Shown here piece by piece: positions 1-60,089 of a DNA stretch of 60,089 bases; the first letter of the stretch is position 1, and every line of letters starts with the position of its first letter. The DNA comes from Candidatus Pacearchaeota archaeon (lineage in GTDB: Archaea; Nanobdellota; Nanobdellia; Pacearchaeales; GW2011-AR1): positions 1 to 60,089 of the forward strand of contig JACOYL010000014.1 of NCBI GenBank assembly GCA_016181895.1, written 5' to 3'. A program made the translations under genes and the position numbers. Under the pieces are notes generated by a model, which was given only the letters and a program-made list of their open reading frames with translations, made no database searches and had not been told where the DNA came from.

Positions 1-50
1 GTTGAGTATCCCAACTCAACTTCATAATCAAACTAGAAATAAAAATCAAA

Positions 51-90
51 CGCAATTCATCCGTCGGCTAAAGCGGACGGATTTCTTGCG
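51..90. mobile_element. IS200/IS605-like subterminal hairpin (element end; any transposase would lie outside the window)
   Basis: CGCAATTCATCCGTCGGCTAAAGCGGACGGATTTCTTGCG folds as an imperfect hairpin; the AATTCATCC...CTAAAG...TTTCTTGC pattern resembles IS200/IS605-family ends. Confidence 0.5.
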
Positions 91-176
91 AAGATTTAAC
101 CAATTTTATCTCGTTTAATAAGCCATAAAATTCATCATTTAAAAACCTTTATAAATGATTTTTATTTATAAAGCCC

Positions 177-731
177 ATGACTAAGTCTACAAGCACTTAC
201 AACATACAAAACATCGTCGCCACTGCTTCTCTTGAAAAGCCGGTTCCTCTTGTAAAACTGGCAAGAACCCAGCCGAATACAGAATACAATCCAAAAACTT
301 TTCCGGGGCTTGTCCTAAGAGTGAAAGAGCCGAAATCCGCGGTTTTGGTTTTCTCCTCGGGAAATCTTGTCTGCACAGGCACAAAATCAATCGCGCAGGT
401 AAAGCAGGTTATCGGCGTTGTCATAAAGCAATTGAGGAAAATAAATGTCAACGTCACGATAAAGCCGAAAATTACCGTTCAAAACATCGTCGCTTCGGGA
501 AACATAAATCTGAAATTAAATCTTAATTTCCTGGCTTTGGAAATGGAAAACACGGAATACGAGCCCGAGCAGTTTCCGGGATTGGTTTACAAGTTGAACG
601 AACCGAATGCAACTTTCCTCTTGTTCAGCAACGGAAAGCTTGTTTGCACCGGCACGAAGAACAAGCAGCAATTGGAAGATTCCATGGCGCAATTGTTGAA
701 AAACGTGAAATCCGCGTTGAAAAATTATTGA
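177..731 (+). CDS. tbp: TATA-box-binding protein
   Basis: Two repeats: NIVATA...YNPKTFPGLV...FSSGNLVCTG and NIVASG...YEPEQFPGLV...FSNGKLVCTG. Confidence 0.98.
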   Translation: MTKSTSTYNIQNIVATASLEKPVPLVKLARTQPNTEYNPKTFPGLVLRVKEPKSAVLVFSSGNLVCTGTKSIAQVKQVIGVVIKQLRKINVNVTIKPKITVQNIVASGNINLKLNLNFLALEMENTEYEPEQFPGLVYKLNEPNATFLLFSNGKLVCTGTKNKQQLEDSMAQLLKNVKSALKNY

Positions 732-754
732 ATATATTATTAACTTTCACCCAT

Positions 755-1174
755 TTAATAATTATTTAAAAATTTCAAGATTTCTTTTTTAAATTTTTCA
801 AAATCCTCCAGATTTTCGCTTATATTTTCAAATGCCTGTTTATCATCAAGTTTACCGTACCGATGAACAAGAATATTTCTAAAACCTTTCATAATAATTA
901 TTTTATTCGCCGTTTCTCCGCTAATTATTTTATTATCTTCTAAATTCTTGATTATGCTGTCTTCATCCGAGGGTATGCCAAGTTTTAAATCGGAATTTAT
1001 CATTGAACATATTTTAATAACATCCTCAATTGCAGATTCTATTAACTTGTAAATCCCGTGTTTACTTATTCCGCTTTGCAAAAAATCTTCAATGTTTGAA
1101 GGCAAATATTCTTCAATAATTTCCGAAAGTTTATGTTCTATGTCTTCTTTTCGTATTTTCTTATTTGAGTGCAT
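755..1174 (-). CDS. HEPN (DUF86/HepT-like) RNase toxin
   Basis: GFRNILVHRY (Rx4H HEPN motif); overlaps the upstream MNT gene. Confidence 0.9.
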   Translation of the reverse strand: MHSNKKIRKEDIEHKLSEIIEEYLPSNIEDFLQSGISKHGIYKLIESAIEDVIKICSMINSDLKLGIPSDEDSIIKNLEDNKIISGETANKIIIMKGFRNILVHRYGKLDDKQAFENISENLEDFEKFKKEILKFLNNY

Positions 1175-1544
1175 TTTTTATATAACTTCTGTAAATTTCT
1201 TTAAAATCGTCAAACTCTTTTATTGTGGAAAAGGCGATTTCATAAAGCAACTCTTCATTTTTGCAAATTAGAATTTTTCCTTCTTCAAGTATTCTTTTTC
1301 TTATATAAACAGGCAATTGCTGAAATATCTTGACATCAAACTTGTCTGGAAGCAAGGAAGAATATTTAACTGCCTCTTTAAACATCTCTTTACCGGAATA
1401 TTTTTTGTCTAAAACAATGCAGATGTCAATATCCCTGTAATTTTCTCCCCTCGCATAAGAACCGAATAAAAGCACGGCTATGATTTTCTTGTCATTATTG
1501 ATTTTTTCAATAATCTGGGATTTTAACAAATTCCTGTGATTCAT
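1161..1544 (-). CDS. Minimal nucleotidyltransferase (MNT) antitoxin
   Basis: LFGSYARG...DIDI Pol-beta NTase motif; paired with HEPN. Confidence 0.9.
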   Translation of the reverse strand: MNHRNLLKSQIIEKINNDKKIIAVLLFGSYARGENYRDIDICIVLDKKYSGKEMFKEAVKYSSLLPDKFDVKIFQQLPVYIRKRILEEGKILICKNEELLYEIAFSTIKEFDDFKEIYRSYIKNALK

Positions 1545-1698
1545 AAAGAAAATTACAATGCCAAATTTATATACCTTTCTTAAATTAATAATAAAGTTAG
1601 AACTCTTTTGATTTCACCCCTCCCAAATAATCATCTATTTCTCAACAATTCTTAAAATTCACAACAAACTATAAAAATACCTTGCTTATCCCATATCA

Positions 1699-3723
1699 AT
1701 GGTTGCGGGAGGGGGGAAACAAGGAAAAGAGGAAATCGTTCTTGAAACTAAGAACTTTTTCGATTCCTACAAGAAAGAAGTCGGCGATTCTTTAAGAAAA
1801 GGAAATAACGTGATTTACCTGGATTTCCTGAAACTTTCGGAATTTTCAAACAAGCTCTCCGACGAAATTCTTTCAAATCCCGAAGACACTTTAAGGCTTA
1901 TGGAACTCGCGATTGAGGAATCCGGTTTGGTTTCAAATGTAAGAATAAGGCTTTACAGTCTTTCGGAAAGCCAGCAGTTAAAAGTGAGAAACATACGTTC
2001 CAAGCATCTCAATGAATTGATTGTCATAGAAGGAATTATTCGACAGGCAAGCGATGTCCGTCCTCAAGTCGTGAACGCGAAATTCGAATGCCCTTCCTGC
2101 GGAACCGTGATTTCTGTTTTGCAAATGGAAAAAAAATTTCACGAGCCTTCAAGATGTTCCTGCGGTCGAAGAGGAGGATTCACATTGAAAAGCAAGGAAA
2201 TGGTTGACACCCAAAGGCTTGTCATTGAAGAGTCCACTGAATCTCTTTCCGGCGGCGAACAGCCGAAGAGAATAAATGTTTTTGTAAAAGAGGATTTGGT
2301 TGAACCGAGAATGGAGGAGAAAACAACCCCCGGAAGCAGGGTAAAGACAATAGGAATCTTGAAAGAAGTTCCCGTGCCATTAAGCACAGGCGGGCATTCA
2401 ACCAGATTTGAATTGGCGATTGAAGCCAATAATTTAATTCCATTGGAAGAAACTTTCGAGGAGCTTGACATAAACGAGGAAGACGAAAGGCAAATTTTGG
2501 AAATGTCAAAAAATCCCGAAATTTTTGAAAATCTTTCAAAAAGCATAATACCAAGCGTTTGGGGCTATGACGAAATAAAAAAATCACTTGTTCTTCAATT
2601 GTTTGGAGGAGTGAAAAAAATCCATACAGACGGGCAAAGATCCAGGGGAGATATTCACATTCTTCTTGTCGGAGATCCCGGGGTTGCAAAATCAGTCATC
2701 CTCGGTTTCATGGCTGAAATCTCGCCAAAGGGAAGATATGTCGTCGGTAAAAGCGCAAGCGGCGCGGGTTTGACAGCCACTGTTGTAAGGGATGAATATC
2801 TCAGAGGCTGGAGTTTGGAAGCGGGAGCCATGGTTCTTGCCAACAAAGGTTTGGTTTGCATTGACGAACTTGAAAAAATGGACTTCCAGGACAGGAGTTC
2901 CATGCACGAGGCGATGGAGCAGCAAACGATAACAATTTCAAAGGCAAATGTTCAGGCGACATTAAGAGCAGAGACATCTGTTCTCGCGGCGGCAAATCCG
3001 AAATTCGGAAGATTTGACCCTTATCAATCCGTGGCTCAGCAAATCGATTTGCCTCCGACTTTGATTAACAGGTTTGATGTCATCTTTACATTAAGGGACA
3101 TTCCGGACAAGGAAAAAGACAAGCAAATTGCATCTCATGTTTTGCATGAACACATAAAAGAGGGAAAAGACATGCTCATCCCGAGGGAATTGTTCAGAAA
3201 ATATGTCGCCTATGCAAAACAAAAAATTCATCCGAAATTAAGCAAGGAAGCCGTGGAGGAAATCCAAAATTTTTACGTTGATTTGAGAAATCGTCCAGTC
3301 TCCTCTGAATCGGCGTTGCGTCCGATTCCAATTTCGGCAAGGCAGTTGCAGGCATTGATAAGAATGTCAGAGGCGTCTGCAAAAGTCAGGCTGAGCGACG
3401 AAGTCTCAAAAGAAGACGCGAAAAAATCCATAGAGTTGATGAAATATTATCTCATGCAAGTCGGCTACGATTACGAATCAAACGTCTTCGACATCGACAA
3501 AATTTATACTGGAATGACGACTTCAAAAAGAAGCAAGGTTCTTGTCGTAAGAGAGGTGATTTTCAGGTTGAGGGAAAGGTTGGGAGATTTGATTCCGATA
3601 GAGGAAATAGAAAAAGAACTCGACGGAAAATTGGGAAAGGAGGAAATCGAGGATTCAATCAAGGAATTGATAAAAAACTCGGTCATCTACGAGCCGAGGC
3701 GTGGATATGTTCAGAAGATATAA
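1699..3723 (+). CDS. mcm: MCM replicative helicase
   Basis: Zn finger CPSC..CSC, Walker A GDPGVAKS, Walker B CIDELEKM, Arg finger NRFD, C-terminal wHTH; no intein. Confidence 0.98.
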   Translation: MVAGGGKQGKEEIVLETKNFFDSYKKEVGDSLRKGNNVIYLDFLKLSEFSNKLSDEILSNPEDTLRLMELAIEESGLVSNVRIRLYSLSESQQLKVRNIRSKHLNELIVIEGIIRQASDVRPQVVNAKFECPSCGTVISVLQMEKKFHEPSRCSCGRRGGFTLKSKEMVDTQRLVIEESTESLSGGEQPKRINVFVKEDLVEPRMEEKTTPGSRVKTIGILKEVPVPLSTGGHSTRFELAIEANNLIPLEETFEELDINEEDERQILEMSKNPEIFENLSKSIIPSVWGYDEIKKSLVLQLFGGVKKIHTDGQRSRGDIHILLVGDPGVAKSVILGFMAEISPKGRYVVGKSASGAGLTATVVRDEYLRGWSLEAGAMVLANKGLVCIDELEKMDFQDRSSMHEAMEQQTITISKANVQATLRAETSVLAAANPKFGRFDPYQSVAQQIDLPPTLINRFDVIFTLRDIPDKEKDKQIASHVLHEHIKEGKDMLIPRELFRKYVAYAKQKIHPKLSKEAVEEIQNFYVDLRNRPVSSESALRPIPISARQLQALIRMSEASAKVRLSDEVSKEDAKKSIELMKYYLMQVGYDYESNVFDIDKIYTGMTTSKRSKVLVVREVIFRLRERLGDLIPIEEIEKELDGKLGKEEIEDSIKELIKNSVIYEPRRGYVQKI

Positions 3724-3724
3724 A

Positions 3725-4042
3725 ATGAAATCAATAGATTTAAAATTAATTCAAACTCTTCAAAATGAATTTGACAAACAGTATTTTGACAGAGATTATT
3801 CTCAATTTAATACTCCAGAATTGGAAAAATTAAGTCACATTAATTTACATCTTGAAAAAGCCCTAGGAAAAATAGCAATATATCTTGAAAAAAAACAGCA
3901 TGGCGAAGAATGTTCTGCAGAACAAATTATTAAAGAAGTGATTCCTGATTTGTTAATATATTCTACACAAATTGCAAATTTATTCAATGTGAATTTGGAT
4001 GAAGCTTATACTAAAAGATTGGAAGGTAATAAGAAAAAATAA
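3725..4042 (+). CDS. MazG-like all-alpha NTP pyrophosphohydrolase
   Basis: HLEKALGKIA...EVIPDLLIYSTQIANLFNVNLDEAY resembles MazG helices; ATG just after the mcm stop. Confidence 0.5.
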   Translation: MKSIDLKLIQTLQNEFDKQYFDRDYSQFNTPELEKLSHINLHLEKALGKIAIYLEKKQHGEECSAEQIIKEVIPDLLIYSTQIANLFNVNLDEAYTKRLEGNKKK

Positions 4043-4060
4043 TTAAACAATACAAATAAA

Positions 4061-4684
4061 ATGCCGGACGAACAATTCAAAAGAAACATTGCTTACAAGC
4101 TGAGGATTTCGGATTTGACAAACGGAAATCCGATTCTTGAAGGGGAAAGATTTTCCTTTCTTGATTTGAACGGAAAAAAAATAATCCGCGTGAATGTTAT
4201 AGGAAGTATAGTTGACAAATATTCCAGCGAGGGGGAAAAAAGATTTTTGTTTCTTACTTTGGACGACGGCTCCGGACAGGTAAAGTTGAAATCCTTCGGC
4301 GACGATTCAACTCGGTTTTCATGGATTTCGCAGGGGCAAATCGTCGCAGTGATAGGAGTCTTGAGATTTTTCAACAACGAGGTTTACATCTCTCCAGAAA
4401 TCGTGCGTGAGTTGGACTCAAAATATCTTCTCGTAAGAAGATTGGAACTTGAGAAAAACAAAAAGTCGGTTCCTGAAAAAAAAGAAGGGGTTCCATTTTC
4501 AGTCAAGGAAAAAATCATTGATTTGATAAAAAACGCGGAAATCAACGGGGGAATTGACTTGGAAAAATTGATTTTCGATCTTAATGGAAATCCTCCTGAA
4601 TTAATCAACTCGGAAATTCAAAAACTTCTCGAGGAAGGCGTTGTCTTTGAACCCCGCCCAGGAAGAATAAGGTGGTTGGGGTGA
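4061..4684 (+). CDS. RPA32-like OB-fold ssDNA-binding protein with C-terminal wHTH
   Basis: RVNVIG...LTLDDGSG OB fold; LLEEGVVFEPRPG wHTH tail. Confidence 0.85.
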   Translation: MPDEQFKRNIAYKLRISDLTNGNPILEGERFSFLDLNGKKIIRVNVIGSIVDKYSSEGEKRFLFLTLDDGSGQVKLKSFGDDSTRFSWISQGQIVAVIGVLRFFNNEVYISPEIVRELDSKYLLVRRLELEKNKKSVPEKKEGVPFSVKEKIIDLIKNAEINGGIDLEKLIFDLNGNPPELINSEIQKLLEEGVVFEPRPGRIRWLG

Positions 4685-4971
4685 AATCTCTAAAAGTTGA
4701 TACAGGAGACCAAGAAGAAGTTTATAGAAAAATTAATGAATTTTTTAAAGAGATAGTTAATAAATTAGAACCCAAACCACTAAAGAAACCGTCTGAATTA
4801 GAAATAAGAGTTAATGCATTGGGAAATCAAATAGATGGCATAATAACAGATGATTTTGTTCACAGGTTAATTTACAAACAAAGAGTAATTGCAATAGTTA
4901 CTGAAACGCGAGACGATTTAAATTACATTGTTTTTGATTTTTTTGATAATTCAGATAAAAATGGCTATTAA
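4681..4971 (+). CDS. Hypothetical protein (AT-rich orphan)
   Basis: ORF with GTG start overlapping the previous stop (GTGA). Confidence 0.55.
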   Translation: MKSLKVDTGDQEEVYRKINEFFKEIVNKLEPKPLKKPSELEIRVNALGNQIDGIITDDFVHRLIYKQRVIAIVTETRDDLNYIVFDFFDNSDKNGY

Positions 4972-4972
4972 T

Positions 4973-5536
4973 TTATTTCCCCCTGAACAATCTTTTCCAG
5001 AAACCTTTTTCTTTTTTGTTAAACCAATAAGCCGCGTAAATCAAGATAATCAATCCCGCGAGCGAAAGAACAAATTTCATCCAGTCGTCTGTAAATCTCC
5101 AATAAGTTCCTGTTCCGTAAACAATCATTCCAACTCCTCCGAGCATCAATCCCGCGGAAACAGATTCCAATACAGGAATCAATGCACCTGCAAGAACAAT
5201 CAAAATTCCCAAAGGCAATGCTGTAAGGAAAATTTTCTTGAAATAAACTTTCTCTGCATTTTCAAAATCTTTTTGGCACGGAGTATAATCATATTGGCAA
5301 TATCCTCCACTAACAGGAACTGCTTTTATTCCATCCCTTTCATCAGTCACTAATCGAGTGTTTTCAACCCAAACTCCTCCTTCGCTCTCGCAAACAGATT
5401 GATTAAACAAATTTTCAGGGCAATAGTCTCCGTATTCTGGAGCTTCGCCATAAAGAGTTGACAGTCCGTAAATTCCCACGAATATTGTAAGAATGAAAAT
5501 CGCAAATCCGAATATTATGTTTTTTATGTTGAGCAT
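4973..5536 (-). CDS. Membrane protein with Cys-rich extracellular loop
   Basis: About four hydrophobic segments; C-x8-C..GG.W...C-x5-C loop; start uncertain. Confidence 0.75.
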   Translation of the reverse strand: MLNIKNIIFGFAIFILTIFVGIYGLSTLYGEAPEYGDYCPENLFNQSVCESEGGVWVENTRLVTDERDGIKAVPVSGGYCQYDYTPCQKDFENAEKVYFKKIFLTALPLGILIVLAGALIPVLESVSAGLMLGGVGMIVYGTGTYWRFTDDWMKFVLSLAGLIILIYAAYWFNKKEKGFWKRLFRGK

Positions 5537-5575
5537 TTTTGAAATATGCAAATAAGATTTATAAATTTTGTCAAG

Positions 5576-5746
5576 CGCTCGCCTTCGGCTCGCTTATTAA
5601 TATGAATGATAATGTAAAGTCTAATTTTATAATTTGATGAAAGTTGTTTGGAGTTAACTCTGTTCTTTTGGAGGCGGGTGGGAAACTTTGCGAGAGAAAT
5701 TTATTAATTCAAAACCAAGCGGGTTGCGAGTTGGTGGGAAAACTTG
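5576..5746 (+). repeat. Mosaic intergenic repeat locus (head + AT units + G-rich tails)
   Basis: CGCTCGCCTTCGGCTCGCTTA head; GGAGGCGGGTGGGAAACTTTGCGAG; GGGTTGCGAGTTGGTGGGAA tail. Confidence 0.8.
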
Positions 5747-5747
5747 A

Positions 5748-6179
5748 TTATTCCTCGTATTCTTTCTTAATTATAAATTCGCCGAAATTTCCAAAACGTC
5801 CAAATTCTGCTTTCTCATATGCTTGAGCTAATCTAAGTGCTTCATCTAAATATTTTGGATCCTTTACATATATAAATCCTTCATAATGGGTTGTAATTTT
5901 TATTTTTCCGAAAGAAAATAAATGTCCTTTTATAAAAATTTCTCTACAAAAGTCAGGATAGGGCCCATCATTGGATAATCCATCAGGACCATAGCTTGTT
6001 GTTGAAGCCATAATCATTCTAGATCCTCCAACTATATTGCGAGTAATTCTAACAAATTCTTTTTGTTTTTTAATATCTTTTAGTCTTCCTTCTTTCCATT
6101 TTTCATCCGCTCTAATTTTACGAACTTCTTCCTCCGCCAATCCTTCAAGTTTTACCATCATTAAATTCTCAAAATACAT
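5748..6179 (-). CDS. Hypothetical protein
   Basis: 143-aa ORF, no recognised motif. Confidence 0.6.
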   Translation of the reverse strand: MYFENLMMVKLEGLAEEEVRKIRADEKWKEGRLKDIKKQKEFVRITRNIVGGSRMIMASTTSYGPDGLSNDGPYPDFCREIFIKGHLFSFGKIKITTHYEGFIYVKDPKYLDEALRLAQAYEKAEFGRFGNFGEFIIKKEYEE

Positions 6180-6207
6180 TTATAAACTCTTTCTTTGATT
6201 TCTTTTC

Positions 6208-6618
6208 ATGAGCGAATACGAAAAACTTCTCGATGAAGCATACAAAAAAGTAAAGCAAGTGGCTTCTTCCAGCGAGAGATTTGAAATCCCGAAAGTCGAG
6301 GGGCATTTCGAGGGGAAGAAAACAATAGTGAGTAATTTTTTCCATATTGCAGAACACATAAGAAGAAACCCGGAGCATTTTCAAAAATTCATTCTCAGGG
6401 AATTGGCTGCTTCAGGACAAAGAGAATCCGATAGGCTGGTTTTGAACAACAAAATCCCGAGCGAAAAAATAAATCAGAAGATAGAACAATACATGAAGGA
6501 ATTCGTGATTTGCAGGGAATGCGGAAAGCCCGACACTGAATTAATCAGGGAAGACAGGTTGACGTTCATAAAATGTTCGGCGTGCGGAGCGAGGCACAGC
6601 GTTAGGGGAAAGATTTAA
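6208..6618 (+). CDS. eif2b: Translation initiation factor aIF-2 beta
   Basis: ERFEIP...NF..IA..IRR.PEH; Zn ribbon CRECGKPDT...CSACGA. Confidence 0.96.
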   Translation: MSEYEKLLDEAYKKVKQVASSSERFEIPKVEGHFEGKKTIVSNFFHIAEHIRRNPEHFQKFILRELAASGQRESDRLVLNNKIPSEKINQKIEQYMKEFVICRECGKPDTELIREDRLTFIKCSACGARHSVRGKI

Positions 6619-6971
6619 ATTCCCCTCAAATATTCTATGCAAAGTCTATCATATTTGCATCTTGAATCTATCGCGTCGTCGTTGTAATCAAATCGTCCAT
6701 TGACGAGCTTTTCAAAAATATCTTTGGACAATCTTATAACCCAAAATTGTTTTCCTCTGTAATCATAAGGAGAAATATTTTCAGGATATCTTCTTATATT
6801 TATTCCAGGCTCACAACTATGTCCAACGGAAATTTTTCTGTCAACAACGCTTATTCTTAAAACTCCATTGATGTTTGAAAAATCAAAATCAGAATATCCA
6901 TTTTCCCGAATAAATTTCACATCTCTTTCAAGAAGAGATATGTTTGGTCCATTGCTAAAAAATGCCCTCAT
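6615..6971 (-). CDS. Hypothetical protein
   Basis: 118-aa ORF, co-oriented with the next orphan. Confidence 0.55.
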   Translation of the reverse strand: MRAFFSNGPNISLLERDVKFIRENGYSDFDFSNINGVLRISVVDRKISVGHSCEPGINIRRYPENISPYDYRGKQFWVIRLSKDIFEKLVNGRFDYNDDAIDSRCKYDRLCIEYLRGI

Positions 6972-6976
6972 AGAAT

Positions 6977-7255
6977 TTAATTCCTGTATCCTTCCATAAA
7001 TTCCTGATTTAATGTCTTGGTCAAAATCGCGGGAAAATTATCCTCTGTTATTTCCTGCAAATCTTTTATTGATTTTCTGGCTTCCTCCATTGAAGAACCC
7101 CGATATCTCACATCAAGGATTCCTTTTTCTAATCTTCCATATATCTTCATACTTTCAGAAATATTTTCTTTCGGATTAAAAGAAATAATTGCTCCATAAG
7201 TTCTCGTTCCTTCATTGTTTCTTCCAAATGCAAGAGCAATATAAATTTCTGCCAT
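6977..7255 (-). CDS. Hypothetical protein
   Basis: ATG at 7255 about 22 nt downstream of a TATA-like box. Confidence 0.6.
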   Translation of the reverse strand: MAEIYIALAFGRNNEGTRTYGAIISFNPKENISESMKIYGRLEKGILDVRYRGSSMEEARKSIKDLQEITEDNFPAILTKTLNQEFMEGYRN

Positions 7256-7368
7256 AAAAATACCAATCAATTCCCCTTAAATAAATTTCCGTGATTTTTG
7301 AACAAAACAAATCTTTAAAAACGAATTTTAACTTATATTAAATCTTAAATCCGAAAGGAGGTATCAAA

Positions 7369-7536
7369 ATGGCTTTAGAAGGAAGATGCATGAGGTGCAA
7401 AACCAACAGAGAAATGAAGAGCTTGAGATTGGAAAAGACAAAGAGGGGAACTTATTTGGCTCGTGGAATTTGCACAAAGTGCGGAACAAAAATGGCTAAG
7501 ATTTTGTCTGTAGAGCAGGCTCAGAAATACAAATAA
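7369..7536 (+). CDS. Small Zn-ribbon protein (DUF5679-like), 55 aa, absent from the ORF track
   Basis: MALEGRCMRCKTNREMK...ARGICTKCGTKMAKIL; strong SD AAAGGAGGT upstream. Confidence 0.85.
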   Translation: MALEGRCMRCKTNREMKSLRLEKTKRGTYLARGICTKCGTKMAKILSVEQAQKYK

Positions 7537-7573
7537 TCTGAGAATTTAAAAAGTAAGATTAAATCAATCTTAC

Positions 7574-7801
7574 ATGTTTATAAAAATACACAAGTCTTAC
7601 AGGAATGTTGTCGCGGTTTGCGATTCCGAATTGATCGGGAAAAAATTCGAGGAGGAAAAATTCCAGCTTGATGTGAAGGAGAATTTTTTCAAGGGCGACA
7701 AAGTCTCTGAAAATGAAGCCATTTTGATAATGAAAAAAATGTTGGTTGAAGATGCGACATATCCTTTTTTATGCCTAAATTTAAAATTAAGGGTTTTGTG
7801 A
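7574..7801 (+). pseudogene. DUF424 family protein, C-terminally truncated
   Basis: IKIHKSYRNVVAVCDSELIGKKFEE...ENFFKG matches DUF424; similarity stops at EDAT (about 7760), without the usual N.VG...GIP C-terminal third. Confidence 0.7.
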
Positions 7802-8478
7802 TTGAAGAATTACCTGAATTAGAAATTGAAGCAGAAGATAGAGAAAAAGCCGAAGGGATATATGAAGATAAATATTATGATGATGAAATAGAAGGAGATT
7901 TAGAAGTTCAATTTGAAAAGGAAGATGAAGAATATGATGGAACACCACGAATTATAGAAATTAATGGAAAAAATTATCCCCAAGATATTTTAGGTATAAG
8001 TGAATCTCCTCTTGAAGAAAGCAAGATATATAATATAAAAGACGAAAATTTACCAGATAAGATATGGGACAATATTGAATACTCTATTTATTATCAACAG
8101 CGAGGATATAGGATTATTGAAGGAGGTAACACTAAAACAGATAACGCTATGAATATGCTTTATCAGAAAATTAAAAAAGCCGAATTTTGTATTGATTGTA
8201 AAATTGAATTGACTGATTTTGATTTAGAAAAAGTAAAGAGAGAAAGTAGATGTCTTAAATGTCAATCGGTTATTTGGGCTGAGGAAAGGAAAGAACTTAA
8301 AGACAAAGCAGAAAAGATTGCATTAGAAATATCAAAGATTAGTGAATTTATCAAATTACCAAATATTCCAACAAAAAGGATTTGGATTGAAAATAAGTAT
8401 CCAGAACTTAAATCAAGAAGTAGAATGATTGTAGATAAAGCAAATAATTTAATTTATTTAGCTAAATCTCAATTATAA
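7771..8478 (+). CDS. Hypothetical acidic protein with CxxC..CxxC pair
   Basis: Very AT-rich; CIDC and CLKC; overlaps the truncated DUF424 gene. Confidence 0.65.
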   Translation: MPKFKIKGFVIEELPELEIEAEDREKAEGIYEDKYYDDEIEGDLEVQFEKEDEEYDGTPRIIEINGKNYPQDILGISESPLEESKIYNIKDENLPDKIWDNIEYSIYYQQRGYRIIEGGNTKTDNAMNMLYQKIKKAEFCIDCKIELTDFDLEKVKRESRCLKCQSVIWAEERKELKDKAEKIALEISKISEFIKLPNIPTKRIWIENKYPELKSRSRMIVDKANNLIYLAKSQL

Positions 8479-8520
8479 ATCCACACCAACTTTTATAAAC
8501 AAATTTTTTCTTCCATATTA

Positions 8521-8856
8521 ATGTCCTATAATTTCAAAAATAAAAACAATTCCGATGAGGAAGAGCAAAAAGTCTCCCGCGCGCCCTTGCCGAGAAAAAA
8601 TGAAGTCATCGGAATTTTGGACCAAAGACTCGGGGGAAACAAGATGATGGTTAGTTGTTTGGACGGGAAAAAAAGAAACTGCCGAGTCCCAGGCAGATTG
8701 AAAAGAAAACTCTGGCTTCGCCCAAATGACGTCGTGATTGTCGAGCCATGGGAACTTGATTTCAACAAAGGAGACATAATTTTCAAATATCGTCCGAATC
8801 AAATTGAATGGCTGAAACAGAATGGATATCTGAAAACGGAAACCGGAGGGTTTTAA
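8521..8856 (+). CDS. eif1a: Translation initiation factor aIF-1A
   Basis: LGGNKMMVSCLDGKKRNCRVPGRLKRKLWLRPNDVVIVEPW. Confidence 0.97.
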   Translation: MSYNFKNKNNSDEEEQKVSRAPLPRKNEVIGILDQRLGGNKMMVSCLDGKKRNCRVPGRLKRKLWLRPNDVVIVEPWELDFNKGDIIFKYRPNQIEWLKQNGYLKTETGGF

Positions 8857-8908
8857 TTATATTCTCCAGAAGAATAAATATTATAAACTAAAATAATTTA
8901 ATTAGAAG

Positions 8909-9082
8909 ATGAATAGAGGCTTTTATGGATATGTTGGTAGAGATATGGAACCTTTAAAAAACAAAGAAGAAATATTATATAATCAGGTTAAAAAATTTGG
9001 GCTTTTTTCTAGGATAAAATTATATGTGATTAGTACCATTTCACAGTTCAAAAAGCAAAAAGACATTTCTTCCAGGCTTTAA
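8909..9082 (+). CDS. Small hypothetical protein (57 aa), absent from the ORF track
   Basis: MNRGFYGYVGRDMEPLKNKEE...; TTTATAAA box about 22 nt upstream. Confidence 0.45.
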   Translation: MNRGFYGYVGRDMEPLKNKEEILYNQVKKFGLFSRIKLYVISTISQFKKQKDISSRL

Positions 9083-9093
9083 TCAAAAACTTT

Positions 9094-9405
9094 TTAACTT
9101 AAAGAGTAAAAAGTATTTCTGCTTCCGGCAGGAATAAAAGAAGGCAAAGGCATGTTATATAGATAAGGAACTTGAATTCTAACTTTTCGAGTAACCTTTC
9201 CTGATCGTCTCAATTCAGCCAAGGCATAAGGAATCTTTATTTTTAATGCAAGATGAATCAGAGAGTTCGGATCATAACCCCTAAGAATTTCATTTGTTAT
9301 ATCAAACGAGTTTATCTCTTCTCTTTCTTTAAGTAATTTCGTAATGTCTGTTTTACATCCCTCAAACATTTCTTTTTCTCTACGAGCAAATGCTGCAGAT
9401 GGCAT
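9094..9405 (-). CDS. Hypothetical protein (possible wHTH)
   Basis: ALAELRRSGKV resembles a wHTH wing helix; TATA box upstream. Confidence 0.55.
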   Translation of the reverse strand: MPSAAFARREKEMFEGCKTDITKLLKEREEINSFDITNEILRGYDPNSLIHLALKIKIPYALAELRRSGKVTRKVRIQVPYLYNMPLPSFIPAGSRNTFYSLS

Positions 9406-9455
9406 TTCTTATAAAAGAATGAATCTTTTATAAAGATTATTGTGATTGTTTTCAT

Positions 9456-9983
9456 ATGAAAAAACTAATCTCTGAAAAACTCCCGAGAATTTTGAAAAAC
9501 AAAAGAACTCTTGAAAAGGAGCTCAATGTAAAGATAACAAACTCTGGAAAGGAGATATCAATTTCTGGAGAAAGCGTTGACGAATATGTTGCCGAGAAAG
9601 TGATAGATGCGATAAACCTTGGTTTCCCTCTTTCCGTCGCACTGGAAATAAAATCAGAGGATTTTACATTTGAAGTAATCAACATAAAAGATTACACAAA
9701 AAGAAAAGACATGGGAGCAATCAAAGCCAGAATAATAGGCAAGGAAGGAAAAACACTTAGGACATTGAATAATCTTACTGATTGCAATTTCGAAATTTTA
9801 GGGCATGAAGTCGGAATCATAGGAGATTCGGAAAACATCGAAGCCGCGAGGCAGGCGATTATTTCATTGATTCAAGGCGCAAAACAGGCAAATGTTTATG
9901 CGTATCTTGAAAAGCACCATCCATTGCCTGTTTTTGATTTGGGGTTGAAGGAAGAAAAAAAGAAAAGGAAGAACAAACTTTAA
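9456..9983 (+). CDS. KH-domain pre-rRNA processing protein (Dim2/Pno1-like)
   Basis: AINLGF..., ARIIGKEGKT GxxG KH loop, LIQGAKQANVYAYLE. Confidence 0.92.
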   Translation: MKKLISEKLPRILKNKRTLEKELNVKITNSGKEISISGESVDEYVAEKVIDAINLGFPLSVALEIKSEDFTFEVINIKDYTKRKDMGAIKARIIGKEGKTLRTLNNLTDCNFEILGHEVGIIGDSENIEAARQAIISLIQGAKQANVYAYLEKHHPLPVFDLGLKEEKKKRKNKL

Positions 9984-10009
9984 ATAACGAATTCTATTAA
10001 AATTTTTGA

Positions 10010-10152
10010 GTCCCGGTAGCTCAGACTTTTCCGAGCGCTAAAACGCGAAGAAGGGAGCAATAGGTAGAGCACATGACTGTTAAATTTATGTCCTACTTTT
10101 GGTAGGCTCCACGGAAATCATGGGGTCGTAGGTTCGAGTCCTGCCCGGGACG
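10010..10152 (+). tRNA. tRNA-Asn(GTT) with two introns (about 10025-10060 at 15/16; 10083-10116 at 37/38)
   Basis: Acceptor GTCCCGG/CCGGGAC; anticodon stem CATGA/TCATG; GTAGG-TTCGAGT-CCTGC T arm; both introns form BHB-like junctions. Confidence 0.9.
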
Positions 10153-10188
10153 TTTATCTTTTTCTCCTTACAAAATTTCCTAGAAATT

Positions 10189-10596
10189 TTATCTTTTATT
10201 TTCCCTAAATCCCAAGGCGATGGAATTTATGCAATATCTTTTTCCGCTTGGACATTCTCGGTTTTTCGGATGATTGAAAACATGCCCTAAATGGCTTCCG
10301 CATCTTGCACAAAAAACTTCCGTCCTCGGAATAATCATCCTAAAATCCCTTTTCAATTTTATAGAATTTTTCCTTGCATCGTAAAAACTCGGCCATCCTG
10401 TTCCCGAATCAAATTTTGTCTTTGATTCAAATAATGGATTTCCGCACGCGCCGCAGACATAATTTCCCTTTTTCTTGTTGTAAAGCAGGCTTCCTGAAAA
10501 AGGCCGTTCGGTTCCTTTTTTCCTCATGACATAAAACTGTTCCGGAGAAAGTTTTTCATGCCAATAGTCCTCGTTCTTTTTCAGCTCTTTTTTCAT
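10189..10596 (-). CDS. msrB: Methionine-R-sulfoxide reductase
   Basis: GTERPF, KFDSGTGWPSF, RTEV.C..CGSHLGHVF, RYCINS. Confidence 0.97.
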   Translation of the reverse strand: MKKELKKNEDYWHEKLSPEQFYVMRKKGTERPFSGSLLYNKKKGNYVCGACGNPLFESKTKFDSGTGWPSFYDARKNSIKLKRDFRMIIPRTEVFCARCGSHLGHVFNHPKNRECPSGKRYCINSIALGFRENKR

Positions 10597-10719
10597 ATAA
10601 AGACAACTAATATTTTCTTTATAAAATTTGTCCGCAAATTTTATTATGCAAGAACAAGAAGTTAATTTTATGTAACTTTCCTTTCAATAGAAAAAAAAGA
10701 AGTTTAAAATTATTCTAAT

Positions 10720-11508
10720 TTATCTATGATTAAGGATGTCTTGTACCTCTCGGTTCTTTTTTAAAAAAAGAGTAAAATCAATTGTTTCATAAAATCTCAT
10801 AACATCATGAGCCTGCTCTTCGCTTCTCTTGTCTCCATTAAGCAGTTTTGCTAAAGATTCCAGCCCTTTATCGCTTTGCAACATTTTTATAGCCCATGCA
10901 TCTTGGTCTTCTGCCCTTTCCCTTATGTTTCTGTAAATATCATTTGAAATTTTCCCCCATTCAAGCAATTTATCCCAAGCCCATCCATCAAGCGGAACAA
11001 CAGAATAACTTTTAATTCTAAGTTCTTCCAGAACCTTTACTCCTCGTTCCAACCTGTCGACATAGGACAAGTAATGCTCAATTGTGCCCTTTGCATTTCT
11101 GATTGAAGGCACCCAATAATCCTTCGGAGAAGAACCTTGATTATTCAAATCAGAAACGTGCAAAACTCTTTTTCCTTTCACATTCGCGCCGAGCATCCTT
11201 CCGTCTTTGTAGATTTTTGAATGAGGAGATATCAATGTGACTGCAAGCGGATTTGAGAAATCCCAATCGCGGCTTTCTCCCCCTGAAATAACATTAAATT
11301 TATCTCTCCCAATTTGTTCCGTGACTATGCTACATAAAGATTGTATGGCATAAAAATAAGCCTCTCCGTCTTTTGTAACAGATTCCGCATGCACAAAAAA
11401 GGGGCTGATTTCTCCGGAAGCACAAGGAATAAAAGTGTCTGTAAATTGAAAACCGTCATTTTTAAGAATTAACCCTAGATTTTTTTCCTGCAAATCCCTT
11501 TCAACCAT
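10720..11508 (-). CDS. Type I phosphoribosyltransferase-like protein (PyrE-like, divergent)
   Basis: ASGEISPFF N-terminal motif; VLHVSDLNNQGSS in place of the PRPP loop; VDR motif. Confidence 0.65.
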   Translation of the reverse strand: MVERDLQEKNLGLILKNDGFQFTDTFIPCASGEISPFFVHAESVTKDGEAYFYAIQSLCSIVTEQIGRDKFNVISGGESRDWDFSNPLAVTLISPHSKIYKDGRMLGANVKGKRVLHVSDLNNQGSSPKDYWVPSIRNAKGTIEHYLSYVDRLERGVKVLEELRIKSYSVVPLDGWAWDKLLEWGKISNDIYRNIRERAEDQDAWAIKMLQSDKGLESLAKLLNGDKRSEEQAHDVMRFYETIDFTLFLKKNREVQDILNHR

Positions 11509-11591
11509 CCCCCAATCAAATAAAAATTAATTTATAAAAATTATGAAGATAAAAAGCAATGTTTTTTAATCATCATTTTTCAAATTTAATC

Positions 11592-12920
11592 ATGAAAACA
11601 AAACCAAAAGTCTTGGTCGCGATGTCCGGCGGCGTTGATTCCTCTGTCGCCGCCTTGATGATGAAAAATCGCGGATTCCAAATTCTTGGGGTTTTCATGA
11701 AAAACTATTCTGATTCAAAAAATGATTTTACAGGGGATTGCCTTTGGAAAGACGAACGTAGGATTGCAATGAAAATCGCAGCAAAACTTGGAATTCCCCT
11801 TATCACTTTGGATTTTGAAAAACAATACAAAAAACTCGTGATTGAAAAAATGTTCTCTGATTATAGAAAAGGAATTACCCCAAATCCAGACATTGACTGC
11901 AATCAAAAAGTGAAATTTCCTTTGTTAATCAAAGCAGCGAAAAAACTCGGCTGCGATTTCGTTGCAACAGGGCATTATGCGAGGATAAAAAAAATAGTGA
12001 CAAAGAATGATAACAATAAAATTTCTAATGTAAAAAACAAATTATTTAATAAAAATCACAAAGATTTAATCATTAATTCTCATGGGGCGGGCTGGCGGGA
12101 AGCGAAAAAGTGGAATGAAAAAAAAGTGAAATATCAACTCCTCCGCGCAACCGACGAATCAAAAGACCAGAGTTATTTTCTCTACAGATTAAAGCAAGAT
12201 GAATTGAAGCATTTGATATTTCCAATAGGAGATTACACAAAAAAACAAATAAGAGAAATAGCAAGAAAAAATCATTTCCTGAATTACGACAAAAAATCAA
12301 CAGTAGGAATTTGTTTTGTCGGAAAAGTCAACCTGAAAAAATTTCTTCAGGCTCGGATTGCACCAAAGAAGGGAAAAATCCTGAATCCTCAAGGAGAAAT
12401 CATGGGAGAGCACGACGGAATTTATTATTATACAATAGGGCAAAGAATCGGGATGAGATTTGGAATTGATGTTTCAAAAAAGCATGATGATAAAAACCTC
12501 ATGAAGCGCTGGTATGTCGCAAAAAAAGACGTAAAAAAGAATACCATCATCGCAGCGCCGGAAGGACATCCTTTAAACTACAGAAAGGAAATTTGGCTCA
12601 AAAACCAAAGTTGGATTAATGCCGATGAAATAATTAATACCAAAACAAAAAGGTTAACAAATAAACAAATCATTGATATTAATTTAAATTCTCGCGGGCG
12701 GGCGGGCGAGAATAAGACAAAAAAACAAAATGAAAATTCCAAGAAAATCCTAGCAAGAATCCGTCAAGTAGGAGAATTGCTTTCTGCAAAAATTGAAAAC
12801 AGAAGCGGAAAAATAAAAGTCATTCTCGACAAGGCAATAACAGGAATTTCAGAAGGACAGGCAATAGTTTTATATGATGGAAAAGAAGTCCTCGGCGGCG
12901 GAGAGATTAGATTTAACTGA
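11592..12920 (+). CDS. mnmA: tRNA 2-thiouridylase MnmA (bacterial type) with two in-frame insertions
   Basis: SGGVDSS, TPNPDIDCN, ATGHYAR, KDQSYFL, GICF, YTIGQR, GQAIVLY..LGGG. Confidence 0.95.
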   Translation: MKTKPKVLVAMSGGVDSSVAALMMKNRGFQILGVFMKNYSDSKNDFTGDCLWKDERRIAMKIAAKLGIPLITLDFEKQYKKLVIEKMFSDYRKGITPNPDIDCNQKVKFPLLIKAAKKLGCDFVATGHYARIKKIVTKNDNNKISNVKNKLFNKNHKDLIINSHGAGWREAKKWNEKKVKYQLLRATDESKDQSYFLYRLKQDELKHLIFPIGDYTKKQIREIARKNHFLNYDKKSTVGICFVGKVNLKKFLQARIAPKKGKILNPQGEIMGEHDGIYYYTIGQRIGMRFGIDVSKKHDDKNLMKRWYVAKKDVKKNTIIAAPEGHPLNYRKEIWLKNQSWINADEIINTKTKRLTNKQIIDINLNSRGRAGENKTKKQNENSKKILARIRQVGELLSAKIENRSGKIKVILDKAITGISEGQAIVLYDGKEVLGGGEIRFN

Positions 12921-12961
12921 AAGACAATCAAATTTAAATAAGATATTTTAAATGAAATTTC

Positions 12962-13351
12962 ATGAATGGAATTAATCTTAAAGAATTGGCTAAAAAGAGG
13001 GGAAATGGTTATAGATGTCTTGTTGAAGCAACAATAGACCATGAAATTTGTCCAGAAGATCCTCTTACTGAAACCTTAAGAAAAGGTGCGCAAGGTGTCG
13101 CATATGATTTTTGGGAATATGGTTATGACAGAAGAATGATAGCCATGGTTGTTGAATGGGAAAAAGGATTTGGTTGTGTGTATATAGAAAAATATGTGGG
13201 AAAGAGTAATATTATAAGAGAACCTATAACTGAAATAAAGTTTGTTCGAGAATTTATGCCGAATGAACAAGTGCAAGTAAAAAACCCTCTTCTTGAAAGA
13301 TGTAAATTAACACTTGAAGAATATTTAGAACAACAAAAACAACAATTTTAA
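12962..13351 (+). CDS. Hypothetical protein
   Basis: 129-aa AT-rich ORF. Confidence 0.6.
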   Translation: MNGINLKELAKKRGNGYRCLVEATIDHEICPEDPLTETLRKGAQGVAYDFWEYGYDRRMIAMVVEWEKGFGCVYIEKYVGKSNIIREPITEIKFVREFMPNEQVQVKNPLLERCKLTLEEYLEQQKQQF

Positions 13352-13375
13352 AAACTTCTTCCTCTTTAATAAAAA

Positions 13376-13930
13376 ATGCACCTCAATGACGCGATAAAAA
13401 ACAGAAAAAGCACGAAAAAATTCTCCCACAGAAAACCAGATTGGAGGGATATAATTGAATGTGTTGAAGCCGCAAGGCATGCGCCTCTTGCGGGAGGAAT
13501 TCCAACATTAAAATTTATCTTGGTTTCAGGCAAGGAAAAAATTAACATGATTGCGGAAGCCTGCCAGCAGGATTTTGTCTCGGATGTTCGCTACATTGTT
13601 GCCGTCGCTTCAAATCCTTCTCTTGTAAAAAAATCCTTCGGAGAAAGGGGTGAAATCTATGCAAGGCAACAAGCAGGCGCTGCAATACAAAATTTTCTTT
13701 TGTCAATTGAAGAGAAAAAAATGGCAGCCTGCTGGATAGGACATTTCAATGAAAATCAAATAAAAAGGGAACTGAAAATTCCCGACAATGCAAATTTGGA
13801 AGCAGTCATTCCTGTTGGATATGAATTCAAAAAAGAAAAACCAAGCAAAAAACCTTCCATGGATTTCACTCTGAATTTTGAAAAATACGGGAACAAAAAA
13901 ATGAAGGGGATTAAGAAACTGGATGTTTGA
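13376..13930 (+). CDS. Nitroreductase family protein
   Basis: RKSTKKF, AARHAP, AAIQNFLL, CWIG, IPVGY. Confidence 0.9.
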   Translation: MHLNDAIKNRKSTKKFSHRKPDWRDIIECVEAARHAPLAGGIPTLKFILVSGKEKINMIAEACQQDFVSDVRYIVAVASNPSLVKKSFGERGEIYARQQAGAAIQNFLLSIEEKKMAACWIGHFNENQIKRELKIPDNANLEAVIPVGYEFKKEKPSKKPSMDFTLNFEKYGNKKMKGIKKLDV

Positions 13931-13939
13931 AATAAAAAA

Positions 13940-14171
13940 CGAGTTAATGATAAAACTACCTATCAATTTTTAATTTTTAGAGAAAATTTCTTGAGATAAT
14001 TCTGATAAAAAATTTGTTCGATATTAATTCTTTGTTCATAGGCGGTGATAGTGAGCAAAATTCGTAGTAATTATTTAAAGAGGTTGATGTGCAATCCCAA
14101 TTTTAAAAGTTGATGAAAACTGTTTTTAGTTAAAATCAGTTCTTTGGGTGGTCGGGGGATTAGAGGCGGGG
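13940..14171 (+). repeat. Mosaic intergenic repeat locus
   Basis: GTTAATGA.., GTGAGCAAAATTCG, AAAAGTTGATGAAA, GGGTGGTCGGGGGATTAGAGGCGGGG tail; closest to 54410-54690. Confidence 0.75.
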
Positions 14172-14468
14172 CTAAGAATACAATTTCACTCCATTAAATA
14201 ATTTTGCCGAAATGTTGTATACAAAGGCAAAAATTCCTCCGAGAACAAATCCCAAAACCAAATCCAAAAGAGGCAGGATAATCAATGAATAATAAACCCA
14301 TGAAGAATAATCGCTGATGTAAGGATTAACTGTTGGAAACATTGAATTGGCAACTGAATAAATTATAACCAAAAATATTCCCGTAATCAAGCCGATAAAA
14401 ATTCCAAGGATTGCAGAAAAAATTGCGGCTGAAAGAACACCCACTTTTCTTATCACAACCTCTTGCAT
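14172..14468 (-). CDS. Small two-TM membrane protein (DUF3566-like)
   Basis: IRKVGVLS...YNISAK..NGVKL; SD-like GAAGGTGA before ATG at 14468. Confidence 0.7.
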   Translation of the reverse strand: MQEVVIRKVGVLSAAIFSAILGIFIGLITGIFLVIIYSVANSMFPTVNPYISDYSSWVYYSLIILPLLDLVLGFVLGGIFAFVYNISAKLFNGVKLYS

Positions 14469-14517
14469 CTCACCTTCTTCCATGAAAAATATAAGGGAAA
14501 AGAGTTTAAAAGAATTA

Positions 14518-14690
14518 CGCTCGCCTTTCGGCTCGCTTATTATTAATGGCTTATCATCAGCGTTCCGCACGATGCTTCGCTAATAAAAATTGTTAATCCA
14601 ATATCACTTTAACGTCTGATGCAACTCTCGAATAAACTGGAAAATTCTTCATATTAAAACTTGTTCTCTTGGGCGGAACAAATTTCCAAT
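14518..14690 (+). repeat. Mosaic repeat locus with full head
   Basis: CGCTCGCCTTTCGGCTCGC...GCGTTCCGCACGATGC; inverted homologue at 17970-18030. Confidence 0.8.
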
Positions 14691-14750
14691 TAATCATTAA
14701 AAAATAAAAAGATAACAAAAAATAAAAAAATCAATGGTTGCGGGATTCGT

Positions 14751-14771
14751 AAAAACCGGCTGGCGGTTTTT
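14751..14771 (-). terminator. Hairpin at the ftsZ stop
   Basis: AAAAACCG-GCTGG-CGGTTTTT, followed on the minus strand by T-rich tracts. Confidence 0.45.
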
Positions 14772-15849
14772 ACCTCCAGAATTCAATGCCCAAGTCAGAC
14801 ATTTCTTTCGATGAAGCTGTCGCGTGTTCCTCCGGAGTTTTTCCAAGAACATAAGGGCTTCTGACTCCTGTCATTATCGTGATGACTCTGACTTTTCCGA
14901 CAAATTCCTTGTTGATTCTCGCTCCGATGATTACTTGCGCATCAGGGCTCAAATTTTCAGAAACAGTTCTTCCTATGACGTCGAATTCGTGCAACTGCAA
15001 ATCCGGCCCGCAGGTAATGTGAATCAATGCTCCTGTTGCTCCCCTGTAATCCACGTCAAGCAATGGATGTGTCAATGCCTGGTTCACTGCTTCCATGACT
15101 CTGTTCTGTGTGTCGGCTTCGCCGATTCCAATTACAGCCACTCCACCTCCCCTCATTATTGTTGAGACGTCTGCATAGTCAAGGTTAATCAAACTTGGAA
15201 GAGTGATTGTTTCCACAATTCCCTTGATCATGGTCGAAACCAATTCGTTTGCAACCGCAAAAGCCTGCTCTATAGGCAATTGTCCCGCAATATCCACAAG
15301 TCGATTGTTGTCGAGAACAATGCAAGTGTCGCAAACTTCTCTTAATTCCTGCAATCCGAATTCAGCCTTGTCAATTCTTGCCTTCTCTGCCTCGAAGGGC
15401 ATTGTTACAACTCCGATGACGATTGCTCCTGTTTCCTTTGCAATCTGCGCGACAACCGGCGCTGCTCCTGTTCCTGTTCCTCCACCCATTCCTGCTATCA
15501 CGAAAACCATGTCGCTTGCCGAAAGCGCTTTTTTAAGCTCTGAAAGTGATTCCTTGGCTGCTTCTCTTCCTCTTGTTGCTACTCCGCCTGCTCCCAATCC
15601 TCTCGTAAGTTCCCTGCCAAGAAGAATTTTCTCGTCGGCTTTTGTAACGCTCAAGTGCAATGCATCAGTGTTCGCGGCGTAAACGGTTGCTCCGTTGATT
15701 CCCTTGTTGTAAAGCCACGTAACCGCGTTGGCTCCGCATCCTCCGACGCCGATGACTTTGATGTTCGCCTTTCCCGCCTTCAATTCGTCGAAATTTATGC
15801 TGTGGGTGTCTGTGTTTTTTATTGCCTCTTTGGCAAAATCCAAAACCAT
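14770..15849 (-). CDS. ftsZ: Cell division protein FtsZ
   Basis: GVGGCG.N, GMGGGTGTG signature, INLDYAD; SD GAAAGGAGGT. Confidence 0.98.
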   Translation of the reverse strand: MVLDFAKEAIKNTDTHSINFDELKAGKANIKVIGVGGCGANAVTWLYNKGINGATVYAANTDALHLSVTKADEKILLGRELTRGLGAGGVATRGREAAKESLSELKKALSASDMVFVIAGMGGGTGTGAAPVVAQIAKETGAIVIGVVTMPFEAEKARIDKAEFGLQELREVCDTCIVLDNNRLVDIAGQLPIEQAFAVANELVSTMIKGIVETITLPSLINLDYADVSTIMRGGGVAVIGIGEADTQNRVMEAVNQALTHPLLDVDYRGATGALIHITCGPDLQLHEFDVIGRTVSENLSPDAQVIIGARINKEFVGKVRVITIMTGVRSPYVLGKTPEEHATASSKEMSDLGIEFWR

Positions 15850-16054
15850 ATTAACCTCCTTTCAAAATTCGCATTTTATTTTCCTCTGAAATAAATTCAG
15901 TATTGCTAAACTATCAATAACACTTTTTTAAATGTTTATATGATTCAATCTATAATAAAAAAACAGAATATGTCATTGATTAGTGATGTGAGAATTATTT
16001 TTATAGAAATAAATTACTTAAAAAAGAGCGAAAATTGAAAATTTCAAAGAATAA

Positions 16055-16474
16055 TTAATTTCTTCTGGAAGTGCTTTCAAGATTTTTCTTCGCTCTTTCA
16101 GCAAGCGGATGCAATTCTTCTATCATTTTTTCCCATTCACCGGGAACATAATCAGTTATATCTCTTAATCCATCGCTTCTAGTTGTATCTCTCCATCTAA
16201 ATACTAAATCATTTTGATAATGAATTTCAAAACTGCTGTTGGAATCCCATGCAAGCATACTTTCAATCTTTAATCCTTTGTATTCAAAAACCAAATTGTC
16301 CTCAATAACAACTGGAAGACGTTCTGTAAAAGCTCTTGCAACATCACAAGCATGATGTATCATTGGTTTAAAATATTCAAATGTTTGGCTTAATCTTTCG
16401 CCTTCTAATTCATATTGTCTTAAACCTTCCAACTTAAAAATTTCTCCAGCCAATCTTTCTGATTCTAAATCCAT
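16055..16474 (-). CDS. Hypothetical protein
   Basis: Orphan ORF with ATCACAATAA-TATA promoter. Confidence 0.6.
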   Translation of the reverse strand: MDLESERLAGEIFKLEGLRQYELEGERLSQTFEYFKPMIHHACDVARAFTERLPVVIEDNLVFEYKGLKIESMLAWDSNSSFEIHYQNDLVFRWRDTTRSDGLRDITDYVPGEWEKMIEELHPLAERAKKNLESTSRRN

Positions 16475-16525
16475 CAAAAAATATTAATCAAAATTATTTA
16501 TAAATATTATTGTGATTAAGATGTA

Positions 16526-17191
16526 CTAATCTTTTTCCATCACTTCCGCATTTATTTTTGACTCGTTGCACTGCTTCACAAAGTCTTCCGCATCTTCCTT
16601 TGTTCCTATTATGCTTCCGTAATGCATCGGAATCGCCAAAAAAGGTTTTATTGTCTTGGCGGCTTCCGCCGCTTCGTCTGAATTCATCGTGTATTTCCCT
16701 CCGACAGGAAGAAGCGCGACAAATTTCTTTCCGGCATGATTGTATCCTGTAAGGCTTTGCATTTCATCTATCTTGTCCGTGTCGCCTGCATGATAAATTA
16801 TCACGTCGTTGATTTTCAGAACATAGCCCACCCATCCTTCCTCTTTTGGATGAAATATTTTGTCGACATTGTATGCCGGAATCGTCGAGATTTTTATTTT
16901 TCCGAAGTCGAATTCCTTTCCCGGCTCGGCGATTTCCATCCTAACAGGCAAGGACAGTTTTGTGATTTTGCTCTGGCAGTCCGCGGGCATCAAAATTCTC
17001 GTTCCCTCTTTCACGATTTTGTTCAGGTCTGCAAGGTTACAATGGTCGTAATGGCTGTGTGTTATCAGAATTAAATCCGCCTTTTCGTTTCCTTCTGCTA
17101 TGTTGTAAGGATCTATGTAAATGTTCGCCGAATTCCTGACAAAAAATCCCGCATGCCCGAGCCATTTTATTTCAACATCGTCAATCTTCAT
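16526..17191 (-). CDS. Metallo-beta-lactamase-fold hydrolase
   Basis: WLGHAG, IDP, THSHYDH, YHAGDT, IPMHY; start chosen at ATG 17191 after SD AAAGGAG. Confidence 0.92.
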   Translation of the reverse strand: MKIDDVEIKWLGHAGFFVRNSANIYIDPYNIAEGNEKADLILITHSHYDHCNLADLNKIVKEGTRILMPADCQSKITKLSLPVRMEIAEPGKEFDFGKIKISTIPAYNVDKIFHPKEEGWVGYVLKINDVIIYHAGDTDKIDEMQSLTGYNHAGKKFVALLPVGGKYTMNSDEAAEAAKTIKPFLAIPMHYGSIIGTKEDAEDFVKQCNESKINAEVMEKD

Positions 17192-17322
17192 TATGAAAAC
17201 TCCTTTTGCGATGCTTTGTTTTTGCCGTGTCTCGCAATGCGTATGCGTAATCGCCATGCCAATCGCTTTTTATGCTTGAAAAATTTCTTATTTTTCATAA
17301 TTCAAACAAAATAAAATCCTTT

Positions 17323-17862
17323 TTAAAGATTTTCGATATTTTTCAGAATAAATGCAATCCTTTCTTCAATGGGCATTTGCGGAATTTTTATCAAATAATA
17401 TCCGAGATTCTCGTATGCTCTTGAAATTTCATCATGAATCTCCTGTTGTTCCTTTTTTGTCTCAACTCTCAGCCCGTCGGTTTTGTAAAACCTCAATGGT
17501 TCCAAAATAAATATTCCCTTGTATCTGAAACTTCTCACATAATCAAAATGTTTTTTCGGGAATTTTAATCTGTTTATTTTGTAATAAGCCAAAGAATCTC
17601 CAAATCCCCTGTCGGAAAAACCAATGTCATTATTTTTCAGCAAAAAGTCGTCCTGCAATTTAATTTGATGTTTTAAAACTTCATCTTGAAAAATCTGCCG
17701 GTTAATTTCTTTTATGGATTTTCCAATAAATCTTTTATCGCTTTCCGCGACAACTCTCGCAGCCTCGGGAATTATGTTATATTTCAATTTTCCCAATTCG
17801 TTTACAATAGTTGTTTTCCCGACGCCGGGACCTCCGGAAATCACGAAAATGTTTGTTTGCAT
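17323..17862 (-). CDS. P-loop ATPase/kinase (AAA_28, NadR-like)
   Basis: ISGGPGVGKTT, PEAAR, DRGFGD..AY, R.E; start at ATG 17862. Confidence 0.85.
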   Translation of the reverse strand: MQTNIFVISGGPGVGKTTIVNELGKLKYNIIPEAARVVAESDKRFIGKSIKEINRQIFQDEVLKHQIKLQDDFLLKNNDIGFSDRGFGDSLAYYKINRLKFPKKHFDYVRSFRYKGIFILEPLRFYKTDGLRVETKKEQQEIHDEISRAYENLGYYLIKIPQMPIEERIAFILKNIENL

Positions 17863-17879
17863 CTTTATGTTTTTTTTAT

Positions 17880-18030
17880 TTTTCTCACTCCACTCAGTTT
17901 CGCGAAGTATTACCACCAACTCAATAAATTTTAATGTATAAATATTTTTTGTATTAATTATTTTCTTTGAAGGCATCGTGCGGAACGCCGAATGCAAAAC
18001 AACATCAATGTGCGAGCCTAAAGACGAGCG
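17880..18030 (-). repeat. Mosaic repeat locus in inverted orientation
   Basis: Minus strand: CGCTCGTCTTTAGGCTCGC...GGCGTTCCGCACGATGCC...ATTAATAC..CATTAA..GAGTTGGTGGT..CTTCGCGA. Confidence 0.75.
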
Positions 18031-18038
18031 TTTAATAC

Positions 18039-19343
18039 TTATATCTTCTCAAAACATCTCGCAATCTGCAACATTTTTTGCTCTTGAAACTTGTCGCAGA
18101 TTATCTGCATGCCGACGGGAATTCCTTGAATTTCCCCCGCGGGAATTGATACTGCGCAATTTCCGGCAAGGTTTGCCGGAATCGTAAGAGCATCATAATG
18201 ATACATTTCCTCGACGGAAATCTTAGTTCCGATTTTATGCGGCAATTTAGGAACAGTCGGAGAAATCAGGCAATCAATGCTCTTGAAAATATTTTCAAAT
18301 TCTTTCTCGACAAGTTTCTTTATTTTTAATGCCTTGTCATAATATCTTCCATGATATTCTGCTTTGCTTATTTCCGAACCTCCCAAAATTCTTCTCAATG
18401 CTTCAGGTCCTGCGGAATCTTCTATTTTTTTCCCGTATCTTCTTCCGTCAAATCTTCTTGTTCCAGAAAAAAACTCAACGTAAACCAAGGGATAATATGT
18501 TTCAACAGCCAAATCCAAAATACTAAGTTTTATTTTTTTTGTTTTCCACCCATATTTAGCAACTGCCTCATTGGTTTTTAATTCAATCAAATTTTCTATG
18601 CTCTCGTCTCCGACTGGAAAATCCAAAATCCCGATTGTCAAATTTTTGGGAACTTTTTCAATCTCGTTAAAATTAATTTTTTCAGTTCTTTCCATTATCC
18701 CATCTTTTTCGCTTTTTTCTCTTATTACATCAAGAAGCAAACCCGCATCTGGGATATTTTTTGCAAAAACTCCAATCTGGTCCAAACTCATTGACAAATC
18801 AATTAATCCATATCTTGATACGCTTCCATAACTTGGTTTTATTCCAATAACTCCGCAGTGCGACGCGGGATTTCTAACGCTTCCTCCTGTTTCAGAGCCG
18901 AGAGCCATGTCGCAAAAATCCGCAGAAACAGCGGCGGCACTTCCAGAAGAACTTCCGCCGGGAATTAGGCTTGGATTTCTAGGATTTCTCGTCGGTCCGA
19001 AAGCCGAAGTTTCTCCACTGCTCCCAGAAGCAAACTCGTCCATGTTTGTCATTCCTATAATCAATCCGTCTTCATCTTTTATTTTTTGAATTGCATAGGC
19101 ATCGTAAGTTGCCTTGTAGTTCTCAAGAGTTTTACTTGCACAGGAAGCATTCAATCCCTTGACATTTATATTGGATTTTACCGCAATGATTTTTCCCGCG
19201 AGTTTTCCCTTTTGTCTTTTTCCGTCAATTGCTTTTGCTTCCTGCAAAGCATTTGGATTCAACTGCAAAAATGCATTTATCTTTCCGTCTTCCTTTTTGA
19301 TTTTGTCAAGATATTTTTGCAGGGATTGGAGCGTTGATGTCAT
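18039..19343 (-). CDS. gatA: Asp/Glu-tRNA amidotransferase subunit A
   Basis: Amidase signature PGGSSSGSAAAV, GSETGGSVRNPA, KPSYG.VSRYG, RRILGG. Confidence 0.96.
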   Translation of the reverse strand: MTSTLQSLQKYLDKIKKEDGKINAFLQLNPNALQEAKAIDGKRQKGKLAGKIIAVKSNINVKGLNASCASKTLENYKATYDAYAIQKIKDEDGLIIGMTNMDEFASGSSGETSAFGPTRNPRNPSLIPGGSSSGSAAAVSADFCDMALGSETGGSVRNPASHCGVIGIKPSYGSVSRYGLIDLSMSLDQIGVFAKNIPDAGLLLDVIREKSEKDGIMERTEKINFNEIEKVPKNLTIGILDFPVGDESIENLIELKTNEAVAKYGWKTKKIKLSILDLAVETYYPLVYVEFFSGTRRFDGRRYGKKIEDSAGPEALRRILGGSEISKAEYHGRYYDKALKIKKLVEKEFENIFKSIDCLISPTVPKLPHKIGTKISVEEMYHYDALTIPANLAGNCAVSIPAGEIQGIPVGMQIICDKFQEQKMLQIARCFEKI

Positions 19344-19344
19344 T

Positions 19345-19596
19345 TTAATGAATTCCCCCATGCTCTTCTGTTAAATCATATTCAAAATGATCTAAACATG
19401 AAGATTTTTTCAGCCAATCTTCATCAACCAATTCATCTAGGCAATACTGTAATAAGTTTATTTCATCCTCTTTTAATTTCATATATTCAATTAAATCATT
19501 TAAAGTAACGTCATAGTGAGGTTTTTTAAAATAATTTATTAATTTTTTCTTAAATTCTTCTATTTCAATTTTCTTGATATCATAATTTGTTTTCAT
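19345..19596 (-). CDS. Small wHTH-like hypothetical protein
   Basis: LNDLIEYM...CLDELVDEDWL pattern. Confidence 0.55.
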   Translation of the reverse strand: MKTNYDIKKIEIEEFKKKLINYFKKPHYDVTLNDLIEYMKLKEDEINLLQYCLDELVDEDWLKKSSCLDHFEYDLTEEHGGIH

Positions 19597-20354
19597 CTCA
19601 TTTTTTCCAAAGCGATTTTTATTGCTTTAACAACATTACTGTTAAATCTGTTTTTGTCAGTTTCCATTTTACGATGAAGCATATGTCTTCTATTAGTCAA
19701 AACATCTGAAGATTGAATGTAAACACCTATTGAAACCTTGTTTCTAAAATGTTTTACAATCTGATAACTCTCCTTTTCAACAACATCGCCAAATTTGGAT
19801 AATTTTTTTGCTAAAGATATAAGTTTTTCCTTTGATTCGGGTTTTTCGTGAACTGGAGCAAGAGTCACGTTTGAGGTTATAACTGTCGCAGAATCAGCGT
19901 TTATTTTTCCCTTCAAAATATTCTTTATTTTTATTGCATTAGTTGCTTTTATTTTTGATTCATCAATTTTTGTCATCATTTTGTCAAAAAAGATTTCCTT
20001 GAAAATTTCAGGAGTATAGTTTGATTTTTTACCTATAAAAGTACCGCAATACCCAAAAAATAGAACAACATTGGGATTTCCAACATTTCTAGCAACTTCA
20101 TCAGCAGGTGGTGGAATTAATTCTTTCCATTGGGAAATCTTCATCCATTTCTTTTGAAAAATATAACTTTTGTCCCTTGTTGGACTGTTACAGATATAGA
20201 TGTCAACATTTATCTGATTTATTTTTGTTTTTAATTTATCCTTGGAAACTCTCATTATGGTACAGTTAAATCTTTTCTCTATTTCTCTGAAAACGCCTCT
20301 GCCATAGTATAATCCAAAAGTTCCGCCGAAAATTATTGCTATTTTATTTTTCAT
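19593..20354 (-). CDS. Hypothetical protein, possible nucleoside phosphorylase (PNP/MTAN) fold
   Basis: FFGYCG, VITSN, DVVEKES, IQSSD in the order of PNP_UDP motifs, but degenerate. Confidence 0.5.
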   Translation of the reverse strand: MKNKIAIIFGGTFGLYYGRGVFREIEKRFNCTIMRVSKDKLKTKINQINVDIYICNSPTRDKSYIFQKKWMKISQWKELIPPPADEVARNVGNPNVVLFFGYCGTFIGKKSNYTPEIFKEIFFDKMMTKIDESKIKATNAIKIKNILKGKINADSATVITSNVTLAPVHEKPESKEKLISLAKKLSKFGDVVEKESYQIVKHFRNKVSIGVYIQSSDVLTNRRHMLHRKMETDKNRFNSNVVKAIKIALEKMR

Positions 20355-20826
20355 GTTCCACTTTTATCAGATTAGATTTATTTTGTTTTTCAATTTCTTT
20401 TAAAGCCCTTTGTTTGCGCTTTTCTTTATTTTCTTCTCTTATTTTTTCAAATTCCTCATCGCTTTTCCAAGAAACATCTTTTCGAAGCAAATCAATCATC
20501 TCATTTCTATTTTTAGTCCTAACAACGAGAAAAACTTTTTTACTTCCAAAAAAGACATCCACTTCATATTTTTCATTTTCAAAATGTAACGTTTCGTCGA
20601 CTATCTCGTCTGCATCAATCTTCCACTGGGCATAAATCTGTTCGTCATCTTCTATTTCGCTTTCATATCCTTGATTAAATATTCCCTGAATTTCTTTTTG
20701 GTCAAATTCCAATTTAGTCATGAAACTGATAAATATCTCGCGAAATCCTTTGTCTTTATTTATATGATATTTGTGCCTAAATCCGTCGTTTCCAGTTCCG
20801 GATAAAATAAATTTACCTCTCACCAT
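20344..20826 (-). CDS. Hypothetical protein
   Basis: 160-aa ORF overlapping the next gene. Confidence 0.6.
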   Translation of the reverse strand: MVRGKFILSGTGNDGFRHKYHINKDKGFREIFISFMTKLEFDQKEIQGIFNQGYESEIEDDEQIYAQWKIDADEIVDETLHFENEKYEVDVFFGSKKVFLVVRTKNRNEMIDLLRKDVSWKSDEEFEKIREENKEKRKQRALKEIEKQNKSNLIKVEHEK

Positions 20827-20860
20827 TTCTTCTTTATGTCAAATTTATTTGATATCAAAA

Positions 20861-21121
20861 TCATTTCCATGATTTCCTCTCCGCCAATATGAAATTCTGA
20901 TTTTTGTTCGGCGCGTTTTCAAACATTCTTTTCCTGAAATCCTCGTCGCATTCATTTCCCTCGTTTTCAACGCGCTCAAATTCTTCTCTTTCAACTGAAG
21001 GTTCAGGAATTTTTTCTTTTACAGAAGATAATTTCTTTGAAAAAGAATCCATTATGCCCTTGGCTTGATTCTTAATTTCTTCCTTTTCCTTCTCTGAAAC
21101 AGAATGCCACAGGAAATCCAT
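20861..21121 (-). CDS. gatC: Amidotransferase subunit C (GatC-like)
   Basis: 86 aa, MFENAPNKNQNFI C-terminal motif; lies between aspS and gatA. Confidence 0.75.
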   Translation of the reverse strand: MDFLWHSVSEKEKEEIKNQAKGIMDSFSKKLSSVKEKIPEPSVEREEFERVENEGNECDEDFRKRMFENAPNKNQNFILAERKSWK

Positions 21122-21157
21122 GAAAAATCAAAGAACAAGGAGATTAAAAAATTAACG

Positions 21158-21829
21158 TTAGTTCATATTTTGCATGTAATTCTCTGATTGAATTTCCATC
21201 GTAATAAAATGAACTGTTATCTCAATTAATTTTTTCAAATCTGTTAAGTCTTTATCTCCCCATACTCTAAAATAATGGGATTCATCATTTCCTAACCAAG
21301 TTGCTCTCTTCGCAATTTCTTTTATTTTAGGATTATCAATCATTTCATCAATACAATTTCCAAGGAACTTCTTTTTTATCTCTTCTTGTTTAGGTGGAAA
21401 TTTTTTAATTAAGTAATCTTTAACTAAAAACTCTAAGGCTTTTCGATAACCTCCACCACAAATTTCAATTAAATTTTCATTCTCTGCTATCTCGGCTTCT
21501 CCATAAATTTTAACAAAATTTGCAGAGAGTTCTTCAATTTCTTTCTCAAATATCCTCTTATTACGATTCCCTCTTGAAAGAGAGGAAATCTTGTAAATTT
21601 GATCACCTTGATTATAATTCGCATAACCGATAAATGAATTGTTACAAGATTTACATTTCATGAACAATTGTAAGGAATTGACTTTTGTCCAAAGAATTCC
21701 GTCCAATATCTGTGTTTCAATTTCTTTAAAACAGAATGGACATTTTAATGACTCTTGCGTACTTATTTTACAAGAATCATTATGCCTACCGCCATCGGCA
21801 AGAAATGGTCTAACAGATATATAAGACAT
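21158..21829 (-). CDS. DUF4145 (HEPN-like) protein with N-terminal Zn ribbon
   Basis: CPFC..CKSC; YRKALEFLVKDY; WLGNDESHY. Confidence 0.75.
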   Translation of the reverse strand: MSYISVRPFLADGGRHNDSCKISTQESLKCPFCFKEIETQILDGILWTKVNSLQLFMKCKSCNNSFIGYANYNQGDQIYKISSLSRGNRNKRIFEKEIEELSANFVKIYGEAEIAENENLIEICGGGYRKALEFLVKDYLIKKFPPKQEEIKKKFLGNCIDEMIDNPKIKEIAKRATWLGNDESHYFRVWGDKDLTDLKKLIEITVHFITMEIQSENYMQNMN

Positions 21830-21927
21830 AAACGTAAAGTGAAAAGATTATTTTTAACAATTGTTGTGATAAAAAATCACAACGTCAGCCTGTCTCTATG
21901 TTAAATTTATTTGATATGCAGAGCGAC

Positions 21928-23247
21928 TCATGGAGTCAGCCTGTCCCTGTCCCTCGGAAACAGAACCGCTTCGCGAATGTTTTTTTCTCCGACGATTAAT
22001 TGCGTAAGTCTTTCCAAGCCTATGCTCCATCCAGCATGAGGCGGAGCCCCGAAACGGAAGCTGTCGATGTATGCTTTGAAATGTTTCGGATTCAAACCCT
22101 TTGCTTTTATTCTCTTTTCAAGCAATTCAGGAATGTGAATTCTCTGCCCTCCGGAAGTTATTTCCAATCCCTTGTAAATCGCGTCAAAACCTTCGGACAA
22201 TTTTGCATCTGCTTTTGCATCTTTCGGCATGATGTAAAACGGCTTTATGCTCGCAGGCCAGGAATGGGCAAAAACAATCGTGTCCGGAAATTTCTTGTCA
22301 AGCTCTTTTTCATTCTCAGGACTAAAATCCTCGCCGTGTTTTATTTTCAAAAGTTTCACGGCTTCGTCATAACTGAGATATTTTGCTTTCGGAATTTTTA
22401 GGTTGACTTTCAAAATCTTCAATTCTTCCCCGCATTTCTCAACCACTCTTTTAATGATGTGCTTCACAACTTCCTCTTCATATTCCATTATCTTCTGTTG
22501 GTTTGCAAACGCAACCTCAATGTCCATTTGCCTTGACTCGTTCAAATGCCTAATTGTATTGTGTTTCTCAGCCCTCCAAACAGGAGTTATTGTGAAAACT
22601 TTTTCAAGAGGAGAACAGGCGAGCATCTGCTTGTATAATTGCGGACTTTGCGCCAGATACGCCTTTTGCTCGAAATACCTCACTTCAAACAAATCAGTGC
22701 CGCCCTCGCTGGAACTGGAAATTACCGACGGCAGAAAAACCTCAACAAAGCCTTGTTTGTAAAAATATTCGCGAAAAGAATTTGCAATTTCACTTTGGAT
22801 TTTAAAAATCGCCTGGATTTTTTTCCTGTGCAAGTCCAAAAACCTGTAATCAAGTCTCTTCGGCAATTCTGTTTTTGAATCGTCGCTTGGATTGAACGGA
22901 ACATCTATCGGAAGTTCTTCTGATTTATTAATAACAATCAATTCTTCCGGATTTATTTCTTTTCCTCCCGGCGCCTGTTTTGAATCAACGATTTTACCGC
23001 TTACATAAATCACAGATTCTCTCGGGATTTTTTCCATGTCTTTGAATATTTTCTCGTTGGTTTTTCCCTTTATTCCTGTTATTTGAATAATTCCAGAAAA
23101 ATCCCGCAAAATAATAAATTTCACTTTACTCAAGTCCCTTGAGTTGTGAACCCAGCCCGCGACTTCAACGGTTTTATTTTTGGATTTGAAAACATCGTCA
23201 ATAAGGATTCTTTTTTTGTTAAAATCGGATAAATTGAATTCTTTCAT
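21928..23247 (-). CDS. aspS: Aspartyl-tRNA synthetase (archaeal type, probably non-discriminating)
   Basis: GWVH..RDL, RLDYRFLDL, LAQSPQLYKQ, RAE.H...HLNE, GGQR, GLER, FPRDRDRLTP. Confidence 0.96.
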   Translation of the reverse strand: MKEFNLSDFNKKRILIDDVFKSKNKTVEVAGWVHNSRDLSKVKFIILRDFSGIIQITGIKGKTNEKIFKDMEKIPRESVIYVSGKIVDSKQAPGGKEINPEELIVINKSEELPIDVPFNPSDDSKTELPKRLDYRFLDLHRKKIQAIFKIQSEIANSFREYFYKQGFVEVFLPSVISSSSEGGTDLFEVRYFEQKAYLAQSPQLYKQMLACSPLEKVFTITPVWRAEKHNTIRHLNESRQMDIEVAFANQQKIMEYEEEVVKHIIKRVVEKCGEELKILKVNLKIPKAKYLSYDEAVKLLKIKHGEDFSPENEKELDKKFPDTIVFAHSWPASIKPFYIMPKDAKADAKLSEGFDAIYKGLEITSGGQRIHIPELLEKRIKAKGLNPKHFKAYIDSFRFGAPPHAGWSIGLERLTQLIVGEKNIREAVLFPRDRDRLTP

Positions 23248-23359
23248 TTTTCAGAAAGAAAGAAGAAATATTTAAAGGTAACGAAATCTCTCCATCACAA
23301 TAATGGATGATGATTCTTAAGTTGAATGTGAGTAACAAGCCACTTTTATCTTTCATAAA

Positions 23360-24082
23360 TTACGGTTTCTCAATTCTTTCCATCACTCCAGGACAATTTT
23401 CTTTCACAAAATTGTAGACTTCAGCACTTGACTGATAAGTCTTATTTTTCCAATAAACAGTTGTAGTGCTGGTTTCGGGAGTCTCTCCTATCTCTTCAAC
23501 CAGCCGATCGGGGCAGGTATTAGTTGGTAGCATTTGCTGACTATAGGAATTATGTAAATAAAAAATTTGATAGGCAAAAAATCCCAGAAGCAAAAGATTT
23601 ATTGCGATTGCAATTAGAATGGCATTGCGCTTGCCTTTCTTTCCCCATTTGTAATCGACGGCTCTATAAATGAAATATGGAACTAAAGTGAGAACAATCC
23701 AAAAAGTAAATGTAAAAAATAGTATGTTTGATATCGACGGGCGCTGATCTAACGGAGTTAGAAACGATTGCTCCAATGCCCAAAGAGATGCCCCAATAAT
23801 CCAAGCAAGAGGCCAAGTAAATATTCTGAAAAGAATCCAAATTACTGTGCCAATCAAGATATAAGCAATAGGGCGATGAATAGCATCAGGAAAACTTAGG
23901 TCTAGTATATGAAGTTTATCAGGACCGTCCCCGCTTAATCCAGACCCAAATAAATAAGTTGGCAGGGCTGGAAGTTGTTCGCCGATAAGAAAAAAAGCCA
24001 GTACAAAAAATAGAATAAAACTAACAGGCAGTTTGTAACTACTTTTCCACCAATGTTTTTTGAAAAATTTCATGTTAATCAT
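23360..24082 (-). CDS. Multi-pass membrane protein
   Basis: About five hydrophobic segments. Confidence 0.65.
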   Translation of the reverse strand: MINMKFFKKHWWKSSYKLPVSFILFFVLAFFLIGEQLPALPTYLFGSGLSGDGPDKLHILDLSFPDAIHRPIAYILIGTVIWILFRIFTWPLAWIIGASLWALEQSFLTPLDQRPSISNILFFTFTFWIVLTLVPYFIYRAVDYKWGKKGKRNAILIAIAINLLLLGFFAYQIFYLHNSYSQQMLPTNTCPDRLVEEIGETPETSTTTVYWKNKTYQSSAEVYNFVKENCPGVMERIEKP

Positions 24083-24143
24083 AATTTCCCATATTAAGGA
24101 CTTTTATATTTGGAGGCTATTTCGCATATTTTTTAATAAATTC

Positions 24144-24530
24144 TCACCAAATTTCAGTTCGTATATTTATCTTCTTAAAATCCTTGTCTCTTGTTATTAA
24201 AATAAGATTATTAACTTTAACAATAGATGCAATAAATAAATCAGATTCTTCTATCATCTTGCCTGTTTTTTTTAATTCTGAATACATTTTACCGAACTCC
24301 TCGCATATTTTTTCATTTAAATTTAAAAAACCAAAAGAAGAAACAAGATTTTTAATATCAGATATTTTTATCACAGAATCATGATAAGAATAAGCGCCTT
24401 TGTACAACTCACACAAAGTTATGAAGGTTATATAAATCAAGGAACTGGATAAATTTTGCAGTTTTGAAGCAAGTTTTTCATCTCCTCTAAGAATGTCAAT
24501 AAGAATGTTTGTGTCGATGCAGTACATCAA
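24144..24530 (-). CDS. vapC: VapC PIN-domain toxin
   Basis: IDTNILID, ELYKG, DLFIAS, LITRD.DF. Confidence 0.92.
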   Translation of the reverse strand: MMYCIDTNILIDILRGDEKLASKLQNLSSSLIYITFITLCELYKGAYSYHDSVIKISDIKNLVSSFGFLNLNEKICEEFGKMYSELKKTGKMIEESDLFIASIVKVNNLILITRDKDFKKINIRTEIW

Positions 24531-24760
24531 AACTTTACCTCTCTCAATTTAAATTTTTTCCTGTCTCTTTCAATCATTTTCTTCATTTTATCAACTTCTT
24601 CTTTTCTATCAGCCCAAATCCCGCAAAAATCCATTATATTTCTCTTTTCTTTTTTTTTGTTTTCAATTAAATCAGTGATAGCTTCTGAAAAAGATCTTTC
24701 AAATTTCAAGGCTTTCAATTTCTCATATGCTTCATTTGACAAAGAGATGACTTTTACCAT
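24527..24760 (-). CDS. vapB: VapB-type antitoxin (DUF217-like)
   Basis: KVISLSNEAYEKLK...SFSEAI; overlaps vapC. Confidence 0.88.
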   Translation of the reverse strand: MVKVISLSNEAYEKLKALKFERSFSEAITDLIENKKKEKRNIMDFCGIWADRKEEVDKMKKMIERDRKKFKLREVKF

Positions 24761-24776
24761 GCATATGCATATGCAT
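24759..24776. promoter_or_regulatory. Palindromic operator candidate for vapBC
   Basis: (ATGCAT)x3 perfect 18-bp palindrome between the TATA box and the start codon. Confidence 0.55.
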
Positions 24777-24794
24777 ACACCTATATAAATTTTT

Positions 24795-26240
24795 CTATTT
24801 CACATATTTCTTAATAATTTCCATGGCTTCCTTCCCAGAAATCTTTCCTTTAAGTTCCTTCATGACCAAACCCATGTACGCATTCTCGGACAATCCGGGT
24901 TTCTCCCTTATTATCTTGTGAATTTTCTCTTCAAGATTGTTCAAATCCTCTTTTTCAATTTTTATTGCGCTTCTCGGGCTTTCTCCATTTGCAATCTTTT
25001 CAAGAACGTGTTTTACCTCTGATTCCTTTATCTTTTTTTCCTTCAAGGATTTGATGACAAACAACAATGCAGAAGCATCAAGAAGTTTTTCAATTTTCTC
25101 CATTGGAATCGTCTCTCGGCTTGCAATTTCTCTCGGAAAAACCAAAAGAATTTTCGCGATTAATTTCGGATTGTTCAATACCGCAAGAAGCTCCTTGAAT
25201 TCTTCGACTTTGTTTTCCGAAAAAAGCAGCTTTATCATTTCCTGATTCAATTCGAGTTTTCTCAATTCTTCCTCGGATTCACCTATCAATTTCGGCAAAT
25301 CTTTCTTGACTTCGTTTATCATGTCTCTGGAAATTTTCAGCAAAGGCAAATCCGTCTCGGGATACATTCTCGCATTTCCAGGCATGGGACGCAAAAATTC
25401 CGTCTCTCCGTTTAACAAAACTTTTCTCACTTCAGAATCGACTTTTCCTTCCATGCTGATTATTTGAAATTGTCTTTCTGCTTCCTTCTCAACAGCTTTT
25501 TCAATCAACTCCGGTTTCTGGACGCCCTTTATCTCAACTCTTGCTCCTTTTTTTATCGAAACGTTGACATCCTGCCTTATCGTGCCCAAACCACGACGAA
25601 CATTGCAGCTTCTCAAAATTTTTCCAATTTGCAAAGCAACCTCTTTTGCTTGTTCGGGATTTTTTATGTCTGGTGCGGTTGCAATTTCAATCAAGGGAAT
25701 TCCCAACCTGTCAAGACGGTAAAAAACCTCGTTTTCCGTTGCTCCGATAATTCTTGCCGAGTCTTCTTCCAAGCAGATTGATTCTATTCCGACTTTTCCG
25801 TGGCTTGTTTGAATGAATCCGTCGCGTGCAATTAAAACAGTTCTCTGAAATCCAGAGGTGTTTGAACCGTCAATGACTGTTTTTCTCATTATCTGCGTTA
25901 TCGGAAAAATTTTCGCGTTCAGCAAAATTGAAATCTGCAAAACAATTTTCAAAGCCTCGTTGTTTACAGGATGCGGCGGCTCCTCGTCAATTTCAACAAG
26001 GCAGGTTGTTTTGTATCCCTCGTAAACGAATTCTTTTTTCAAGGAAACCTGGTGCATTACTGCGGGGTCGATTTCCCCTGTTTCTCCAGCAACCGCATGA
26101 AGTTTCCTGTGAATTGTAAAATCAGGATTGTCCTGCCTCAACATCGAAGGACAGGAACAAAATAATTTTTTCGTGTCCAATTGCTGATGTATTTCAAGCC
26201 CGACTTTCAGTCCGACTTTATCGTAATTAATTTCAGGCAT
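24795..26240 (-). CDS. gatE: Glu-tRNA(Gln) amidotransferase subunit E (short form)
   Basis: GLEIHQQL, DEEPP, DGSNTSGFQRT, LDRLGIPLIEI, GTIRQDVNVS, RMYPETD. Confidence 0.95.
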   Translation of the reverse strand: MPEINYDKVGLKVGLEIHQQLDTKKLFCSCPSMLRQDNPDFTIHRKLHAVAGETGEIDPAVMHQVSLKKEFVYEGYKTTCLVEIDEEPPHPVNNEALKIVLQISILLNAKIFPITQIMRKTVIDGSNTSGFQRTVLIARDGFIQTSHGKVGIESICLEEDSARIIGATENEVFYRLDRLGIPLIEIATAPDIKNPEQAKEVALQIGKILRSCNVRRGLGTIRQDVNVSIKKGARVEIKGVQKPELIEKAVEKEAERQFQIISMEGKVDSEVRKVLLNGETEFLRPMPGNARMYPETDLPLLKISRDMINEVKKDLPKLIGESEEELRKLELNQEMIKLLFSENKVEEFKELLAVLNNPKLIAKILLVFPREIASRETIPMEKIEKLLDASALLFVIKSLKEKKIKESEVKHVLEKIANGESPRSAIKIEKEDLNNLEEKIHKIIREKPGLSENAYMGLVMKELKGKISGKEAMEIIKKYVK

Positions 26241-26278
26241 TGAAAAGAAAAATAAGAGAATTATTTAAAGTTAATCAA

Positions 26279-27253
26279 TCAGCAATATTTTCCTGTCAAA
26301 ACAAATTTTAAACTATATCTTGAACAAAATCTTTCCAGAGATTCCCTAATTTCTTCCTGCCCTATGTCTCCTGTAATCCTTAAGGATTCGCCGTGCTTGT
26401 GTCCGTTTTTTTTATTTATGGAAACTACAATTCCCCCTTCCCTTGTCTGCCTTCCAATCCCCCTAATCATTTTTGCAACAGTTCCAACCATTCCGGGATT
26501 GGAGACATTTGCCAGTTTAACCTCGTACATTCTTTTTTTTCTTAATTCTTTTTCCAATTCTTTGGAAGAAAGAAGAACGCCTTGAGCAACAAAATCATAA
26601 AAACCATTTTCAGCGTCGGAAGGAGAATATAAATTTGTCTTCTCATGAAGTCTTTCATTTAAGACTTTTCCAAGTGTCGTTAAATATTCGTTTCTGTTCC
26701 CTGCAAGTATAAGTGCGGGAGGATAATCCATTTCCTGAAGGCAAAAATTTTGCAGCAATCTTGCGGCCCTTCCGTTTCCATCCATGTAGGGATGTATTCT
26801 GACTAATTCCAAGTGCGCTTGTGCTGCTCTTACAACAGGATGACTTTGAAAATGTTTCAAAAAAATCACAAGGTCGTTTATCTCAAAAGGAATTTTCTCT
26901 GATTCTGTTCCATAAAAACCACCGAAACCGACAAGAATGTTTCTAAATCCTGAAGAGGGATTTTTATCTGGTTCTGTCTCATAACCGAGTCTTGATAGAG
27001 AATAAGGTGAAATGCCTTCTCTGGCCAAAAAATTCTCTGCGCCGTTTAATCTTTTCAAGAAAGATTCCCTTTCTTTTCTGCTGATTTTTTTTTCGTCAGC
27101 CAGAAGTTCAATGTCAAGGGAGTGTTTCGCAGCCTCTTCCATTAAAGCGTGATATTTTTCCCTCCAAACGCATCCCGAATATTCCGGATGAGTATTTATT
27201 CTCGATACAAGGTTGTCTATTTCCGACAAAGTTTGATTTAACATAAAATCCAT
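26279..27253 (-). CDS. Fic-domain protein
   Basis: HPYMDGNGRAAR matches HPFxDGNGRxxR. Confidence 0.9.
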   Translation of the reverse strand: MDFMLNQTLSEIDNLVSRINTHPEYSGCVWREKYHALMEEAAKHSLDIELLADEKKISRKERESFLKRLNGAENFLAREGISPYSLSRLGYETEPDKNPSSGFRNILVGFGGFYGTESEKIPFEINDLVIFLKHFQSHPVVRAAQAHLELVRIHPYMDGNGRAARLLQNFCLQEMDYPPALILAGNRNEYLTTLGKVLNERLHEKTNLYSPSDAENGFYDFVAQGVLLSSKELEKELRKKRMYEVKLANVSNPGMVGTVAKMIRGIGRQTREGGIVVSINKKNGHKHGESLRITGDIGQEEIRESLERFCSRYSLKFVLTGKYC

Positions 27254-27282
27254 AAAAAATTCCGCTTTAAAAATCCTTCTAA

Positions 27283-28563
27283 TTAAATTTCCTGAAATTC
27301 CAATTTTTCATTCAATTCCCCCGCAAAATTCGTGAGCATCAATTTTTTGACTTCTTCCCTGTTTTTTGTCCTTGCAAGAATCCAGCCGAGTTTTACAAAA
27401 GCAGTTTCAGCCAGCATGTCTTCCAAATAAATCGCTCCCGATTCAAACAGTTCCCGCGCGTTTGAATACACAAAAGGATCCACTCTTCCAAAAATCGTCT
27501 GACTCGTGATGCAAACAACAATTCCTTTTTTCTGAATTTCTTTTATTTTTTTCAGCCATGATTTTTTTCCGCTTGAAGGAACATGTCCCAACCCCGAACA
27601 TTCCAAAACCAAGCCCTTGTATTTTTTCTTCGAGTAAAAATCCAGCAAGTCTGGATTTTGTCCCGGATAAATTTTTATCAAAGCAATCCGAGGCTCGAAT
27701 TTTGAGTCAATCTTGGTTTTGCCTTTTTCTCTTTTCTTATGATGTGAAATAATTTCAATTCTGTCGCCGTAGATTTTCGCGAAGGGTTTTCCGTTGATTG
27801 TCTTAAAAGCGTCCCTTGCAGAAGAATGCATTTTTCTTGTTTTTGTTCCGGGCATTGCATAACAATAATCATCGTTTGTGGTTGCATGTCCCACAATCAT
27901 GACTTCCGCAATGTCGCTGATTGCAGCCAAAGCCGCGCAACGCAAATTCAAATTTGCATCAGAACTCGCCCTGTCTGAACTTCTCTGGCTGTAAGTCAAA
28001 ACAACGGGTTTGCTTAAATTTTTCAAGAAAAAGCTCAAGGCTGCCGAAGTGTAATGCAAAAAATCAGTTCCATGAGTTATTATGATTCCCTTTATGTTTC
28101 CGTCGTTTAAAAACCCAGACGCAATTCTTGCGATTTTTTGCCAGTCTTTGAAATCCATGTCTTCCGAGGCTTTCATGAAAGGGATTTCAATCTTGGAAAC
28201 GTTGACCAATTCAAATAGTTCAGGATAATATTTGAACAACTCCTCGGGCTTTGTCAAAGGCTTGACGCCTCCTGTTCTTGAATCGTATCTTGACGCTATA
28301 GTGCCTCCCGTGATTATCATCGCGATGTTCGGCTTCTCGGAAGATTTCTTTATCTCAAAATTTTTCTCGTCCGATTTTATTTTTCTCAGAAATTTTATTT
28401 TCAAAATATCTTTCCTGTTGAAACCGACATTGTATCCGGAATCCAATTTCAGCAAAACCACGCCTTTTTCATTTCCAGGAACTTCCAATAAAATCCCAAG
28501 ATAAATCAGCTTTGAAAGATGAATTTCAACATAGTCGCCTGTTTGCGGTTTCCTGTCCGGCAT
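27283..28563 (-). CDS. gatD: Glu-tRNA(Gln) amidotransferase subunit D
   Basis: KLDSGYNVG, TGGTIASR, HGTD, SQRSSDR, RKMHS. Confidence 0.96.
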   Translation of the reverse strand: MPDRKPQTGDYVEIHLSKLIYLGILLEVPGNEKGVVLLKLDSGYNVGFNRKDILKIKFLRKIKSDEKNFEIKKSSEKPNIAMIITGGTIASRYDSRTGGVKPLTKPEELFKYYPELFELVNVSKIEIPFMKASEDMDFKDWQKIARIASGFLNDGNIKGIIITHGTDFLHYTSAALSFFLKNLSKPVVLTYSQRSSDRASSDANLNLRCAALAAISDIAEVMIVGHATTNDDYCYAMPGTKTRKMHSSARDAFKTINGKPFAKIYGDRIEIISHHKKREKGKTKIDSKFEPRIALIKIYPGQNPDLLDFYSKKKYKGLVLECSGLGHVPSSGKKSWLKKIKEIQKKGIVVCITSQTIFGRVDPFVYSNARELFESGAIYLEDMLAETAFVKLGWILARTKNREEVKKLMLTNFAGELNEKLEFQEI

Positions 28564-28648
28564 AATTCAAACAATATAAAAGACTATAAAAATATAATCA
28601 TATGTTGAAGAGAATAAAACTTATAAAGGAAAAACCACGAATACGCTC

Positions 28649-28999
28649 ATGAGTTTAAGGAAAGTTCTCGGGATTTCCGTGGGGGTGATTGCCGCCGGTT
28701 TAATCGGACTTTATGCGGTTAGTGAGGTAAAAAGTTATCAAGAATCTGTTAGAAGAAATGAGAGATTAGAAGTTTTAAAGAGTCACGAAAGTCTCAAAAC
28801 AATTGAAATAGACAAAGGAGACACGTACTGGAAACTTGCACAATCTGTTGGAAACCATCCTTGCTTGAGAGATATAAGCGTGGGGGATATAATGAATTAT
28901 CTTCAAAAAGTCAATAAAGGAAAAAATTTAATAGCCGGTCAAACTCTTCAATTTCCGCATTATAATCCTCAAAAGTGCAAGAGACTGGAAAATAAATAA
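28649..28999 (+). CDS. Membrane-anchored LysM-like protein
   Basis: N-terminal TM; IDKGDTYWKLA...VN...LIAGQTLQFP. Confidence 0.75.
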   Translation: MSLRKVLGISVGVIAAGLIGLYAVSEVKSYQESVRRNERLEVLKSHESLKTIEIDKGDTYWKLAQSVGNHPCLRDISVGDIMNYLQKVNKGKNLIAGQTLQFPHYNPQKCKRLENK

Positions 29000-29083
29000 T
29001 TTAATAAATCGGTTCTTCTTTTTCCTGAGTTCACGATGGAAACTTGAAAAAAAGTTTATTAACTTATTTTTCTTTTTTTCTCA

Positions 29084-30445
29084 ATGGTAAAAATAGGTTT
29101 GGAAATTCACGGTTATCTTAACACGAACGAGAAACTTTTCTGCCGTTGCAAATCTTCCCATGGAATGAAATTTTCAAAGCCAAATACAAACATTTGCCCT
29201 GTCTGCACAGGACAACCCGGAGCCAAGCCAATGCTTCCAAACAAGACTGCGATTAATCAAGTGATACAAATATCTTTGATTTTAGGATGCAGGATTAATT
29301 CCAGATTTTCATGGCAGAGAAAGCATTATGACTGGCCTGACTTGCCGAAGGGATTTCAATCTACGATTTCGGGAACTTACGCGATTCCAATTTCTGAAAA
29401 TGGGAAATTTCTCGGAATAAGAATAAGGGAAACTCATCTCGAAGAAGATCCCGCGGCCTGGAATCCCCAAACAGGAGAGGTGGATTACAACCGCTCTGGA
29501 AGCCCGTTGATTGAAATTGTAACAGAGCCGGATTTCAAAAATTCAGAAGACGTTGTTTCCTGGATAAGGCAATTAATCACAACTCTGGATTATGTGAAAG
29601 CCATAGACAAAAACTCCGGAATAAAAATCGACGTCAACGTTTCCCTTCCCGAATTCAAGACAGAAAGGGCCGAGATAAAAAATATAAATTCCCTTAGCAA
29701 TGTAAAAGCCGCGATAGAATACGAAATACAAAGGCAAAAAAAAGAAAAGCCGATAAGAAAAGAGACAAGAACATTCGACGACCTTTCCGGAAAGACGATA
29801 AAAATGCGCGAGAAGGAGCAGGCGGAGGATTACAGGTTTATCTCCGAACCTGATTTGCCGGTGATTAAAATAGACAAATCAAGAATTGCGCAAATAAAAT
29901 CCTTGCTTCCTGAAACGCCTCATGAAAAATTGCAAAAACTTGTCAAGAAGCACAGGATAGAAAAAAAATACGCCAAAATCCTGGTGAAAAAACTTGAAAT
30001 CGTCGAGTTCTTTGAAAAAATCGTGGCTCGGGTTTCTCCGATTCTTGCCACGCATTGGGTTGCCGGCGAGCTTTTAAGGGTTTTGAATTACGCGAAAAAA
30101 GAGCTTGAAGAAGTCGACATAAAAGCAGAACATTTCATAGAACTTTTGAACATGATCGAAAAAAACATGATAACAGCGTTGAAGGCAAAGGAAATTTTAA
30201 ATCGGTTTGTTCCAAAATCTTTTTCTCCGAAAAAGGAAATTTCAAAGCATTCCGTGATCGGCTCGGAAAAAGAAATCGGAAAAATCATTTCATTGGTTTT
30301 AAAGGAAAATTCAAAGGCTGTCGGGGATTACAAAAGTGGAAAGCCAGAAGCGATGAATTTTCTTCTCGGACAAATTATGAAGCAATCGGGAAAAAGAATC
30401 AATTCAGAAGTTGCAAGGGAAATTTTGAAGAAAAGATTGAATTGA
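29084..30445 (+). CDS. gatB: Asp/Glu-tRNA amidotransferase subunit B
   Basis: IGLEIH, RKHY.WPDLPKGFQ, HLEED, DYNRSG.PLIEIVTEP, YRFISEPDL. Confidence 0.97.
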   Translation: MVKIGLEIHGYLNTNEKLFCRCKSSHGMKFSKPNTNICPVCTGQPGAKPMLPNKTAINQVIQISLILGCRINSRFSWQRKHYDWPDLPKGFQSTISGTYAIPISENGKFLGIRIRETHLEEDPAAWNPQTGEVDYNRSGSPLIEIVTEPDFKNSEDVVSWIRQLITTLDYVKAIDKNSGIKIDVNVSLPEFKTERAEIKNINSLSNVKAAIEYEIQRQKKEKPIRKETRTFDDLSGKTIKMREKEQAEDYRFISEPDLPVIKIDKSRIAQIKSLLPETPHEKLQKLVKKHRIEKKYAKILVKKLEIVEFFEKIVARVSPILATHWVAGELLRVLNYAKKELEEVDIKAEHFIELLNMIEKNMITALKAKEILNRFVPKSFSPKKEISKHSVIGSEKEIGKIISLVLKENSKAVGDYKSGKPEAMNFLLGQIMKQSGKRINSEVAREILKKRLN

Positions 30446-30479
30446 TTGAAGATCTTGTTGTGGAAAAATCAAAAGAGAT

Positions 30480-30765
30480 TTTATCATTAACATTTGGTTT
30501 AGGGTGGGCGGTAAGCAAATTCATGAAAAAAATTGATATAGGAAAAGATTAATGCTAAAATTTTATCGTGAGTAAATAACTTATGAAACTCGGTTTTTAC
30601 ATTAACACTTTGTTTTTGGGGTGGGCGAACGCTTTGATTTTGACTATCTTTAAAATTAACAACAAAATCGGGGCGTGAGTAGGGTTGGGGCAAATTAATT
30701 AAAAGAAAAAATTCACAAACGAGTGGGGTCGCGAGTTGTCGGGGGATTGGTGGTGGGGCGATTAA
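30480..30765 (+). repeat. Mosaic repeat locus (at least four units)
   Basis: GGAAAAGATTAATGCTAAAA...TTTTACATTAAC...GGGGTGGGCGAACGC; tail GTCGGGGGATTGGTGGTGGGG. Confidence 0.85.
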
Positions 30766-30784
30766 AATTTATTCAAGAATTTTC

Positions 30785-31903
30785 TCACAAAAAACCATGC
30801 AGCAATTCAAGAAATATTCCAGCCAAAAATATCAGGGTTAAAATCCAAAATATGAGCCAGTTCATCGGCACTGAAAATTCAGGCTTTCTGTTTCCTTTCT
30901 TTTTTGATTTCATGTGAATAAGCATGATGAGAATTATGGTAAATCCTCCTGTAATAACTCCCCCGATTCCTATGATGTTCACGAAACTCGCCATGTTGAA
31001 AAATGAAACAATAAGATACAAAATCAAAGGAACCAGTGAAACATAAGTGAGAACGTGCGGATTTTTCTTCAAGTCATAAACGAAAACATCCAGCAATGAA
31101 AAACTCAAAACAAAATAGGCGGCCATCATCGTGAAAATTCCCAAAACAGGTATAAAACTGTCCGAAGAGATTGTTGCAACCTGGCTTACATTTTTTCCAA
31201 AAACCCCCAGAAATGTCAGGCTGAAAATAAAATACAAAACAATCGGAATCAAAGTTCCAAGAATTATCGCCTTTCTCATGAGTTTTTCTTTTTTCATGAT
31301 TTCAATTCTCATCTCGGGAATCGCTGAAAACCCGAGAACGGCGAAGAGAACAACTCCGAACGGAAAGAAAAAACCATTATAATCAATGTAAGATAAATTG
31401 CCGATGCTTACATCGTCGACGAAATAAAAAAACATGAAGAGGATTATTGCTGTTACGAGTAAAATCCCCCGTGATTCGATTTTTTTCAGTCCCTCCAACC
31501 CTTCCCTTAAAAACAGCGTCATGACAAACCAAAAACCGACTGCAAAAAAAACGCTGTAGTTGAGGTTTCCAAAAAACAAGATTGAAAAGCTCTGCCCTTC
31601 TCCTATGAGATACGCAAGCAGAGCCGCGTAAATCCCGAAGATTTTTATGAGCATCATTATCTTTTTTCCGTTTTTTCCAAGATACAAGCCGGCATATCCC
31701 GGAATCTGGTGTATTTTCTTCGTTCTCAATGTGATTTCGCCGAGACAGAGATTTATGTAAAGCGTTATCAATCCCAAAAAAACAAGCCAGAAAACTCCTA
31801 CTAAGAAACCTGATTTTGAAAAAACATACGGCAGTCCCAAAATCCCCGCGCCGATGATTGCTCCGCTAAGCGTCAACGACGTCGCCCAAAATTTTTTGTC
31901 CAT
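30785..31903 (-). CDS. Aromatic amino acid permease (TyrP/Mtr-like)
   Basis: GAIIGAGILGLP; about 11 TM segments. Confidence 0.88.
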   Translation of the reverse strand: MDKKFWATSLTLSGAIIGAGILGLPYVFSKSGFLVGVFWLVFLGLITLYINLCLGEITLRTKKIHQIPGYAGLYLGKNGKKIMMLIKIFGIYAALLAYLIGEGQSFSILFFGNLNYSVFFAVGFWFVMTLFLREGLEGLKKIESRGILLVTAIILFMFFYFVDDVSIGNLSYIDYNGFFFPFGVVLFAVLGFSAIPEMRIEIMKKEKLMRKAIILGTLIPIVLYFIFSLTFLGVFGKNVSQVATISSDSFIPVLGIFTMMAAYFVLSFSLLDVFVYDLKKNPHVLTYVSLVPLILYLIVSFFNMASFVNIIGIGGVITGGFTIILIMLIHMKSKKKGNRKPEFSVPMNWLIFWILTLIFLAGIFLELLHGFL

Positions 31904-31961
31904 CCAATCACCTTTTTATTTTAAATAAAATATTTTGGGATATAAAAAGGTTTCAGAATTA

Positions 31962-32498
31962 TCAAGGCAATTGTAATTTCATTTCCCAAGTGCCGCCCAT
32001 GAATTTGAAATTACGTCCATTAACCACGTATTCCCCTTTAGCGCTAAATTCATTCCCAGAAGTTAGCCAATGAATCCCGGAATAAAATACACTAAAAAGA
32101 TTATTTCTAAAATCTCGTTCAGGTCCAATTTCTCCCCCTCTTCCGGCAAGAGAATCTTCACCGCGAACGTAACTCTTCTGAAAAGTCATTATCCCCGCAT
32201 ATTCTCCCTGTTGTTTGCCCATCAACCCGACAACCCCGGATTTTCCAAAATCATCGTTGCATCCGGCAACAAATAATCCCGTTTCAGAATCAAGAGAAAA
32301 CATATCCAAAGAAAAATCATATGGTTTCCGGTCTCTTTCTATCGCAATTCTTTTTTGTTCTCTTTCTTCATCGGAACAATAAATAAATTCTGGGCTCAAT
32401 GCTTTGAGGTCATTTTCAACGCCTTCAACATTCCTAAGAAATTGTCCTGAAATACGAACTTTGATTCCGGAATTTACCAGCCGAGCCAAATATTCCAT
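31962..32498 (-). CDS. Hypothetical protein
   Basis: Orphan ORF with ATCACAATAA-TATA promoter. Confidence 0.6.
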   Translation of the reverse strand: MEYLARLVNSGIKVRISGQFLRNVEGVENDLKALSPEFIYCSDEEREQKRIAIERDRKPYDFSLDMFSLDSETGLFVAGCNDDFGKSGVVGLMGKQQGEYAGIMTFQKSYVRGEDSLAGRGGEIGPERDFRNNLFSVFYSGIHWLTSGNEFSAKGEYVVNGRNFKFMGGTWEMKLQLP

Positions 32499-32589
32499 GT
32501 CGGAAAGTATATATTTTCCTTTTTAAAAATTATTGTGATGAAATTTTATTTGTCATTAGCATGGATTTTTAAGGATTGTTATAGTGAAA

Positions 32590-32661
32590 CGAACCCAGGA
32601 GGAATCGAACCTCCATCCTCGGGGCCGAAACCCGAGATTCTGTCCATTAAACTATGGGTCC
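32590..32661 (-). tRNA. tRNA-Arg(TCG)
   Basis: GGACCCA/TGGGTTC acceptor; TCGGG-TT TCG GC-CCCGA; GGAGG-TTCGATT-CCTCC. Confidence 0.92.
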
Positions 32662-32799
32662 ATGAAGATAAAACAAAATTTGTGCTTATTTAATTTTCCG
32701 TTCAAGAGATTGTCGCATAATCGGGAGGTAATAGAAATTTACCGATGAGAAAAATTAAACAACTCCCGTAGATTAGACATCCCCTCCGTTCAAAAACAT

Positions 32800-33085
32800 G
32801 CTCGCCTTCTACTCGTACCACGACTTTATATTAATAAAAATAAATTTGTCAAAGTCAAAACACTCGGCTCGCTTAGATTAATGTAAAATCTGCTCATAAG
32901 TTGATAAAAGTTGTAAAAGATGGTTAACGATTAAAATTGGATTTTTAGGGGCGGGCGAGCAAGATTGCGAGTGAAATTGATATTCAATGGGAAAAGATTA
33001 ATGCGAAAATTTTATCGTTGGTAAATAATTAATGAAATTTGGTTTTTACATTAACACTTGTTTTTATGGGTGGGTGGGAACAAAT
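32800..33085 (+). repeat. Mosaic repeat locus; head split by an inverted unit
   Basis: GCTCGCCTTC [inverted unit] TCGGCTCGCTTA; unit at 32990-33075 closely matches 30541-30627. Confidence 0.85.
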
Positions 33086-33096
33086 TTTCAAAAACC

Positions 33097-33315
33097 TCAC
33101 AAAATCTCGGTTTCAACAGATATGTTTTTTAGATCTTTCAAATCGCCTAATGAAAGATAATTTAAAACCTCAAAACCAATAACTTTTCCACTTTTGTTTC
33201 TTATTAAAATTATCTCCTCGGAAGTTTCCTCTGAAATAGATTCATTTTTAGGGTCATCAAACCATACATTCAAAGTATTTCCTGTCTTGTCAAAAAAGAT
33301 CTTAATTGGTTTCAT
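33097..33315 (-). CDS. DUF2283 family antitoxin-like protein
   Basis: FDKTGNTLNVWF...GKVIGFEVLN. Confidence 0.8.
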   Translation of the reverse strand: MKPIKIFFDKTGNTLNVWFDDPKNESISEETSEEIILIRNKSGKVIGFEVLNYLSLGDLKDLKNISVETEIL

Positions 33316-33616
33316 ATTTTTCTCCAATCTTAATTTTGTCAGTTATATATGCAGTAATTATAAAACCACCTCCATTTAAATGTTTTGCTACAACACAACA
33401 ATATTTTCCATTTAATTTTTTATAATATAAAAACACTGTAGAATCCTTTTTGCTCATTCTTAATTCATCTGGTTTTCGAAGTGCTTCTTTGACCAGATTT
33501 TCTTTGTTTTCCATTATTTTATGTTTAGTTTTAATGATTTTATTCCAATAATTTTTAGTCACCCTTATATTTTTATTTAAAACAGATACAATTTCAAAAT
33601 GAATTTTTGAATCCAT
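33302..33616 (-). CDS. DUF4258/RelE-like toxin
   Basis: W.KI..KH..M, ...FIITAYITDK; overlaps the DUF2283 gene. Confidence 0.7.
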   Translation of the reverse strand: MDSKIHFEIVSVLNKNIRVTKNYWNKIIKTKHKIMENKENLVKEALRKPDELRMSKKDSTVFLYYKKLNGKYCCVVAKHLNGGGFIITAYITDKIKIGEKYETN

Positions 33617-33640
33617 TTTAAAAAATAAACTAAGCAATAA

Positions 33641-34186
33641 TTAAATCTTTCTAACCCCAAAAAATTTCTTCTTATACATCTCAATTCCCTTCTTTATCGA
33701 TTTCAAAGCCTCTTCCTTTCCCTTTATTCCCAATACCTTTACCTCTTTTTGTTCCAATTCCTTGTATGTCTCGAAAAAATGCTTCAGCTCTTCAAGAAAA
33801 TGCGGCTGCAAATCAGTGATTGAATTTATTTTTTTATATCTTGGATCCTTGTCATAAACACCAATGATTTTGTCGTCGCTCTTTCCTTGATCTGTCATGT
33901 GCAAAACTCCTATGACTTTCACCGCAACAAGAGTTCCGGGGTAAACAGGCTCTCCCGTAATGATTATTATGTCCAAAGGATCCCCGTCATCCCAATGTGT
34001 TTGCGGAATGAATCCGTAGTCTCCCGGATAATGCATCGAAGAAAAAAGAAACCTGTCGAGTTTTATCATTCCCGTTTCTTTGTCAATCTCGTACTTGATT
34101 TTGGAGCCTTTTGGAATTTCCATGATAGCATTTACGATTTCCGGCGCGTTTTTTCCGGGAGAAATGTCGTGCAAAGGGTTTTTCAT
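33641..34186 (-). CDS. ppa: Inorganic pyrophosphatase (family I)
   Basis: EIPKGSKIKYE, YGFIPQT..DDGDPLD, DDKII, HFFETYK. Confidence 0.97.
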   Translation of the reverse strand: MKNPLHDISPGKNAPEIVNAIMEIPKGSKIKYEIDKETGMIKLDRFLFSSMHYPGDYGFIPQTHWDDGDPLDIIIITGEPVYPGTLVAVKVIGVLHMTDQGKSDDKIIGVYDKDPRYKKINSITDLQPHFLEELKHFFETYKELEQKEVKVLGIKGKEEALKSIKKGIEMYKKKFFGVRKI

Positions 34187-34287
34187 TATGTAAAATCTCC
34201 GGATTTTATATGCTTGAAAAATTTCTTATTTTTCATAAGAAAGGATGTTAATTTTCGCTTTTAAATTTTATTGTCTAAAAAGAAAAA

Positions 34288-34734
34288 TCAATCGTATTCA
34301 TCTCTGTTCATCGTGCGCTCAAAATTCTGTTCTGCAGTTTTTTCGCCTAGATAACTCAAAAAATTTTGCAACTCAGCATAAGATTCTCTATCTACATTAA
34401 CAATGCCGTAACCGTGAATTTTGAGATTTTTAACAAGCCCGGAAAATTCCAAAATTTTCTTACCCATCAATTCATCGTCGTATTTTCTGTCGGAAAAATC
34501 TTTTATCGCTTTTCCCAAAAAAAGATAGTGTTTGTTTTCTTCATGCAAATCTTCGTGTTCAGGCAAAATCGCCCTCAAAGCAGTATCAAAAAGTTTATCT
34601 ATTTCAGGCAAAATCGCTGGTGAAAAATTCATGGTTTCACCTTTTAAGATTTCTTCCAAGATGCCAGATGTTACAGATAATGAATAAGAAAATCTAGATG
34701 ATATATCAATCTCTGCTCCAACAACAACCGACAT
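34288..34734 (-). CDS. Hypothetical protein
   Basis: Orphan ORF with ATCACAACAA-TATA promoter. Confidence 0.6.
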   Translation of the reverse strand: MSVVVGAEIDISSRFSYSLSVTSGILEEILKGETMNFSPAILPEIDKLFDTALRAILPEHEDLHEENKHYLFLGKAIKDFSDRKYDDELMGKKILEFSGLVKNLKIHGYGIVNVDRESYAELQNFLSYLGEKTAEQNFERTMNRDEYD

Positions 34735-34821
34735 CCCATAAGATAAAACTCTCAGTTAATAAACTTTGTTGTGATTTCGTGATTTCAAAAACTTAATAAA
34801 CAAAAAAACATTCAAATAGGC

Positions 34822-35691
34822 ATGCAACTTGAAAGACACCACAAGATTCTCATCGGAAGCTTCTCTACGATTGTAATAATTTTCATGATTTCAACGAGCG
34901 TTTTTTTATATCTTCTTTTCGTGAAAACAAACGTGAATTACTCGACGCTGAACAAAAAAATAGACGGCATCGAAAAGGACACGAATTCAAAAATAACGGA
35001 TTTGTCCGCAGGGCTTATTGACACAAATAATTTGATCGGTTCTGAACTCGGTTCTTTAAGCAAGGAACTTGATTTGCTGAAAGCCTCGGCAGGCGAGGAT
35101 TTCTCAGGAATAATTGAATCTGCAATTGAATCCGTCGTTACGATAAGGACAAATTCAGGACAGGGAACTGGATTCATTGTTGATTCCGAAGGATACATCG
35201 TGACAAATGCGCACGTTCTCGCGGATTCAAACGGAAACTTAGCTTCGGGAATCCAAGCAATTACATCAGATGGAAACGCCAGAAGCGCGGAATTCATCGG
35301 CTATGACGGAGATTTGGATATTGCTTTGCTGAAAATTTCCGGAACATGGGATGCTTTGAAATTTGGAGATTCAAACGATGTTCAAGTCGGAGAAAAAGTA
35401 ATAGCGATTGGCAATCCTTTAGGATTGCAATTCTCGGTTTCGCAGGGAATTGTCTCGGCAATTCACAGGCAAGGAAGCAATGGATTGGATGCATACATTC
35501 AAACAGACGCCGCCCTAAATCCTGGAAATTCAGGAGGACCTTTGATAAATGTTGAGGGAAAAGTAATCGGAATAAACAATTTCAAAATCGGCGGCGGGGA
35601 AAACCTCGGCTTTGCATTGGAATCAAATTACATTGTTGATGCCGTGAATGGAATTTCGCAGGAAGAATTAAATCAGATTTTGATAAGTTAA
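34822..35691 (+). CDS. HtrA/DegP-like trypsin serine protease without PDZ, membrane-anchored
   Basis: GTGF, TNAHV, DIALLK, GNPLG, QTDAALNPGNSGGPL. Confidence 0.93.
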   Translation: MQLERHHKILIGSFSTIVIIFMISTSVFLYLLFVKTNVNYSTLNKKIDGIEKDTNSKITDLSAGLIDTNNLIGSELGSLSKELDLLKASAGEDFSGIIESAIESVVTIRTNSGQGTGFIVDSEGYIVTNAHVLADSNGNLASGIQAITSDGNARSAEFIGYDGDLDIALLKISGTWDALKFGDSNDVQVGEKVIAIGNPLGLQFSVSQGIVSAIHRQGSNGLDAYIQTDAALNPGNSGGPLINVEGKVIGINNFKIGGGENLGFALESNYIVDAVNGISQEELNQILIS

Positions 35692-35877
35692 ATGGTAAAC
35701 GCGGAATTTTTTGACATATTTGGATTTTTAGGATTTATTTATATCACAGGCATAAGTCTGTGGATGTTAAAGAATAACAAGAAACTTCCAAAACCGGCGA
35801 TAATTATTTTATTGACGATAGGAATTTTAGGTTTGCTGATAGACGGATTTATAATAATTAAAACATATTTGATATAA
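35692..35877 (+). CDS. Small two-TM membrane protein
   Basis: Abuts both neighbours; hydrophobic. Confidence 0.65.
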   Translation: MVNAEFFDIFGFLGFIYITGISLWMLKNNKKLPKPAIIILLTIGILGLLIDGFIIIKTYLI

Positions 35878-35878
35878 A

Positions 35879-37336
35879 ATGCCAAGCAAAAAAAACCAGG
35901 AAGGAATCACGGCAAAGAAAAACGAGAATTTCAGCGAATGGTACACTCAAGTTGTTCAAAAATGCGAACTTGCGGATTTAAGATACAATGTAAAGGGATT
36001 TCTTGTTTTCCAGCCGTGGTCTGTTTTGTCGATGGAAAAAATGTACAGGCACATGGAAAAAAATCTGCAAAAAAAAGGACACAAACCATATTGGTTTCCT
36101 ACAGTGATTCCGAAAAGCAATTTTGAAAAGGAATCCTCGCATGTGAAAGGATTTACTCCCGAGGTTTTTTGGATTACAAAAGGGGGAAACACAAAACTTG
36201 AAGAGCCTCTTGCCCTTAGACCGACGAGCGAAACAGCGTTTTATCAGATGTTCAACCTATGGATAAGAAGCTACAAAGATTTGCCATTTAAAACATATCA
36301 AAGAGCTCAGGTTTTCAGATATGAAACAAAAGCCACAAGGCCATTTCTTAGGGGAAGGGAATTCCATTGGATAGAAACTCATTGCGTGCATGCGACAATC
36401 GAGGATGCAATGAAGCAAGTAAAGGAAGACATGCAAACAAACAAGGAAATTTTGCACGATATTTACGGTTTGCCGTTCATCTTTTTCCAGAGGCCGGAGT
36501 GGGACAAATTTGCAGGGGCTTACAGGACATTTGCTTCCGATGTCTTGAATCCCGACGGAAAAGTAATACAGCAGCCGTCAACGCACATCATCTCTCCGAG
36601 TTTTGCAAAAGCGTTCAACATAACTTACAAGGACAAGGACGGAAAGGAAAAGCCTGCTTACACGACTTGCTACGGCCCTGCAATATCAAGAATTTTTGCA
36701 AGCGTCGTGATTGTTCATGGAGACGACAAGGGATTGAAATTTCCCTGGGAAATTGCCCCGATTCAAGTGATGATAATTCCAATAGACATTGAAAACAAGG
36801 AAATAATGAAAAAGGCGGAATCGATAAAAAAACAGATTGAAGGTTTTGCAGATGTTTCCCTTGATTCAACTGAAAAAAGGGCGGGGGAAAAATTCAACCA
36901 TTGGGAAATGAAAGGTGTTCCGATAAGAATTGACATAGGATTGAATGACATAAAAAAGAAAAAAACCACGATTTTCAGAAGGGATTTGGATAAAAAAGAA
37001 GTGATAAATGAAAAAGATTTGATGAAAAAAATAAACCAAATTTCAAAGGAGTTCACGAAAAATTTGATTAAAAAAGCAGACAAGATTTTTGAAGGAAGGA
37101 TAAAAAAAGCGAAAAGTTTGGGCGAAATAAAAAAAGCCATTGAACAAGGCTTGATAGCAAAATGCAACTTTTGTTCTGTAAACAAGGAAGGAATTTCATG
37201 CGCGGAAAAAATAGAAAAGGAAACAGGAGCACAGATAAGAGGAACAAAACTTGATGAGAAATCTCTGGTTTCGGGAAAATGCGTGATTTGCGGCAGGAAG
37301 GCGAATGAAATTGTTTACGTAGCCAGGAGTTATTAA
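35879..37336 (+). CDS. proS: Prolyl-tRNA synthetase (archaeal/eukaryotic type)
   Basis: FSEWY, LRPTSE, FRYETKATRPFLRGREF, HGDDKGL, C-terminal Zn domain ending ARSY. Confidence 0.97.
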   Translation: MPSKKNQEGITAKKNENFSEWYTQVVQKCELADLRYNVKGFLVFQPWSVLSMEKMYRHMEKNLQKKGHKPYWFPTVIPKSNFEKESSHVKGFTPEVFWITKGGNTKLEEPLALRPTSETAFYQMFNLWIRSYKDLPFKTYQRAQVFRYETKATRPFLRGREFHWIETHCVHATIEDAMKQVKEDMQTNKEILHDIYGLPFIFFQRPEWDKFAGAYRTFASDVLNPDGKVIQQPSTHIISPSFAKAFNITYKDKDGKEKPAYTTCYGPAISRIFASVVIVHGDDKGLKFPWEIAPIQVMIIPIDIENKEIMKKAESIKKQIEGFADVSLDSTEKRAGEKFNHWEMKGVPIRIDIGLNDIKKKKTTIFRRDLDKKEVINEKDLMKKINQISKEFTKNLIKKADKIFEGRIKKAKSLGEIKKAIEQGLIAKCNFCSVNKEGISCAEKIEKETGAQIRGTKLDEKSLVSGKCVICGRKANEIVYVARSY

Positions 37337-37554
37337 CTGAAGTTATCTGTTGATGTTAATTACAATATTAAATACTCCTAAAAATGCTAACGAGGTCAAA
37401 CAACCAGCAATAAGAACCGTCCATCAACCAAATCGCCCAAATTAAAGAAATAATAAACCAAGCGGCTAAGAATATTATTAATTGTCCTGAAAGATTTTGT
37501 CCTTTCCCGTTCGTAGATTAATCTAAATAGTGCTGTTTAAATTTTTGTGTTATT

Positions 37555-37728
37555 CTAACTTCTTCTTTTCATCACGACATTGTTCAGCTCGTCTTCAAGT
37601 CTCAATGTTATTTCCATCAAAACCCCGAGTTCTTCCTTTACTTTTTCGTGTTCTGTTTCTTTTTCTTTCATCATTAAAAAATCTGAACAGAAATCCTGCC
37701 TGAATTGTTTTTTAGAAGTTTGCTTCAT
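37555..37728 (-). CDS. Small helical protein (57 aa), absent from the ORF track
   Basis: MKQTSKKQFRQDFCSDF...LRLEDELNNVVMKRRS; downstream of a structured leader. Confidence 0.5.
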   Translation of the reverse strand: MKQTSKKQFRQDFCSDFLMMKEKETEHEKVKEELGVLMEITLRLEDELNNVVMKRRS

Positions 37729-37775
37729 TCAATTCAGGTAAAAAATCTGAATCAAATCAAGCTTTAATTGTTGGG

Positions 37776-37832
37776 GCAAAGACCAGATTAAACCTTTGAT
37801 AGTGCAAACCTTCGCAAGCTAATCGTCTTTGC
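37776..37832 (-). ncRNA. Candidate structured leader/small RNA
   Basis: Nested stems GCAAAGAC/GTCTTTGC and GATTA/TAATC plus a short inner inverted repeat; begins about 25 nt downstream of a TTTTAAAA box. Confidence 0.4.
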
Positions 37833-37921
37833 ATGAAAAGAACAAGGAAAGGGGGTTTTTAAAATTTATGATACTTTTGTAGAATATAAATGAATATAAA
37901 GTAGAATGTAAAATACAGTTT

Positions 37922-38251
37922 ATGAATAATCAACAATCACCAGCTTATGAAAATTTAAAATTTGACGAAATTCAAAAAGTTCTCGATGATGAAAATGCCC
38001 ACGAACTAAATTTATGTTTAATTCATAGAGAGACATCATCTTTCCCATGGATTATGAGGCCAGAGCCGGTTTTTCTTTTGTCAGAACTTGCAAAAAGCGG
38101 ACCAAGAGTCTTGACTAAGATAGAGAAATTTTTGTTGAATAATCTGCCCGCGCCGGGTTTTGTAACAGAGACATACAGATCTCCACAAAAAGAAGTTATG
38201 CATGGAGTGGAAGAAATAGCAAGAAAATCAACTTATTCTTTTTATTACTAG
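37922..38251 (+). CDS. Hypothetical protein
   Basis: 109-aa ORF with TATA-like box upstream. Confidence 0.55.
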   Translation: MNNQQSPAYENLKFDEIQKVLDDENAHELNLCLIHRETSSFPWIMRPEPVFLLSELAKSGPRVLTKIEKFLLNNLPAPGFVTETYRSPQKEVMHGVEEIARKSTYSFYY

Positions 38252-38253
38252 AT

Positions 38254-39357
38254 TCATCTCATATCCTTTCCCATCAAAACCCTTTCCCTCAATCTGTTGA
38301 TTTCCTTGTTGAAAAATTCAATGGTTTCCTGCTTTTCAAAAATTGCAATCAAATCGTCGTTCCTTGCCGACAGGATTTCGTTGAGATTGCTGAACTTTAC
38401 AATCAATTCATTGACATGCCTTTCCGGAATCTTTGTTTTTCCCAGCAATCTTATTCCCTGGGGGGAAATCGGCTTGTCATACAATTCCTCGAACAAAAGC
38501 CTGGAAATGTTCCCGGATTCCAAAAGAAAATCAAAATTCATTTTCTCCAGCATGTCCATCGCGGACAAATATTTCGATGAAAAATAATCCCTCAAAATTA
38601 TTTCTTCGTCCTTGCTCAGATTCCCGATTAATTCTTTGAGTCGCATGCTTATGATGATTCCCTCTTTTCCAAGTTCAATCAAATACCTCCTCACGATTCC
38701 GGAAATTCTTTTTATTATTTCCAGCCTCTGAATTACATTGCATACGTCATTTACTGCCACAAGCCCGCCCATTTCCAAAATGTTCAAATTTGTAAGAAGA
38801 TAATCGTAAATTTCCCTCTGTTTTTCCAGAACTTGCAAAGTTTCCGAGGCTCGTCGCAAAATCTCGGAACTTTCCTTAAGTTCATATTTCACGTCGCCCA
38901 AATAAACCGTGATTTTATTTTTTCTCTCGGAAACCGCGATTACAAGAGCCTTTGTTTGTTTTGAAGTTCTCTCGGCGGCTTTGTGCCTTGTTCCAGTTTC
39001 TTTCGTGGGAATTTCAACGCTCGGAAACAGCAACGCGTTTGCGTGAAGAATTTTCTTTCCGTCCTTCGACAAAATTATCGCTCCGTCCATCTTTGCAAGC
39101 TCGACAAGCCTTTGCGAGGAAAATCTGGCGTTTATCCTGAATCCTTTTTCCGTGACGTTCGGAGTAAAATCGTTCTCGTATACAATCAACGCCCCCATTT
39201 CCGCATTCAGCAAATCGTCGAGCGCGGAACGTATCGAAGTTCCCGGAGAAATCATTTTCAAAACCTCGAGAAAATCCTTTTCAAAATCTTTTTTTTCCGC
39301 AATCTTGGTCTCGGAAATAACCAATTCCTTTACTTCCTTGTCCTTTACCTCTGTCAT
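38254..39357 (-). CDS. disA: DNA integrity scanning diadenylate cyclase DisA
   Basis: ELAKMDGAIILS, ETGTRHKAAER, AVSERKN.IT, linker ELG.EG, C-terminal HhH-like region. Confidence 0.92.
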   Translation of the reverse strand: MTEVKDKEVKELVISETKIAEKKDFEKDFLEVLKMISPGTSIRSALDDLLNAEMGALIVYENDFTPNVTEKGFRINARFSSQRLVELAKMDGAIILSKDGKKILHANALLFPSVEIPTKETGTRHKAAERTSKQTKALVIAVSERKNKITVYLGDVKYELKESSEILRRASETLQVLEKQREIYDYLLTNLNILEMGGLVAVNDVCNVIQRLEIIKRISGIVRRYLIELGKEGIIISMRLKELIGNLSKDEEIILRDYFSSKYLSAMDMLEKMNFDFLLESGNISRLLFEELYDKPISPQGIRLLGKTKIPERHVNELIVKFSNLNEILSARNDDLIAIFEKQETIEFFNKEINRLRERVLMGKDMR

Positions 39358-39454
39358 TTATCACCCTATTAAAAAATAATTCAATGTACAAACTCATTAA
39401 TTAAAATAACGTATATAAATCTTATGAGATAAAAAATGTTTTTTTGCCCCGAAA

Positions 39455-39860
39455 AAATTCTCCATTAAAACTCGGTTTTTGAATGGGAGAGCAATTTCAC
39501 GAGTGAAATTGATATCCGACGGGAAAAGATTAATGCAAAATATTTATCGTCAGTCAATGGTTTCACAAGACGCAAATGGTTTATCATTAACTTTGGCTTG
39601 GTTTCTGGGGTGGGCGAACGCTTTGATTTTTAGTATCTTTAAAATTAATAATAAAGTCGGGCCGTGAGGAGAGCAACTTCGCGGGACAAATTTATTTTGG
39701 TTAGGTTAACGTGCAAAAGTTCCTTATCATTAGTTCATCAATTTCTCAAAATCGGATTTGCCATTAGCATGGATTTTTAAGGGTGGGAGAGCAATTTCGT
39801 GGCAGGTAGTATAATTAAGACATCAATAAGCTGTATGAGATTGCGAGTGGGTGGGAATAA
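39455..39860 (+). repeat. Mosaic repeat locus (longest, about five units)
   Basis: Shares units with 30540-30680, 32960-33020 and 55720-55910. Confidence 0.85.
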
Positions 39861-39867
39861 AATAAAT

Positions 39868-40854
39868 TTACTTCGCAAAAGTTTCCGCTACTAAAAGTGG
39901 AAAAATCATTGTAGCATCGCCAAAAATCTTGACGGCTTTTCCTTGGGGTTTAATTTTTCCCCATGAAACAGCCTCGTCTGGATTTGCTCCGGCGTCGCTT
40001 CCGTCGAATTCCTGCGAATTGTTTACAAAAACAGCAAAGTCCGCGCCGTTCCTGTATAGGTGGGCATTAAGGATGCTGTGTTTTACCGTTCCCGTTCCAA
40101 GAACAATCAATCCTGATTTCCTCAATCCGGATGTTTCATCATTGAGCATTTTCATTTCGTTTGAAATGTCAATCAAAAAATCCTCGTGTTTCGACTTGAA
40201 AAAATAAACCATGTCCCCGAAACTTCCGTCGAGAATCGCATAACTGTAAACTCGGATTTGATTTTTCCATGCCCAGTAATAAATGCTTTTTTCATTGTTG
40301 ATTTTTTCCCCGAGTTTCCAAATCAAGTCGCTCGGCGTGAATATTTTTCCGGTTTTCTTCTGTTCTTCATAACACTCTTCCAGAACAGGCATCACGAATT
40401 CTTCGAATTTTATGTATCTTGAATTCGGCACAAAAATGTTTCCTATCCTGTTTATTGCTTTTTCCCTCAATTTTTTCCCCTCTGCCTTGAAATCTCCGAG
40501 AACAAAATTCCCGAGGCATTTTATCATGTCTTCCTCAATCCCCCCTCCGGTAGTCACAAGAACATCAACCTTTTTCTTTTCGACAAGGAATCTTATCACG
40601 TCCCTCAATCCCGAACTGATAATATTTGACGTGAAGCCGAGAAAGATTTTTGATTTTTCAGAAATCATTTCATTTATTATTTCAACGGCTTTTGAAAAAT
40701 GCGACGCCTGAAATCCGGTGCTTCCGAAACTTTCCACTATCTTCTTAAAATCATTTCCCTTGCTGAAATCATATCCTTCTATGTTTTTTCCGGAAATCTC
40801 GGAGGATTTTTTCAGGATGAATTCTTTCGGATTTTCAGATATTTTATTTTTCAT
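39868..40854 (-). CDS. dys: Deoxyhypusine synthase
   Basis: GFQAS, SSGLRD, GGIEED, INRIGN, DGSDAGA.PDEAVSWGK. Confidence 0.95.
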   Translation of the reverse strand: MKNKISENPKEFILKKSSEISGKNIEGYDFSKGNDFKKIVESFGSTGFQASHFSKAVEIINEMISEKSKIFLGFTSNIISSGLRDVIRFLVEKKKVDVLVTTGGGIEEDMIKCLGNFVLGDFKAEGKKLREKAINRIGNIFVPNSRYIKFEEFVMPVLEECYEEQKKTGKIFTPSDLIWKLGEKINNEKSIYYWAWKNQIRVYSYAILDGSFGDMVYFFKSKHEDFLIDISNEMKMLNDETSGLRKSGLIVLGTGTVKHSILNAHLYRNGADFAVFVNNSQEFDGSDAGANPDEAVSWGKIKPQGKAVKIFGDATMIFPLLVAETFAK

Positions 40855-41045
40855 GGTTATTGTTAGATGAATTAATAAAAAAGTGCAACTAGGTTCAGAA
40901 AACAGGTATTGCCAATTTCACGAGCAGTTTTTCCAGATGCATGATTTTCGTTGGATTGGTTAGTTTAAAATCTTTTTGATGTGTTAAATGAAAACATTCA
41001 TTGGAAAATAGAAGACTTTTTAAATAATGATTTTTATACCTTTTC

Positions 41046-41261
41046 ATGAACAAATGGACAGAGCTTTTCGCGGGACTTGTCATTGTCATTGGAATGATTC
41101 TGGTTGCATGGGCGTCCTCGTCATACGGTTGGACGATAATGGGAAAGGATTTCAATTTGCTTAATGCGGCTTGGGTTTTTTTCAAAGGCGGTTTGTTCTG
41201 GCTTGCATTGATGATTGGGGCGTTGTTTATCCTTCTCGGAATTTCAGATATAAAGGGATAG
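41046..41261 (+). CDS. Small two-TM membrane protein
   Basis: Hydrophobic 71-aa ORF with TATA box. Confidence 0.65.
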   Translation: MNKWTELFAGLVIVIGMILVAWASSSYGWTIMGKDFNLLNAAWVFFKGGLFWLALMIGALFILLGISDIKG

Positions 41262-41467
41262 TTATCTAAAAATCAATTCACAAATTTCCAACTAGATAAT
41301 TATTCTAATAAATCAAACAATGAAAAATAAAAATAAATTTTTTTAATCGGGGACTTCTTCCAATCATTAGCCATTTTAACCTCCTTTTTGATTTAGTTAT
41401 AAATTAAATTTGTGCTTCTTGTTTTAATTTTTTAGCTCATTTTATTAGAAAAAACAAGTATATAAAA

Positions 41468-42085
41468 TTAACCTTGAAAGATTATCAGGATGCCTTCAAT
41501 GATTGCCGCAATTACAAGCAAAGGCAGGACTACGAACAAAAAGGTTTTCAATGAATTCCACAAATAATTCCTGAAACTTTCGGATTTGTTTTTCTGGAAA
41601 ATAAATGTCCCGAATTTCAACCCCATGCCGAGGGAAATGAAAACAGCGGGCAATTCAAAAATCCCGTGTGGAAAAAGCCTCCACAGAACAAAGAAACCTT
41701 CGCTTCCGACGCTCATCAATGCGACGAATCCGAGAATGTAACCGTTAACCATTGCTATAACTATTGGAAAAATTCCGAGGAAAACCCCGAAGAGCATTCC
41801 TGTAATGGAACTTTGCAGATTGTTCAGAAAAATAAATCTCGTGATTTCCGATTGGCTCATGTTTTCAGTTTGCTTAAAAAGTTCCTCTATGAATTTCAAG
41901 ATTTGTTCCGCAATTTCTTTTGGCACGGGAAGAAAAAATCCTATCAGGAAAAATGCGAGAAAAACAAGAATTATCGAATAAATGAAATTCCTTGAATCTT
42001 TTATGTAATTCCAGCTGTCTGAATAATTCTTAGCAATAAAATCTCCTTTTTTTCTTATAATTTTTTTGGATTTTTTCTTTTTCAT
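41468..42085 (-). CDS. SpoIIM/DUF95 membrane protein
   Basis: IFLNN, NGYILG, PHGIFELPA, AAIIEG. Confidence 0.9.
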   Translation of the reverse strand: MKKKKSKKIIRKKGDFIAKNYSDSWNYIKDSRNFIYSIILVFLAFFLIGFFLPVPKEIAEQILKFIEELFKQTENMSQSEITRFIFLNNLQSSITGMLFGVFLGIFPIVIAMVNGYILGFVALMSVGSEGFFVLWRLFPHGIFELPAVFISLGMGLKFGTFIFQKNKSESFRNYLWNSLKTFLFVVLPLLVIAAIIEGILIIFQG

Positions 42086-42897
42086 TGGAAATGTCTGCTT
42101 AACATCCTTGTTTTATTTGGAAATCTTTGTCTTAAATAAAATCCGTACAGCAAACCGACAAGCAAGCCCCCGATGTGTGCACTGTTTCCAATCGGAAGCG
42201 GGACAAAAAAGCTGATTATCACAAGGGGAACAATCGCGATTATCGGAAGAAGCCACATTCTCAATTCAACAGGAACCGCGATTCTTCTTATTCCAGGATT
42301 TAGGGAAAACAGGGAAAAAATCATCAGAAAAATCAAGATGTTCATTGTCATGTCAAAAATCGGGGCAAATCCCGACGGAATAAAGGGATTCAAAACAACG
42401 TTCAGCAAAATCAAAATCAAAGGTCCTGCAATCAGGTAAATTTTGGAATAAGGCACAAGAACCGCCAAAACTCCCAGCAACCCGAAAATCGCCCCGCTTG
42501 CTCCCACTCCTGAAATGTCATTGTTGAAAATCAATCCCGAAACGACAAAAAACATCCCCCCAATCAACCCTGAAATAAGGTAAACAAGAAAAAATCTTTT
42601 TCTTCCGATTATCCTCTCAAGAAAATTCCCGATGAAAAACAAAGAAAACATGTTCGCGAAAACATGAAAAAAAAGCAGGTGCGAGAACATGCTCGTTATC
42701 AAAGTCCAGAGTGTCTTTCCCTGTAAAATCAAGCCAGGAGTCAGGGCAAAATTATCAAGGAAAAATTGTTCGCCAAAAGAAGTTATTATAATTATTGAAG
42801 CAAAATAAAAAACAACATTGGCAATGATTAATTGATTTGTCGCGCTGATTCTGCTGAAAAAATTTTTTCTTTCGGGGATTCCATAAGCCCTTATCAT
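42082..42897 (-). CDS. Rhomboid intramembrane serine protease
   Basis: HVFANM, GASGA, AHIGG. Confidence 0.93.
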   Translation of the reverse strand: MIRAYGIPERKNFFSRISATNQLIIANVVFYFASIIIITSFGEQFFLDNFALTPGLILQGKTLWTLITSMFSHLLFFHVFANMFSLFFIGNFLERIIGRKRFFLVYLISGLIGGMFFVVSGLIFNNDISGVGASGAIFGLLGVLAVLVPYSKIYLIAGPLILILLNVVLNPFIPSGFAPIFDMTMNILIFLMIFSLFSLNPGIRRIAVPVELRMWLLPIIAIVPLVIISFFVPLPIGNSAHIGGLLVGLLYGFYLRQRFPNKTRMLSRHFQ

Positions 42898-43697
42898 CTT
42901 CTTTTTTTCTTTTTTTGAATTTTTTTAGTTTTAACTTTTATTTTTTTCCTTGATTTAACGTTTCGTGTTTCTTTTTTCTTTTGCGGTTTTTTAACAATTG
43001 CCTTTTTCGGAACTTTCTTTGCCTGCTTCATCTCCTTTGCTTTTAATTTATCCCTTTCTTTTTTCTTTTCAAGCCTTTTTTTCAATTTTTCCTTGACTTC
43101 CTTTTTTATTTCCTTGACTTTCTTTTTGTCGTCTTTTTCCTTTTCCTTTCTTATTTCATTGTTTATGATTTCAAGTTCCTTTTGGGATTTATCAAGATTT
43201 TTTCTGAATTCCTTTATGACTTTAGTATTGTCCTTCACAATAAAGACATTTCCGCATTCGCTGCACGTGAAATCATGCAACAAGGCGTTTTCCTCGTTGT
43301 ATTCGATGTTGCATCTTTCGCAAACGTAAAATGTCTTGACCTCTCGGCTTTGAATTTGGTGTTCAATCTGTGAAATTCTTTTTTTCAGCATTTCCTTTAA
43401 AAATTCCAGCGTTCGCAAAGCCTCGAGCCTCCAAAAATAGGTGTACCATCCCTTTTTCTTGTCCTTTTTTCTCGTCGACGAAACCAATCCATGCTCCGAA
43501 AGCCTGTAAAGCAGGTTTCTCGTTTGATTTATGTTTATGTCGAGTTTTTTCGCTATGATGAATTCGTTGATGTATTTCTCTGTATCGAGAAATTTTATTA
43601 TTTCTTCTCCTTGTTTCCCTATGACTGACGAAATCGATTCCTGAAGAAAATTTTTTGTTATTTTCTCGTCGTTTTTTTTCTCAATTTGTATTGACAT
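42894..43697 (-). CDS. tfe: Transcription factor E alpha with Lys-rich C-terminal tail
   Basis: wHTH IAKKL..N.TRNLLYRL, GWYTYFW, Zn ribbon CERC..FTCSECG. Confidence 0.9.
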   Translation of the reverse strand: MSIQIEKKNDEKITKNFLQESISSVIGKQGEEIIKFLDTEKYINEFIIAKKLDININQTRNLLYRLSEHGLVSSTRKKDKKKGWYTYFWRLEALRTLEFLKEMLKKRISQIEHQIQSREVKTFYVCERCNIEYNEENALLHDFTCSECGNVFIVKDNTKVIKEFRKNLDKSQKELEIINNEIRKEKEKDDKKKVKEIKKEVKEKLKKRLEKKKERDKLKAKEMKQAKKVPKKAIVKKPQKKKETRNVKSRKKIKVKTKKIQKKKKRR

Positions 43698-43822
43698 TTT
43701 TTTAGAAATTAATGATTTAAATGAACAAAGGCGTTATAAACTTTATTTATTGAATAAAAAACAAAGTTTTTAAACTTATATTTTGTATTATGCATATCAT
43801 AAAATAAATTTACAATTATACA

Positions 43823-44389
43823 ATGGGGTGGTTTGGAAAAAAAGAGGAGAAGCGCGAAGGCATTTCATTGCCCGAGTTGCCGAAAATTCCAGAATTGCCT
43901 TCATTGGGAAAATCCAAGGATTTTGACAGAATAACTTTGCCGAATCTTCCTTCTTATCCCAACAGTTCGTTCGGAAAAAAATTTTCTCAGAATGCAATTA
44001 AAGACGCGGTTTCTGGGGAAGAAGAGGATGAAATCGAGGAGGACTTTGAGGAAAACGAATTTCCAGAGAAAGAGGAAACATCAAAGTCCGTTCCCGGTTT
44101 TGTAAAAAGGCAAACAATACCCGAGGAATACACTTCGCGTGCTTCCGCGAATTCGTTCAAAAGGGGCGGAAAAATGGAGCCTGTTTTTATAAGGATAGAC
44201 AAATATGACGATGCCCTAAGAATGTTCGAGGACGCGAAAAAGAAAATCCTGGAAATGGAAGACACCTTGAGGCACATTAAAAAAATAAAAGAAGATGAAT
44301 ACAATGAATTAAAGGAATGGGAAACTGAAATTCAAAAAATAAAAGGGGATTTTGAAAGGGCAAACAGGGACATTTTCTCAAAACTTTAA
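43823..44389 (+). CDS. Hypothetical protein (Pro-rich N-terminus, coiled-coil C-terminus)
   Basis: LPELP repeats; EPVFIRIDKY followed by coiled coil. Confidence 0.75.
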   Translation: MGWFGKKEEKREGISLPELPKIPELPSLGKSKDFDRITLPNLPSYPNSSFGKKFSQNAIKDAVSGEEEDEIEEDFEENEFPEKEETSKSVPGFVKRQTIPEEYTSRASANSFKRGGKMEPVFIRIDKYDDALRMFEDAKKKILEMEDTLRHIKKIKEDEYNELKEWETEIQKIKGDFERANRDIFSKL

Positions 44390-44400
44390 AATAATCAATT

Positions 44401-44817
44401 ATGAACCACGAAAATCTCATTCACGTGAAATTCGAATATGCAGAGGCTTTGGAAGGAAAAAAAGACATGCTGAATCTTGAAAGAAATTTTCTCAGAACGT
44501 CGGAAACCATTGACAGATTCAATTCCCTAAGAAGCGAGGAAATGAAGGCGAAGCTCAGGCTTCAAAAAAAGATGAAGGAAACCGCGGAGATATTGAAAAA
44601 TTTCAAGAAAATGCTTCCAGAAGCAAAAATGCCTCATGTAAAAGAAGAAAAAATTGCAAAGCCTGTTCTTGAAAAATCAAAACAAGAAACAAGTGAAAAG
44701 CCCAAGACAATTGAAAAAAGAGCTGTTGAAACAAAAGTGAAAACTTCCCGTGCTTCAAACGACCTGGAATCTCAAATCCGCGAGATACAGGAAAAATTGA
44801 ATTCTTTGCGGGATTGA
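44401..44817 (+). CDS. Hypothetical coiled-coil protein
   Basis: 138 aa, operonic with the previous gene. Confidence 0.7.
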   Translation: MNHENLIHVKFEYAEALEGKKDMLNLERNFLRTSETIDRFNSLRSEEMKAKLRLQKKMKETAEILKNFKKMLPEAKMPHVKEEKIAKPVLEKSKQETSEKPKTIEKRAVETKVKTSRASNDLESQIREIQEKLNSLRD

Positions 44818-44836
44818 ATTTAACCTTTTTCTGTCG

Positions 44837-45225
44837 TCGGCTCGCTGAAATTGGCTTATTCTATGAACTCGCATTTCTGTATAAATGATGATGAAAAATT
44901 TTAATGTAAAAAATTTATCTTCGGTTAATAGTTGCACAAAACATTAAAGATTTTTATGGTTAATATTGGTTTCTTTAATTAGGAAATTTGTGAAAAAAGA
45001 TTAATGTAAAATTCAGCATTAAATTACCATGATAAAATTTATTTGATAGTTAAATGGATTGCTGGGGTGGGAGAGCAACTTTGCGAAAATTATTTGAAAA
45101 AGGCTAATGTGCAAAATTCTTTACGGATGATTAATAATTGCTAATTGTTTTGTCATTTAACTTTTTTAGGGGGTGAGTGGTTGGGGGATTGGCGGCGGGG
45201 CGAATTGATTTGCAAATTAATGTAT
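44837..45225 (+). repeat. Mosaic repeat locus
   Basis: TCGGCTCGCT head remnant; three TAATGT units; GGGGTGGGAGAGCAACTTTGCGA; GTTGGGGGATTGGCGGCGGGG tail. Confidence 0.8.
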
Positions 45226-45278
45226 TGAAAATTTCATTAACATAAATTTTTAAAATAGTTCTTCTTTTTCTTTTTACG

Positions 45279-47045
45279 ATGAAACGCCACGAACTTATAA
45301 AAAAATACTTGGATTTTTTCAAAAGCAAAGGACATAAAATAATTCCTTCCGGTTCTTTGGTTCCAGAGAACGATCCCACTGTTTTATTCACTACGGCGGG
45401 AATGCATCCTTTAGTTCCATACCTACTTGGACAACAGCACAGTTTAGGAAGAAGGCTTGCAAACGTGCAAAAGTGCATAAGAACGACGGATATCGACGAA
45501 GTCGGAGATGAAACGCACCATACTTTTTTCGAGATGCTTGGAAATTGGAGCCTTGGAGATTATTTCAAAAAAGAAGCGATTGAAATGTCTTTTGAATTTC
45601 TCACAAAGATTTTAAAAATTCCTGCTGAAAGATTGGCTGTTTCTGTTTTTGCAGGAGATGATGATGCTCCTCGGGATTTGGAAGCAGCGAACACTTGGTT
45701 GAAACTCGGAATTCCAAAATCCCGCGTTGCTTTCTTGGGAAAAGAAGACAACTGGTGGGGACCTGCTGGATTGACAGGGCCTTGCGGTCCCGATACAGAG
45801 ATGTTTTATTGGAAATCAAAAAAAGAAAAGCCTCCGAAAACCTTTGATCCCAAAGACAATAATTGGGTTGAAATATGGAATGATGTTTTGATGCAATATG
45901 TCAAGGATGAAAATGGAAATTACAAGGAAGCAAAGCAGAAAAACGTCGACACTGGGATGGGTGTTGAAAGAACAGTCGCTGTCTTGAATGGATTGGAAGA
46001 CAATTATCTCACGGATTTATGGCATCCAATTATAAAAGAAATTGAAAAACTTTCCGTAAAAAAATATTCTGTCGCAAAGCATAACGACGAAAATATAACC
46101 AAGGCAATGAGAATAATTGCAGACCATATAAGGGCAAGTGTTTTCATAATTGCCTCTGGGATTCTACCAAGCAACACTGAAAGAGGTTATGTATTAAGAA
46201 GATTAATCAGAAGGGCTGTTCGTTATGCTCGTGAGTTAAGAATGAAAAATTTCACAAAACAAGTTGCAGCCCATGTTTTCCAAATGTACGATGTGGATTA
46301 TCCTGAATTGAGAAACAACGAGAAACAAATTCTTTCTGAATTGGAAAATGAAGAAAACAGGTTTTTGGAAACAATCGAAAGGGGAATGAAAATTTTCCAA
46401 GAACTTGTGAAAAACAAAAAAGCCCTTTCCGGAAAAGAGGCTTTTTTGCTGTATCAGAGTTTCGGCTTTCCGCTTGAAATGATTGTTGAAGAATGCAAAA
46501 ACAGGAAAATAAAATTCAATGAAAAGGATTTTTTCGCCGAAGAAAACAAGCACAAGGAACTTTCCCGTTCAACCAGCAAGGGAAAATTTGCCGCGGGCTT
46601 GGCAGACCATTCAATTGAATCAACGAGATATCACACTGCAACGCACATGCTTCACAAGGCATTGAAGCTGGTTTTGGGGCAGGAGGTTCAACAAATGGGA
46701 AGCAACATAACTCCAGAGAGAATGAGGTTTGATTTTTCTTTTCCGAGAAAATTAACAAACGAGGAATTGAAAAAAATTGAATCTGTTGTAAATAGGGAAA
46801 TAAATCGCGGATTAAAAGTTTCGTTTGTTGAAATGCCATATGCCCAAGCGGTTAAAACAGGCGCGCTTTCTTATTTCAGAGAACGTTATCCTCCGATTGT
46901 AAAAGTTTATTCTGTGGGAGATTTCTCAAAAGAGATTTGTACAGGACCTCATGTGAAAAATACAAAGGAAATAGGAAAATTCAAAATCATCAAGGAAGAA
47001 TCCGTCGCGCAGGGAGTGAGAAGAATAAAGGCGGTGCTGGAGTGA
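45279..47045 (+). CDS. alaS: Alanyl-tRNA synthetase (lacks C-Ala domain)
   Basis: FTTAGM, QKCIR, HHTFFEMLGN, DTGMGVER, HTATH, CTGPH, GVRRI.A at the extreme C-terminus. Confidence 0.97.
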   Translation: MKRHELIKKYLDFFKSKGHKIIPSGSLVPENDPTVLFTTAGMHPLVPYLLGQQHSLGRRLANVQKCIRTTDIDEVGDETHHTFFEMLGNWSLGDYFKKEAIEMSFEFLTKILKIPAERLAVSVFAGDDDAPRDLEAANTWLKLGIPKSRVAFLGKEDNWWGPAGLTGPCGPDTEMFYWKSKKEKPPKTFDPKDNNWVEIWNDVLMQYVKDENGNYKEAKQKNVDTGMGVERTVAVLNGLEDNYLTDLWHPIIKEIEKLSVKKYSVAKHNDENITKAMRIIADHIRASVFIIASGILPSNTERGYVLRRLIRRAVRYARELRMKNFTKQVAAHVFQMYDVDYPELRNNEKQILSELENEENRFLETIERGMKIFQELVKNKKALSGKEAFLLYQSFGFPLEMIVEECKNRKIKFNEKDFFAEENKHKELSRSTSKGKFAAGLADHSIESTRYHTATHMLHKALKLVLGQEVQQMGSNITPERMRFDFSFPRKLTNEELKKIESVVNREINRGLKVSFVEMPYAQAVKTGALSYFRERYPPIVKVYSVGDFSKEICTGPHVKNTKEIGKFKIIKEESVAQGVRRIKAVLE

Positions 47046-47093
47046 AATCAAATCATTCATAAGACTTAAAAAAGAAAGTAAATAATATTAATA

Positions 47094-47402
47094 ATGATTA
47101 TAGAACTATTAATTTTCTTAGTAGCAATTTTTTTATTATCAACAATCTTTTCTTTTATATTAAAGGGGGCTTTGAATGTCCATAAATTCTGGATTTATTT
47201 TGATGAATTTTTAGGCTTTATATTTATTTTTGGAATAATATATTCATTTGCATTTTTTATCAAACATCCAACTTTTAGTTTTATAATAGAGTTAACTCAA
47301 CTCGCTTGGGGATTAATTTTATTAACTTTAGCATTTGTAGTATTCATTATTGTAATCGGAATAGAAATAGGAAACTTTCTTGAAAAAATTATATTAAAGT
47401 AA
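47094..47402 (+). CDS. Small multi-TM membrane protein
   Basis: Hydrophobic, AT-rich. Confidence 0.6.
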   Translation: MIIELLIFLVAIFLLSTIFSFILKGALNVHKFWIYFDEFLGFIFIFGIIYSFAFFIKHPTFSFIIELTQLAWGLILLTLAFVVFIIVIGIEIGNFLEKIILK

Positions 47403-47404
47403 TT

Positions 47405-48454
47405 TCACCCCGCCTCATACTCCTTCACCAATCCATATTTGTTCTCAAGCCTCTTGAAATCAACAAGTTTCTTCGGATTGAAGAAAAAACTGTCGCCGTT
47501 TATCGTTTCCCTTATATCAATCAAATTTTCAGCATCTTCATATTCATAAATATCTGATGACAAAGACTCCCCATCGGAAATGAAAAGAATTTGCGGCTCC
47601 GATTCCAATTTCAAGCCGCCAACATAATTTATCTCCGTGTCTGTTATTATCGATGGCCCTGTTGTTTCGACAAAGCAGTATCCTGAATTTTTCCAGCTTT
47701 CTTCCATTGGACATTTTATTCCAATCGCTTCGTGATTTTCTTCCTGATTGTAAAAAAACACAACGCCGTAATCGATTTCCCGAAGCAAAAATGCAAGCAA
47801 CTCTGATTTCTCCCCGCAAACTCCCTCGCTGTCATAAAGAACCTCGTAGGGATATCTTGAATAATCCAAAACAGTTCCTCCGAATCTGGTTGTCTTGTTG
47901 CTTTTTCCCCATTTAATATTCTGAACCAAACTGATCGCGATTCTCGCCTGGTCTTCCTTGTCCTTTGCCTGGTTTTGAATTTCAACAACAAGAGGCATGA
48001 GCAAAAACCTCTGATCTTCCTGATTTATATTTTTCAGTTTGAAATCAACTCTCGACGGAGTTTGATTTCCGTTTGATTTCAAATAAATCGGCAGTTCGGA
48101 AAGATGCTCAACCATTCCCTCATAAGCAGTATAATTGAAAGTGTATTCATTTCCCCTTAAGATGTATTTTAACTGAATGCTTTTGGAATTTGTCTGAAAC
48201 TCAGATATGCATGAGTCTTTGCTTTTTGTTGTATTTGCAGGACAGCCGCAAACCTCTGCCCTTGCAATTAAAGTTCCATTTGAACAAAAATAAGGCTTGT
48301 TGATTGAGCATTTTCCCTCCAAACTTCCGTCGCCGCACATTGAATTGTCAAACGGAATTTCTTTTGGAGTTTCAACCAAATCAGAAAAAAGCCATACGAA
48401 TCCTATGAAAAATACCGCAAAAAAAATCGACAAGATAATCATCACCTTTGACAT
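47405..48454 (-). CDS. Membrane-anchored transglutaminase-like protein
   Basis: RYPYEVL...GVCGEKS.L...HEAIGI...ETT (Cys-His-Glu triad). Confidence 0.8.
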   Translation of the reverse strand: MSKVMIILSIFFAVFFIGFVWLFSDLVETPKEIPFDNSMCGDGSLEGKCSINKPYFCSNGTLIARAEVCGCPANTTKSKDSCISEFQTNSKSIQLKYILRGNEYTFNYTAYEGMVEHLSELPIYLKSNGNQTPSRVDFKLKNINQEDQRFLLMPLVVEIQNQAKDKEDQARIAISLVQNIKWGKSNKTTRFGGTVLDYSRYPYEVLYDSEGVCGEKSELLAFLLREIDYGVVFFYNQEENHEAIGIKCPMEESWKNSGYCFVETTGPSIITDTEINYVGGLKLESEPQILFISDGESLSSDIYEYEDAENLIDIRETINGDSFFFNPKKLVDFKRLENKYGLVKEYEAG

Positions 48455-48499
48455 TTTTCAACAAGGCAAGTGAATTATAAAAATGTAACTGAAAATTGA

Positions 48500-48690
48500 A
48501 AATATTAATGTACAATCCCCTTATAAAAGTTGATTGATAGTTAACCTTGTTTTTTAGGAGCAAACAACTTCATAAGAATAATCTGAAAGGGATTAATGTG
48601 AAAAAGATTTAGAGTCGTTTAATAGTTGCACAAAGGTTAAATTTTTTATATTAATATCGAGTGGGGTTGCGAGGAGGGTGGGAAAAAATT
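48500..48690 (+). repeat. Mosaic repeat locus
   Basis: ATTAATGT.., GATTAATGTG..AATAGTTGCACAAA.., GGGGTTGCGAGGAGGGTGGGA tail. Confidence 0.75.
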
Positions 48691-48705
48691 AATTCAATAA
48701 TAATT

Positions 48706-51168
48706 TCATTCCAAATAAATCGCAGGCTTTCCTGGTTTTGCTTTCTTTGATTTTCCGTCGGGATCATGCTTGCCTTTCTCATTCACGGCAAAAACCTTTG
48801 TCTGCAAATTTGTTCTTCTTTCAATTTCATCGATATTGTTTGCATAGATTTCTTTTTCTTTCGGAAGAGTGTAAACAAATAATTTCTTCGGTTTCTTTTC
48901 CCTTTCCCTTACAATCCTTAAAACATTGAGAACATCGCCAATCAAATCCTCGACATCTTTTTCCTCTTTCTCAAACTCCTTGCTTATTTTTTTCTCGTCG
49001 TATTTCGGCCATTCTGCGAAGGAAACAAAGTTTTTATTTCCAAGTTTCTCCCAAAATTCCTCTGCAACATGCGGCGTGAAAGGAGCAAGCATTTTGATAC
49101 AGGTTTCCAAATCTTTCCTGCTTATTTCTCTTTCATGAAGATATTCAAACAAATTCCTGATTTTAATTATCGCAAGATTGTATTTCAGATTTTCAATTTC
49201 TTCTGTAACATTTTTTATTGTTCCGTGAATTTTGTTCTCTGTTCTCGGATTTGATTTTCCTGTTTTTACTTTTGAAAAATATTCAAACAATTTTCTGACA
49301 AATCTATGCATGCCTTCGATTCCCTCCTGATTCCATGAAAAATCGCTGTCCGGAGATGCTATAGAAACCAAAAAAAGCCTGAGAGTATCTGCGCCGTATT
49401 TTTCAGCCATTTCCATCGGATCAATTACATTACCCTTTGATTTTGACATGACAAATCCGTCTTCCGCGTGAACCATTCCCTGATTGAAAAGTCTCTTGAA
49501 AGGCTCGTTTAACTTTTTTCCTACAAGATTTAAATCCCTCAAAACCTTTGTAAAAAATCTTGCGTAAATAAGATGCATGCACGCATGCTCTGCTCCGCCG
49601 GTGTAGAAATCAACAGGCATCCAGTAATCCGCCTTTTTCATATCAAACATTTTCCCTTGATTTTTTGAATCAATGAATCTCAAAAAGTACCATGAGGAAT
49701 CAAAGAAAGTGTCCATTGTGTCTGTTTCCCTTCTATAGATTTTTCCGTTTTTCTTGACTGTTAAAAATATTTTTGAAGTCTCAAGAGGATTTCCCTTTCC
49801 GAATTTTACATCATTTGGAAGTTTTACAGGCAACTCGCTTTCAGGAACGGGAACAATGTTTCCTTTCTCATCGTAGAGCATTGGAATGGGTGTTCCCCAA
49901 TATCTCTGTCTTGAAATAAGCCAGTCCCGCAATTTGTAATGGATTTTTTTCCCGCCGAGTTTTTTTTCGCGAAGAACTTTTGTAATATGCTCTTTTGCCT
50001 CTTCCGAGAACAAGCCGTTAAATTCAAGGGAATTAATCAATTTCCCGCTTCCAGTATAGGCCTCGTCCATGACAAGACTTTGAATTTTTTCATTTTCAGG
50101 ACGAATTACAATTTTTATCGGCAATTTGTATTTTCTCGCAAATTCAAAATCTCTTTTATCATGGCTTGGAACACCCATGACAATCCCAGAGCCGTATTCT
50201 GCAAGAACAAAATTTGCAATCCAAACAGGAATTCTTTCTTTTGTAAGGGGATGTATCGCATAGCTTCCTGTGAAAACCCCTGATTTTTCCATTTTGTCAA
50301 TGTCTTCCTGTTTTGTTGATTTTATTTTCTTCAGGAATTTTTCAACTTCCTTCTTTTTTTCTTTTGTTATCAAATGTTCCAAATCAATATACTGCGGACT
50401 TATTGCAAGAAAAGTAACTCCGAAAAGAGTGTCAATTCTTGTTGTAAAAACAAAGAATTTCTTCTTGTTTATTTCAAAAACAGCCTCTGCTCCCTCGGAT
50501 TTTCCAATCCAGTTTCTCTGCATTGTCTTTATTTTTTCAGGCCAGTCAAGAGAATCAACATCCTTCAGAAGTTCTTCCGCGTAATCTGTAATTTTCAAAA
50601 ACCATTGTTCGAGATGCTTCACTTCAATCTCTGTGTCGGTATGTCGCCAGCATTTTCCATTATGAACTTGTTCGTTAGCAAGAACAGTATCGCATTTCCT
50701 GCAATAATTAACAACTGCCTTTTTCTTGTATGCCAATCCTTTTTCAAACATCTTAAGAAAAATCCATTGATTCCATTTGTAATAATTCTCGTCGTGACTT
50801 TGTAAAATCCTGCTCCAATCATAACTAAAACCTAACTCTTTTTGCTGTTTTATGTAACTCTTTATTGCCTCGTCTGTAAAAACCCGAGGATGAGATTTTG
50901 CCTTTATCGCCGCGTTCTCCGCGGGCAAGCCGAAAGAGTCATATCCCATTGGATGCAGAACATTGAATCCCTGCATTCTCTTGAATCGCGCATAAACATC
51001 TCCGATGGTGTAATTGAAGGCATGCCCCATGTGCAATCCTGTTCCCGAGGGATATGGATACATTTCAAGAACGTAAAATTTCTTTCCTTTTTCCTTGGCT
51101 TCAAAAACCTTTTTCTCTTCCCATTTCTTCTGCCATTTTTTCCCTATTTGTTTGAAGTTGTAAGCCAT
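48706..51168 (-). CDS. leuS: Leucyl-tRNA synthetase, bacterial-type core with archaeal-like C-terminus
   Basis: MYPYPSG..LHMGH, FGLPAENAA, QRNWIGKS.G, DWLISRQRYWG, MSKSKGN; ends DP..K..KAKPGKPAIYLE. Confidence 0.96.
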   Translation of the reverse strand: MAYNFKQIGKKWQKKWEEKKVFEAKEKGKKFYVLEMYPYPSGTGLHMGHAFNYTIGDVYARFKRMQGFNVLHPMGYDSFGLPAENAAIKAKSHPRVFTDEAIKSYIKQQKELGFSYDWSRILQSHDENYYKWNQWIFLKMFEKGLAYKKKAVVNYCRKCDTVLANEQVHNGKCWRHTDTEIEVKHLEQWFLKITDYAEELLKDVDSLDWPEKIKTMQRNWIGKSEGAEAVFEINKKKFFVFTTRIDTLFGVTFLAISPQYIDLEHLITKEKKKEVEKFLKKIKSTKQEDIDKMEKSGVFTGSYAIHPLTKERIPVWIANFVLAEYGSGIVMGVPSHDKRDFEFARKYKLPIKIVIRPENEKIQSLVMDEAYTGSGKLINSLEFNGLFSEEAKEHITKVLREKKLGGKKIHYKLRDWLISRQRYWGTPIPMLYDEKGNIVPVPESELPVKLPNDVKFGKGNPLETSKIFLTVKKNGKIYRRETDTMDTFFDSSWYFLRFIDSKNQGKMFDMKKADYWMPVDFYTGGAEHACMHLIYARFFTKVLRDLNLVGKKLNEPFKRLFNQGMVHAEDGFVMSKSKGNVIDPMEMAEKYGADTLRLFLVSIASPDSDFSWNQEGIEGMHRFVRKLFEYFSKVKTGKSNPRTENKIHGTIKNVTEEIENLKYNLAIIKIRNLFEYLHEREISRKDLETCIKMLAPFTPHVAEEFWEKLGNKNFVSFAEWPKYDEKKISKEFEKEEKDVEDLIGDVLNVLRIVREREKKPKKLFVYTLPKEKEIYANNIDEIERRTNLQTKVFAVNEKGKHDPDGKSKKAKPGKPAIYLE

Positions 51169-51220
51169 GATAAGAAAACCAATCAGCAACTTTTAAATAT
51201 TATCTTTGTTTATTTTTAAA

Positions 51221-51739
51221 ATGGAAAAAATCCAGGCTTATTTCCTTGGGCAAAACATTCAGAGCAATTCCTCGGAAGCCTTCTCGTTGTATGAAAAAAG
51301 CCATTTCGGCGAGAGGACAGAGGGAAAAATAAGATATTCTTTTTCAGAGGCTCTTTTTCTTGTGCAAAAGGGAAAAATGGAAATCCTTTCAAAAAACAGG
51401 AAAATTTTGCACAAGGACTTGATGAAAAAAATCCAAAAATTCGACAAGAGAATCCAGATAAAATATCCTGTCTTCAGGGATTTGAGGGAAAAGGGATATG
51501 TCGTCAAAACAGCATTGAAATTCGGAGCTGATTTCCGCGTTTATGAAAAGGGAAAGAAAATTTCAGAGGTTCACGCAAAATGGGTTGTTTTCTGCGACAG
51601 CGAAACGCAAAAATTGACGTGGCATGAATTCTCTGCGAAAAATCGCGTCGCTCACTCAACGAAAAAAAACCTTCTTCTCGCGATTGTCGACGAGGAAAAC
51701 GACGTGACTTACTATGAAGTCAAGTGGATTAAGCCTTGA
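51221..51739 (+). CDS. endA: tRNA splicing endonuclease (single-unit form)
   Basis: DLREKGY.VKTALKFGADFRVY, H, RVAHSTKK, VTYYEV.W. Confidence 0.95.
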   Translation: MEKIQAYFLGQNIQSNSSEAFSLYEKSHFGERTEGKIRYSFSEALFLVQKGKMEILSKNRKILHKDLMKKIQKFDKRIQIKYPVFRDLREKGYVVKTALKFGADFRVYEKGKKISEVHAKWVVFCDSETQKLTWHEFSAKNRVAHSTKKNLLLAIVDEENDVTYYEVKWIKP

Positions 51740-51789
51740 AATAAATGATTCTAAATCTTTGAACTCGGAAAAAGATGCTCTTCTAAAAA

Positions 51790-51942
51790 AGGATAGTCGC
51801 AAAATAATTTACAAGTTGATTAAATCGGTTTTGACATTAATAGCCGTCTTCGGGGTGGGCGAGCAACTTGACTTTGACAATCTTAAAATTATTAATAATA
51901 AAGTCTGGTTGCGAGTTGGTCGGGGGATTGGTGGTGGGGAAG
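51790..51942 (+). repeat. Mosaic repeat locus
   Basis: CATTAA..GGGGTGGGCGAGCAACTTGACTTTGACAATCTTAAAATTATTAATAATAAAGTC..GGTCGGGGATTGGTGGTGGGG. Confidence 0.85.
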
Positions 51943-51986
51943 CAAAACACACTAAAATTTATAATCCTCTTCTTTCTCTTTCACTC

Positions 51987-52892
51987 ATGGCTCAAAGGAA
52001 CGCGCTTGAGATAAAAGAAAAGATACTTTCCATCTTCAAGGCCAGGGGCCCAAGCCTTCCCGTCCATATTGCAAAAGAAACCGATTTGAGCATTCTCTTC
52101 GCCTCTGCTTTTCTTTCCGAACTTATTGCCGAAAAAAAAATGAAATACAGCATCATGAAAATCGGCAGTTCCCCCCTGTATTTTCTTCCCGGCCAGGAAA
52201 ACATGCTGGAAAACTTCTCGGAACATTTGAAAGGCAGGGAGAAAGAAGCATTCAATCTTATCAAGGAAAAAAAATTTCTCAAAGATTCCGATACAGAGCC
52301 GGCGATAAGGGTTGCATTGAGGGAAATAAAAGATTTCGCCATTCCGTTCAGGATTGACGACGAGGTTTATTGGAGGTATCTTACTGCCGAAGAATCAGAG
52401 TTCATAGAAACAAAATTCAAGGAAACGGGAAAGCCGAAAATGTTTCACAAAGTCCAGGTTGTTGAAAAGCAGCAAAAACCGGTTGAAGCAAAGGAAGAAA
52501 TGCAAAAAGAGTTGTTTGAAGAAAAAGAGGAAAAAAAGCAGGCAAAGCCGAAGGCGAAAAAAATCCCTTCAAAAAGAAAAAAATCAAGGGAAAATGAAAA
52601 GTTCCTTGAAATGGTAAAGGAATTTCTTGCAAAATCCTCGATTGAAATAATAAGCATCGAGGGATTCAAAAAAGACGAGCTTATTCTCAAAGTCAAAATC
52701 AATGGAGACGAACAATTGCTGGCTGCCTACAACAAAAAGAAAATTTCCGAGAAAGACATAATAAAAGCCGCGAAAAAAGCCGCGGAACAAAATCTGAAAT
52801 ACTCGATTCTCTCCCTGGGAGAATTGCCGAAAAAAATTTCTGATTTGATAGAAGCCCTTAAAGACATAAAGGAAATAGAAAAAATCGAATGA
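51987..52892 (+). CDS. Hypothetical protein with N-terminal wHTH
   Basis: GPSLPVHIAK..LSILFASAFLSEL; start chosen at ATG 51987 after TTTATAA box. Confidence 0.75.
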   Translation: MAQRNALEIKEKILSIFKARGPSLPVHIAKETDLSILFASAFLSELIAEKKMKYSIMKIGSSPLYFLPGQENMLENFSEHLKGREKEAFNLIKEKKFLKDSDTEPAIRVALREIKDFAIPFRIDDEVYWRYLTAEESEFIETKFKETGKPKMFHKVQVVEKQQKPVEAKEEMQKELFEEKEEKKQAKPKAKKIPSKRKKSRENEKFLEMVKEFLAKSSIEIISIEGFKKDELILKVKINGDEQLLAAYNKKKISEKDIIKAAKKAAEQNLKYSILSLGELPKKISDLIEALKDIKEIEKIE

Positions 52893-52914
52893 AAATGAAA
52901 AGTTTTAGTGTAAT

Positions 52915-53006
52915 TAAAAGGTTAATGTAAAAAATTTATCGGGTTGGTTGATAGTTGAACAAAGCATTAAAGTTGTTTATTATTAAAATCTGTTTTTAGG
53001 GGGGAA
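52915..53006 (+). repeat. Single unit of the mosaic repeat
   Basis: GTTAATGTAAAAAATTTATC..ATAGTTGAACAAAGCATTAAAG..TTTTTAGGGGG; matches 44900-44960. Confidence 0.7.
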
Positions 53007-53056
53007 AGAAATTAATTAATAAAAACTCTTAAAAACTACCTTTTTTATGATTAATC

Positions 53057-53263
53057 ATGGGAAAGATAAAATCAAAATCAATAAGAAGAACGGCGAATGA
53101 GCTTATGCAAAAAGGAATGGTTTTCACCGAACAATTTGTGGAAAACAAGAAAATTCTCGGCAATTTTCTTCCAAGCAAAAAAATCAGGAATCAAATCGCA
53201 GGTTTGCTCGGAAAAACAGTGAAGAGGAACAGGCTTCATGAATTGAAACTTCTGAAAAAGTGA
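53057..53263 (+). CDS. rps17e: 30S ribosomal protein S17e
   Basis: MGKIK...F.ENKK...SKKIRNQIAG. Confidence 0.93.
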   Translation: MGKIKSKSIRRTANELMQKGMVFTEQFVENKKILGNFLPSKKIRNQIAGLLGKTVKRNRLHELKLLKK

Positions 53264-53267
53264 TAAA

Positions 53268-53564
53268 ATGGATGACAGCGAAAAGAAAAATGACAATGTT
53301 GTTTTCATAGGAAGCAAGCCTTTCATGAATTACATAACAAGCGTCGTCATTCAGTTCACATCGAAAAATCGCGATGAAGTCATTGTCAAGGCGAGAGGGA
53401 AATGGATTTCCCGTGCTGTAGATGTTGTTGAAAGGGTGAGAAAAAGATTTCTGAAAGACAAAAACATACAAATCAAGCACGTGAGAATCGACAGCGACGA
53501 AGTTGAAAACAAGGAAGGCAAAAAAATCAACGTTTCCCTGATTGAAATAACGCTGGGGAAATGA
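53268..53564 (+). CDS. albA: Alba nucleic-acid-binding protein
   Basis: VFIGSKPFMNY, KARG..ISRAVDV, VS.IEI.L. Confidence 0.96.
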   Translation: MDDSEKKNDNVVFIGSKPFMNYITSVVIQFTSKNRDEVIVKARGKWISRAVDVVERVRKRFLKDKNIQIKHVRIDSDEVENKEGKKINVSLIEITLGK

Positions 53565-53693
53565 TATCTCTTTATGCAATTAATGATAAAAAATTTGGTT
53601 GTGTTAATATTTTTCGGTAATTCTTGCAAATTTATTCATTTAAATAAAACTTTTCATAGAAAGCTATTTAAACAATTTTTTTTTGTCTAATGA

Positions 53694-54053
53694 ATGAACA
53701 TAGGAAGAAAAATTTCCGGAGGAAAGTACATAAAAAACAGAAAGAAAAAACTCTACGAAAGACTTGGACAAAAAAAGAATGTAAAACTCGGGGACGACAA
53801 GAGAAAACACAAAAGAGTTCGGGGAGGAAGTTTGAAAACCTTTTTGCTCAAGGCAAAAATCGTGAACGTTCAAATGAAGGGAAAAAGCAAAAAAGCCGAG
53901 ATAAAAAACGTCCTTGAGACGCCGTCAAACAGATTCCTTGCAAGGCAGAACATAATCACAAAAGGAACAATCGTTGAAACGGACATGGGAAAAGTCAGGA
54001 TAACAAGTCGTCCGACACAATCGGGAATTTTGAACGGGGTTTTAGTAAAGTGA
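53694..54053 (+). CDS. rps8e: 30S ribosomal protein S8e
   Basis: RK.SGG, RVRGG, NIITKG.IVET, TSRP.QSG.LNG. Confidence 0.96.
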   Translation: MNIGRKISGGKYIKNRKKKLYERLGQKKNVKLGDDKRKHKRVRGGSLKTFLLKAKIVNVQMKGKSKKAEIKNVLETPSNRFLARQNIITKGTIVETDMGKVRITSRPTQSGILNGVLVK

Positions 54054-54149
54054 ATAAAATCTACTCAAATAATCCTTCATCACGAAAAGATTTATAAACA
54101 ATTTTTTCGATAATACATCAACAAATATTCCACATATTTTGGATTTAAA

Positions 54150-54398
54150 ATGGCTACAGGAATTGAAAGACCGTTGGACTTGCTGAATAATTCTAAGCAC
54201 AAGGAAGTTCTTGTTCAATTGAAGGGCGACAAGCAATACGTCGGAACATTGCTGGCTTTTGACATTCACATAAACTTGGTTTTGGACAACACGAAGGAAA
54301 TGCAGAACAATGAAATCAAGAGAAACATCGGCTTGACTTTTTTGCGGGGCGACACGATAATATTCATCTCTCCGGCTTCGACGAGTTTAAAGAAATGA
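54150..54398 (+). CDS. Sm/Lsm-like protein (SmAP1)
   Basis: RPLDLL, G.L.AFDIHINLVL, LRGD. Confidence 0.93.
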   Translation: MATGIERPLDLLNNSKHKEVLVQLKGDKQYVGTLLAFDIHINLVLDNTKEMQNNEIKRNIGLTFLRGDTIIFISPASTSLKK

Positions 54399-54409
54399 TA
54401 TAATTTTCA

Positions 54410-54690
54410 GAAAACATCTGGCAATTATTTGAATTAGTTTAATGTGCAATTCTATTTTTAAAAGTTGATAAAAGCATTTTACAGTTAACATGGTTTTTAA
54501 AGGAGGGAGTCCGGGGGTTTGGCGGGCAACTTCGCGAGAATTACTTGAAAAAGATTAATACAAAAATTTATCACAAGTTAATATTTTATGGATTGTGAAT
54601 TTATCATTAATCCTTTTTTTGGGAGGATGGGTGGGAACTGAATTGATATGTCAAAAAAACATTGTTGCGAATTAGGGTTGGCGGGATAAT
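54410..54690 (+). repeat. Mosaic repeat locus
   Basis: TTAATGTGCAAT..AAAAGTTGATAAAA..GTTAAC; GGGGGTTTGGCGGGCAACTTCGCGAG; GGGAGGATGGGTGGGAA. Confidence 0.8.
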
Positions 54691-54719
54691 TATATAAATC
54701 TCCCTTCGTTTTCCCCTGA

Positions 54720-55613
54720 ATGATTAAACTCACATTTCTCGGAACTTCGGATTCTGTTCCAAGCGCCGAAAGAAATCATACTTCAATCCTGCTGACTTAC
54801 GAGGGAGAAAACATATTGATTGACTGCGGCGAGGGAACTCAAAGGCAATTCAGGAAACTTGGATTGAATCCCTGCAAGATAACAAAAATCCTGTTAACGC
54901 ACAGGCACGCGGACCATTCCCTTGGATTGCCGGGTTTGTTAAAGACAATGGCTCTTACAGGATACAATAAAACACTTGAAATCTATGGGCCAAATGGAAC
55001 AAAAATTTTCATGGAAAACCTGTTCAGGACATTCGGAAAAATCGAGGAATATAAAATGAATATTCATGAAGTTTCCGGCAGGTTTTTTGAAAACAAGAAT
55101 TTCTTTCTTGAAGCGGAAAGAATGACTCACGGAGTTCCGTGCAACGCCTATTTGTTTGTAAAAAAAGGACAGATAAGAATCGACAAGTCAAAATTAAAAA
55201 AATACAAATTGCCGGAAGGAATTCATTTGAGGGATTTGAAACTCGGAAAAAACATAAGATACAAAGGCAGGATTTTTAAGGCAAAGGATTTCACTTTTGT
55301 TGAAAACGGAAAAAAAATTTCATTTGTCCTCGACACTTCGGAAAATAAAAACATTGTTCCTCTTGTGAAAAATTCAGATGTATTGGTTTGCGAGGCAAGC
55401 TTCTCTTCGGACATGGAAAAAAAAGCAAGGGAATTCCATCATTTGACTTCCAAGCAAGCTGGAGAAATTGCAAAAAAGTCAAAGTCAAAAAAGCTCTTGC
55501 TGACGCATTTAAGCCAGAGATTTGAAAAAAAGAAAGAAATTATTTTGAAAGAAGCAAGAAAAATTTTCAAGAATTCTCATCTTGTGAAGGATTTGGAAGT
55601 TGTGGAGGTTTAA
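54720..55613 (+). CDS. rnz: Ribonuclease Z
   Basis: FLGTS..VP...RN, DCGEGTQRQ, THRHADH, HLT, TH.SQR. Confidence 0.96.
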   Translation: MIKLTFLGTSDSVPSAERNHTSILLTYEGENILIDCGEGTQRQFRKLGLNPCKITKILLTHRHADHSLGLPGLLKTMALTGYNKTLEIYGPNGTKIFMENLFRTFGKIEEYKMNIHEVSGRFFENKNFFLEAERMTHGVPCNAYLFVKKGQIRIDKSKLKKYKLPEGIHLRDLKLGKNIRYKGRIFKAKDFTFVENGKKISFVLDTSENKNIVPLVKNSDVLVCEASFSSDMEKKAREFHHLTSKQAGEIAKKSKSKKLLLTHLSQRFEKKKEIILKEARKIFKNSHLVKDLEVVEV

Positions 55614-55619
55614 TGAGTT

Positions 55620-55932
55620 CACGAGGAATTTAATTTACATCTAAAATATTAATGTGTAAAACCATATCTCGATTATTAATAAAAAGGTTATAGATTAATA
55701 TCGGGATTAATATCGGCTTTCTTGGGGCAGGTGAGTGATTTGACTTTGACAATCTTAAAATTATTAAGAATAAAGTCGGGTTGCGAGGAGAGCAACTTTA
55801 CGAGGGAAATTTATTGGAATTAGGTTAACATGTAAAAATTCTTTTATCATTAATTTATCAGTTTCTCAAAGTTGGATTTGTCATTAACATGAATTTCTAG
55901 GGATGGGCGGTCGTGGTGATGGTGGTGGGAAA
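55620..55932 (+). repeat. Mosaic repeat locus
   Basis: About 190 nt colinear with 39605-39790; tail GGGCGGTCGTGGTGATGGTGGTGGGAA. Confidence 0.85.
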
Positions 55933-55959
55933 GGAGCGAATAAAGCGAGTGATTGATGA

Positions 55960-56019
55960 ATTCGAACCCACGAAAAGTCGCTCTGCAGGCGACCGCAGTA
56001 GCCGCTGTGCCACCTCCAC
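55960..56019 (-). tRNA. tRNA-Cys(GCA) 5' part only (positions 1 to about 60)
   Basis: GTGGAGG..GTCGC-CT GCA GA-GCGAC..GTGGG-TTCGAAT; the expected CCCAC-CCTCCAC does not follow. Confidence 0.75.
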
Positions 56020-56021
56020 AA

Positions 56022-56096
56022 CGCCCCCGACAGGATTTGAACCTGCGACCCTCAGATTAGAAGTCTGATGCTCTATCCAGGCTGAGCTACAGGGGC
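56022..56096 (-). tRNA. tRNA-Arg(TCT)
   Basis: GCCCCTG/CGGGGGC acceptor; TCAGA-CT TCT AA-TCTGA; GCAGG-TTCAAAT-CCTGT. Confidence 0.95.
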
Positions 56097-56162
56097 TCAT
56101 AAAAACGAATAAGAAATTCTATTTAAAATCTTTTGTTATTGGAAAAATTTAGAAATCTAAAA

Positions 56163-56360
56163 CTATCTCAACTTCTTCGCCCGATTTATCAAAGAAATCG
56201 CCTTTTTTTCCCTGCTCATTTTTTTCCTTAATTCCGCTTCCTTGTTCCTGATTTTCGGCAGTTCTTTTTCAATATATTGCTTGGACTTTTCAGTCACTGT
56301 AAGCTTTCGTTTGAAATTTTTCAGTCTTGCACTTGTCAGCTCTTTTTTTAAATCTCCCAT
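56163..56360 (-). CDS. Small basic hypothetical protein
   Basis: 65-aa Lys/Arg-rich ORF. Confidence 0.5.
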   Translation of the reverse strand: MGDLKKELTSARLKNFKRKLTVTEKSKQYIEKELPKIRNKEAELRKKMSREKKAISLINRAKKLR

Positions 56361-56383
56361 TATTGTTTATTGTTTTTTTGCTT

Positions 56384-56806
56384 TTAATACTTTACGTTTT
56401 TTCTCAATTTCTTTTTGTAATCTTGGAACCATGCCTCTATTTTTCTTTCCTTGTTTTTATATCCTCTTAACCTTTCGCTTACCTTTATTCTGGACGCCGT
56501 AGGACTTACCGCGTCTGTAATTCCCGTAATTGATTTGTAAATAATATAAGTTGACAAGAAAAGCAGGATGGAGAAAAAAAATGACATCATGTCCCTGAAA
56601 TAAAGAATTGTTATCCAGTCGGACACAAAGAAAATGTATTCAATTCTTCCCAGAATAAGCACAATCACTCCAATTACGAGAAGAGTGAATGCGGTTTTCG
56701 CCTTTCCAATAATCCTCGCCCTTATCTCAAGCAAAAAGAAAAGTATCGTCAGATAGATTGACAGGATTGCGATTCCAAGCCCGACTACGATAAAATCAAG
56801 CGCCAT
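56384..56806 (-). CDS. Three-TM membrane protein (paralog of 56871-57182)
   Basis: MALDFI..IYL..LFFL..I.AR shared with the neighbour. Confidence 0.7.
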   Translation of the reverse strand: MALDFIVVGLGIAILSIYLTILFFLLEIRARIIGKAKTAFTLLVIGVIVLILGRIEYIFFVSDWITILYFRDMMSFFFSILLFLSTYIIYKSITGITDAVSPTASRIKVSERLRGYKNKERKIEAWFQDYKKKLRKNVKY

Positions 56807-56870
56807 TATGAAAGCTCCTTTTGCGATGCATATGCGTAATCGCTTTGTATGTTGAAAAATTTATTTTTCA

Positions 56871-57182
56871 TTATCTGTTCCTCCTTGTTTTACCCTGGTT
56901 GTATATTGCATTGTAAAAACTGTAAAATGCCGCGAGCAAAAACAATGCAAGAATCAAAGCAAGAATTTCCTGAAGATAAGGCACCGCCAAAAAACCTTCT
57001 TTGGTTAAAATGGTTTGCACCCTGAGAATTATCAACAGAATTATCGCAATCCTGAAATAAATGATTGTTTCCGAAAGATTTTCAGTCAGCCTTGCTTTTA
57101 TTTTAAACAGAAAAAACAAAGCCGCAAGATATATCGCAAGCACGAACAGGCTGAAACCGATTCCAATGTAATCAAATGCCAT
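56871..57182 (-). CDS. Three-TM membrane protein (paralog of 56384-56806)
   Basis: MAFDYI..IYL..LFFL..I.AR. Confidence 0.7.
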   Translation of the reverse strand: MAFDYIGIGFSLFVLAIYLAALFFLFKIKARLTENLSETIIYFRIAIILLIILRVQTILTKEGFLAVPYLQEILALILALFLLAAFYSFYNAIYNQGKTRRNR

Positions 57183-57185
57183 AAA

Positions 57186-58871
57186 TCACCTCTTTCTTAT
57201 GATGCTGCCAATGCCAACCTTCTTTTTAATTCTTTTGAACGACTTTGTCCTTTCCTGAATCAAATGATATGCAAACATCGCGAATATTATGACAAAAACA
57301 ACAAGAAGCATGATGTATATTTTTTCCCTTGTCGTGACTTTGTACTGAACGATTTCAAAGCCGTCCGAGGCGCTTGCAACCTCGCCGTTGTATGTTGCTT
57401 TCACATAAAGAACGTAATTTCCGTATTTTGCATTTTCAGGAATGCTTATTTCCCTGATAAAATTCGCCTGTGTTTCTATTGCCAAGCTCTCGTGTTCAAC
57501 TTGGATTTCATTTCCGTCGTAATCCTTTATTATGTATTCCATGAGAACGTCAATCCTTCCAGTGTATCCGAGGTTGAACAGTTTTATCTCTGCCAGAATT
57601 TCCTCTCCCGGAAGAACCTCTTTGTATTCCCCCAATATTTCCGCCCTTGCGTCAAGCAATGATTTCAAGGATTCAACCTCAATCGCGACAAGGATTTGCT
57701 TTTCTTCATATTCTGTTTTCACAAGCAGGGTTCCAAGGTACAAATCAGGCTTTGTATCCCCTCTGGCTAAAAAGTCAAGTGTAACTTCCATTGATTCTCC
57801 CGGGTTCAATTCAAAAAAAGGTTCTCTGACTACGAGAAAATCTTTCAATCTTGAATTCTCAATTGTTATTCTCAATTTTTTTGTGTCGTCGTTTTTTATT
57901 GTGATTTTCTGCGTAAAAACCGAGCCTTGTTTCAATGAAACGCTTATTTGTTCGTCACTTATCGTGATTCCTTTTTTCAGTTTCGGCAAAACCAATCCTC
58001 CACCCCCTCCGCCTCCCGAAGGCGCGGCTGCTTCCTCTCCTGCCTCTGAAGGCGTTTCTTCTGTCGTGTAAGTTGAAAAAGAAGTTACATTAAAATTAAA
58101 GGTTCCTCCTGAATAATTTATCTCTGTACAGATTGCTGAACTGCAAACACTCCCATCTCTCAAAACTCTTGGGTTGGTAAAAGTCAGATTATAAAGCGCC
58201 AGCGTCGCGGATTTGTTGAAATTTCCGATTGCTGTTGAATTTATATGAATCCTGTTAAAAGAAATATTTGTATTTGAATCCAAGTCAATCTGATTGTCCT
58301 CGGGATTTTCATCGTCAGTCAAGTTGATTATATTGTTGTTGAAATTTATTTTCCCAAAATTTGTATGCTCTAAAATTACTCCGGTCATGTTTTGCGCGTC
58401 TTCATAAGAAGTGGAATTAAAATTAGTGGAACTGCCTTTGTATGAATTGAAATAATTTTCGTATTTTATTGTAAATTGTGTTGAATTAACAAAAAATGTG
58501 ACATTTCTTATTGTAAGTCCTTCAGTGTTGTTTGCGTAAAGAAAAAGGCTGTGGCTTCCCTCTGTCGTGTTGAATTTTATGTTTCCAGTGATTGTTGTGT
58601 TTGCCGCACTATCAATACTATATGATATTGTTTCTTCATCAGCCACTGTAAAATTTAATTGCAGATTCTGGCTTGAGAAATAAGTGTGATTTTTCGGATG
58701 CAAAATGGACAATTGCGGCGGTCCTGAAACAGTTATGTTCAACACAAGCAGATTCGTAACCTCTCCCGTAACAGTGCTTCCTGTTATCGTGTTATTTTCG
58801 GCATTTATTAAATAAAATGTGGAAAATATTATGACAACCAATAAAAATACAAAAACCCCTTTTTTCATCAA
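57186..58871 (-). CDS. Cell-surface glycoprotein-like protein with Ig-like domains
   Basis: Signal peptide, many N-x-S/T sequons, poly-Gly linker, C-terminal TM. Confidence 0.8.
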   Translation of the reverse strand: MMKKGVFVFLLVVIIFSTFYLINAENNTITGSTVTGEVTNLLVLNITVSGPPQLSILHPKNHTYFSSQNLQLNFTVADEETISYSIDSAANTTITGNIKFNTTEGSHSLFLYANNTEGLTIRNVTFFVNSTQFTIKYENYFNSYKGSSTNFNSTSYEDAQNMTGVILEHTNFGKINFNNNIINLTDDENPEDNQIDLDSNTNISFNRIHINSTAIGNFNKSATLALYNLTFTNPRVLRDGSVCSSAICTEINYSGGTFNFNVTSFSTYTTEETPSEAGEEAAAPSGGGGGGGLVLPKLKKGITISDEQISVSLKQGSVFTQKITIKNDDTKKLRITIENSRLKDFLVVREPFFELNPGESMEVTLDFLARGDTKPDLYLGTLLVKTEYEEKQILVAIEVESLKSLLDARAEILGEYKEVLPGEEILAEIKLFNLGYTGRIDVLMEYIIKDYDGNEIQVEHESLAIETQANFIREISIPENAKYGNYVLYVKATYNGEVASASDGFEIVQYKVTTREKIYIMLLVVFVIIFAMFAYHLIQERTKSFKRIKKKVGIGSIIRKR

Positions 58872-58921
58872 TTAAAATAAGAAACAGGATATTTAAAATT
58901 TGTTGGTTTATTGTAAAATTA

Positions 58922-59494
58922 CTATCTTTTCCATTTAGGTTTCATGTTTCTTCTTTTTCTCAGATAAAATATGAATATTGCCGCACATGCTATTACCAAT
59001 GCAATTACTACATAAGCTATCCATGAAAGATTTGTCTTTAAATTTCCATTTTCATCAAAATCAGAAGGGGCTCCAATGACAAGATTAAATCCCTTTCCAA
59101 TACTTCCGCTAAGAGCAATAGGTCCCTCACCACTTGTTATTGTTCCGAACATTATTGTAACAGGAAAACTATCTCCTTTCTTTGCACTTGCGGGAGCGGT
59201 TACTATAAAATTAACCCTTGTTTTTTCTCCTGCAGGCACATCATATATGTCGCTGGAATCTGTCATTTCAATGATATCAGCGCCTTCTGTTATTCTTGCC
59301 TGCAAACGCACGTCTTCAGAACTGGCAAGATTTTGCAAAGTGAAAAATGTTTCCATGCTTTCTCCTGGTTGCAAATACAAGGGATTGTTTCCATAATACT
59401 GGGATGAAACGGCAAAGGCAAGAACATTGCTACTGATTAAAATTACACCAATCATAACCGAAAAAATTTCTTTGTACATTGTCTTTTGCCTCAT
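58922..59494 (-). CDS. Secreted Ig-like protein with C-terminal TM anchor
   Basis: Signal peptide, L.PGES, C-terminal TM plus basic tail. Confidence 0.75.
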   Translation of the reverse strand: MRQKTMYKEIFSVMIGVILISSNVLAFAVSSQYYGNNPLYLQPGESMETFFTLQNLASSEDVRLQARITEGADIIEMTDSSDIYDVPAGEKTRVNFIVTAPASAKKGDSFPVTIMFGTITSGEGPIALSGSIGKGFNLVIGAPSDFDENGNLKTNLSWIAYVVIALVIACAAIFIFYLRKRRNMKPKWKR

Positions 59495-59529
59495 TTTGTA
59501 TATTTATAATATTTAAATTTATTATATAT

Positions 59530-60089
59530 TTATTGGTTTGCATTTAATTGATTTATTTTTATATAACTCTTCTTTTCTTTTTCCTTTTGGAAACTTGAAA
59601 ATCTTGATTTTCTTTTTCTTATTTCCTTATAAGAACTATAAAATAACAATATAGACAAGATCTGAACCTGCCACGGACCGTAGGCAAGCGTGGAATAGGA
59701 TTGTGAAGTCAATTCGCTTCCAACGGTTTTAATGCAAAAGTAAAAATCTTCCTGTCCCGTGTCAAATTTGCAAGCGTTATGTTTACAAAAGTTGTATTGC
59801 TCATGTTATTGGCTCTTGTTCCATCGCCGCCACTTGCATCGCATGCTTCAAGTGAAGTGGCATCCCAGCTTACAGAGATATTATTAGCAAAAATCCAGAA
59901 GGTTGTTGTTGTTTCTCCACGAAGGTTTGTCGCATTTATCTGGGTTGTGTTTGCACTCATGTTCTTGTTTCCGGTGTTGTTCAGTCTTAATGCGGCAGTG
60001 GCTGTTTGATTTGTCGTTCCAGGAGCCAATGAACTCCATCCTAATGCACCCATTTCAAAACCTGTTGTCTCTCCGACGCTGAAATTTGT
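59530..60089 (-). pseudogene. Partial surface glycoprotein gene with apparent frameshift near 59760
   Basis: Frame 1 ...ANLTR then stops; a second frame reads TGQEDFYFCIKTVGSELTSQSYST...; gene runs off the window end. Confidence 0.55.

Follow-up and report, generated by a model that had tools for sequence, protein, structure and literature searches.

What are the related non-coding sequences that recur between the genes of this tiny symbiotic DPANN archaeon, how were they dispersed, and why do nearly all of them lie on the same strand? These questions are raised by the window analyzed here, a stretch of 60,089 nt, and were followed through the genome from which it comes (G000; 736 kb in 24 contigs, approximately 90% complete) and through its relatives.

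Inventory of the repeat family

When 13 of the loci were compared with the genome by BLASTN, 274 HSPs on 15 contigs were obtained. Iterated nhmmer profiles detected 82 modD and 75 modB unit matches, which merged into 86 core units; these form 58 arrays and lie on 14 contigs. The profiles also recovered 21 copies of a hairpin module (TTGACTTTGAC...AAAGTC). The repeat family is therefore genuine, and the profile counts amount to 107 modules in 0.736 Mb, or approximately 145 per Mb. Three matches given in a preliminary description of the window were confirmed: 30538-30625 with 32987-33074 (86% identity), 30608-30682 with 39597-39671 (88%), and 39586-39787 with 55706-55907 (75.6% over 205 nt, E 1e-35). 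The same description listed 14 loci, 11 of which hold profile-detected units; 5576 consists of a head and a unit-like stretch, 14518 and 17880(-) belong to a head-bearing subfamily, and 32545 is a 34-nt fragment. Its statement that most long intergenic gaps are filled was too strong, since the family occurs in 9 of 19 gaps in the window and 55 of 239 genome-wide (gaps of at least 200 nt between ORFs of at least 100 aa). The members found in the window are as follows.

5576..5740, + strand: array with a plain head (CGCTCGCCTTCGGCTCGCT), a single AT-rich core resembling a unit, and a G-rich junction and tail (exact head match at 5578-5594; 25 BLAST HSPs to the genome)
11990..12120, + strand: solo unit TAATGTAAAAA...ATCATTAA...GGGGCGGGCTGGCGGGAA, in frame within an MnmA-like gene (11559-12920); T1-like tail match at 12085-12101
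12640..12715, + strand: second remnant within the MnmA-like gene (3' part of a unit and G-rich tail), located in the gene's variable C-terminal linker
14040..14171, + strand: array of one unit (14069-14155, by profile) and a T2-type G-rich tail
14519..14690, + strand: copy of the head-bearing subfamily, with head, GCGTTCCGCACGATGC box and AT-rich core
17850..18045, - strand: inverted copy of the head-bearing subfamily, the lone minus-strand exception in the window
30470..30760, + strand: array A, between convergent genes, with a partial unit, a full unit (30514-30630), a forward hairpin module (30619-30679) and a T2 tail
32541..32574, + strand: 34-nt fragment of a unit 3' end, adjoining tRNA-Arg
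32795..33085, + strand: array B, with an inverted hairpin head (32812-32868, minus), two units (32875-33078) and a GGGTGGGTGGGAAC tail
39455..39870, + strand: array C, with junction, unit (39489-39616), forward hairpin (39608-39668), junction, unit (39671-39792) and junction
44838..45205, + strand: array of a head remnant, two units (44891-44974, 45073-45180) and a T2 tail
48500..48690, + strand: array of two cores (the second at 48565-48681) and a G-rich tail
51790..51940, + strand: array E, with a partial unit, a forward hairpin (51853-51915) and a T2 tail
52916..53010, + strand: solo unit
54423..54640, + strand: array of unit, junction, unit and T1 (GGGAGGATGGGTGGGAAC) tail
55616..55935, + strand: array abutting tRNA genes, with unit, forward hairpin (55725-55787), junction, unit (55790-55910) and G-rich tail

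Module order and hairpin structure

The order of modules in an array is fixed: a C-rich head or inverted hairpin is followed by AT-rich units, an optional forward hairpin, and a G-rich tail. In 74 feature clusters the head is invariably 5' of the units and the tail invariably 3', and in metagenome contigs carrying the head motif the unit lies downstream on the same strand in all 7 head-unit pairs. The free shuffling of modules proposed earlier was thus not borne out; a head-to-tail grammar governs their order. The C-rich head consists of the plain motif, alone or with an inverted hairpin module of approximately 55 nt, and is, as had been noticed, the reverse complement of the junction motif. 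The core units, 1 to 3 per array, are AT-rich, approximately 85-120 nt long and bracketed by TTAATG...CATTAA. They are connected by GGGNGGGCGAGCAACTTCGCGAG junctions, some with the forward hairpin module, and the array is closed by a tail of GGGNGGGNGGGNGGGAAC or GTCGGGGGATTGGTGGTGGGG. In approximately 11 of the 58 arrays the tail includes a canonical four-run G-quadruplex (G4) motif; of 18 such motifs in the genome, 11 are located at unit ends, all with the polarity of their contig.

The hairpin covaries strongly. Pairing is retained in 97.2% of 326 cells, compared with 88% in shuffled controls (reached by 0 of 500) and 23-46% when the partners were slid, and double-sided changes occupy 39 cells against 12.2 in shuffles (0 of 500); cells of the G-U type on the displayed strand number 21. 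These data show that the module was kept through compensatory change and folds best on its own G-flanked strand. Head hairpins are inverted with respect to internal ones, each folding best on its own strand. For the AT-rich units, RNAalifold returned no consensus fold, and their folding z-scores range from -2.2 to +0.85.

Insertion at dispersed sites

Comparison with congeners revealed empty sites. The site of array A is empty in G002 and G003, in which the convergent genes are 4-7 nt apart, and that of array E is empty in G002, while in G003 the array is present with compensatory changes in its hairpin. The gap holding array C measures 497 nt here, 415 nt in G003, 265 nt in G001 and 114 nt in G004. 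At the site of the 48500 array, units are also found in G002, G003 and G004 with different module content, and such variation between species can be observed in orthologous arrays generally. The insertion in the MnmA-like gene (126 nt, 42 aa) is absent from G001 and G004 and partly kept in G003; the A8 runs on both of its sides could represent a target duplication or merely lysine codons. No target-site rule was derivable from the insertions. The head-bearing copies at 14518 and 17880(-) are 71% alike, and between them lie genes for FtsZ, an MBL-fold hydrolase and an AAA ATPase, with no transposon.

Of the 86 units, 77 have their best match on a different contig, 9 on their own contig and none within their own array; the numbers expected at random are 77.6, 7.6 and 0.8, respectively. 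Modules have thus been gained through insertion at dispersed sites, including in frame within a conserved gene, and local tandem duplication is not how the arrays grew. The copies are old, with a mean best-match identity of 80% and a maximum of 93.7%, and no excision or presence/absence variants were found in contigs of four DNA runs.

The approximately 90%-complete genome gave no match to six families searched, namely Y1_Tnp, TnpB zinc ribbon, Phage_integrase, RVT_1, DDE_Tnp_1 and rve. The Y1-type (HUH) enzyme suggested earlier is therefore not found in this genome. The hairpins of the head and those inside the arrays fold on opposite strands, which does not agree with the classical IS200/IS605 layout. 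The congener G001 has two IS200-type Y1 genes, with GC-rich hairpins unlike the module. Together with the empty sites, the in-frame copy and the dispersal, the lack of a transposase of the families searched upholds the original view of a non-coding, apparently non-autonomous insertion family. That it is not a family already described is likewise supported: Rfam gave no family match, even at E up to 1, and no published description appeared in the literature searched, which included the text of a MITE census. The tail motif is present in 4 of 5 genomes of the genus and the head motif in all 5, and both in 0 of 36 other relatives; among these 41 genomes the family is confined to one genus.

Orientation and replication

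The strand bias described for the window is real: all 15 profile units are on the + strand, and the single minus copy is that at 17850-18045. The counts per contig (+/-) are 15/0, 0/12, 0/12, 9/0, 6/0, 0/6, 0/4 and 0/3, with mixed counts on C9 (6/1) and C1 (4/3); only 2 of 44 non-first arrays disagree with their own contig (binomial tail approximately 6e-11). As had been stated, orientation is independent of flanking genes, the context counts being even (17/15/14/12), and the protein genes are not preferentially co-oriented with replication (336 co-oriented, 307 anti-oriented).

The relative G006, of the sister genus, has a sharp 4-fold-site skew switch at approximately 312 kb, near its orc1 gene (315,089-316,285), and another at approximately 57 kb. 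Syntenic genes bracket 37 of the 58 arrays, which were placed in the G006 frame. Arrays are then 15+/1- at 63-272 kb and 0+/12- at 325-402 kb, and the total split is 15/1 versus 6/15 (Fisher p 1.3e-4). For 30 of the 37, the G-rich strand corresponds to the lagging strand; the other 7 map as leading, and at least 4 of these fall, on a post hoc reading, within blocks whose arrangement differs from that in G006. In the congener G001 polarity flips likewise, C20 being + on the left replichore and 7 of 8 on C13, which maps to 354-410 kb, being minus. Within G000, unit polarity is associated with the AT skew at 4-fold sites (exhaustive contig-flip fraction 0.035). Because G000 has almost no compositional skew, the fork direction of its unordered contigs rests on synteny with another genus, G006. 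These results show that array orientation tracks the replichore and flips at the origin, the G-rich strand having the sequence of the lagging strand and hence being the template of the leading strand; the suspected link of the bias to replication is thus supported by mapping onto the chromosome of the relative.

Relation to known repeats

In bacteria, REP/BIME mosaics and REPINs are reported to be mobilised by RAYT Y1 transposases (PMC3333891, PMC3116915). The present family resembles REP/BIME in combining short structured hairpins and conserved linkers into mosaic extragenic arrays, in being lineage-specific and non-coding, and in carrying hairpins in both orientations. It differs in that its bulk is long AT-rich core units instead of GC-rich palindromes, in its fixed head-to-tail order with a G-rich tail, in its archaeal host, and in that the genome search found no RAYT/Y1 gene; REPIN doublets are absent, because 0 of 74 clusters carry inverted and forward hairpins together. 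Its orientation is replichore-wide, which is not known as a BIME property.

IS200/IS605 elements, the subject of PMC5027513, PMC3971601 and PMC6006769, transpose by single-strand "peel and paste", both ends acting on one strand, and non-autonomous derivatives exist. Orientation tied to replication direction, a structured hairpin as the likely signal, and no obvious target duplication are points of likeness. In contrast to IS200/IS605, the genome has no TnpA or TnpB match, the multi-module arrays have head and internal hairpins on opposite strands, and the Y1 elements of G001 itself carry hairpins unrelated to the family module. The BOX elements of Streptococcus pneumoniae (boxA-boxB(n)-boxC) likewise have ordered modules, a variable number of middle units, and non-coding, dispersed copies; their sequence, however, is unrelated, they belong to another domain of life, and replication polarity is not known for them. 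Rickettsia palindromic elements (PMC10969869, PMC1779305) insert in frame into protein genes, similar to the 42-codon unit tolerated here in a conserved enzyme gene, whereas the present family is mainly intergenic and its intragenic cases number only two, one clear and one degraded.

For prokaryotic MITEs, a high density has been reported in a Woesearchaeal genome (PMC11602168). The present elements are also small, non-autonomous, intergenic and dense in a DPANN genome, but differ in having no matching transposase, no demonstrable signature of terminal repeats plus duplication, and a strict polarity.

Possible origins of the polarity

A plausible if unlikely explanation is that MITE-type double-strand insertion occurred both ways and that selection purged one orientation, a G4-prone tail or hairpin being harmful on the lagging-strand template. 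The G4 motifs at unit ends, the consistent absence of the G-rich strand from that template, the mutual inversion of head and junction motifs, as expected of terminal inverted repeats, and the A-run flanks of the intragenic copy, if a target duplication, agree with this. Nevertheless, nearly all arrays obey the orientation bias although few end in a canonical G4 motif, so strict a bias by selection alone demands a high cost per copy, inverted copies survive (17850-18045 and an array on C9), and the DDE transposase families searched gave no match. It is rather improbable that the arrays are polar chromosome elements serving the host (with KOPS/Ter-like logic, or as G-rich fork or primer signals), spread and kept as the cell reads direction. 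Polarity across whole replichores with a flip at the origin, retention at orthologous sites in several species, and a polarity in keeping with the present contig surroundings even where a block is translocated with respect to G006 would suit such a role; restriction to a single genus, a sister genus (G006) that does without any large repeat family, sites that are dispensable in congeners and unconserved in content, very uneven density (10 arrays on the 60-kb C23, 1 on the 75-kb C8) and a unit even within a gene argue against it.

An identity of the units as genes for small non-coding RNAs, or as promoter/terminator cassettes, with the hairpin as an RNA element, appears highly improbable. Many one-strand G-U intermediates in the covariation, the AT-rich TATA-like boxes of the units and their T5 runs on both strands, and array-end hairpins that point outward as in divergent transcripts are in its favor, but it is opposed by the Rfam result, by units with no consensus fold, by an orientation unlinked to flanking genes in a genome whose protein genes are not co-oriented with replication, and by the unit in frame inside a coding gene. 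It is scarcely credible that the arrays are integron-like attC recombination sites, or what is left of a known IS or protein-coding gene. Folded single-strand sites oriented to replication are reported for chromosomal integrons (PMC5371416); here, however, the genome search found no tyrosine recombinase, and the neighbors are housekeeping genes on both strands rather than cassettes. Remnants of a known IS or gene are disfavored, as no transposase-like multi-copy protein-coding repeat is present and the units have no conserved reading frame.

With somewhat better than even probability, the repeats are modular, non-autonomous insertion elements that make up a genus-specific family and are coupled to replication. 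Insertion or retention would be coupled to the replication fork, most likely through a strand-specific, single-strand insertion that targets one of the two templates at the fork, and the hairpin with its flanking CGAG and G-run motifs is probably the recognition signal. The catalyst would act in trans and be encoded outside the assembled 90% of the genome. By analogy, an HUH/Y1-type enzyme, unproven here, would be the best precedent, IS200/IS605 being reported to insert and excise at the lagging-strand template (PMC5027513). The family is thus regarded as a new, replication-polar one of the REP/BIME/MITE-like kind.

Organization of the repeat family

The genome to which the window belongs (736,044 bp on 24 contigs, 36% G+C, with an archaeal 16S gene and about 90% completeness) was searched with the 13 listed loci by BLASTN, which returned 274 HSPs on 15 contigs. 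The similarities quoted for the window in the preliminary description were confirmed (86% over 88 nt, 88% over 75 nt and 75.6% over 205 nt, E 1e-35). Iterated nhmmer profiles converged on two module types, an AT-rich core unit and a hairpin module of about 55 nt. The two core-unit profiles, modD and modB, gave 82 and 75 matches, which merged into 86 units; these form 58 arrays and are spread over 14 contigs. The hairpin module was found in 21 copies. Together, core units and hairpin modules span 9,991 nt, which is 1.36% of the assembly. The view that the family fills most long intergenic gaps was too strong, since it occupies 9 of the 19 gaps of at least 200 nt in the window and 55 of 239 genome-wide.

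Feature maps show a single grammar for all loci: a head, units with junctions between them, and a G-rich tail.

Parts of an array, read 5' to 3'
Head, first form: CGCTCGCCTTCGGCTCGCT
Head, second form: the same motif with an inverted hairpin module
Core unit, bracketed by TTAATG...CATTAA: GAGCAACTTCGCGAG, GAAATTTATTTGAAAAAG, ATTAATGTGCAAAA, a variable stretch of about 45 nt, GGATTTATCATTAACATTGGTTTTTAGGGGTGGGCGGG
Unit-unit junction: in some cases with a hairpin module in forward orientation
G-rich tail, type T1: GGGNGGGNGGGNGGGAA
G-rich tail, type T2: GTCGGGGGATTGGTGGTGGGG

Heads lie upstream of units and tails downstream, without exception among all mapped loci. Reverse-complementing the head motif gives the junction and tail motif, and a recognisable head is missing from many arrays. 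In metagenomes, the head motif recovered 27 loci, in which the unit lay downstream on the same strand in all 7 head-unit pairs separated by at most 400 nt.

Distribution among relatives

BLAST matches to the family were found in 3 of 4 congeners (G001 to G004), with two trivial ones in 36 other relatives. The head motif occurs in 5 of 5 genomes of the genus and the tail motif in 4 of 5; both are absent from the 36 other relatives. In a scan of a genome collection, one Woesearchaeota metagenome-assembled contig carried a unit, and a second match, in a bacterium of 68% GC, was attributed to chance. Three viral contigs with the 17-nt junction pattern were likewise considered chance matches, because they are GC-rich (53-62%) and carry no units. 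Self-comparison of G006, a relative of the same family from the sister genus, revealed only tiny repeat families of at most 5 copies. Of these, the two largest (short repeats on contig C1, 88-94 kb and 371-391 kb; 5 copies each) have opposite orientations on the two replichores, consistently in 10 of 10 copies.

Insertion and dispersal

Empty sites in relatives, which the preliminary description had proposed to look for, were found for two arrays. Array A, at about 30470-30760 of the window (absent segment 30446-30784), is lacking in two congeners, G002 and G003, in which only 4-7 nt separate the convergent genes, and array E, at about 51790-51940, is lacking in G002. The latter is overlapped for 77 codons by the listed ORF 51714-52892, the upstream part of which is probably a spurious extension, because conservation among congeners begins only at about 51946. 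The module content of orthologous arrays varies between species.

An MnmA-like gene (11559-12920) contains a 126-nt unit in frame, adding 42 residues, that is absent in G001 and G004 and shortened in G003. This is the sole insertion resolved at the base level; A8 runs are present on both flanks and may equally be lysine codons. A second G-rich remnant lies in the variable linker of the gene. In the MnmA-like ORF of G001 (positions 3140-3190 of L032, a piece of its contig C3), a G-rich tail sequence in frame encodes GEGGRGIGGG, and the G004 gene has RRAGGLG at the corresponding variable linker.

For 77 of the 86 units the best match lay on a different contig, and for none in the unit's own array, as expected at random; the arrays are therefore not tandem duplications. 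The copies are old, with a mean best-match identity of 80% and a maximum of 93.7%. The sequencing runs listed as containing the window were four from groundwater DNA, three of them perhaps from the source sample, and none from RNA. Contigs from the four runs reproduced the arrays and had no joints from which an array had been removed. A composite transposon with the oppositely oriented head copies (14519 and 18030) as its ends was rejected, as housekeeping genes lie between them.

Structure of the hairpin module

An alignment of 33 copies, 20 from the genome under study and 13 from congeners, shows that the hairpin module consists of two helices, with double-sided changes at 5 of 10 pairs and covariation at 4 of 4 outer-stem pairs. 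Standard pairs fill 97.2% of 326 cells, compared with 88.0% in shuffles (none of 500 as high) and 23-46% in a slid-partner control. Double-sided changes affect 39 cells versus 12.2 in shuffles (0 of 500), and 21 cells are of the G-U type on the displayed strand. From these pairing, covariation and G-U results, the G-flanked strand of each copy is the one on which the hairpin folds best, in forward copies and in inverted head copies alike. Thus, the two kinds prefer opposite DNA strands.

Orientation of the arrays

The claim that the window carries its repeats on one strand held for all 15 units, with a single inverted copy of the head subfamily. Most other contigs in the list below are equally uniform.

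Unit strand counts per contig (plus/minus)
C23 (the window): 15/0
C10: 0/12
C22: 0/12
C20: 9/0
C2: 6/0
C19: 0/6
C15: 0/4
C5: 0/3
C9 (exception): 6/1
C1 (exception): 4/3

On C1 the polarity switches between 2680 and 15357, in a variable region with genes for surface proteins and toxin-antitoxin-like genes; a terminus, an inversion or an island is possible there. As previously supposed, orientation is indifferent to the flanking genes: arrays are spread evenly over the four contexts (17, 15, 14 and 12), and 336 genes are co-oriented with units versus 307 anti-oriented.

Relation to replication

The comparison with GC skew was negative in the genome itself. Skew at 4-fold sites is unrelated to the polarity of the units (difference 0.0006), per-contig skews are at noise level, and 4-fold AT skew shows a weak association (permutation fraction 0.035). 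A flip is not directly visible on one contig, because the contigs carrying orc1, in this genome (C13) and in G001 to G004, have no detectable units. The polarity was read in the frame of G006, whose contig of 511,056 bp shows sharp switches of 4-fold-site skews at about 312 kb and 57 kb and carries orc1 at 315,089-316,285. A total of 316 proteins were mapped onto it in long collinear blocks, and 37 arrays were bracketed by syntenic genes.

Array polarity by position in the G006 frame
63-272 kb: 15 plus, 1 minus
325-402 kb: 0 plus, 12 minus
408-414 kb: 4 plus, 0 minus
439-461 kb: 0 plus, 3 minus
484-489 kb: 2 plus, 0 minus

In this frame the polarity flips at the origin, and in 30 of the 37 arrays the G-rich strand has the sequence of the lagging strand. 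The split between the two replichores is 15/1 versus 6/15 (Fisher p 1.3e-4, with arrays of the same contig being non-independent). Several of the seven exceptions sit in blocks rearranged relative to G006, and units in rearranged blocks match the polarity of their present contig rather than their G006 position. In these rearrangements, which are specific to the genus, the 142-156 kb block adjoins 457-466 kb and a 411-412 kb piece adjoins about 207-213 kb; both junctions are common to the genome under study (C19 3907-45165; C23 53694-55613) and G001 (C3, C20). The flip is repeated in G001, where contig C20 is all plus and contig C13 is minus in 7 of 8 cases. Skew at 4-fold sites is strong in G006 (leading-strand genes, GC +0.165 and AT -0.148; lagging-strand genes, -0.173 and +0.13), and the syntenic genes of the genome under study are nearly skewless (0.067/0.027 versus 0.069/0.054).

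Enzymes and other multi-copy elements

Replication-linked mobility of the HUH Y1 type had been proposed as a source of the strand bias. The link to replication stands in the G006 frame; a Y1 enzyme was not found in the genome. Y1_Tnp, TnpB zinc ribbon, Phage_integrase, RVT_1, DDE_Tnp_1 and rve have no match in this assembly of about 90% completeness, so that the search for TnpA(Y1)/RAYT or tyrosine recombinase genes beside the units came back empty. The RAYT-type Y1 transposase (PF01797) is also without a match in G002, G003 and G004. Phage_integrase, here the Xer-type tyrosine recombinase, was present in 14 of 14 control genomes. Of 41 relatives, 12 have Y1 genes, G001 among them, where the two copies are ordinary IS200-type elements with hairpins unrelated to the hairpin module. 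One (L032 1459-1896, contig C3) is flanked by GC hairpins and has a unit-like stretch on one side and the MnmA ortholog on the other; the second is on contig C27.

The multi-copy coding repeats of the genome are surface proteins, toxin-antitoxin pairs and DsbA-like genes only, none of them transposase-like. Three paralogous two-gene loci (C5 4995-5494, C10 6656-7163, C11 2274-2793; DNA identity about 61-65%) look like toxin-antitoxin pairs. Two secreted or surface proteins of about 976 aa, rich in N-x-S/T sites (C9 1-3857, C22 12232-15159), have internally repeated domains that correspond between the two.

Comparison with known classes and interpretation

REP/BIME mosaics are nearest to the arrays in appearance, and the hairpin module is a short imperfect-palindrome hairpin of the kind found in REP, BIME and REPIN sequences. 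These classes go with a RAYT (Y1) gene that has the repeats on its flanks, and none was found for the present family; REPINs are inverted REP doublets, whereas in none of 74 clusters does an inverted hairpin occur together with a forward one. Nearest in mode of working is IS200/IS605, for which PMC5027513 describes replication-coupled single-strand transposition; the replication orientation bias of such elements is also seen here. In IS200/IS605, subterminal hairpins lie on one active strand at both ends, whereas the head hairpins here are inverted relative to the internal ones. With hairpins on opposite strands, no REPIN doublets and no Y1 gene found, the family falls outside both classes. 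A classical MITE shares its ends with an autonomous IS that mobilises it, and none was found with DDE_Tnp_1 and rve in the roughly 90% complete genome. Of the other hallmarks of that class, terminal inverted repeats might be represented by the head and the junction or tail motif, and a target-site duplication by the A8 runs of the MnmA-like gene, which could equally well be codons. Integron attC arrays come with an integrase and gene cassettes; Phage_integrase is unmatched here, and the arrays are flanked on both strands by genes such as FtsZ, an amidase and the MnmA-like gene, not by cassettes.

On balance, and with moderate confidence, we regard the repeats as a genus-specific, non-autonomous, modular family of insertion elements whose insertion or survival would be coupled to the replication fork. 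Selection against one orientation owing to the G-quadruplex tails could also leave a strand bias. Unit ends hold 11 of the 18 canonical G-quadruplex motifs of the genome; we hold such selection to be rather improbable as the explanation. A polarity function for the host would agree with the flip at the origin, and the arrays differ in presence and content between congeners; this seems quite unlikely. An RNA role for the units or the hairpin is very unlikely. The paired helices of the hairpin would suit it, but a structured-RNA reading of the AT-rich units was rejected, as a consensus fold was sought and not found (fold z-scores -2.2 to +0.85). The covariance models of Rfam 15 matched only tRNAs, both with the gathering scores as cutoff and with E relaxed to 1, so that the repeats match none of the RNA families described there. 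A third tRNA-like sequence in the window (55948-56019, minus strand), directly beside tRNA-Arg(TCT), scores 28.1 bits against the Rfam tRNA gathering score of 29 and is not called by ARAGORN.

Beyond the favoured reading of a fork-coupled insertion family, a broader proposal is tentative and rather doubtful: the repeats may represent a class of structured, transposase-less DNA modules of DPANN archaea, either copied into new sites at the fork by the replication or repair machinery of the host or serving as polarity marks, whose direction would record that of replication and flip with it. One conceivable route of copying is template switching, or strand-specific annealing, confined to a single template of the fork.

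For bacterial IS200/IS605 elements, insertion oriented by replication is well documented, and no report of an archaeal replichore-polar repeat family was found in the literature searched. In the present genome, the repeats mark the direction of replication despite a near absence of compositional skew, and in metagenome bins of DPANN archaea they could help to orient contigs and to place origins and termini. The presence of about 100 structured modules, one of them within an enzyme gene, without a recognisable transposase raises the question of how they spread in the 0.7-Mb genome of a symbiont. Tails of the G-quadruplex type on a fixed replication strand provide a natural system in which to study how DNA structure and replication come into conflict in archaea.

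Follow-up and report, generated by a model that had tools for sequence, protein, structure and literature searches.

The window analysed here is a 60,089-nt stretch of DNA from a Pacearchaeota genome (736 kb, 89.8% complete) and carries a gene for tRNA 2-thiouridine synthase:

11592..12920, + strand: mnmA (tRNA 2-thiouridine synthase); translation from the ATG at 11592 gives 442 aa, and the frame is open from 11559

Pfam assigns the tRNA_Me_trans HUP, PRC-barrel and C-terminal domains to this ORF, with a best E-value of 1.6e-70. All residues that are invariant over 85 aligned homologs are kept in the window's MnmA, which served as the reference row of the alignment. They include, in the SGGVDS loop, S12, G13, G14, V15, S17 and S18, as well as D100, C103 and C241; we take the SGGVDS PP-loop and these Asp and Cys residues to have catalytic roles in MnmA, and the catalytic motifs are present, as the original prediction held. 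The AlphaFold model of the protein (mean pLDDT 82.6) matches the solved MnmA structures 2hma, 2det and 2der with Foldseek E-values of 1e-33 to 1e-36 and TM scores of 0.85-0.89 (normalised to target). In the predicted structure, the MnmA fold and motifs are intact despite two insertions.

These insertions are absent from most orthologs and add ~42 aa after GHYARIKK and ~34 aa after WIN, as measured against 119 homologs (120 rows, taken from the best 120 homologs listed) from Pacearchaeota and Nanoarchaeota. The ortholog alignment confirms the two Asn/Lys-rich extras that had been proposed after GHYARI and WIN, and bounds them as follows:

11994..12131, + strand: insert 1, residues ~135-180 (~46 residues)
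12621..12731, + strand: insert 2, between WIN and ARIRQ (net ~34 aa)

Insert 1 stands in place of a 4-residue hairpin tip, which gives the net gain of ~42 aa, and has a repeat-like core at 12025-12097. The stretch from T126 to Y195 is 70 aa long in the window's MnmA and 24-31 aa in 61 of the 120 rows. Insert 2 has its repeat-like core at 12634-12710, and MnmA residues 340-392 (53 aa) correspond to a median of 19 aa. Counted from the translation, Lys and Asn make up ~46% of insert 1 and ~35% of insert 2. The strings quoted for the inserts in the original prediction lie at the coordinates it gave: the TAATGTAAAA motif from 12026, a 30-nt string at 12071-12100 and a 22-nt G-rich string at 12689-12710. 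In the modelled structure, insert 1 has pLDDT <55 and lacks secondary structure over residues 138-172, while insert 2 is coil with pLDDT 40-49 over residues 349-385. Both are predicted to be disordered surface loops, and the modelling that had been suggested as a check places them as low-confidence coil (<55) on an intact MnmA core.

The intergenic DNA of this genome contains a family of ~95-nt repeat units, with 100 nhmmer matches at E<0.01; the family covers only ~1% of the 736 kb. Just 7 of 153 family matches at E<10 fall in ORFs. The family is modular. Module A, ~95 nt long and AT-rich, starts from a 5' TAATG-A-run anchor, continues with an internal ATCATTAA anchor and closes with a G-rich tail; RNAalifold found 0 pairs over 16 module A units and thereby no conserved hairpin. 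Module B is a hairpin with 14 pairs, 8 of which show compensatory changes over 9 sequences; a module B search found no match in the mnmA inserts. At gathering thresholds, Rfam recognizes nothing in the window except two tRNAs. Representative copies in the window, located by profile searches, are:

30543..30686, + strand: reference intergenic copy, module A at 30543-30648 followed by hairpin module B at 30623-30681
39524..39798, + strand: one module B flanked by two module A units, as an intergenic array
44895..45179, + strand: intergenic array in which three module A units are followed by a G-rich terminal module
51806..51918, + strand: module A tail plus module B, directly upstream of a gene
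55643..55912, + strand: intergenic array that combines two module A units with one module B and a G-rich terminal module

The copy at 30543..30686 is the best nhmmer match (71.1 bits; module B, E 6.5e-14). A long ORF call across the copy at 51806..51918 (51714-52892) probably has an over-extended start. The family is strongly polarised: 95 of the 100 copies are oriented as the majority on their contig, and on the window's contig all 19 intergenic copies at E<0.01 are on the + strand. AT skew tracks repeat orientation in 8 of 9 contigs, independent of gene strand, and GC skew corrected for gene strand showed no consistent link with repeat orientation.

Both mnmA inserts, which lie exactly at positions of lineage-specific insertion in the ortholog alignment, match module A. 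The nhmmer profile was iterated from intergenic copies only, with the mnmA rows left out, and it hits each insert on the + strand: insert 1 at 12025-12097 (model positions 7-90, 11.9 bits, genome-wide E 0.071) and insert 2 at 12673-12709 (model positions 55-91, 11.5 bits, genome-wide E 0.092). A profile of the intergenic units, the check originally proposed, does find the inserts, and the match is as loose as had been described; lack of a significant profile match had been named as a refutation, and this outcome did not occur. When only mnmA is searched, the E-values are 1.1e-4 and 1.9e-4 for inserts 1 and 2, respectively, and the rest of the gene never rises above -0.9 bits. A sequence-only Infernal model from 16 intergenic units (R1) gives 22.1 bits for insert 1 at 12026-12093 and 23.3 bits for insert 2 at 12634-12710 (model positions 7-91), which ranks insert 2 18th and insert 1 19th in the window, directly behind 17 intergenic copies. 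The R1 E-values are optimistic, and a false positive of 17.9 bits (E 2e-4) falls on the conserved, non-insert GILGWAGG stretch of this genome's RsmB/F gene. In a joint MAFFT alignment of the inserts with the 16 units, anchors and tail are collinear in order and spacing; the nhmmer, R1 and MAFFT alignments agree with the unit-plus-G-tail layout in + orientation that had been read from both inserts. This is also the orientation of the intergenic copies on the contig, and the mnmA copies differ from nearly all family members in being intragenic.

Taken alone, each mnmA match is weak and borderline genome-wide. Among 20 genomes shuffled in 150-nt blocks and one reversed genome, the maximum was 9.7 bits and none reached 11.5; the stricter null, 20 genomes shuffled in 40-nt blocks with filters off, yielded 2 matches at ≥11.3 bits (~0.1 per genome). 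In reciprocal searches, 5 of 10 non-self matches of insert 1 were family members and 1 was insert 2, while 6 of 8 non-self matches of insert 2 were family members and 1 was insert 1. The sequence comparisons show homology of the inserts to the repeat family, modest in degree and above what chance gives.

A different origin would be lineage-specific loop expansion, in which AT-biased mutation and slippage lengthen Asn/Lys-rich loops at two permissive sites, the likeness to the repeat is compositional convergence, and a Gly/Arg-rich patch is retained by selection, e.g., for tRNA contact. We consider this unlikely. The borderline profile scores and the R1 false positive, which has a similar AT-then-G layout, speak for it. 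It accounts poorly for ~80 collinear model positions in which the two TTAA anchors and the tail follow one another as in the unit, for block shuffles that preserve layout and rarely attain the insert scores, and for reciprocal matches that are family members in the correct orientation.

It is further weakened by clear copies of the family in four or five other genes. The scan of coding sequences that had been suggested for further in-frame copies found clearer ones than those in mnmA in genes for RsmB/F-like, FmrO-like and PUA-like proteins, each within an ortholog-defined insert. The RsmB/F-like gene has a copy at aa 80-156 (module B, E=3e-8) and the FmrO-like gene one at aa 114-159 (E=4e-7). 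The insert of the PUA-like gene (aa ~134-164) is species-only, being absent in all 21 matched relatives, including 4 of the same genus. It resembles the terminal module of the 44895..45179 array; as a query, it recovers terminal-type units at E 0.0017-0.016, with 13 of 16 non-self matches at family places. All five in-CDS copies (two of them in mnmA) keep the majority orientation of their contig, which in the FmrO-like gene is antisense to the host gene. Likeness to the family is clearest in the species-only PUA insert, intermediate in inserts common to two genus members and weakest in the wider-spread mnmA inserts, a gradient with insert age that decay predicts. The passage from repeat to peptide is clearer in these other genes than in mnmA.

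According to ORF calls and alignments, the in-CDS copies are in frame and stop-free over roughly 31 to 77 codons. This is needless for RNA that is spliced out, and it makes it very improbable that the extras are intervening sequences (a bulge-helix-bulge mRNA intron or an intein-like element) removed from mature MnmA. A Pfam scan of the MnmA protein found no intein domain, and the G-tail part of insert 1 shows protein-level likeness in G003, P0003 and P0004.

We give even less credence to an assembly artefact, in which repeat DNA would have been misjoined into mnmA in a metagenome bin. Repeats do break assemblies, as illustrated by the G003 ortholog, in which site 2 contains a run of N, and by run X4, where contigs stop near the insert borders. 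Single contigs from runs X1 and X3 span the stretch without differences, though these are possibly the source runs and so not independent. Further evidence against a misjoin comes from orthologous inserts at the same codons in the independently assembled genomes G003, G004 and G001 and in the proteins P0003 and P0004, and from the preserved reading frame. One low-likeness X1 contig skips 11993-12129; its probable source is a co-occurring relative that lacks insert 1, and we did not use it as evidence.

Within the genus, the ortholog alignment shows that insert 1 is absent from G001 and G004 and shorter in G003. At site 2, the G004 insert is a shortened unit whose tail is the same, and the G001 insert bears the G-rich terminal module of the arrays. 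The site-2 insert of the MnmA homolog P0006 contains KRAGLRVGRG, identical over 10 aa to a stretch of this genome's RsmB/F insert. Such family modules in relatives' inserts at the same site are not expected from loop expansion. More broadly, site 1 carries an insert in 58 and site 2 in 36 of the best 120 MnmA homologs listed, which implies at least 27 and at least 20 changes, respectively, on the core tree, and a GG, GW or GxG[GWR] patch occurs in 35 of the 58 site-1 inserts. That inserts are so common and variable, and so often carry this patch, fits loop expansion. The raw overlap of the two sites (27/36) does not indicate linkage, because correlated gain of site-1 and site-2 inserts is not significant when tested on independent pairs (median p 0.69).

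A case that favours loop expansion is G016, from another genus, which has a short G-rich site-2 insert; 387 kb of this genome contain no profile match better than E 3.9 and no G-rich tail motif, and R1 is blank on the whole genome. Conservation of the inserts in repeat-free relatives had been named as evidence against a repeat origin, and it was found in this weak form only.

Taken together, we regard it as probable that the MnmA extras go back to in-frame copies of module A that are old and by now partly decayed, products of a repeat-to-peptide process like that of Rickettsia. The strand-polarised modular family fills intergenic DNA of this Pacearchaeota genus and has relatives in other Pacearchaeota; copies of module A would have landed at two permissive sites, the tip of a β-hairpin in the catalytic domain and the linker into the C-terminal barrel. 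Translation would use the single frame in which the TAA of neither TTAA anchor is read as a codon. The AT-rich body would yield an Asn/Lys/Ile-rich peptide and the G-tail a Gly/Arg/Trp-rich one. The enzyme would stay intact apart from disordered loops at its surface. We infer that a DNA repeat preceded the peptide, and that both loops are translated and retained.

The single orientation per contig, combined with an AT skew independent of genes, points to a replication-coupled or single-strand insertion process. Single-strand (Y1) transposition shows orientation bias relative to replication. A Y1 transposase (PF01797) was not found in the 89.8%-complete genome, and a TnpB-like match (PF07282) reached 14.3 bits, below its cut-off. 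At the empty site of the PUA gene, a single comparison with fuzzy boundaries, no target-site duplication was seen.

The closest known parallel is with the Rickettsia palindromic elements (RPEs), which lie between genes and in frame within housekeeping genes (Ogata et al. 2000, 2002, as summarised in the review PMC10969869). RPEs share with the present family a repeat length of ~100-150 nt and a reduced host genome, in which copies occur in intergenic DNA and in frame in housekeeping genes that are unrelated to each other. Both also comprise several sub-families or modules that are related, and in both the inserted peptides are placed without disturbing the fold (here, by predicted structure). 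The likeness described is one of kind. The RPE host is an alpha-proteobacterium, whereas the host here is a DPANN archaeon, and unlike RPEs, the module A found in mnmA has no conserved hairpin, which occurs only in the neighbouring module B. The comparison originally drawn with Rickettsia is supported for the process, with in-frame copies at ortholog-defined inserts, and the term ‘palindromic’ does not fit the unit in mnmA. The present family is also often tandem and keeps one orientation per contig, features not mentioned for RPEs in the passages of PMC10969869 consulted.

Being small, non-autonomous, multicopy and mostly intergenic, the family also resembles MITEs, REP/BIME-type elements and IS200/IS605-derived PATEs; in contrast to MITEs, no terminal inverted repeats were found in module A. 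Asn/Lys-rich low-complexity insertions occur in proteins of AT-rich genomes such as Plasmodium, and they too form disordered Asn/Lys-rich surface loops in conserved enzymes that vary among close relatives. In contrast to Plasmodium-type codon-repeat expansions, the inserts described here align to a defined, dispersed repeat of DNA whose anchors are fixed and whose tail is G-rich. A literature search on DPANN/Pacearchaeota repeats and on low-complexity insertions in housekeeping genes listed no paper on such an element.

A repeat origin of the MnmA loops would extend ‘selfish DNA inside protein-coding genes’, known from Rickettsia, to DPANN archaea with genomes of ~0.7 Mb. The archaeal element differs in build, as it combines a hairpin module with a non-palindromic unit, forms tandem arrays and keeps one orientation per chromosome arm. 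A repeat origin would provide a concrete source for unexplained length differences between Pacearchaeota orthologs, and would caution those who annotate genes or predict structures against taking loops of this kind, which are repeat DNA, for domains. With closed genomes, the rule of one orientation allows the insertion mechanism to be tested.

Read in frame, the G-tail and terminal modules give Gly/Arg/Trp-rich patches (GRGIGGG, RGRAG, GAGWRE) that, in our view, resemble RGG-type RNA-binding motifs. The host genes of in-frame copies all act on RNA (MnmA, the RsmB/F-like and FmrO-like methyltransferases and the PUA-like protein, possibly also GlyRS). From these two observations, one may speculate, with considerable doubt, that the element is not just junk that is tolerated, and that a replication-polarised selfish repeat without a recognisable transposase has repeatedly supplied DPANN archaea with new RNA-contacting loops; if true, this would explain why the same two MnmA loops have been filled repeatedly in dozens of Pacearchaeota lineages.

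Searches with the inserts of other lineages count against a repeat origin. Inserts of L086, L104, L105 (two), L095, L097 and L081 searched against their own loci (8-21 kb) had no match at E<0.01 in the flanks. BLAST of L105 insert 1 against its genome (G041) found short AT-rich matches only, and the two L105 inserts weakly match each other (E 0.027 and 0.098). On five further genomes, R1 gave weak matches only, the best at 22.6 bits (G041). Some R1 matches in these genomes fall inside ORFs, and others are repeats of G043 that share the tail and module B.

The genome under study comprises 736 kb in 24 contigs, one of which (C23) is the window. MnmA encoded there has closest homologs labelled Pacearchaeota or Nanoarchaeota by their sources. 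The segment following GHYARIKK (site 1) is 70 aa long, and 24-31 aa in 61 of 120 rows (window plus 119 homologs); that following WIN (site 2) is 53 aa versus a median of 19 (119 homologs compared). MnmA therefore holds about 42 and 34 additional residues at these sites, in agreement with the two extras of roughly 40 aa in the original prediction, whose quoted strings were also found where it had placed them:

11559-12920, + strand: mnmA ORF, three tRNA_Me_trans Pfam domains, 442 aa from the ATG at 11592
about 11994-12131, + strand: insert 1, about +42 aa relative to homologs
about 12621-12731, + strand: insert 2, about +34 aa relative to homologs

The catalytic motifs, described earlier as intact, are so: the SGGVDS loop, D100, C103 and C241 are invariant among 85 aligned homologs, and every such residue is kept. 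The observation on mnmA is thus confirmed. In an AlphaFold2 model built with 85 aligned sequences (mean pLDDT 82.6), residues 138-172 and 349-385 are predicted coil (pLDDT about 40-55); insert 1 links the predicted strands 130-137 and 178-185, whereas strand 386-390 comes after insert 2. Top Foldseek matches are the solved MnmA structures 2hma, 2det, 2der and 2deu (target-normalised TM 0.85-0.89), and phmmer alignments to PDB sequences are gapped at the same two positions. As modelled, the inserts appear as disordered coil on a core with the solved MnmA fold, and are probably tolerated as disordered loops.

The intergenic repeat to which the inserts are related is modular. Started from a single intergenic copy, an iterated nhmmer profile recovers 100 copies of the AT-rich module A genome-wide at E<0.01. 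Units are about 95-110 nt long and often in tandem arrays. TAATG plus a run of A serves as the 5’ anchor and ATCATTAA as the internal one, and the tail is G-rich, of GGGGTGGGCGAGC type; RNAalifold finds no conserved pairing in module A. Module B (61 nt, 37 copies at E<0.01) often follows the module A tail and folds into a hairpin: 14 pairs are predicted, of which 8 show compensatory changes (9 sequences, two from another genome). A further G-rich terminal module tends to close arrays. For the module A profile, in-ORF matches make up only 7 of 153 at E<10, though ORF calls, which are crude, span ~85% of the genome. Unlike module A, module B is found in both orientations on one contig, and profile matches to it in the window are:

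30623-30681: module B
32809-32868, - strand: module B
39612-39670: module B
51857-51918: module B
55730-55789: module B

Two tRNA genes, at 32590-32661 and 56022-56096 (- strand), lie near the repeat arrays 32809-33080 and 55643-55912. A long ORF call (51714-52892) starts within a repeat copy (region 51714-51914); the true start is probably downstream, around the methionine of MAQRNA..., and the repeat is therefore likely 5’ of the gene and non-coding. The protein downstream of this repeat has no Pfam match.

Profiles built without mnmA match both inserts on the + strand and no other part of the gene. With nhmmer, insert 1 scores 11.9 bits (model 7-90; E 0.071 genome-wide, 1.1e-4 in-gene) and insert 2 scores 11.5 bits (model 55-91; E 0.092 and 1.9e-4), so that the match, originally called loose, is indeed borderline genome-wide and firmer within the gene. 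R1, a sequence-only Infernal model built on 16 intergenic units, gives 23.3 bits for insert 2 (12634-12710, model 7-91) and 22.1 bits for insert 1 (12026-12093), ranking both right behind the window’s 17 intergenic copies. R1 also scores 17.9 bits on a conserved non-insert GILGWAGG stretch of the RsmB/F gene, and its E-values are therefore too generous to an ‘AT-rich, then G-rich’ layout. With nhmmer, no hit of at least 11.5 bits occurred in 20 genomes shuffled by 150-nt blocks or in the reversed genome; in 20 genomes shuffled by 40-nt blocks and searched unfiltered, 2 hits reached at least 11.3 bits, hence about 0.1 expected per genome. Two such hits falling inside the ortholog-defined inserts, ~250 nt in all, are far beyond chance. 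Used as a query, insert 1 recovers 5 correctly oriented family members and the other insert among its top 10 hits; insert 2 recovers 6 and the other insert among its top 8. Both inserts use one frame of the unit, in which the two TTAA anchors give no TAA (read off the sequence).

Most of the weight for a repeat origin is borne by sister cases in other ORFs. The original prediction had proposed a search for further in-frame copies, and every other notable in-ORF match falls in an ortholog-defined insertion:

C22:2387-3271: FmrO-like methyltransferase; antisense copy of a module A tail and module B (E 4e-7 and 6e-5)
C19:43966-45165: RsmB/F-like methyltransferase; module A tail (E 0.002), module B (E 3e-8) and terminal module, aa 80-156
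C19:42132-42740: PUA-like protein; ~27-31 extra residues

The FmrO-like copy (aa 114-159) is missing from most relatives and present in the same-genus genome G003, and the RsmB/F-like segment is likewise missing from most relatives. The PUA-like extra is absent in all 21 relatives with a match, including four of the same genus; its DNA matches terminal-type units (E 0.0017-0.016), with 13 of 16 non-self hits at family places. Similarity to the family is highest in this insert confined to the species, lower in those that two genus members share and lowest in the mnmA inserts. Every host gene identified to date has a role in acting on RNA. The PUA-like and RsmB/F-like genes are encoded on one strand with about 1.2 kb between them (C19:42132-45165). 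In a class II tRNA synthetase-like, GlyRS-looking ORF with anticodon-binding and core domains (C9:4005-5702), an SLGVGG near the N-terminus is encoded by DNA resembling the repeat tail, either a possible sixth in-frame copy or the result of an over-called start.

The majority orientation of their own contig is kept by 95 of 100 module A copies, including all 19 in C23 (+), and all five in-CDS copies keep it too; contig C1 has one orientation switch, between about 2.6 and 15.5 kb. About 20 module A copies lie between 5624 and 55912 of the window. Orientation is independent of neighbouring gene strands (the four possible arrangements number 28, 27, 26 and 18). In 8 of 9 contigs its sign is that of the AT skew after correction for gene strand. 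This polarity, together with its tie to AT skew, points to a process coupled to replication or acting on single strands, or else to selection on orientation. In the 89.8%-complete genome no Y1 transposase was found and TnpB-like proteins gave only a sub-threshold match; at the single empty site compared, where the boundaries are fuzzy, no target duplication was visible. We infer that the repeat entered the gene, rather than the reverse, and that the inserts are translated.

Rickettsia palindromic elements (PMC10969869) represent a comparable process, although those elements are palindromic while the mnmA module is not, and here an archaeal host carries a family that is polarised and set in arrays. 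Profile matches, sister cases, orientation and frames all support a comparable DNA-repeat-to-peptide process in a DPANN archaeon, and we consider a Rickettsia-like interpretation of the mnmA inserts quite likely. No description of such elements in DPANN or Pacearchaeota was found in open-access text.

R1 detects the family in all five genomes of the genus (84, 41, 14, 23 and 27 hits), with one marginal hit the only one in 36 other family and order relatives; the more distant Pacearchaeota genome G043 carries repeats with a near-identical G-tail plus hairpin (module B) architecture. Insert 1 is shared with G003 and the homologous proteins P0003 and P0004. Insert 2 has counterparts throughout the genus: at site 2, G004 has a shorter version of the unit, tail unchanged, and G001 the terminal module. 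The site-2 insert of the homologous protein P0006 contains KRAGLRVGRG, identical to a stretch of the RsmB/F insert of the genome under study. Inserts conserved in relatives without the repeat, named in the original prediction as evidence against it, are seen only in a weak form: G016, from another genus of the family, has a short G-rich site-2 insert and no repeats (in 387 kb, profile hits reach E 3.9 at best and the tail motif has no copy; R1 found nothing in the genome). This insert either outlived the family there or arose otherwise. Inserts occur at site 1 in 58 of the 120 best homologs, at site 2 in 36 and at both in 27, with no significant linkage in independent pairs. At least 27 changes for site 1 and 20 for site 2 are needed on a FastTree phylogeny (359 core columns), and both loops were therefore filled or emptied many times. 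In the same-genus G003 mnmA, site 2 itself is occupied by a run of N, with the frame lost beyond; short-read assemblies apparently tend to break at repeats located here. In mnmA of G041, an unrelated Pacearchaeota lineage, the site-1 and site-2 inserts (6552-6743 and 7218-7349 of the locus) show a weak mutual match (E 0.027-0.098 in a search of the locus), repeating the ‘one element, two sites’ pattern of the window.
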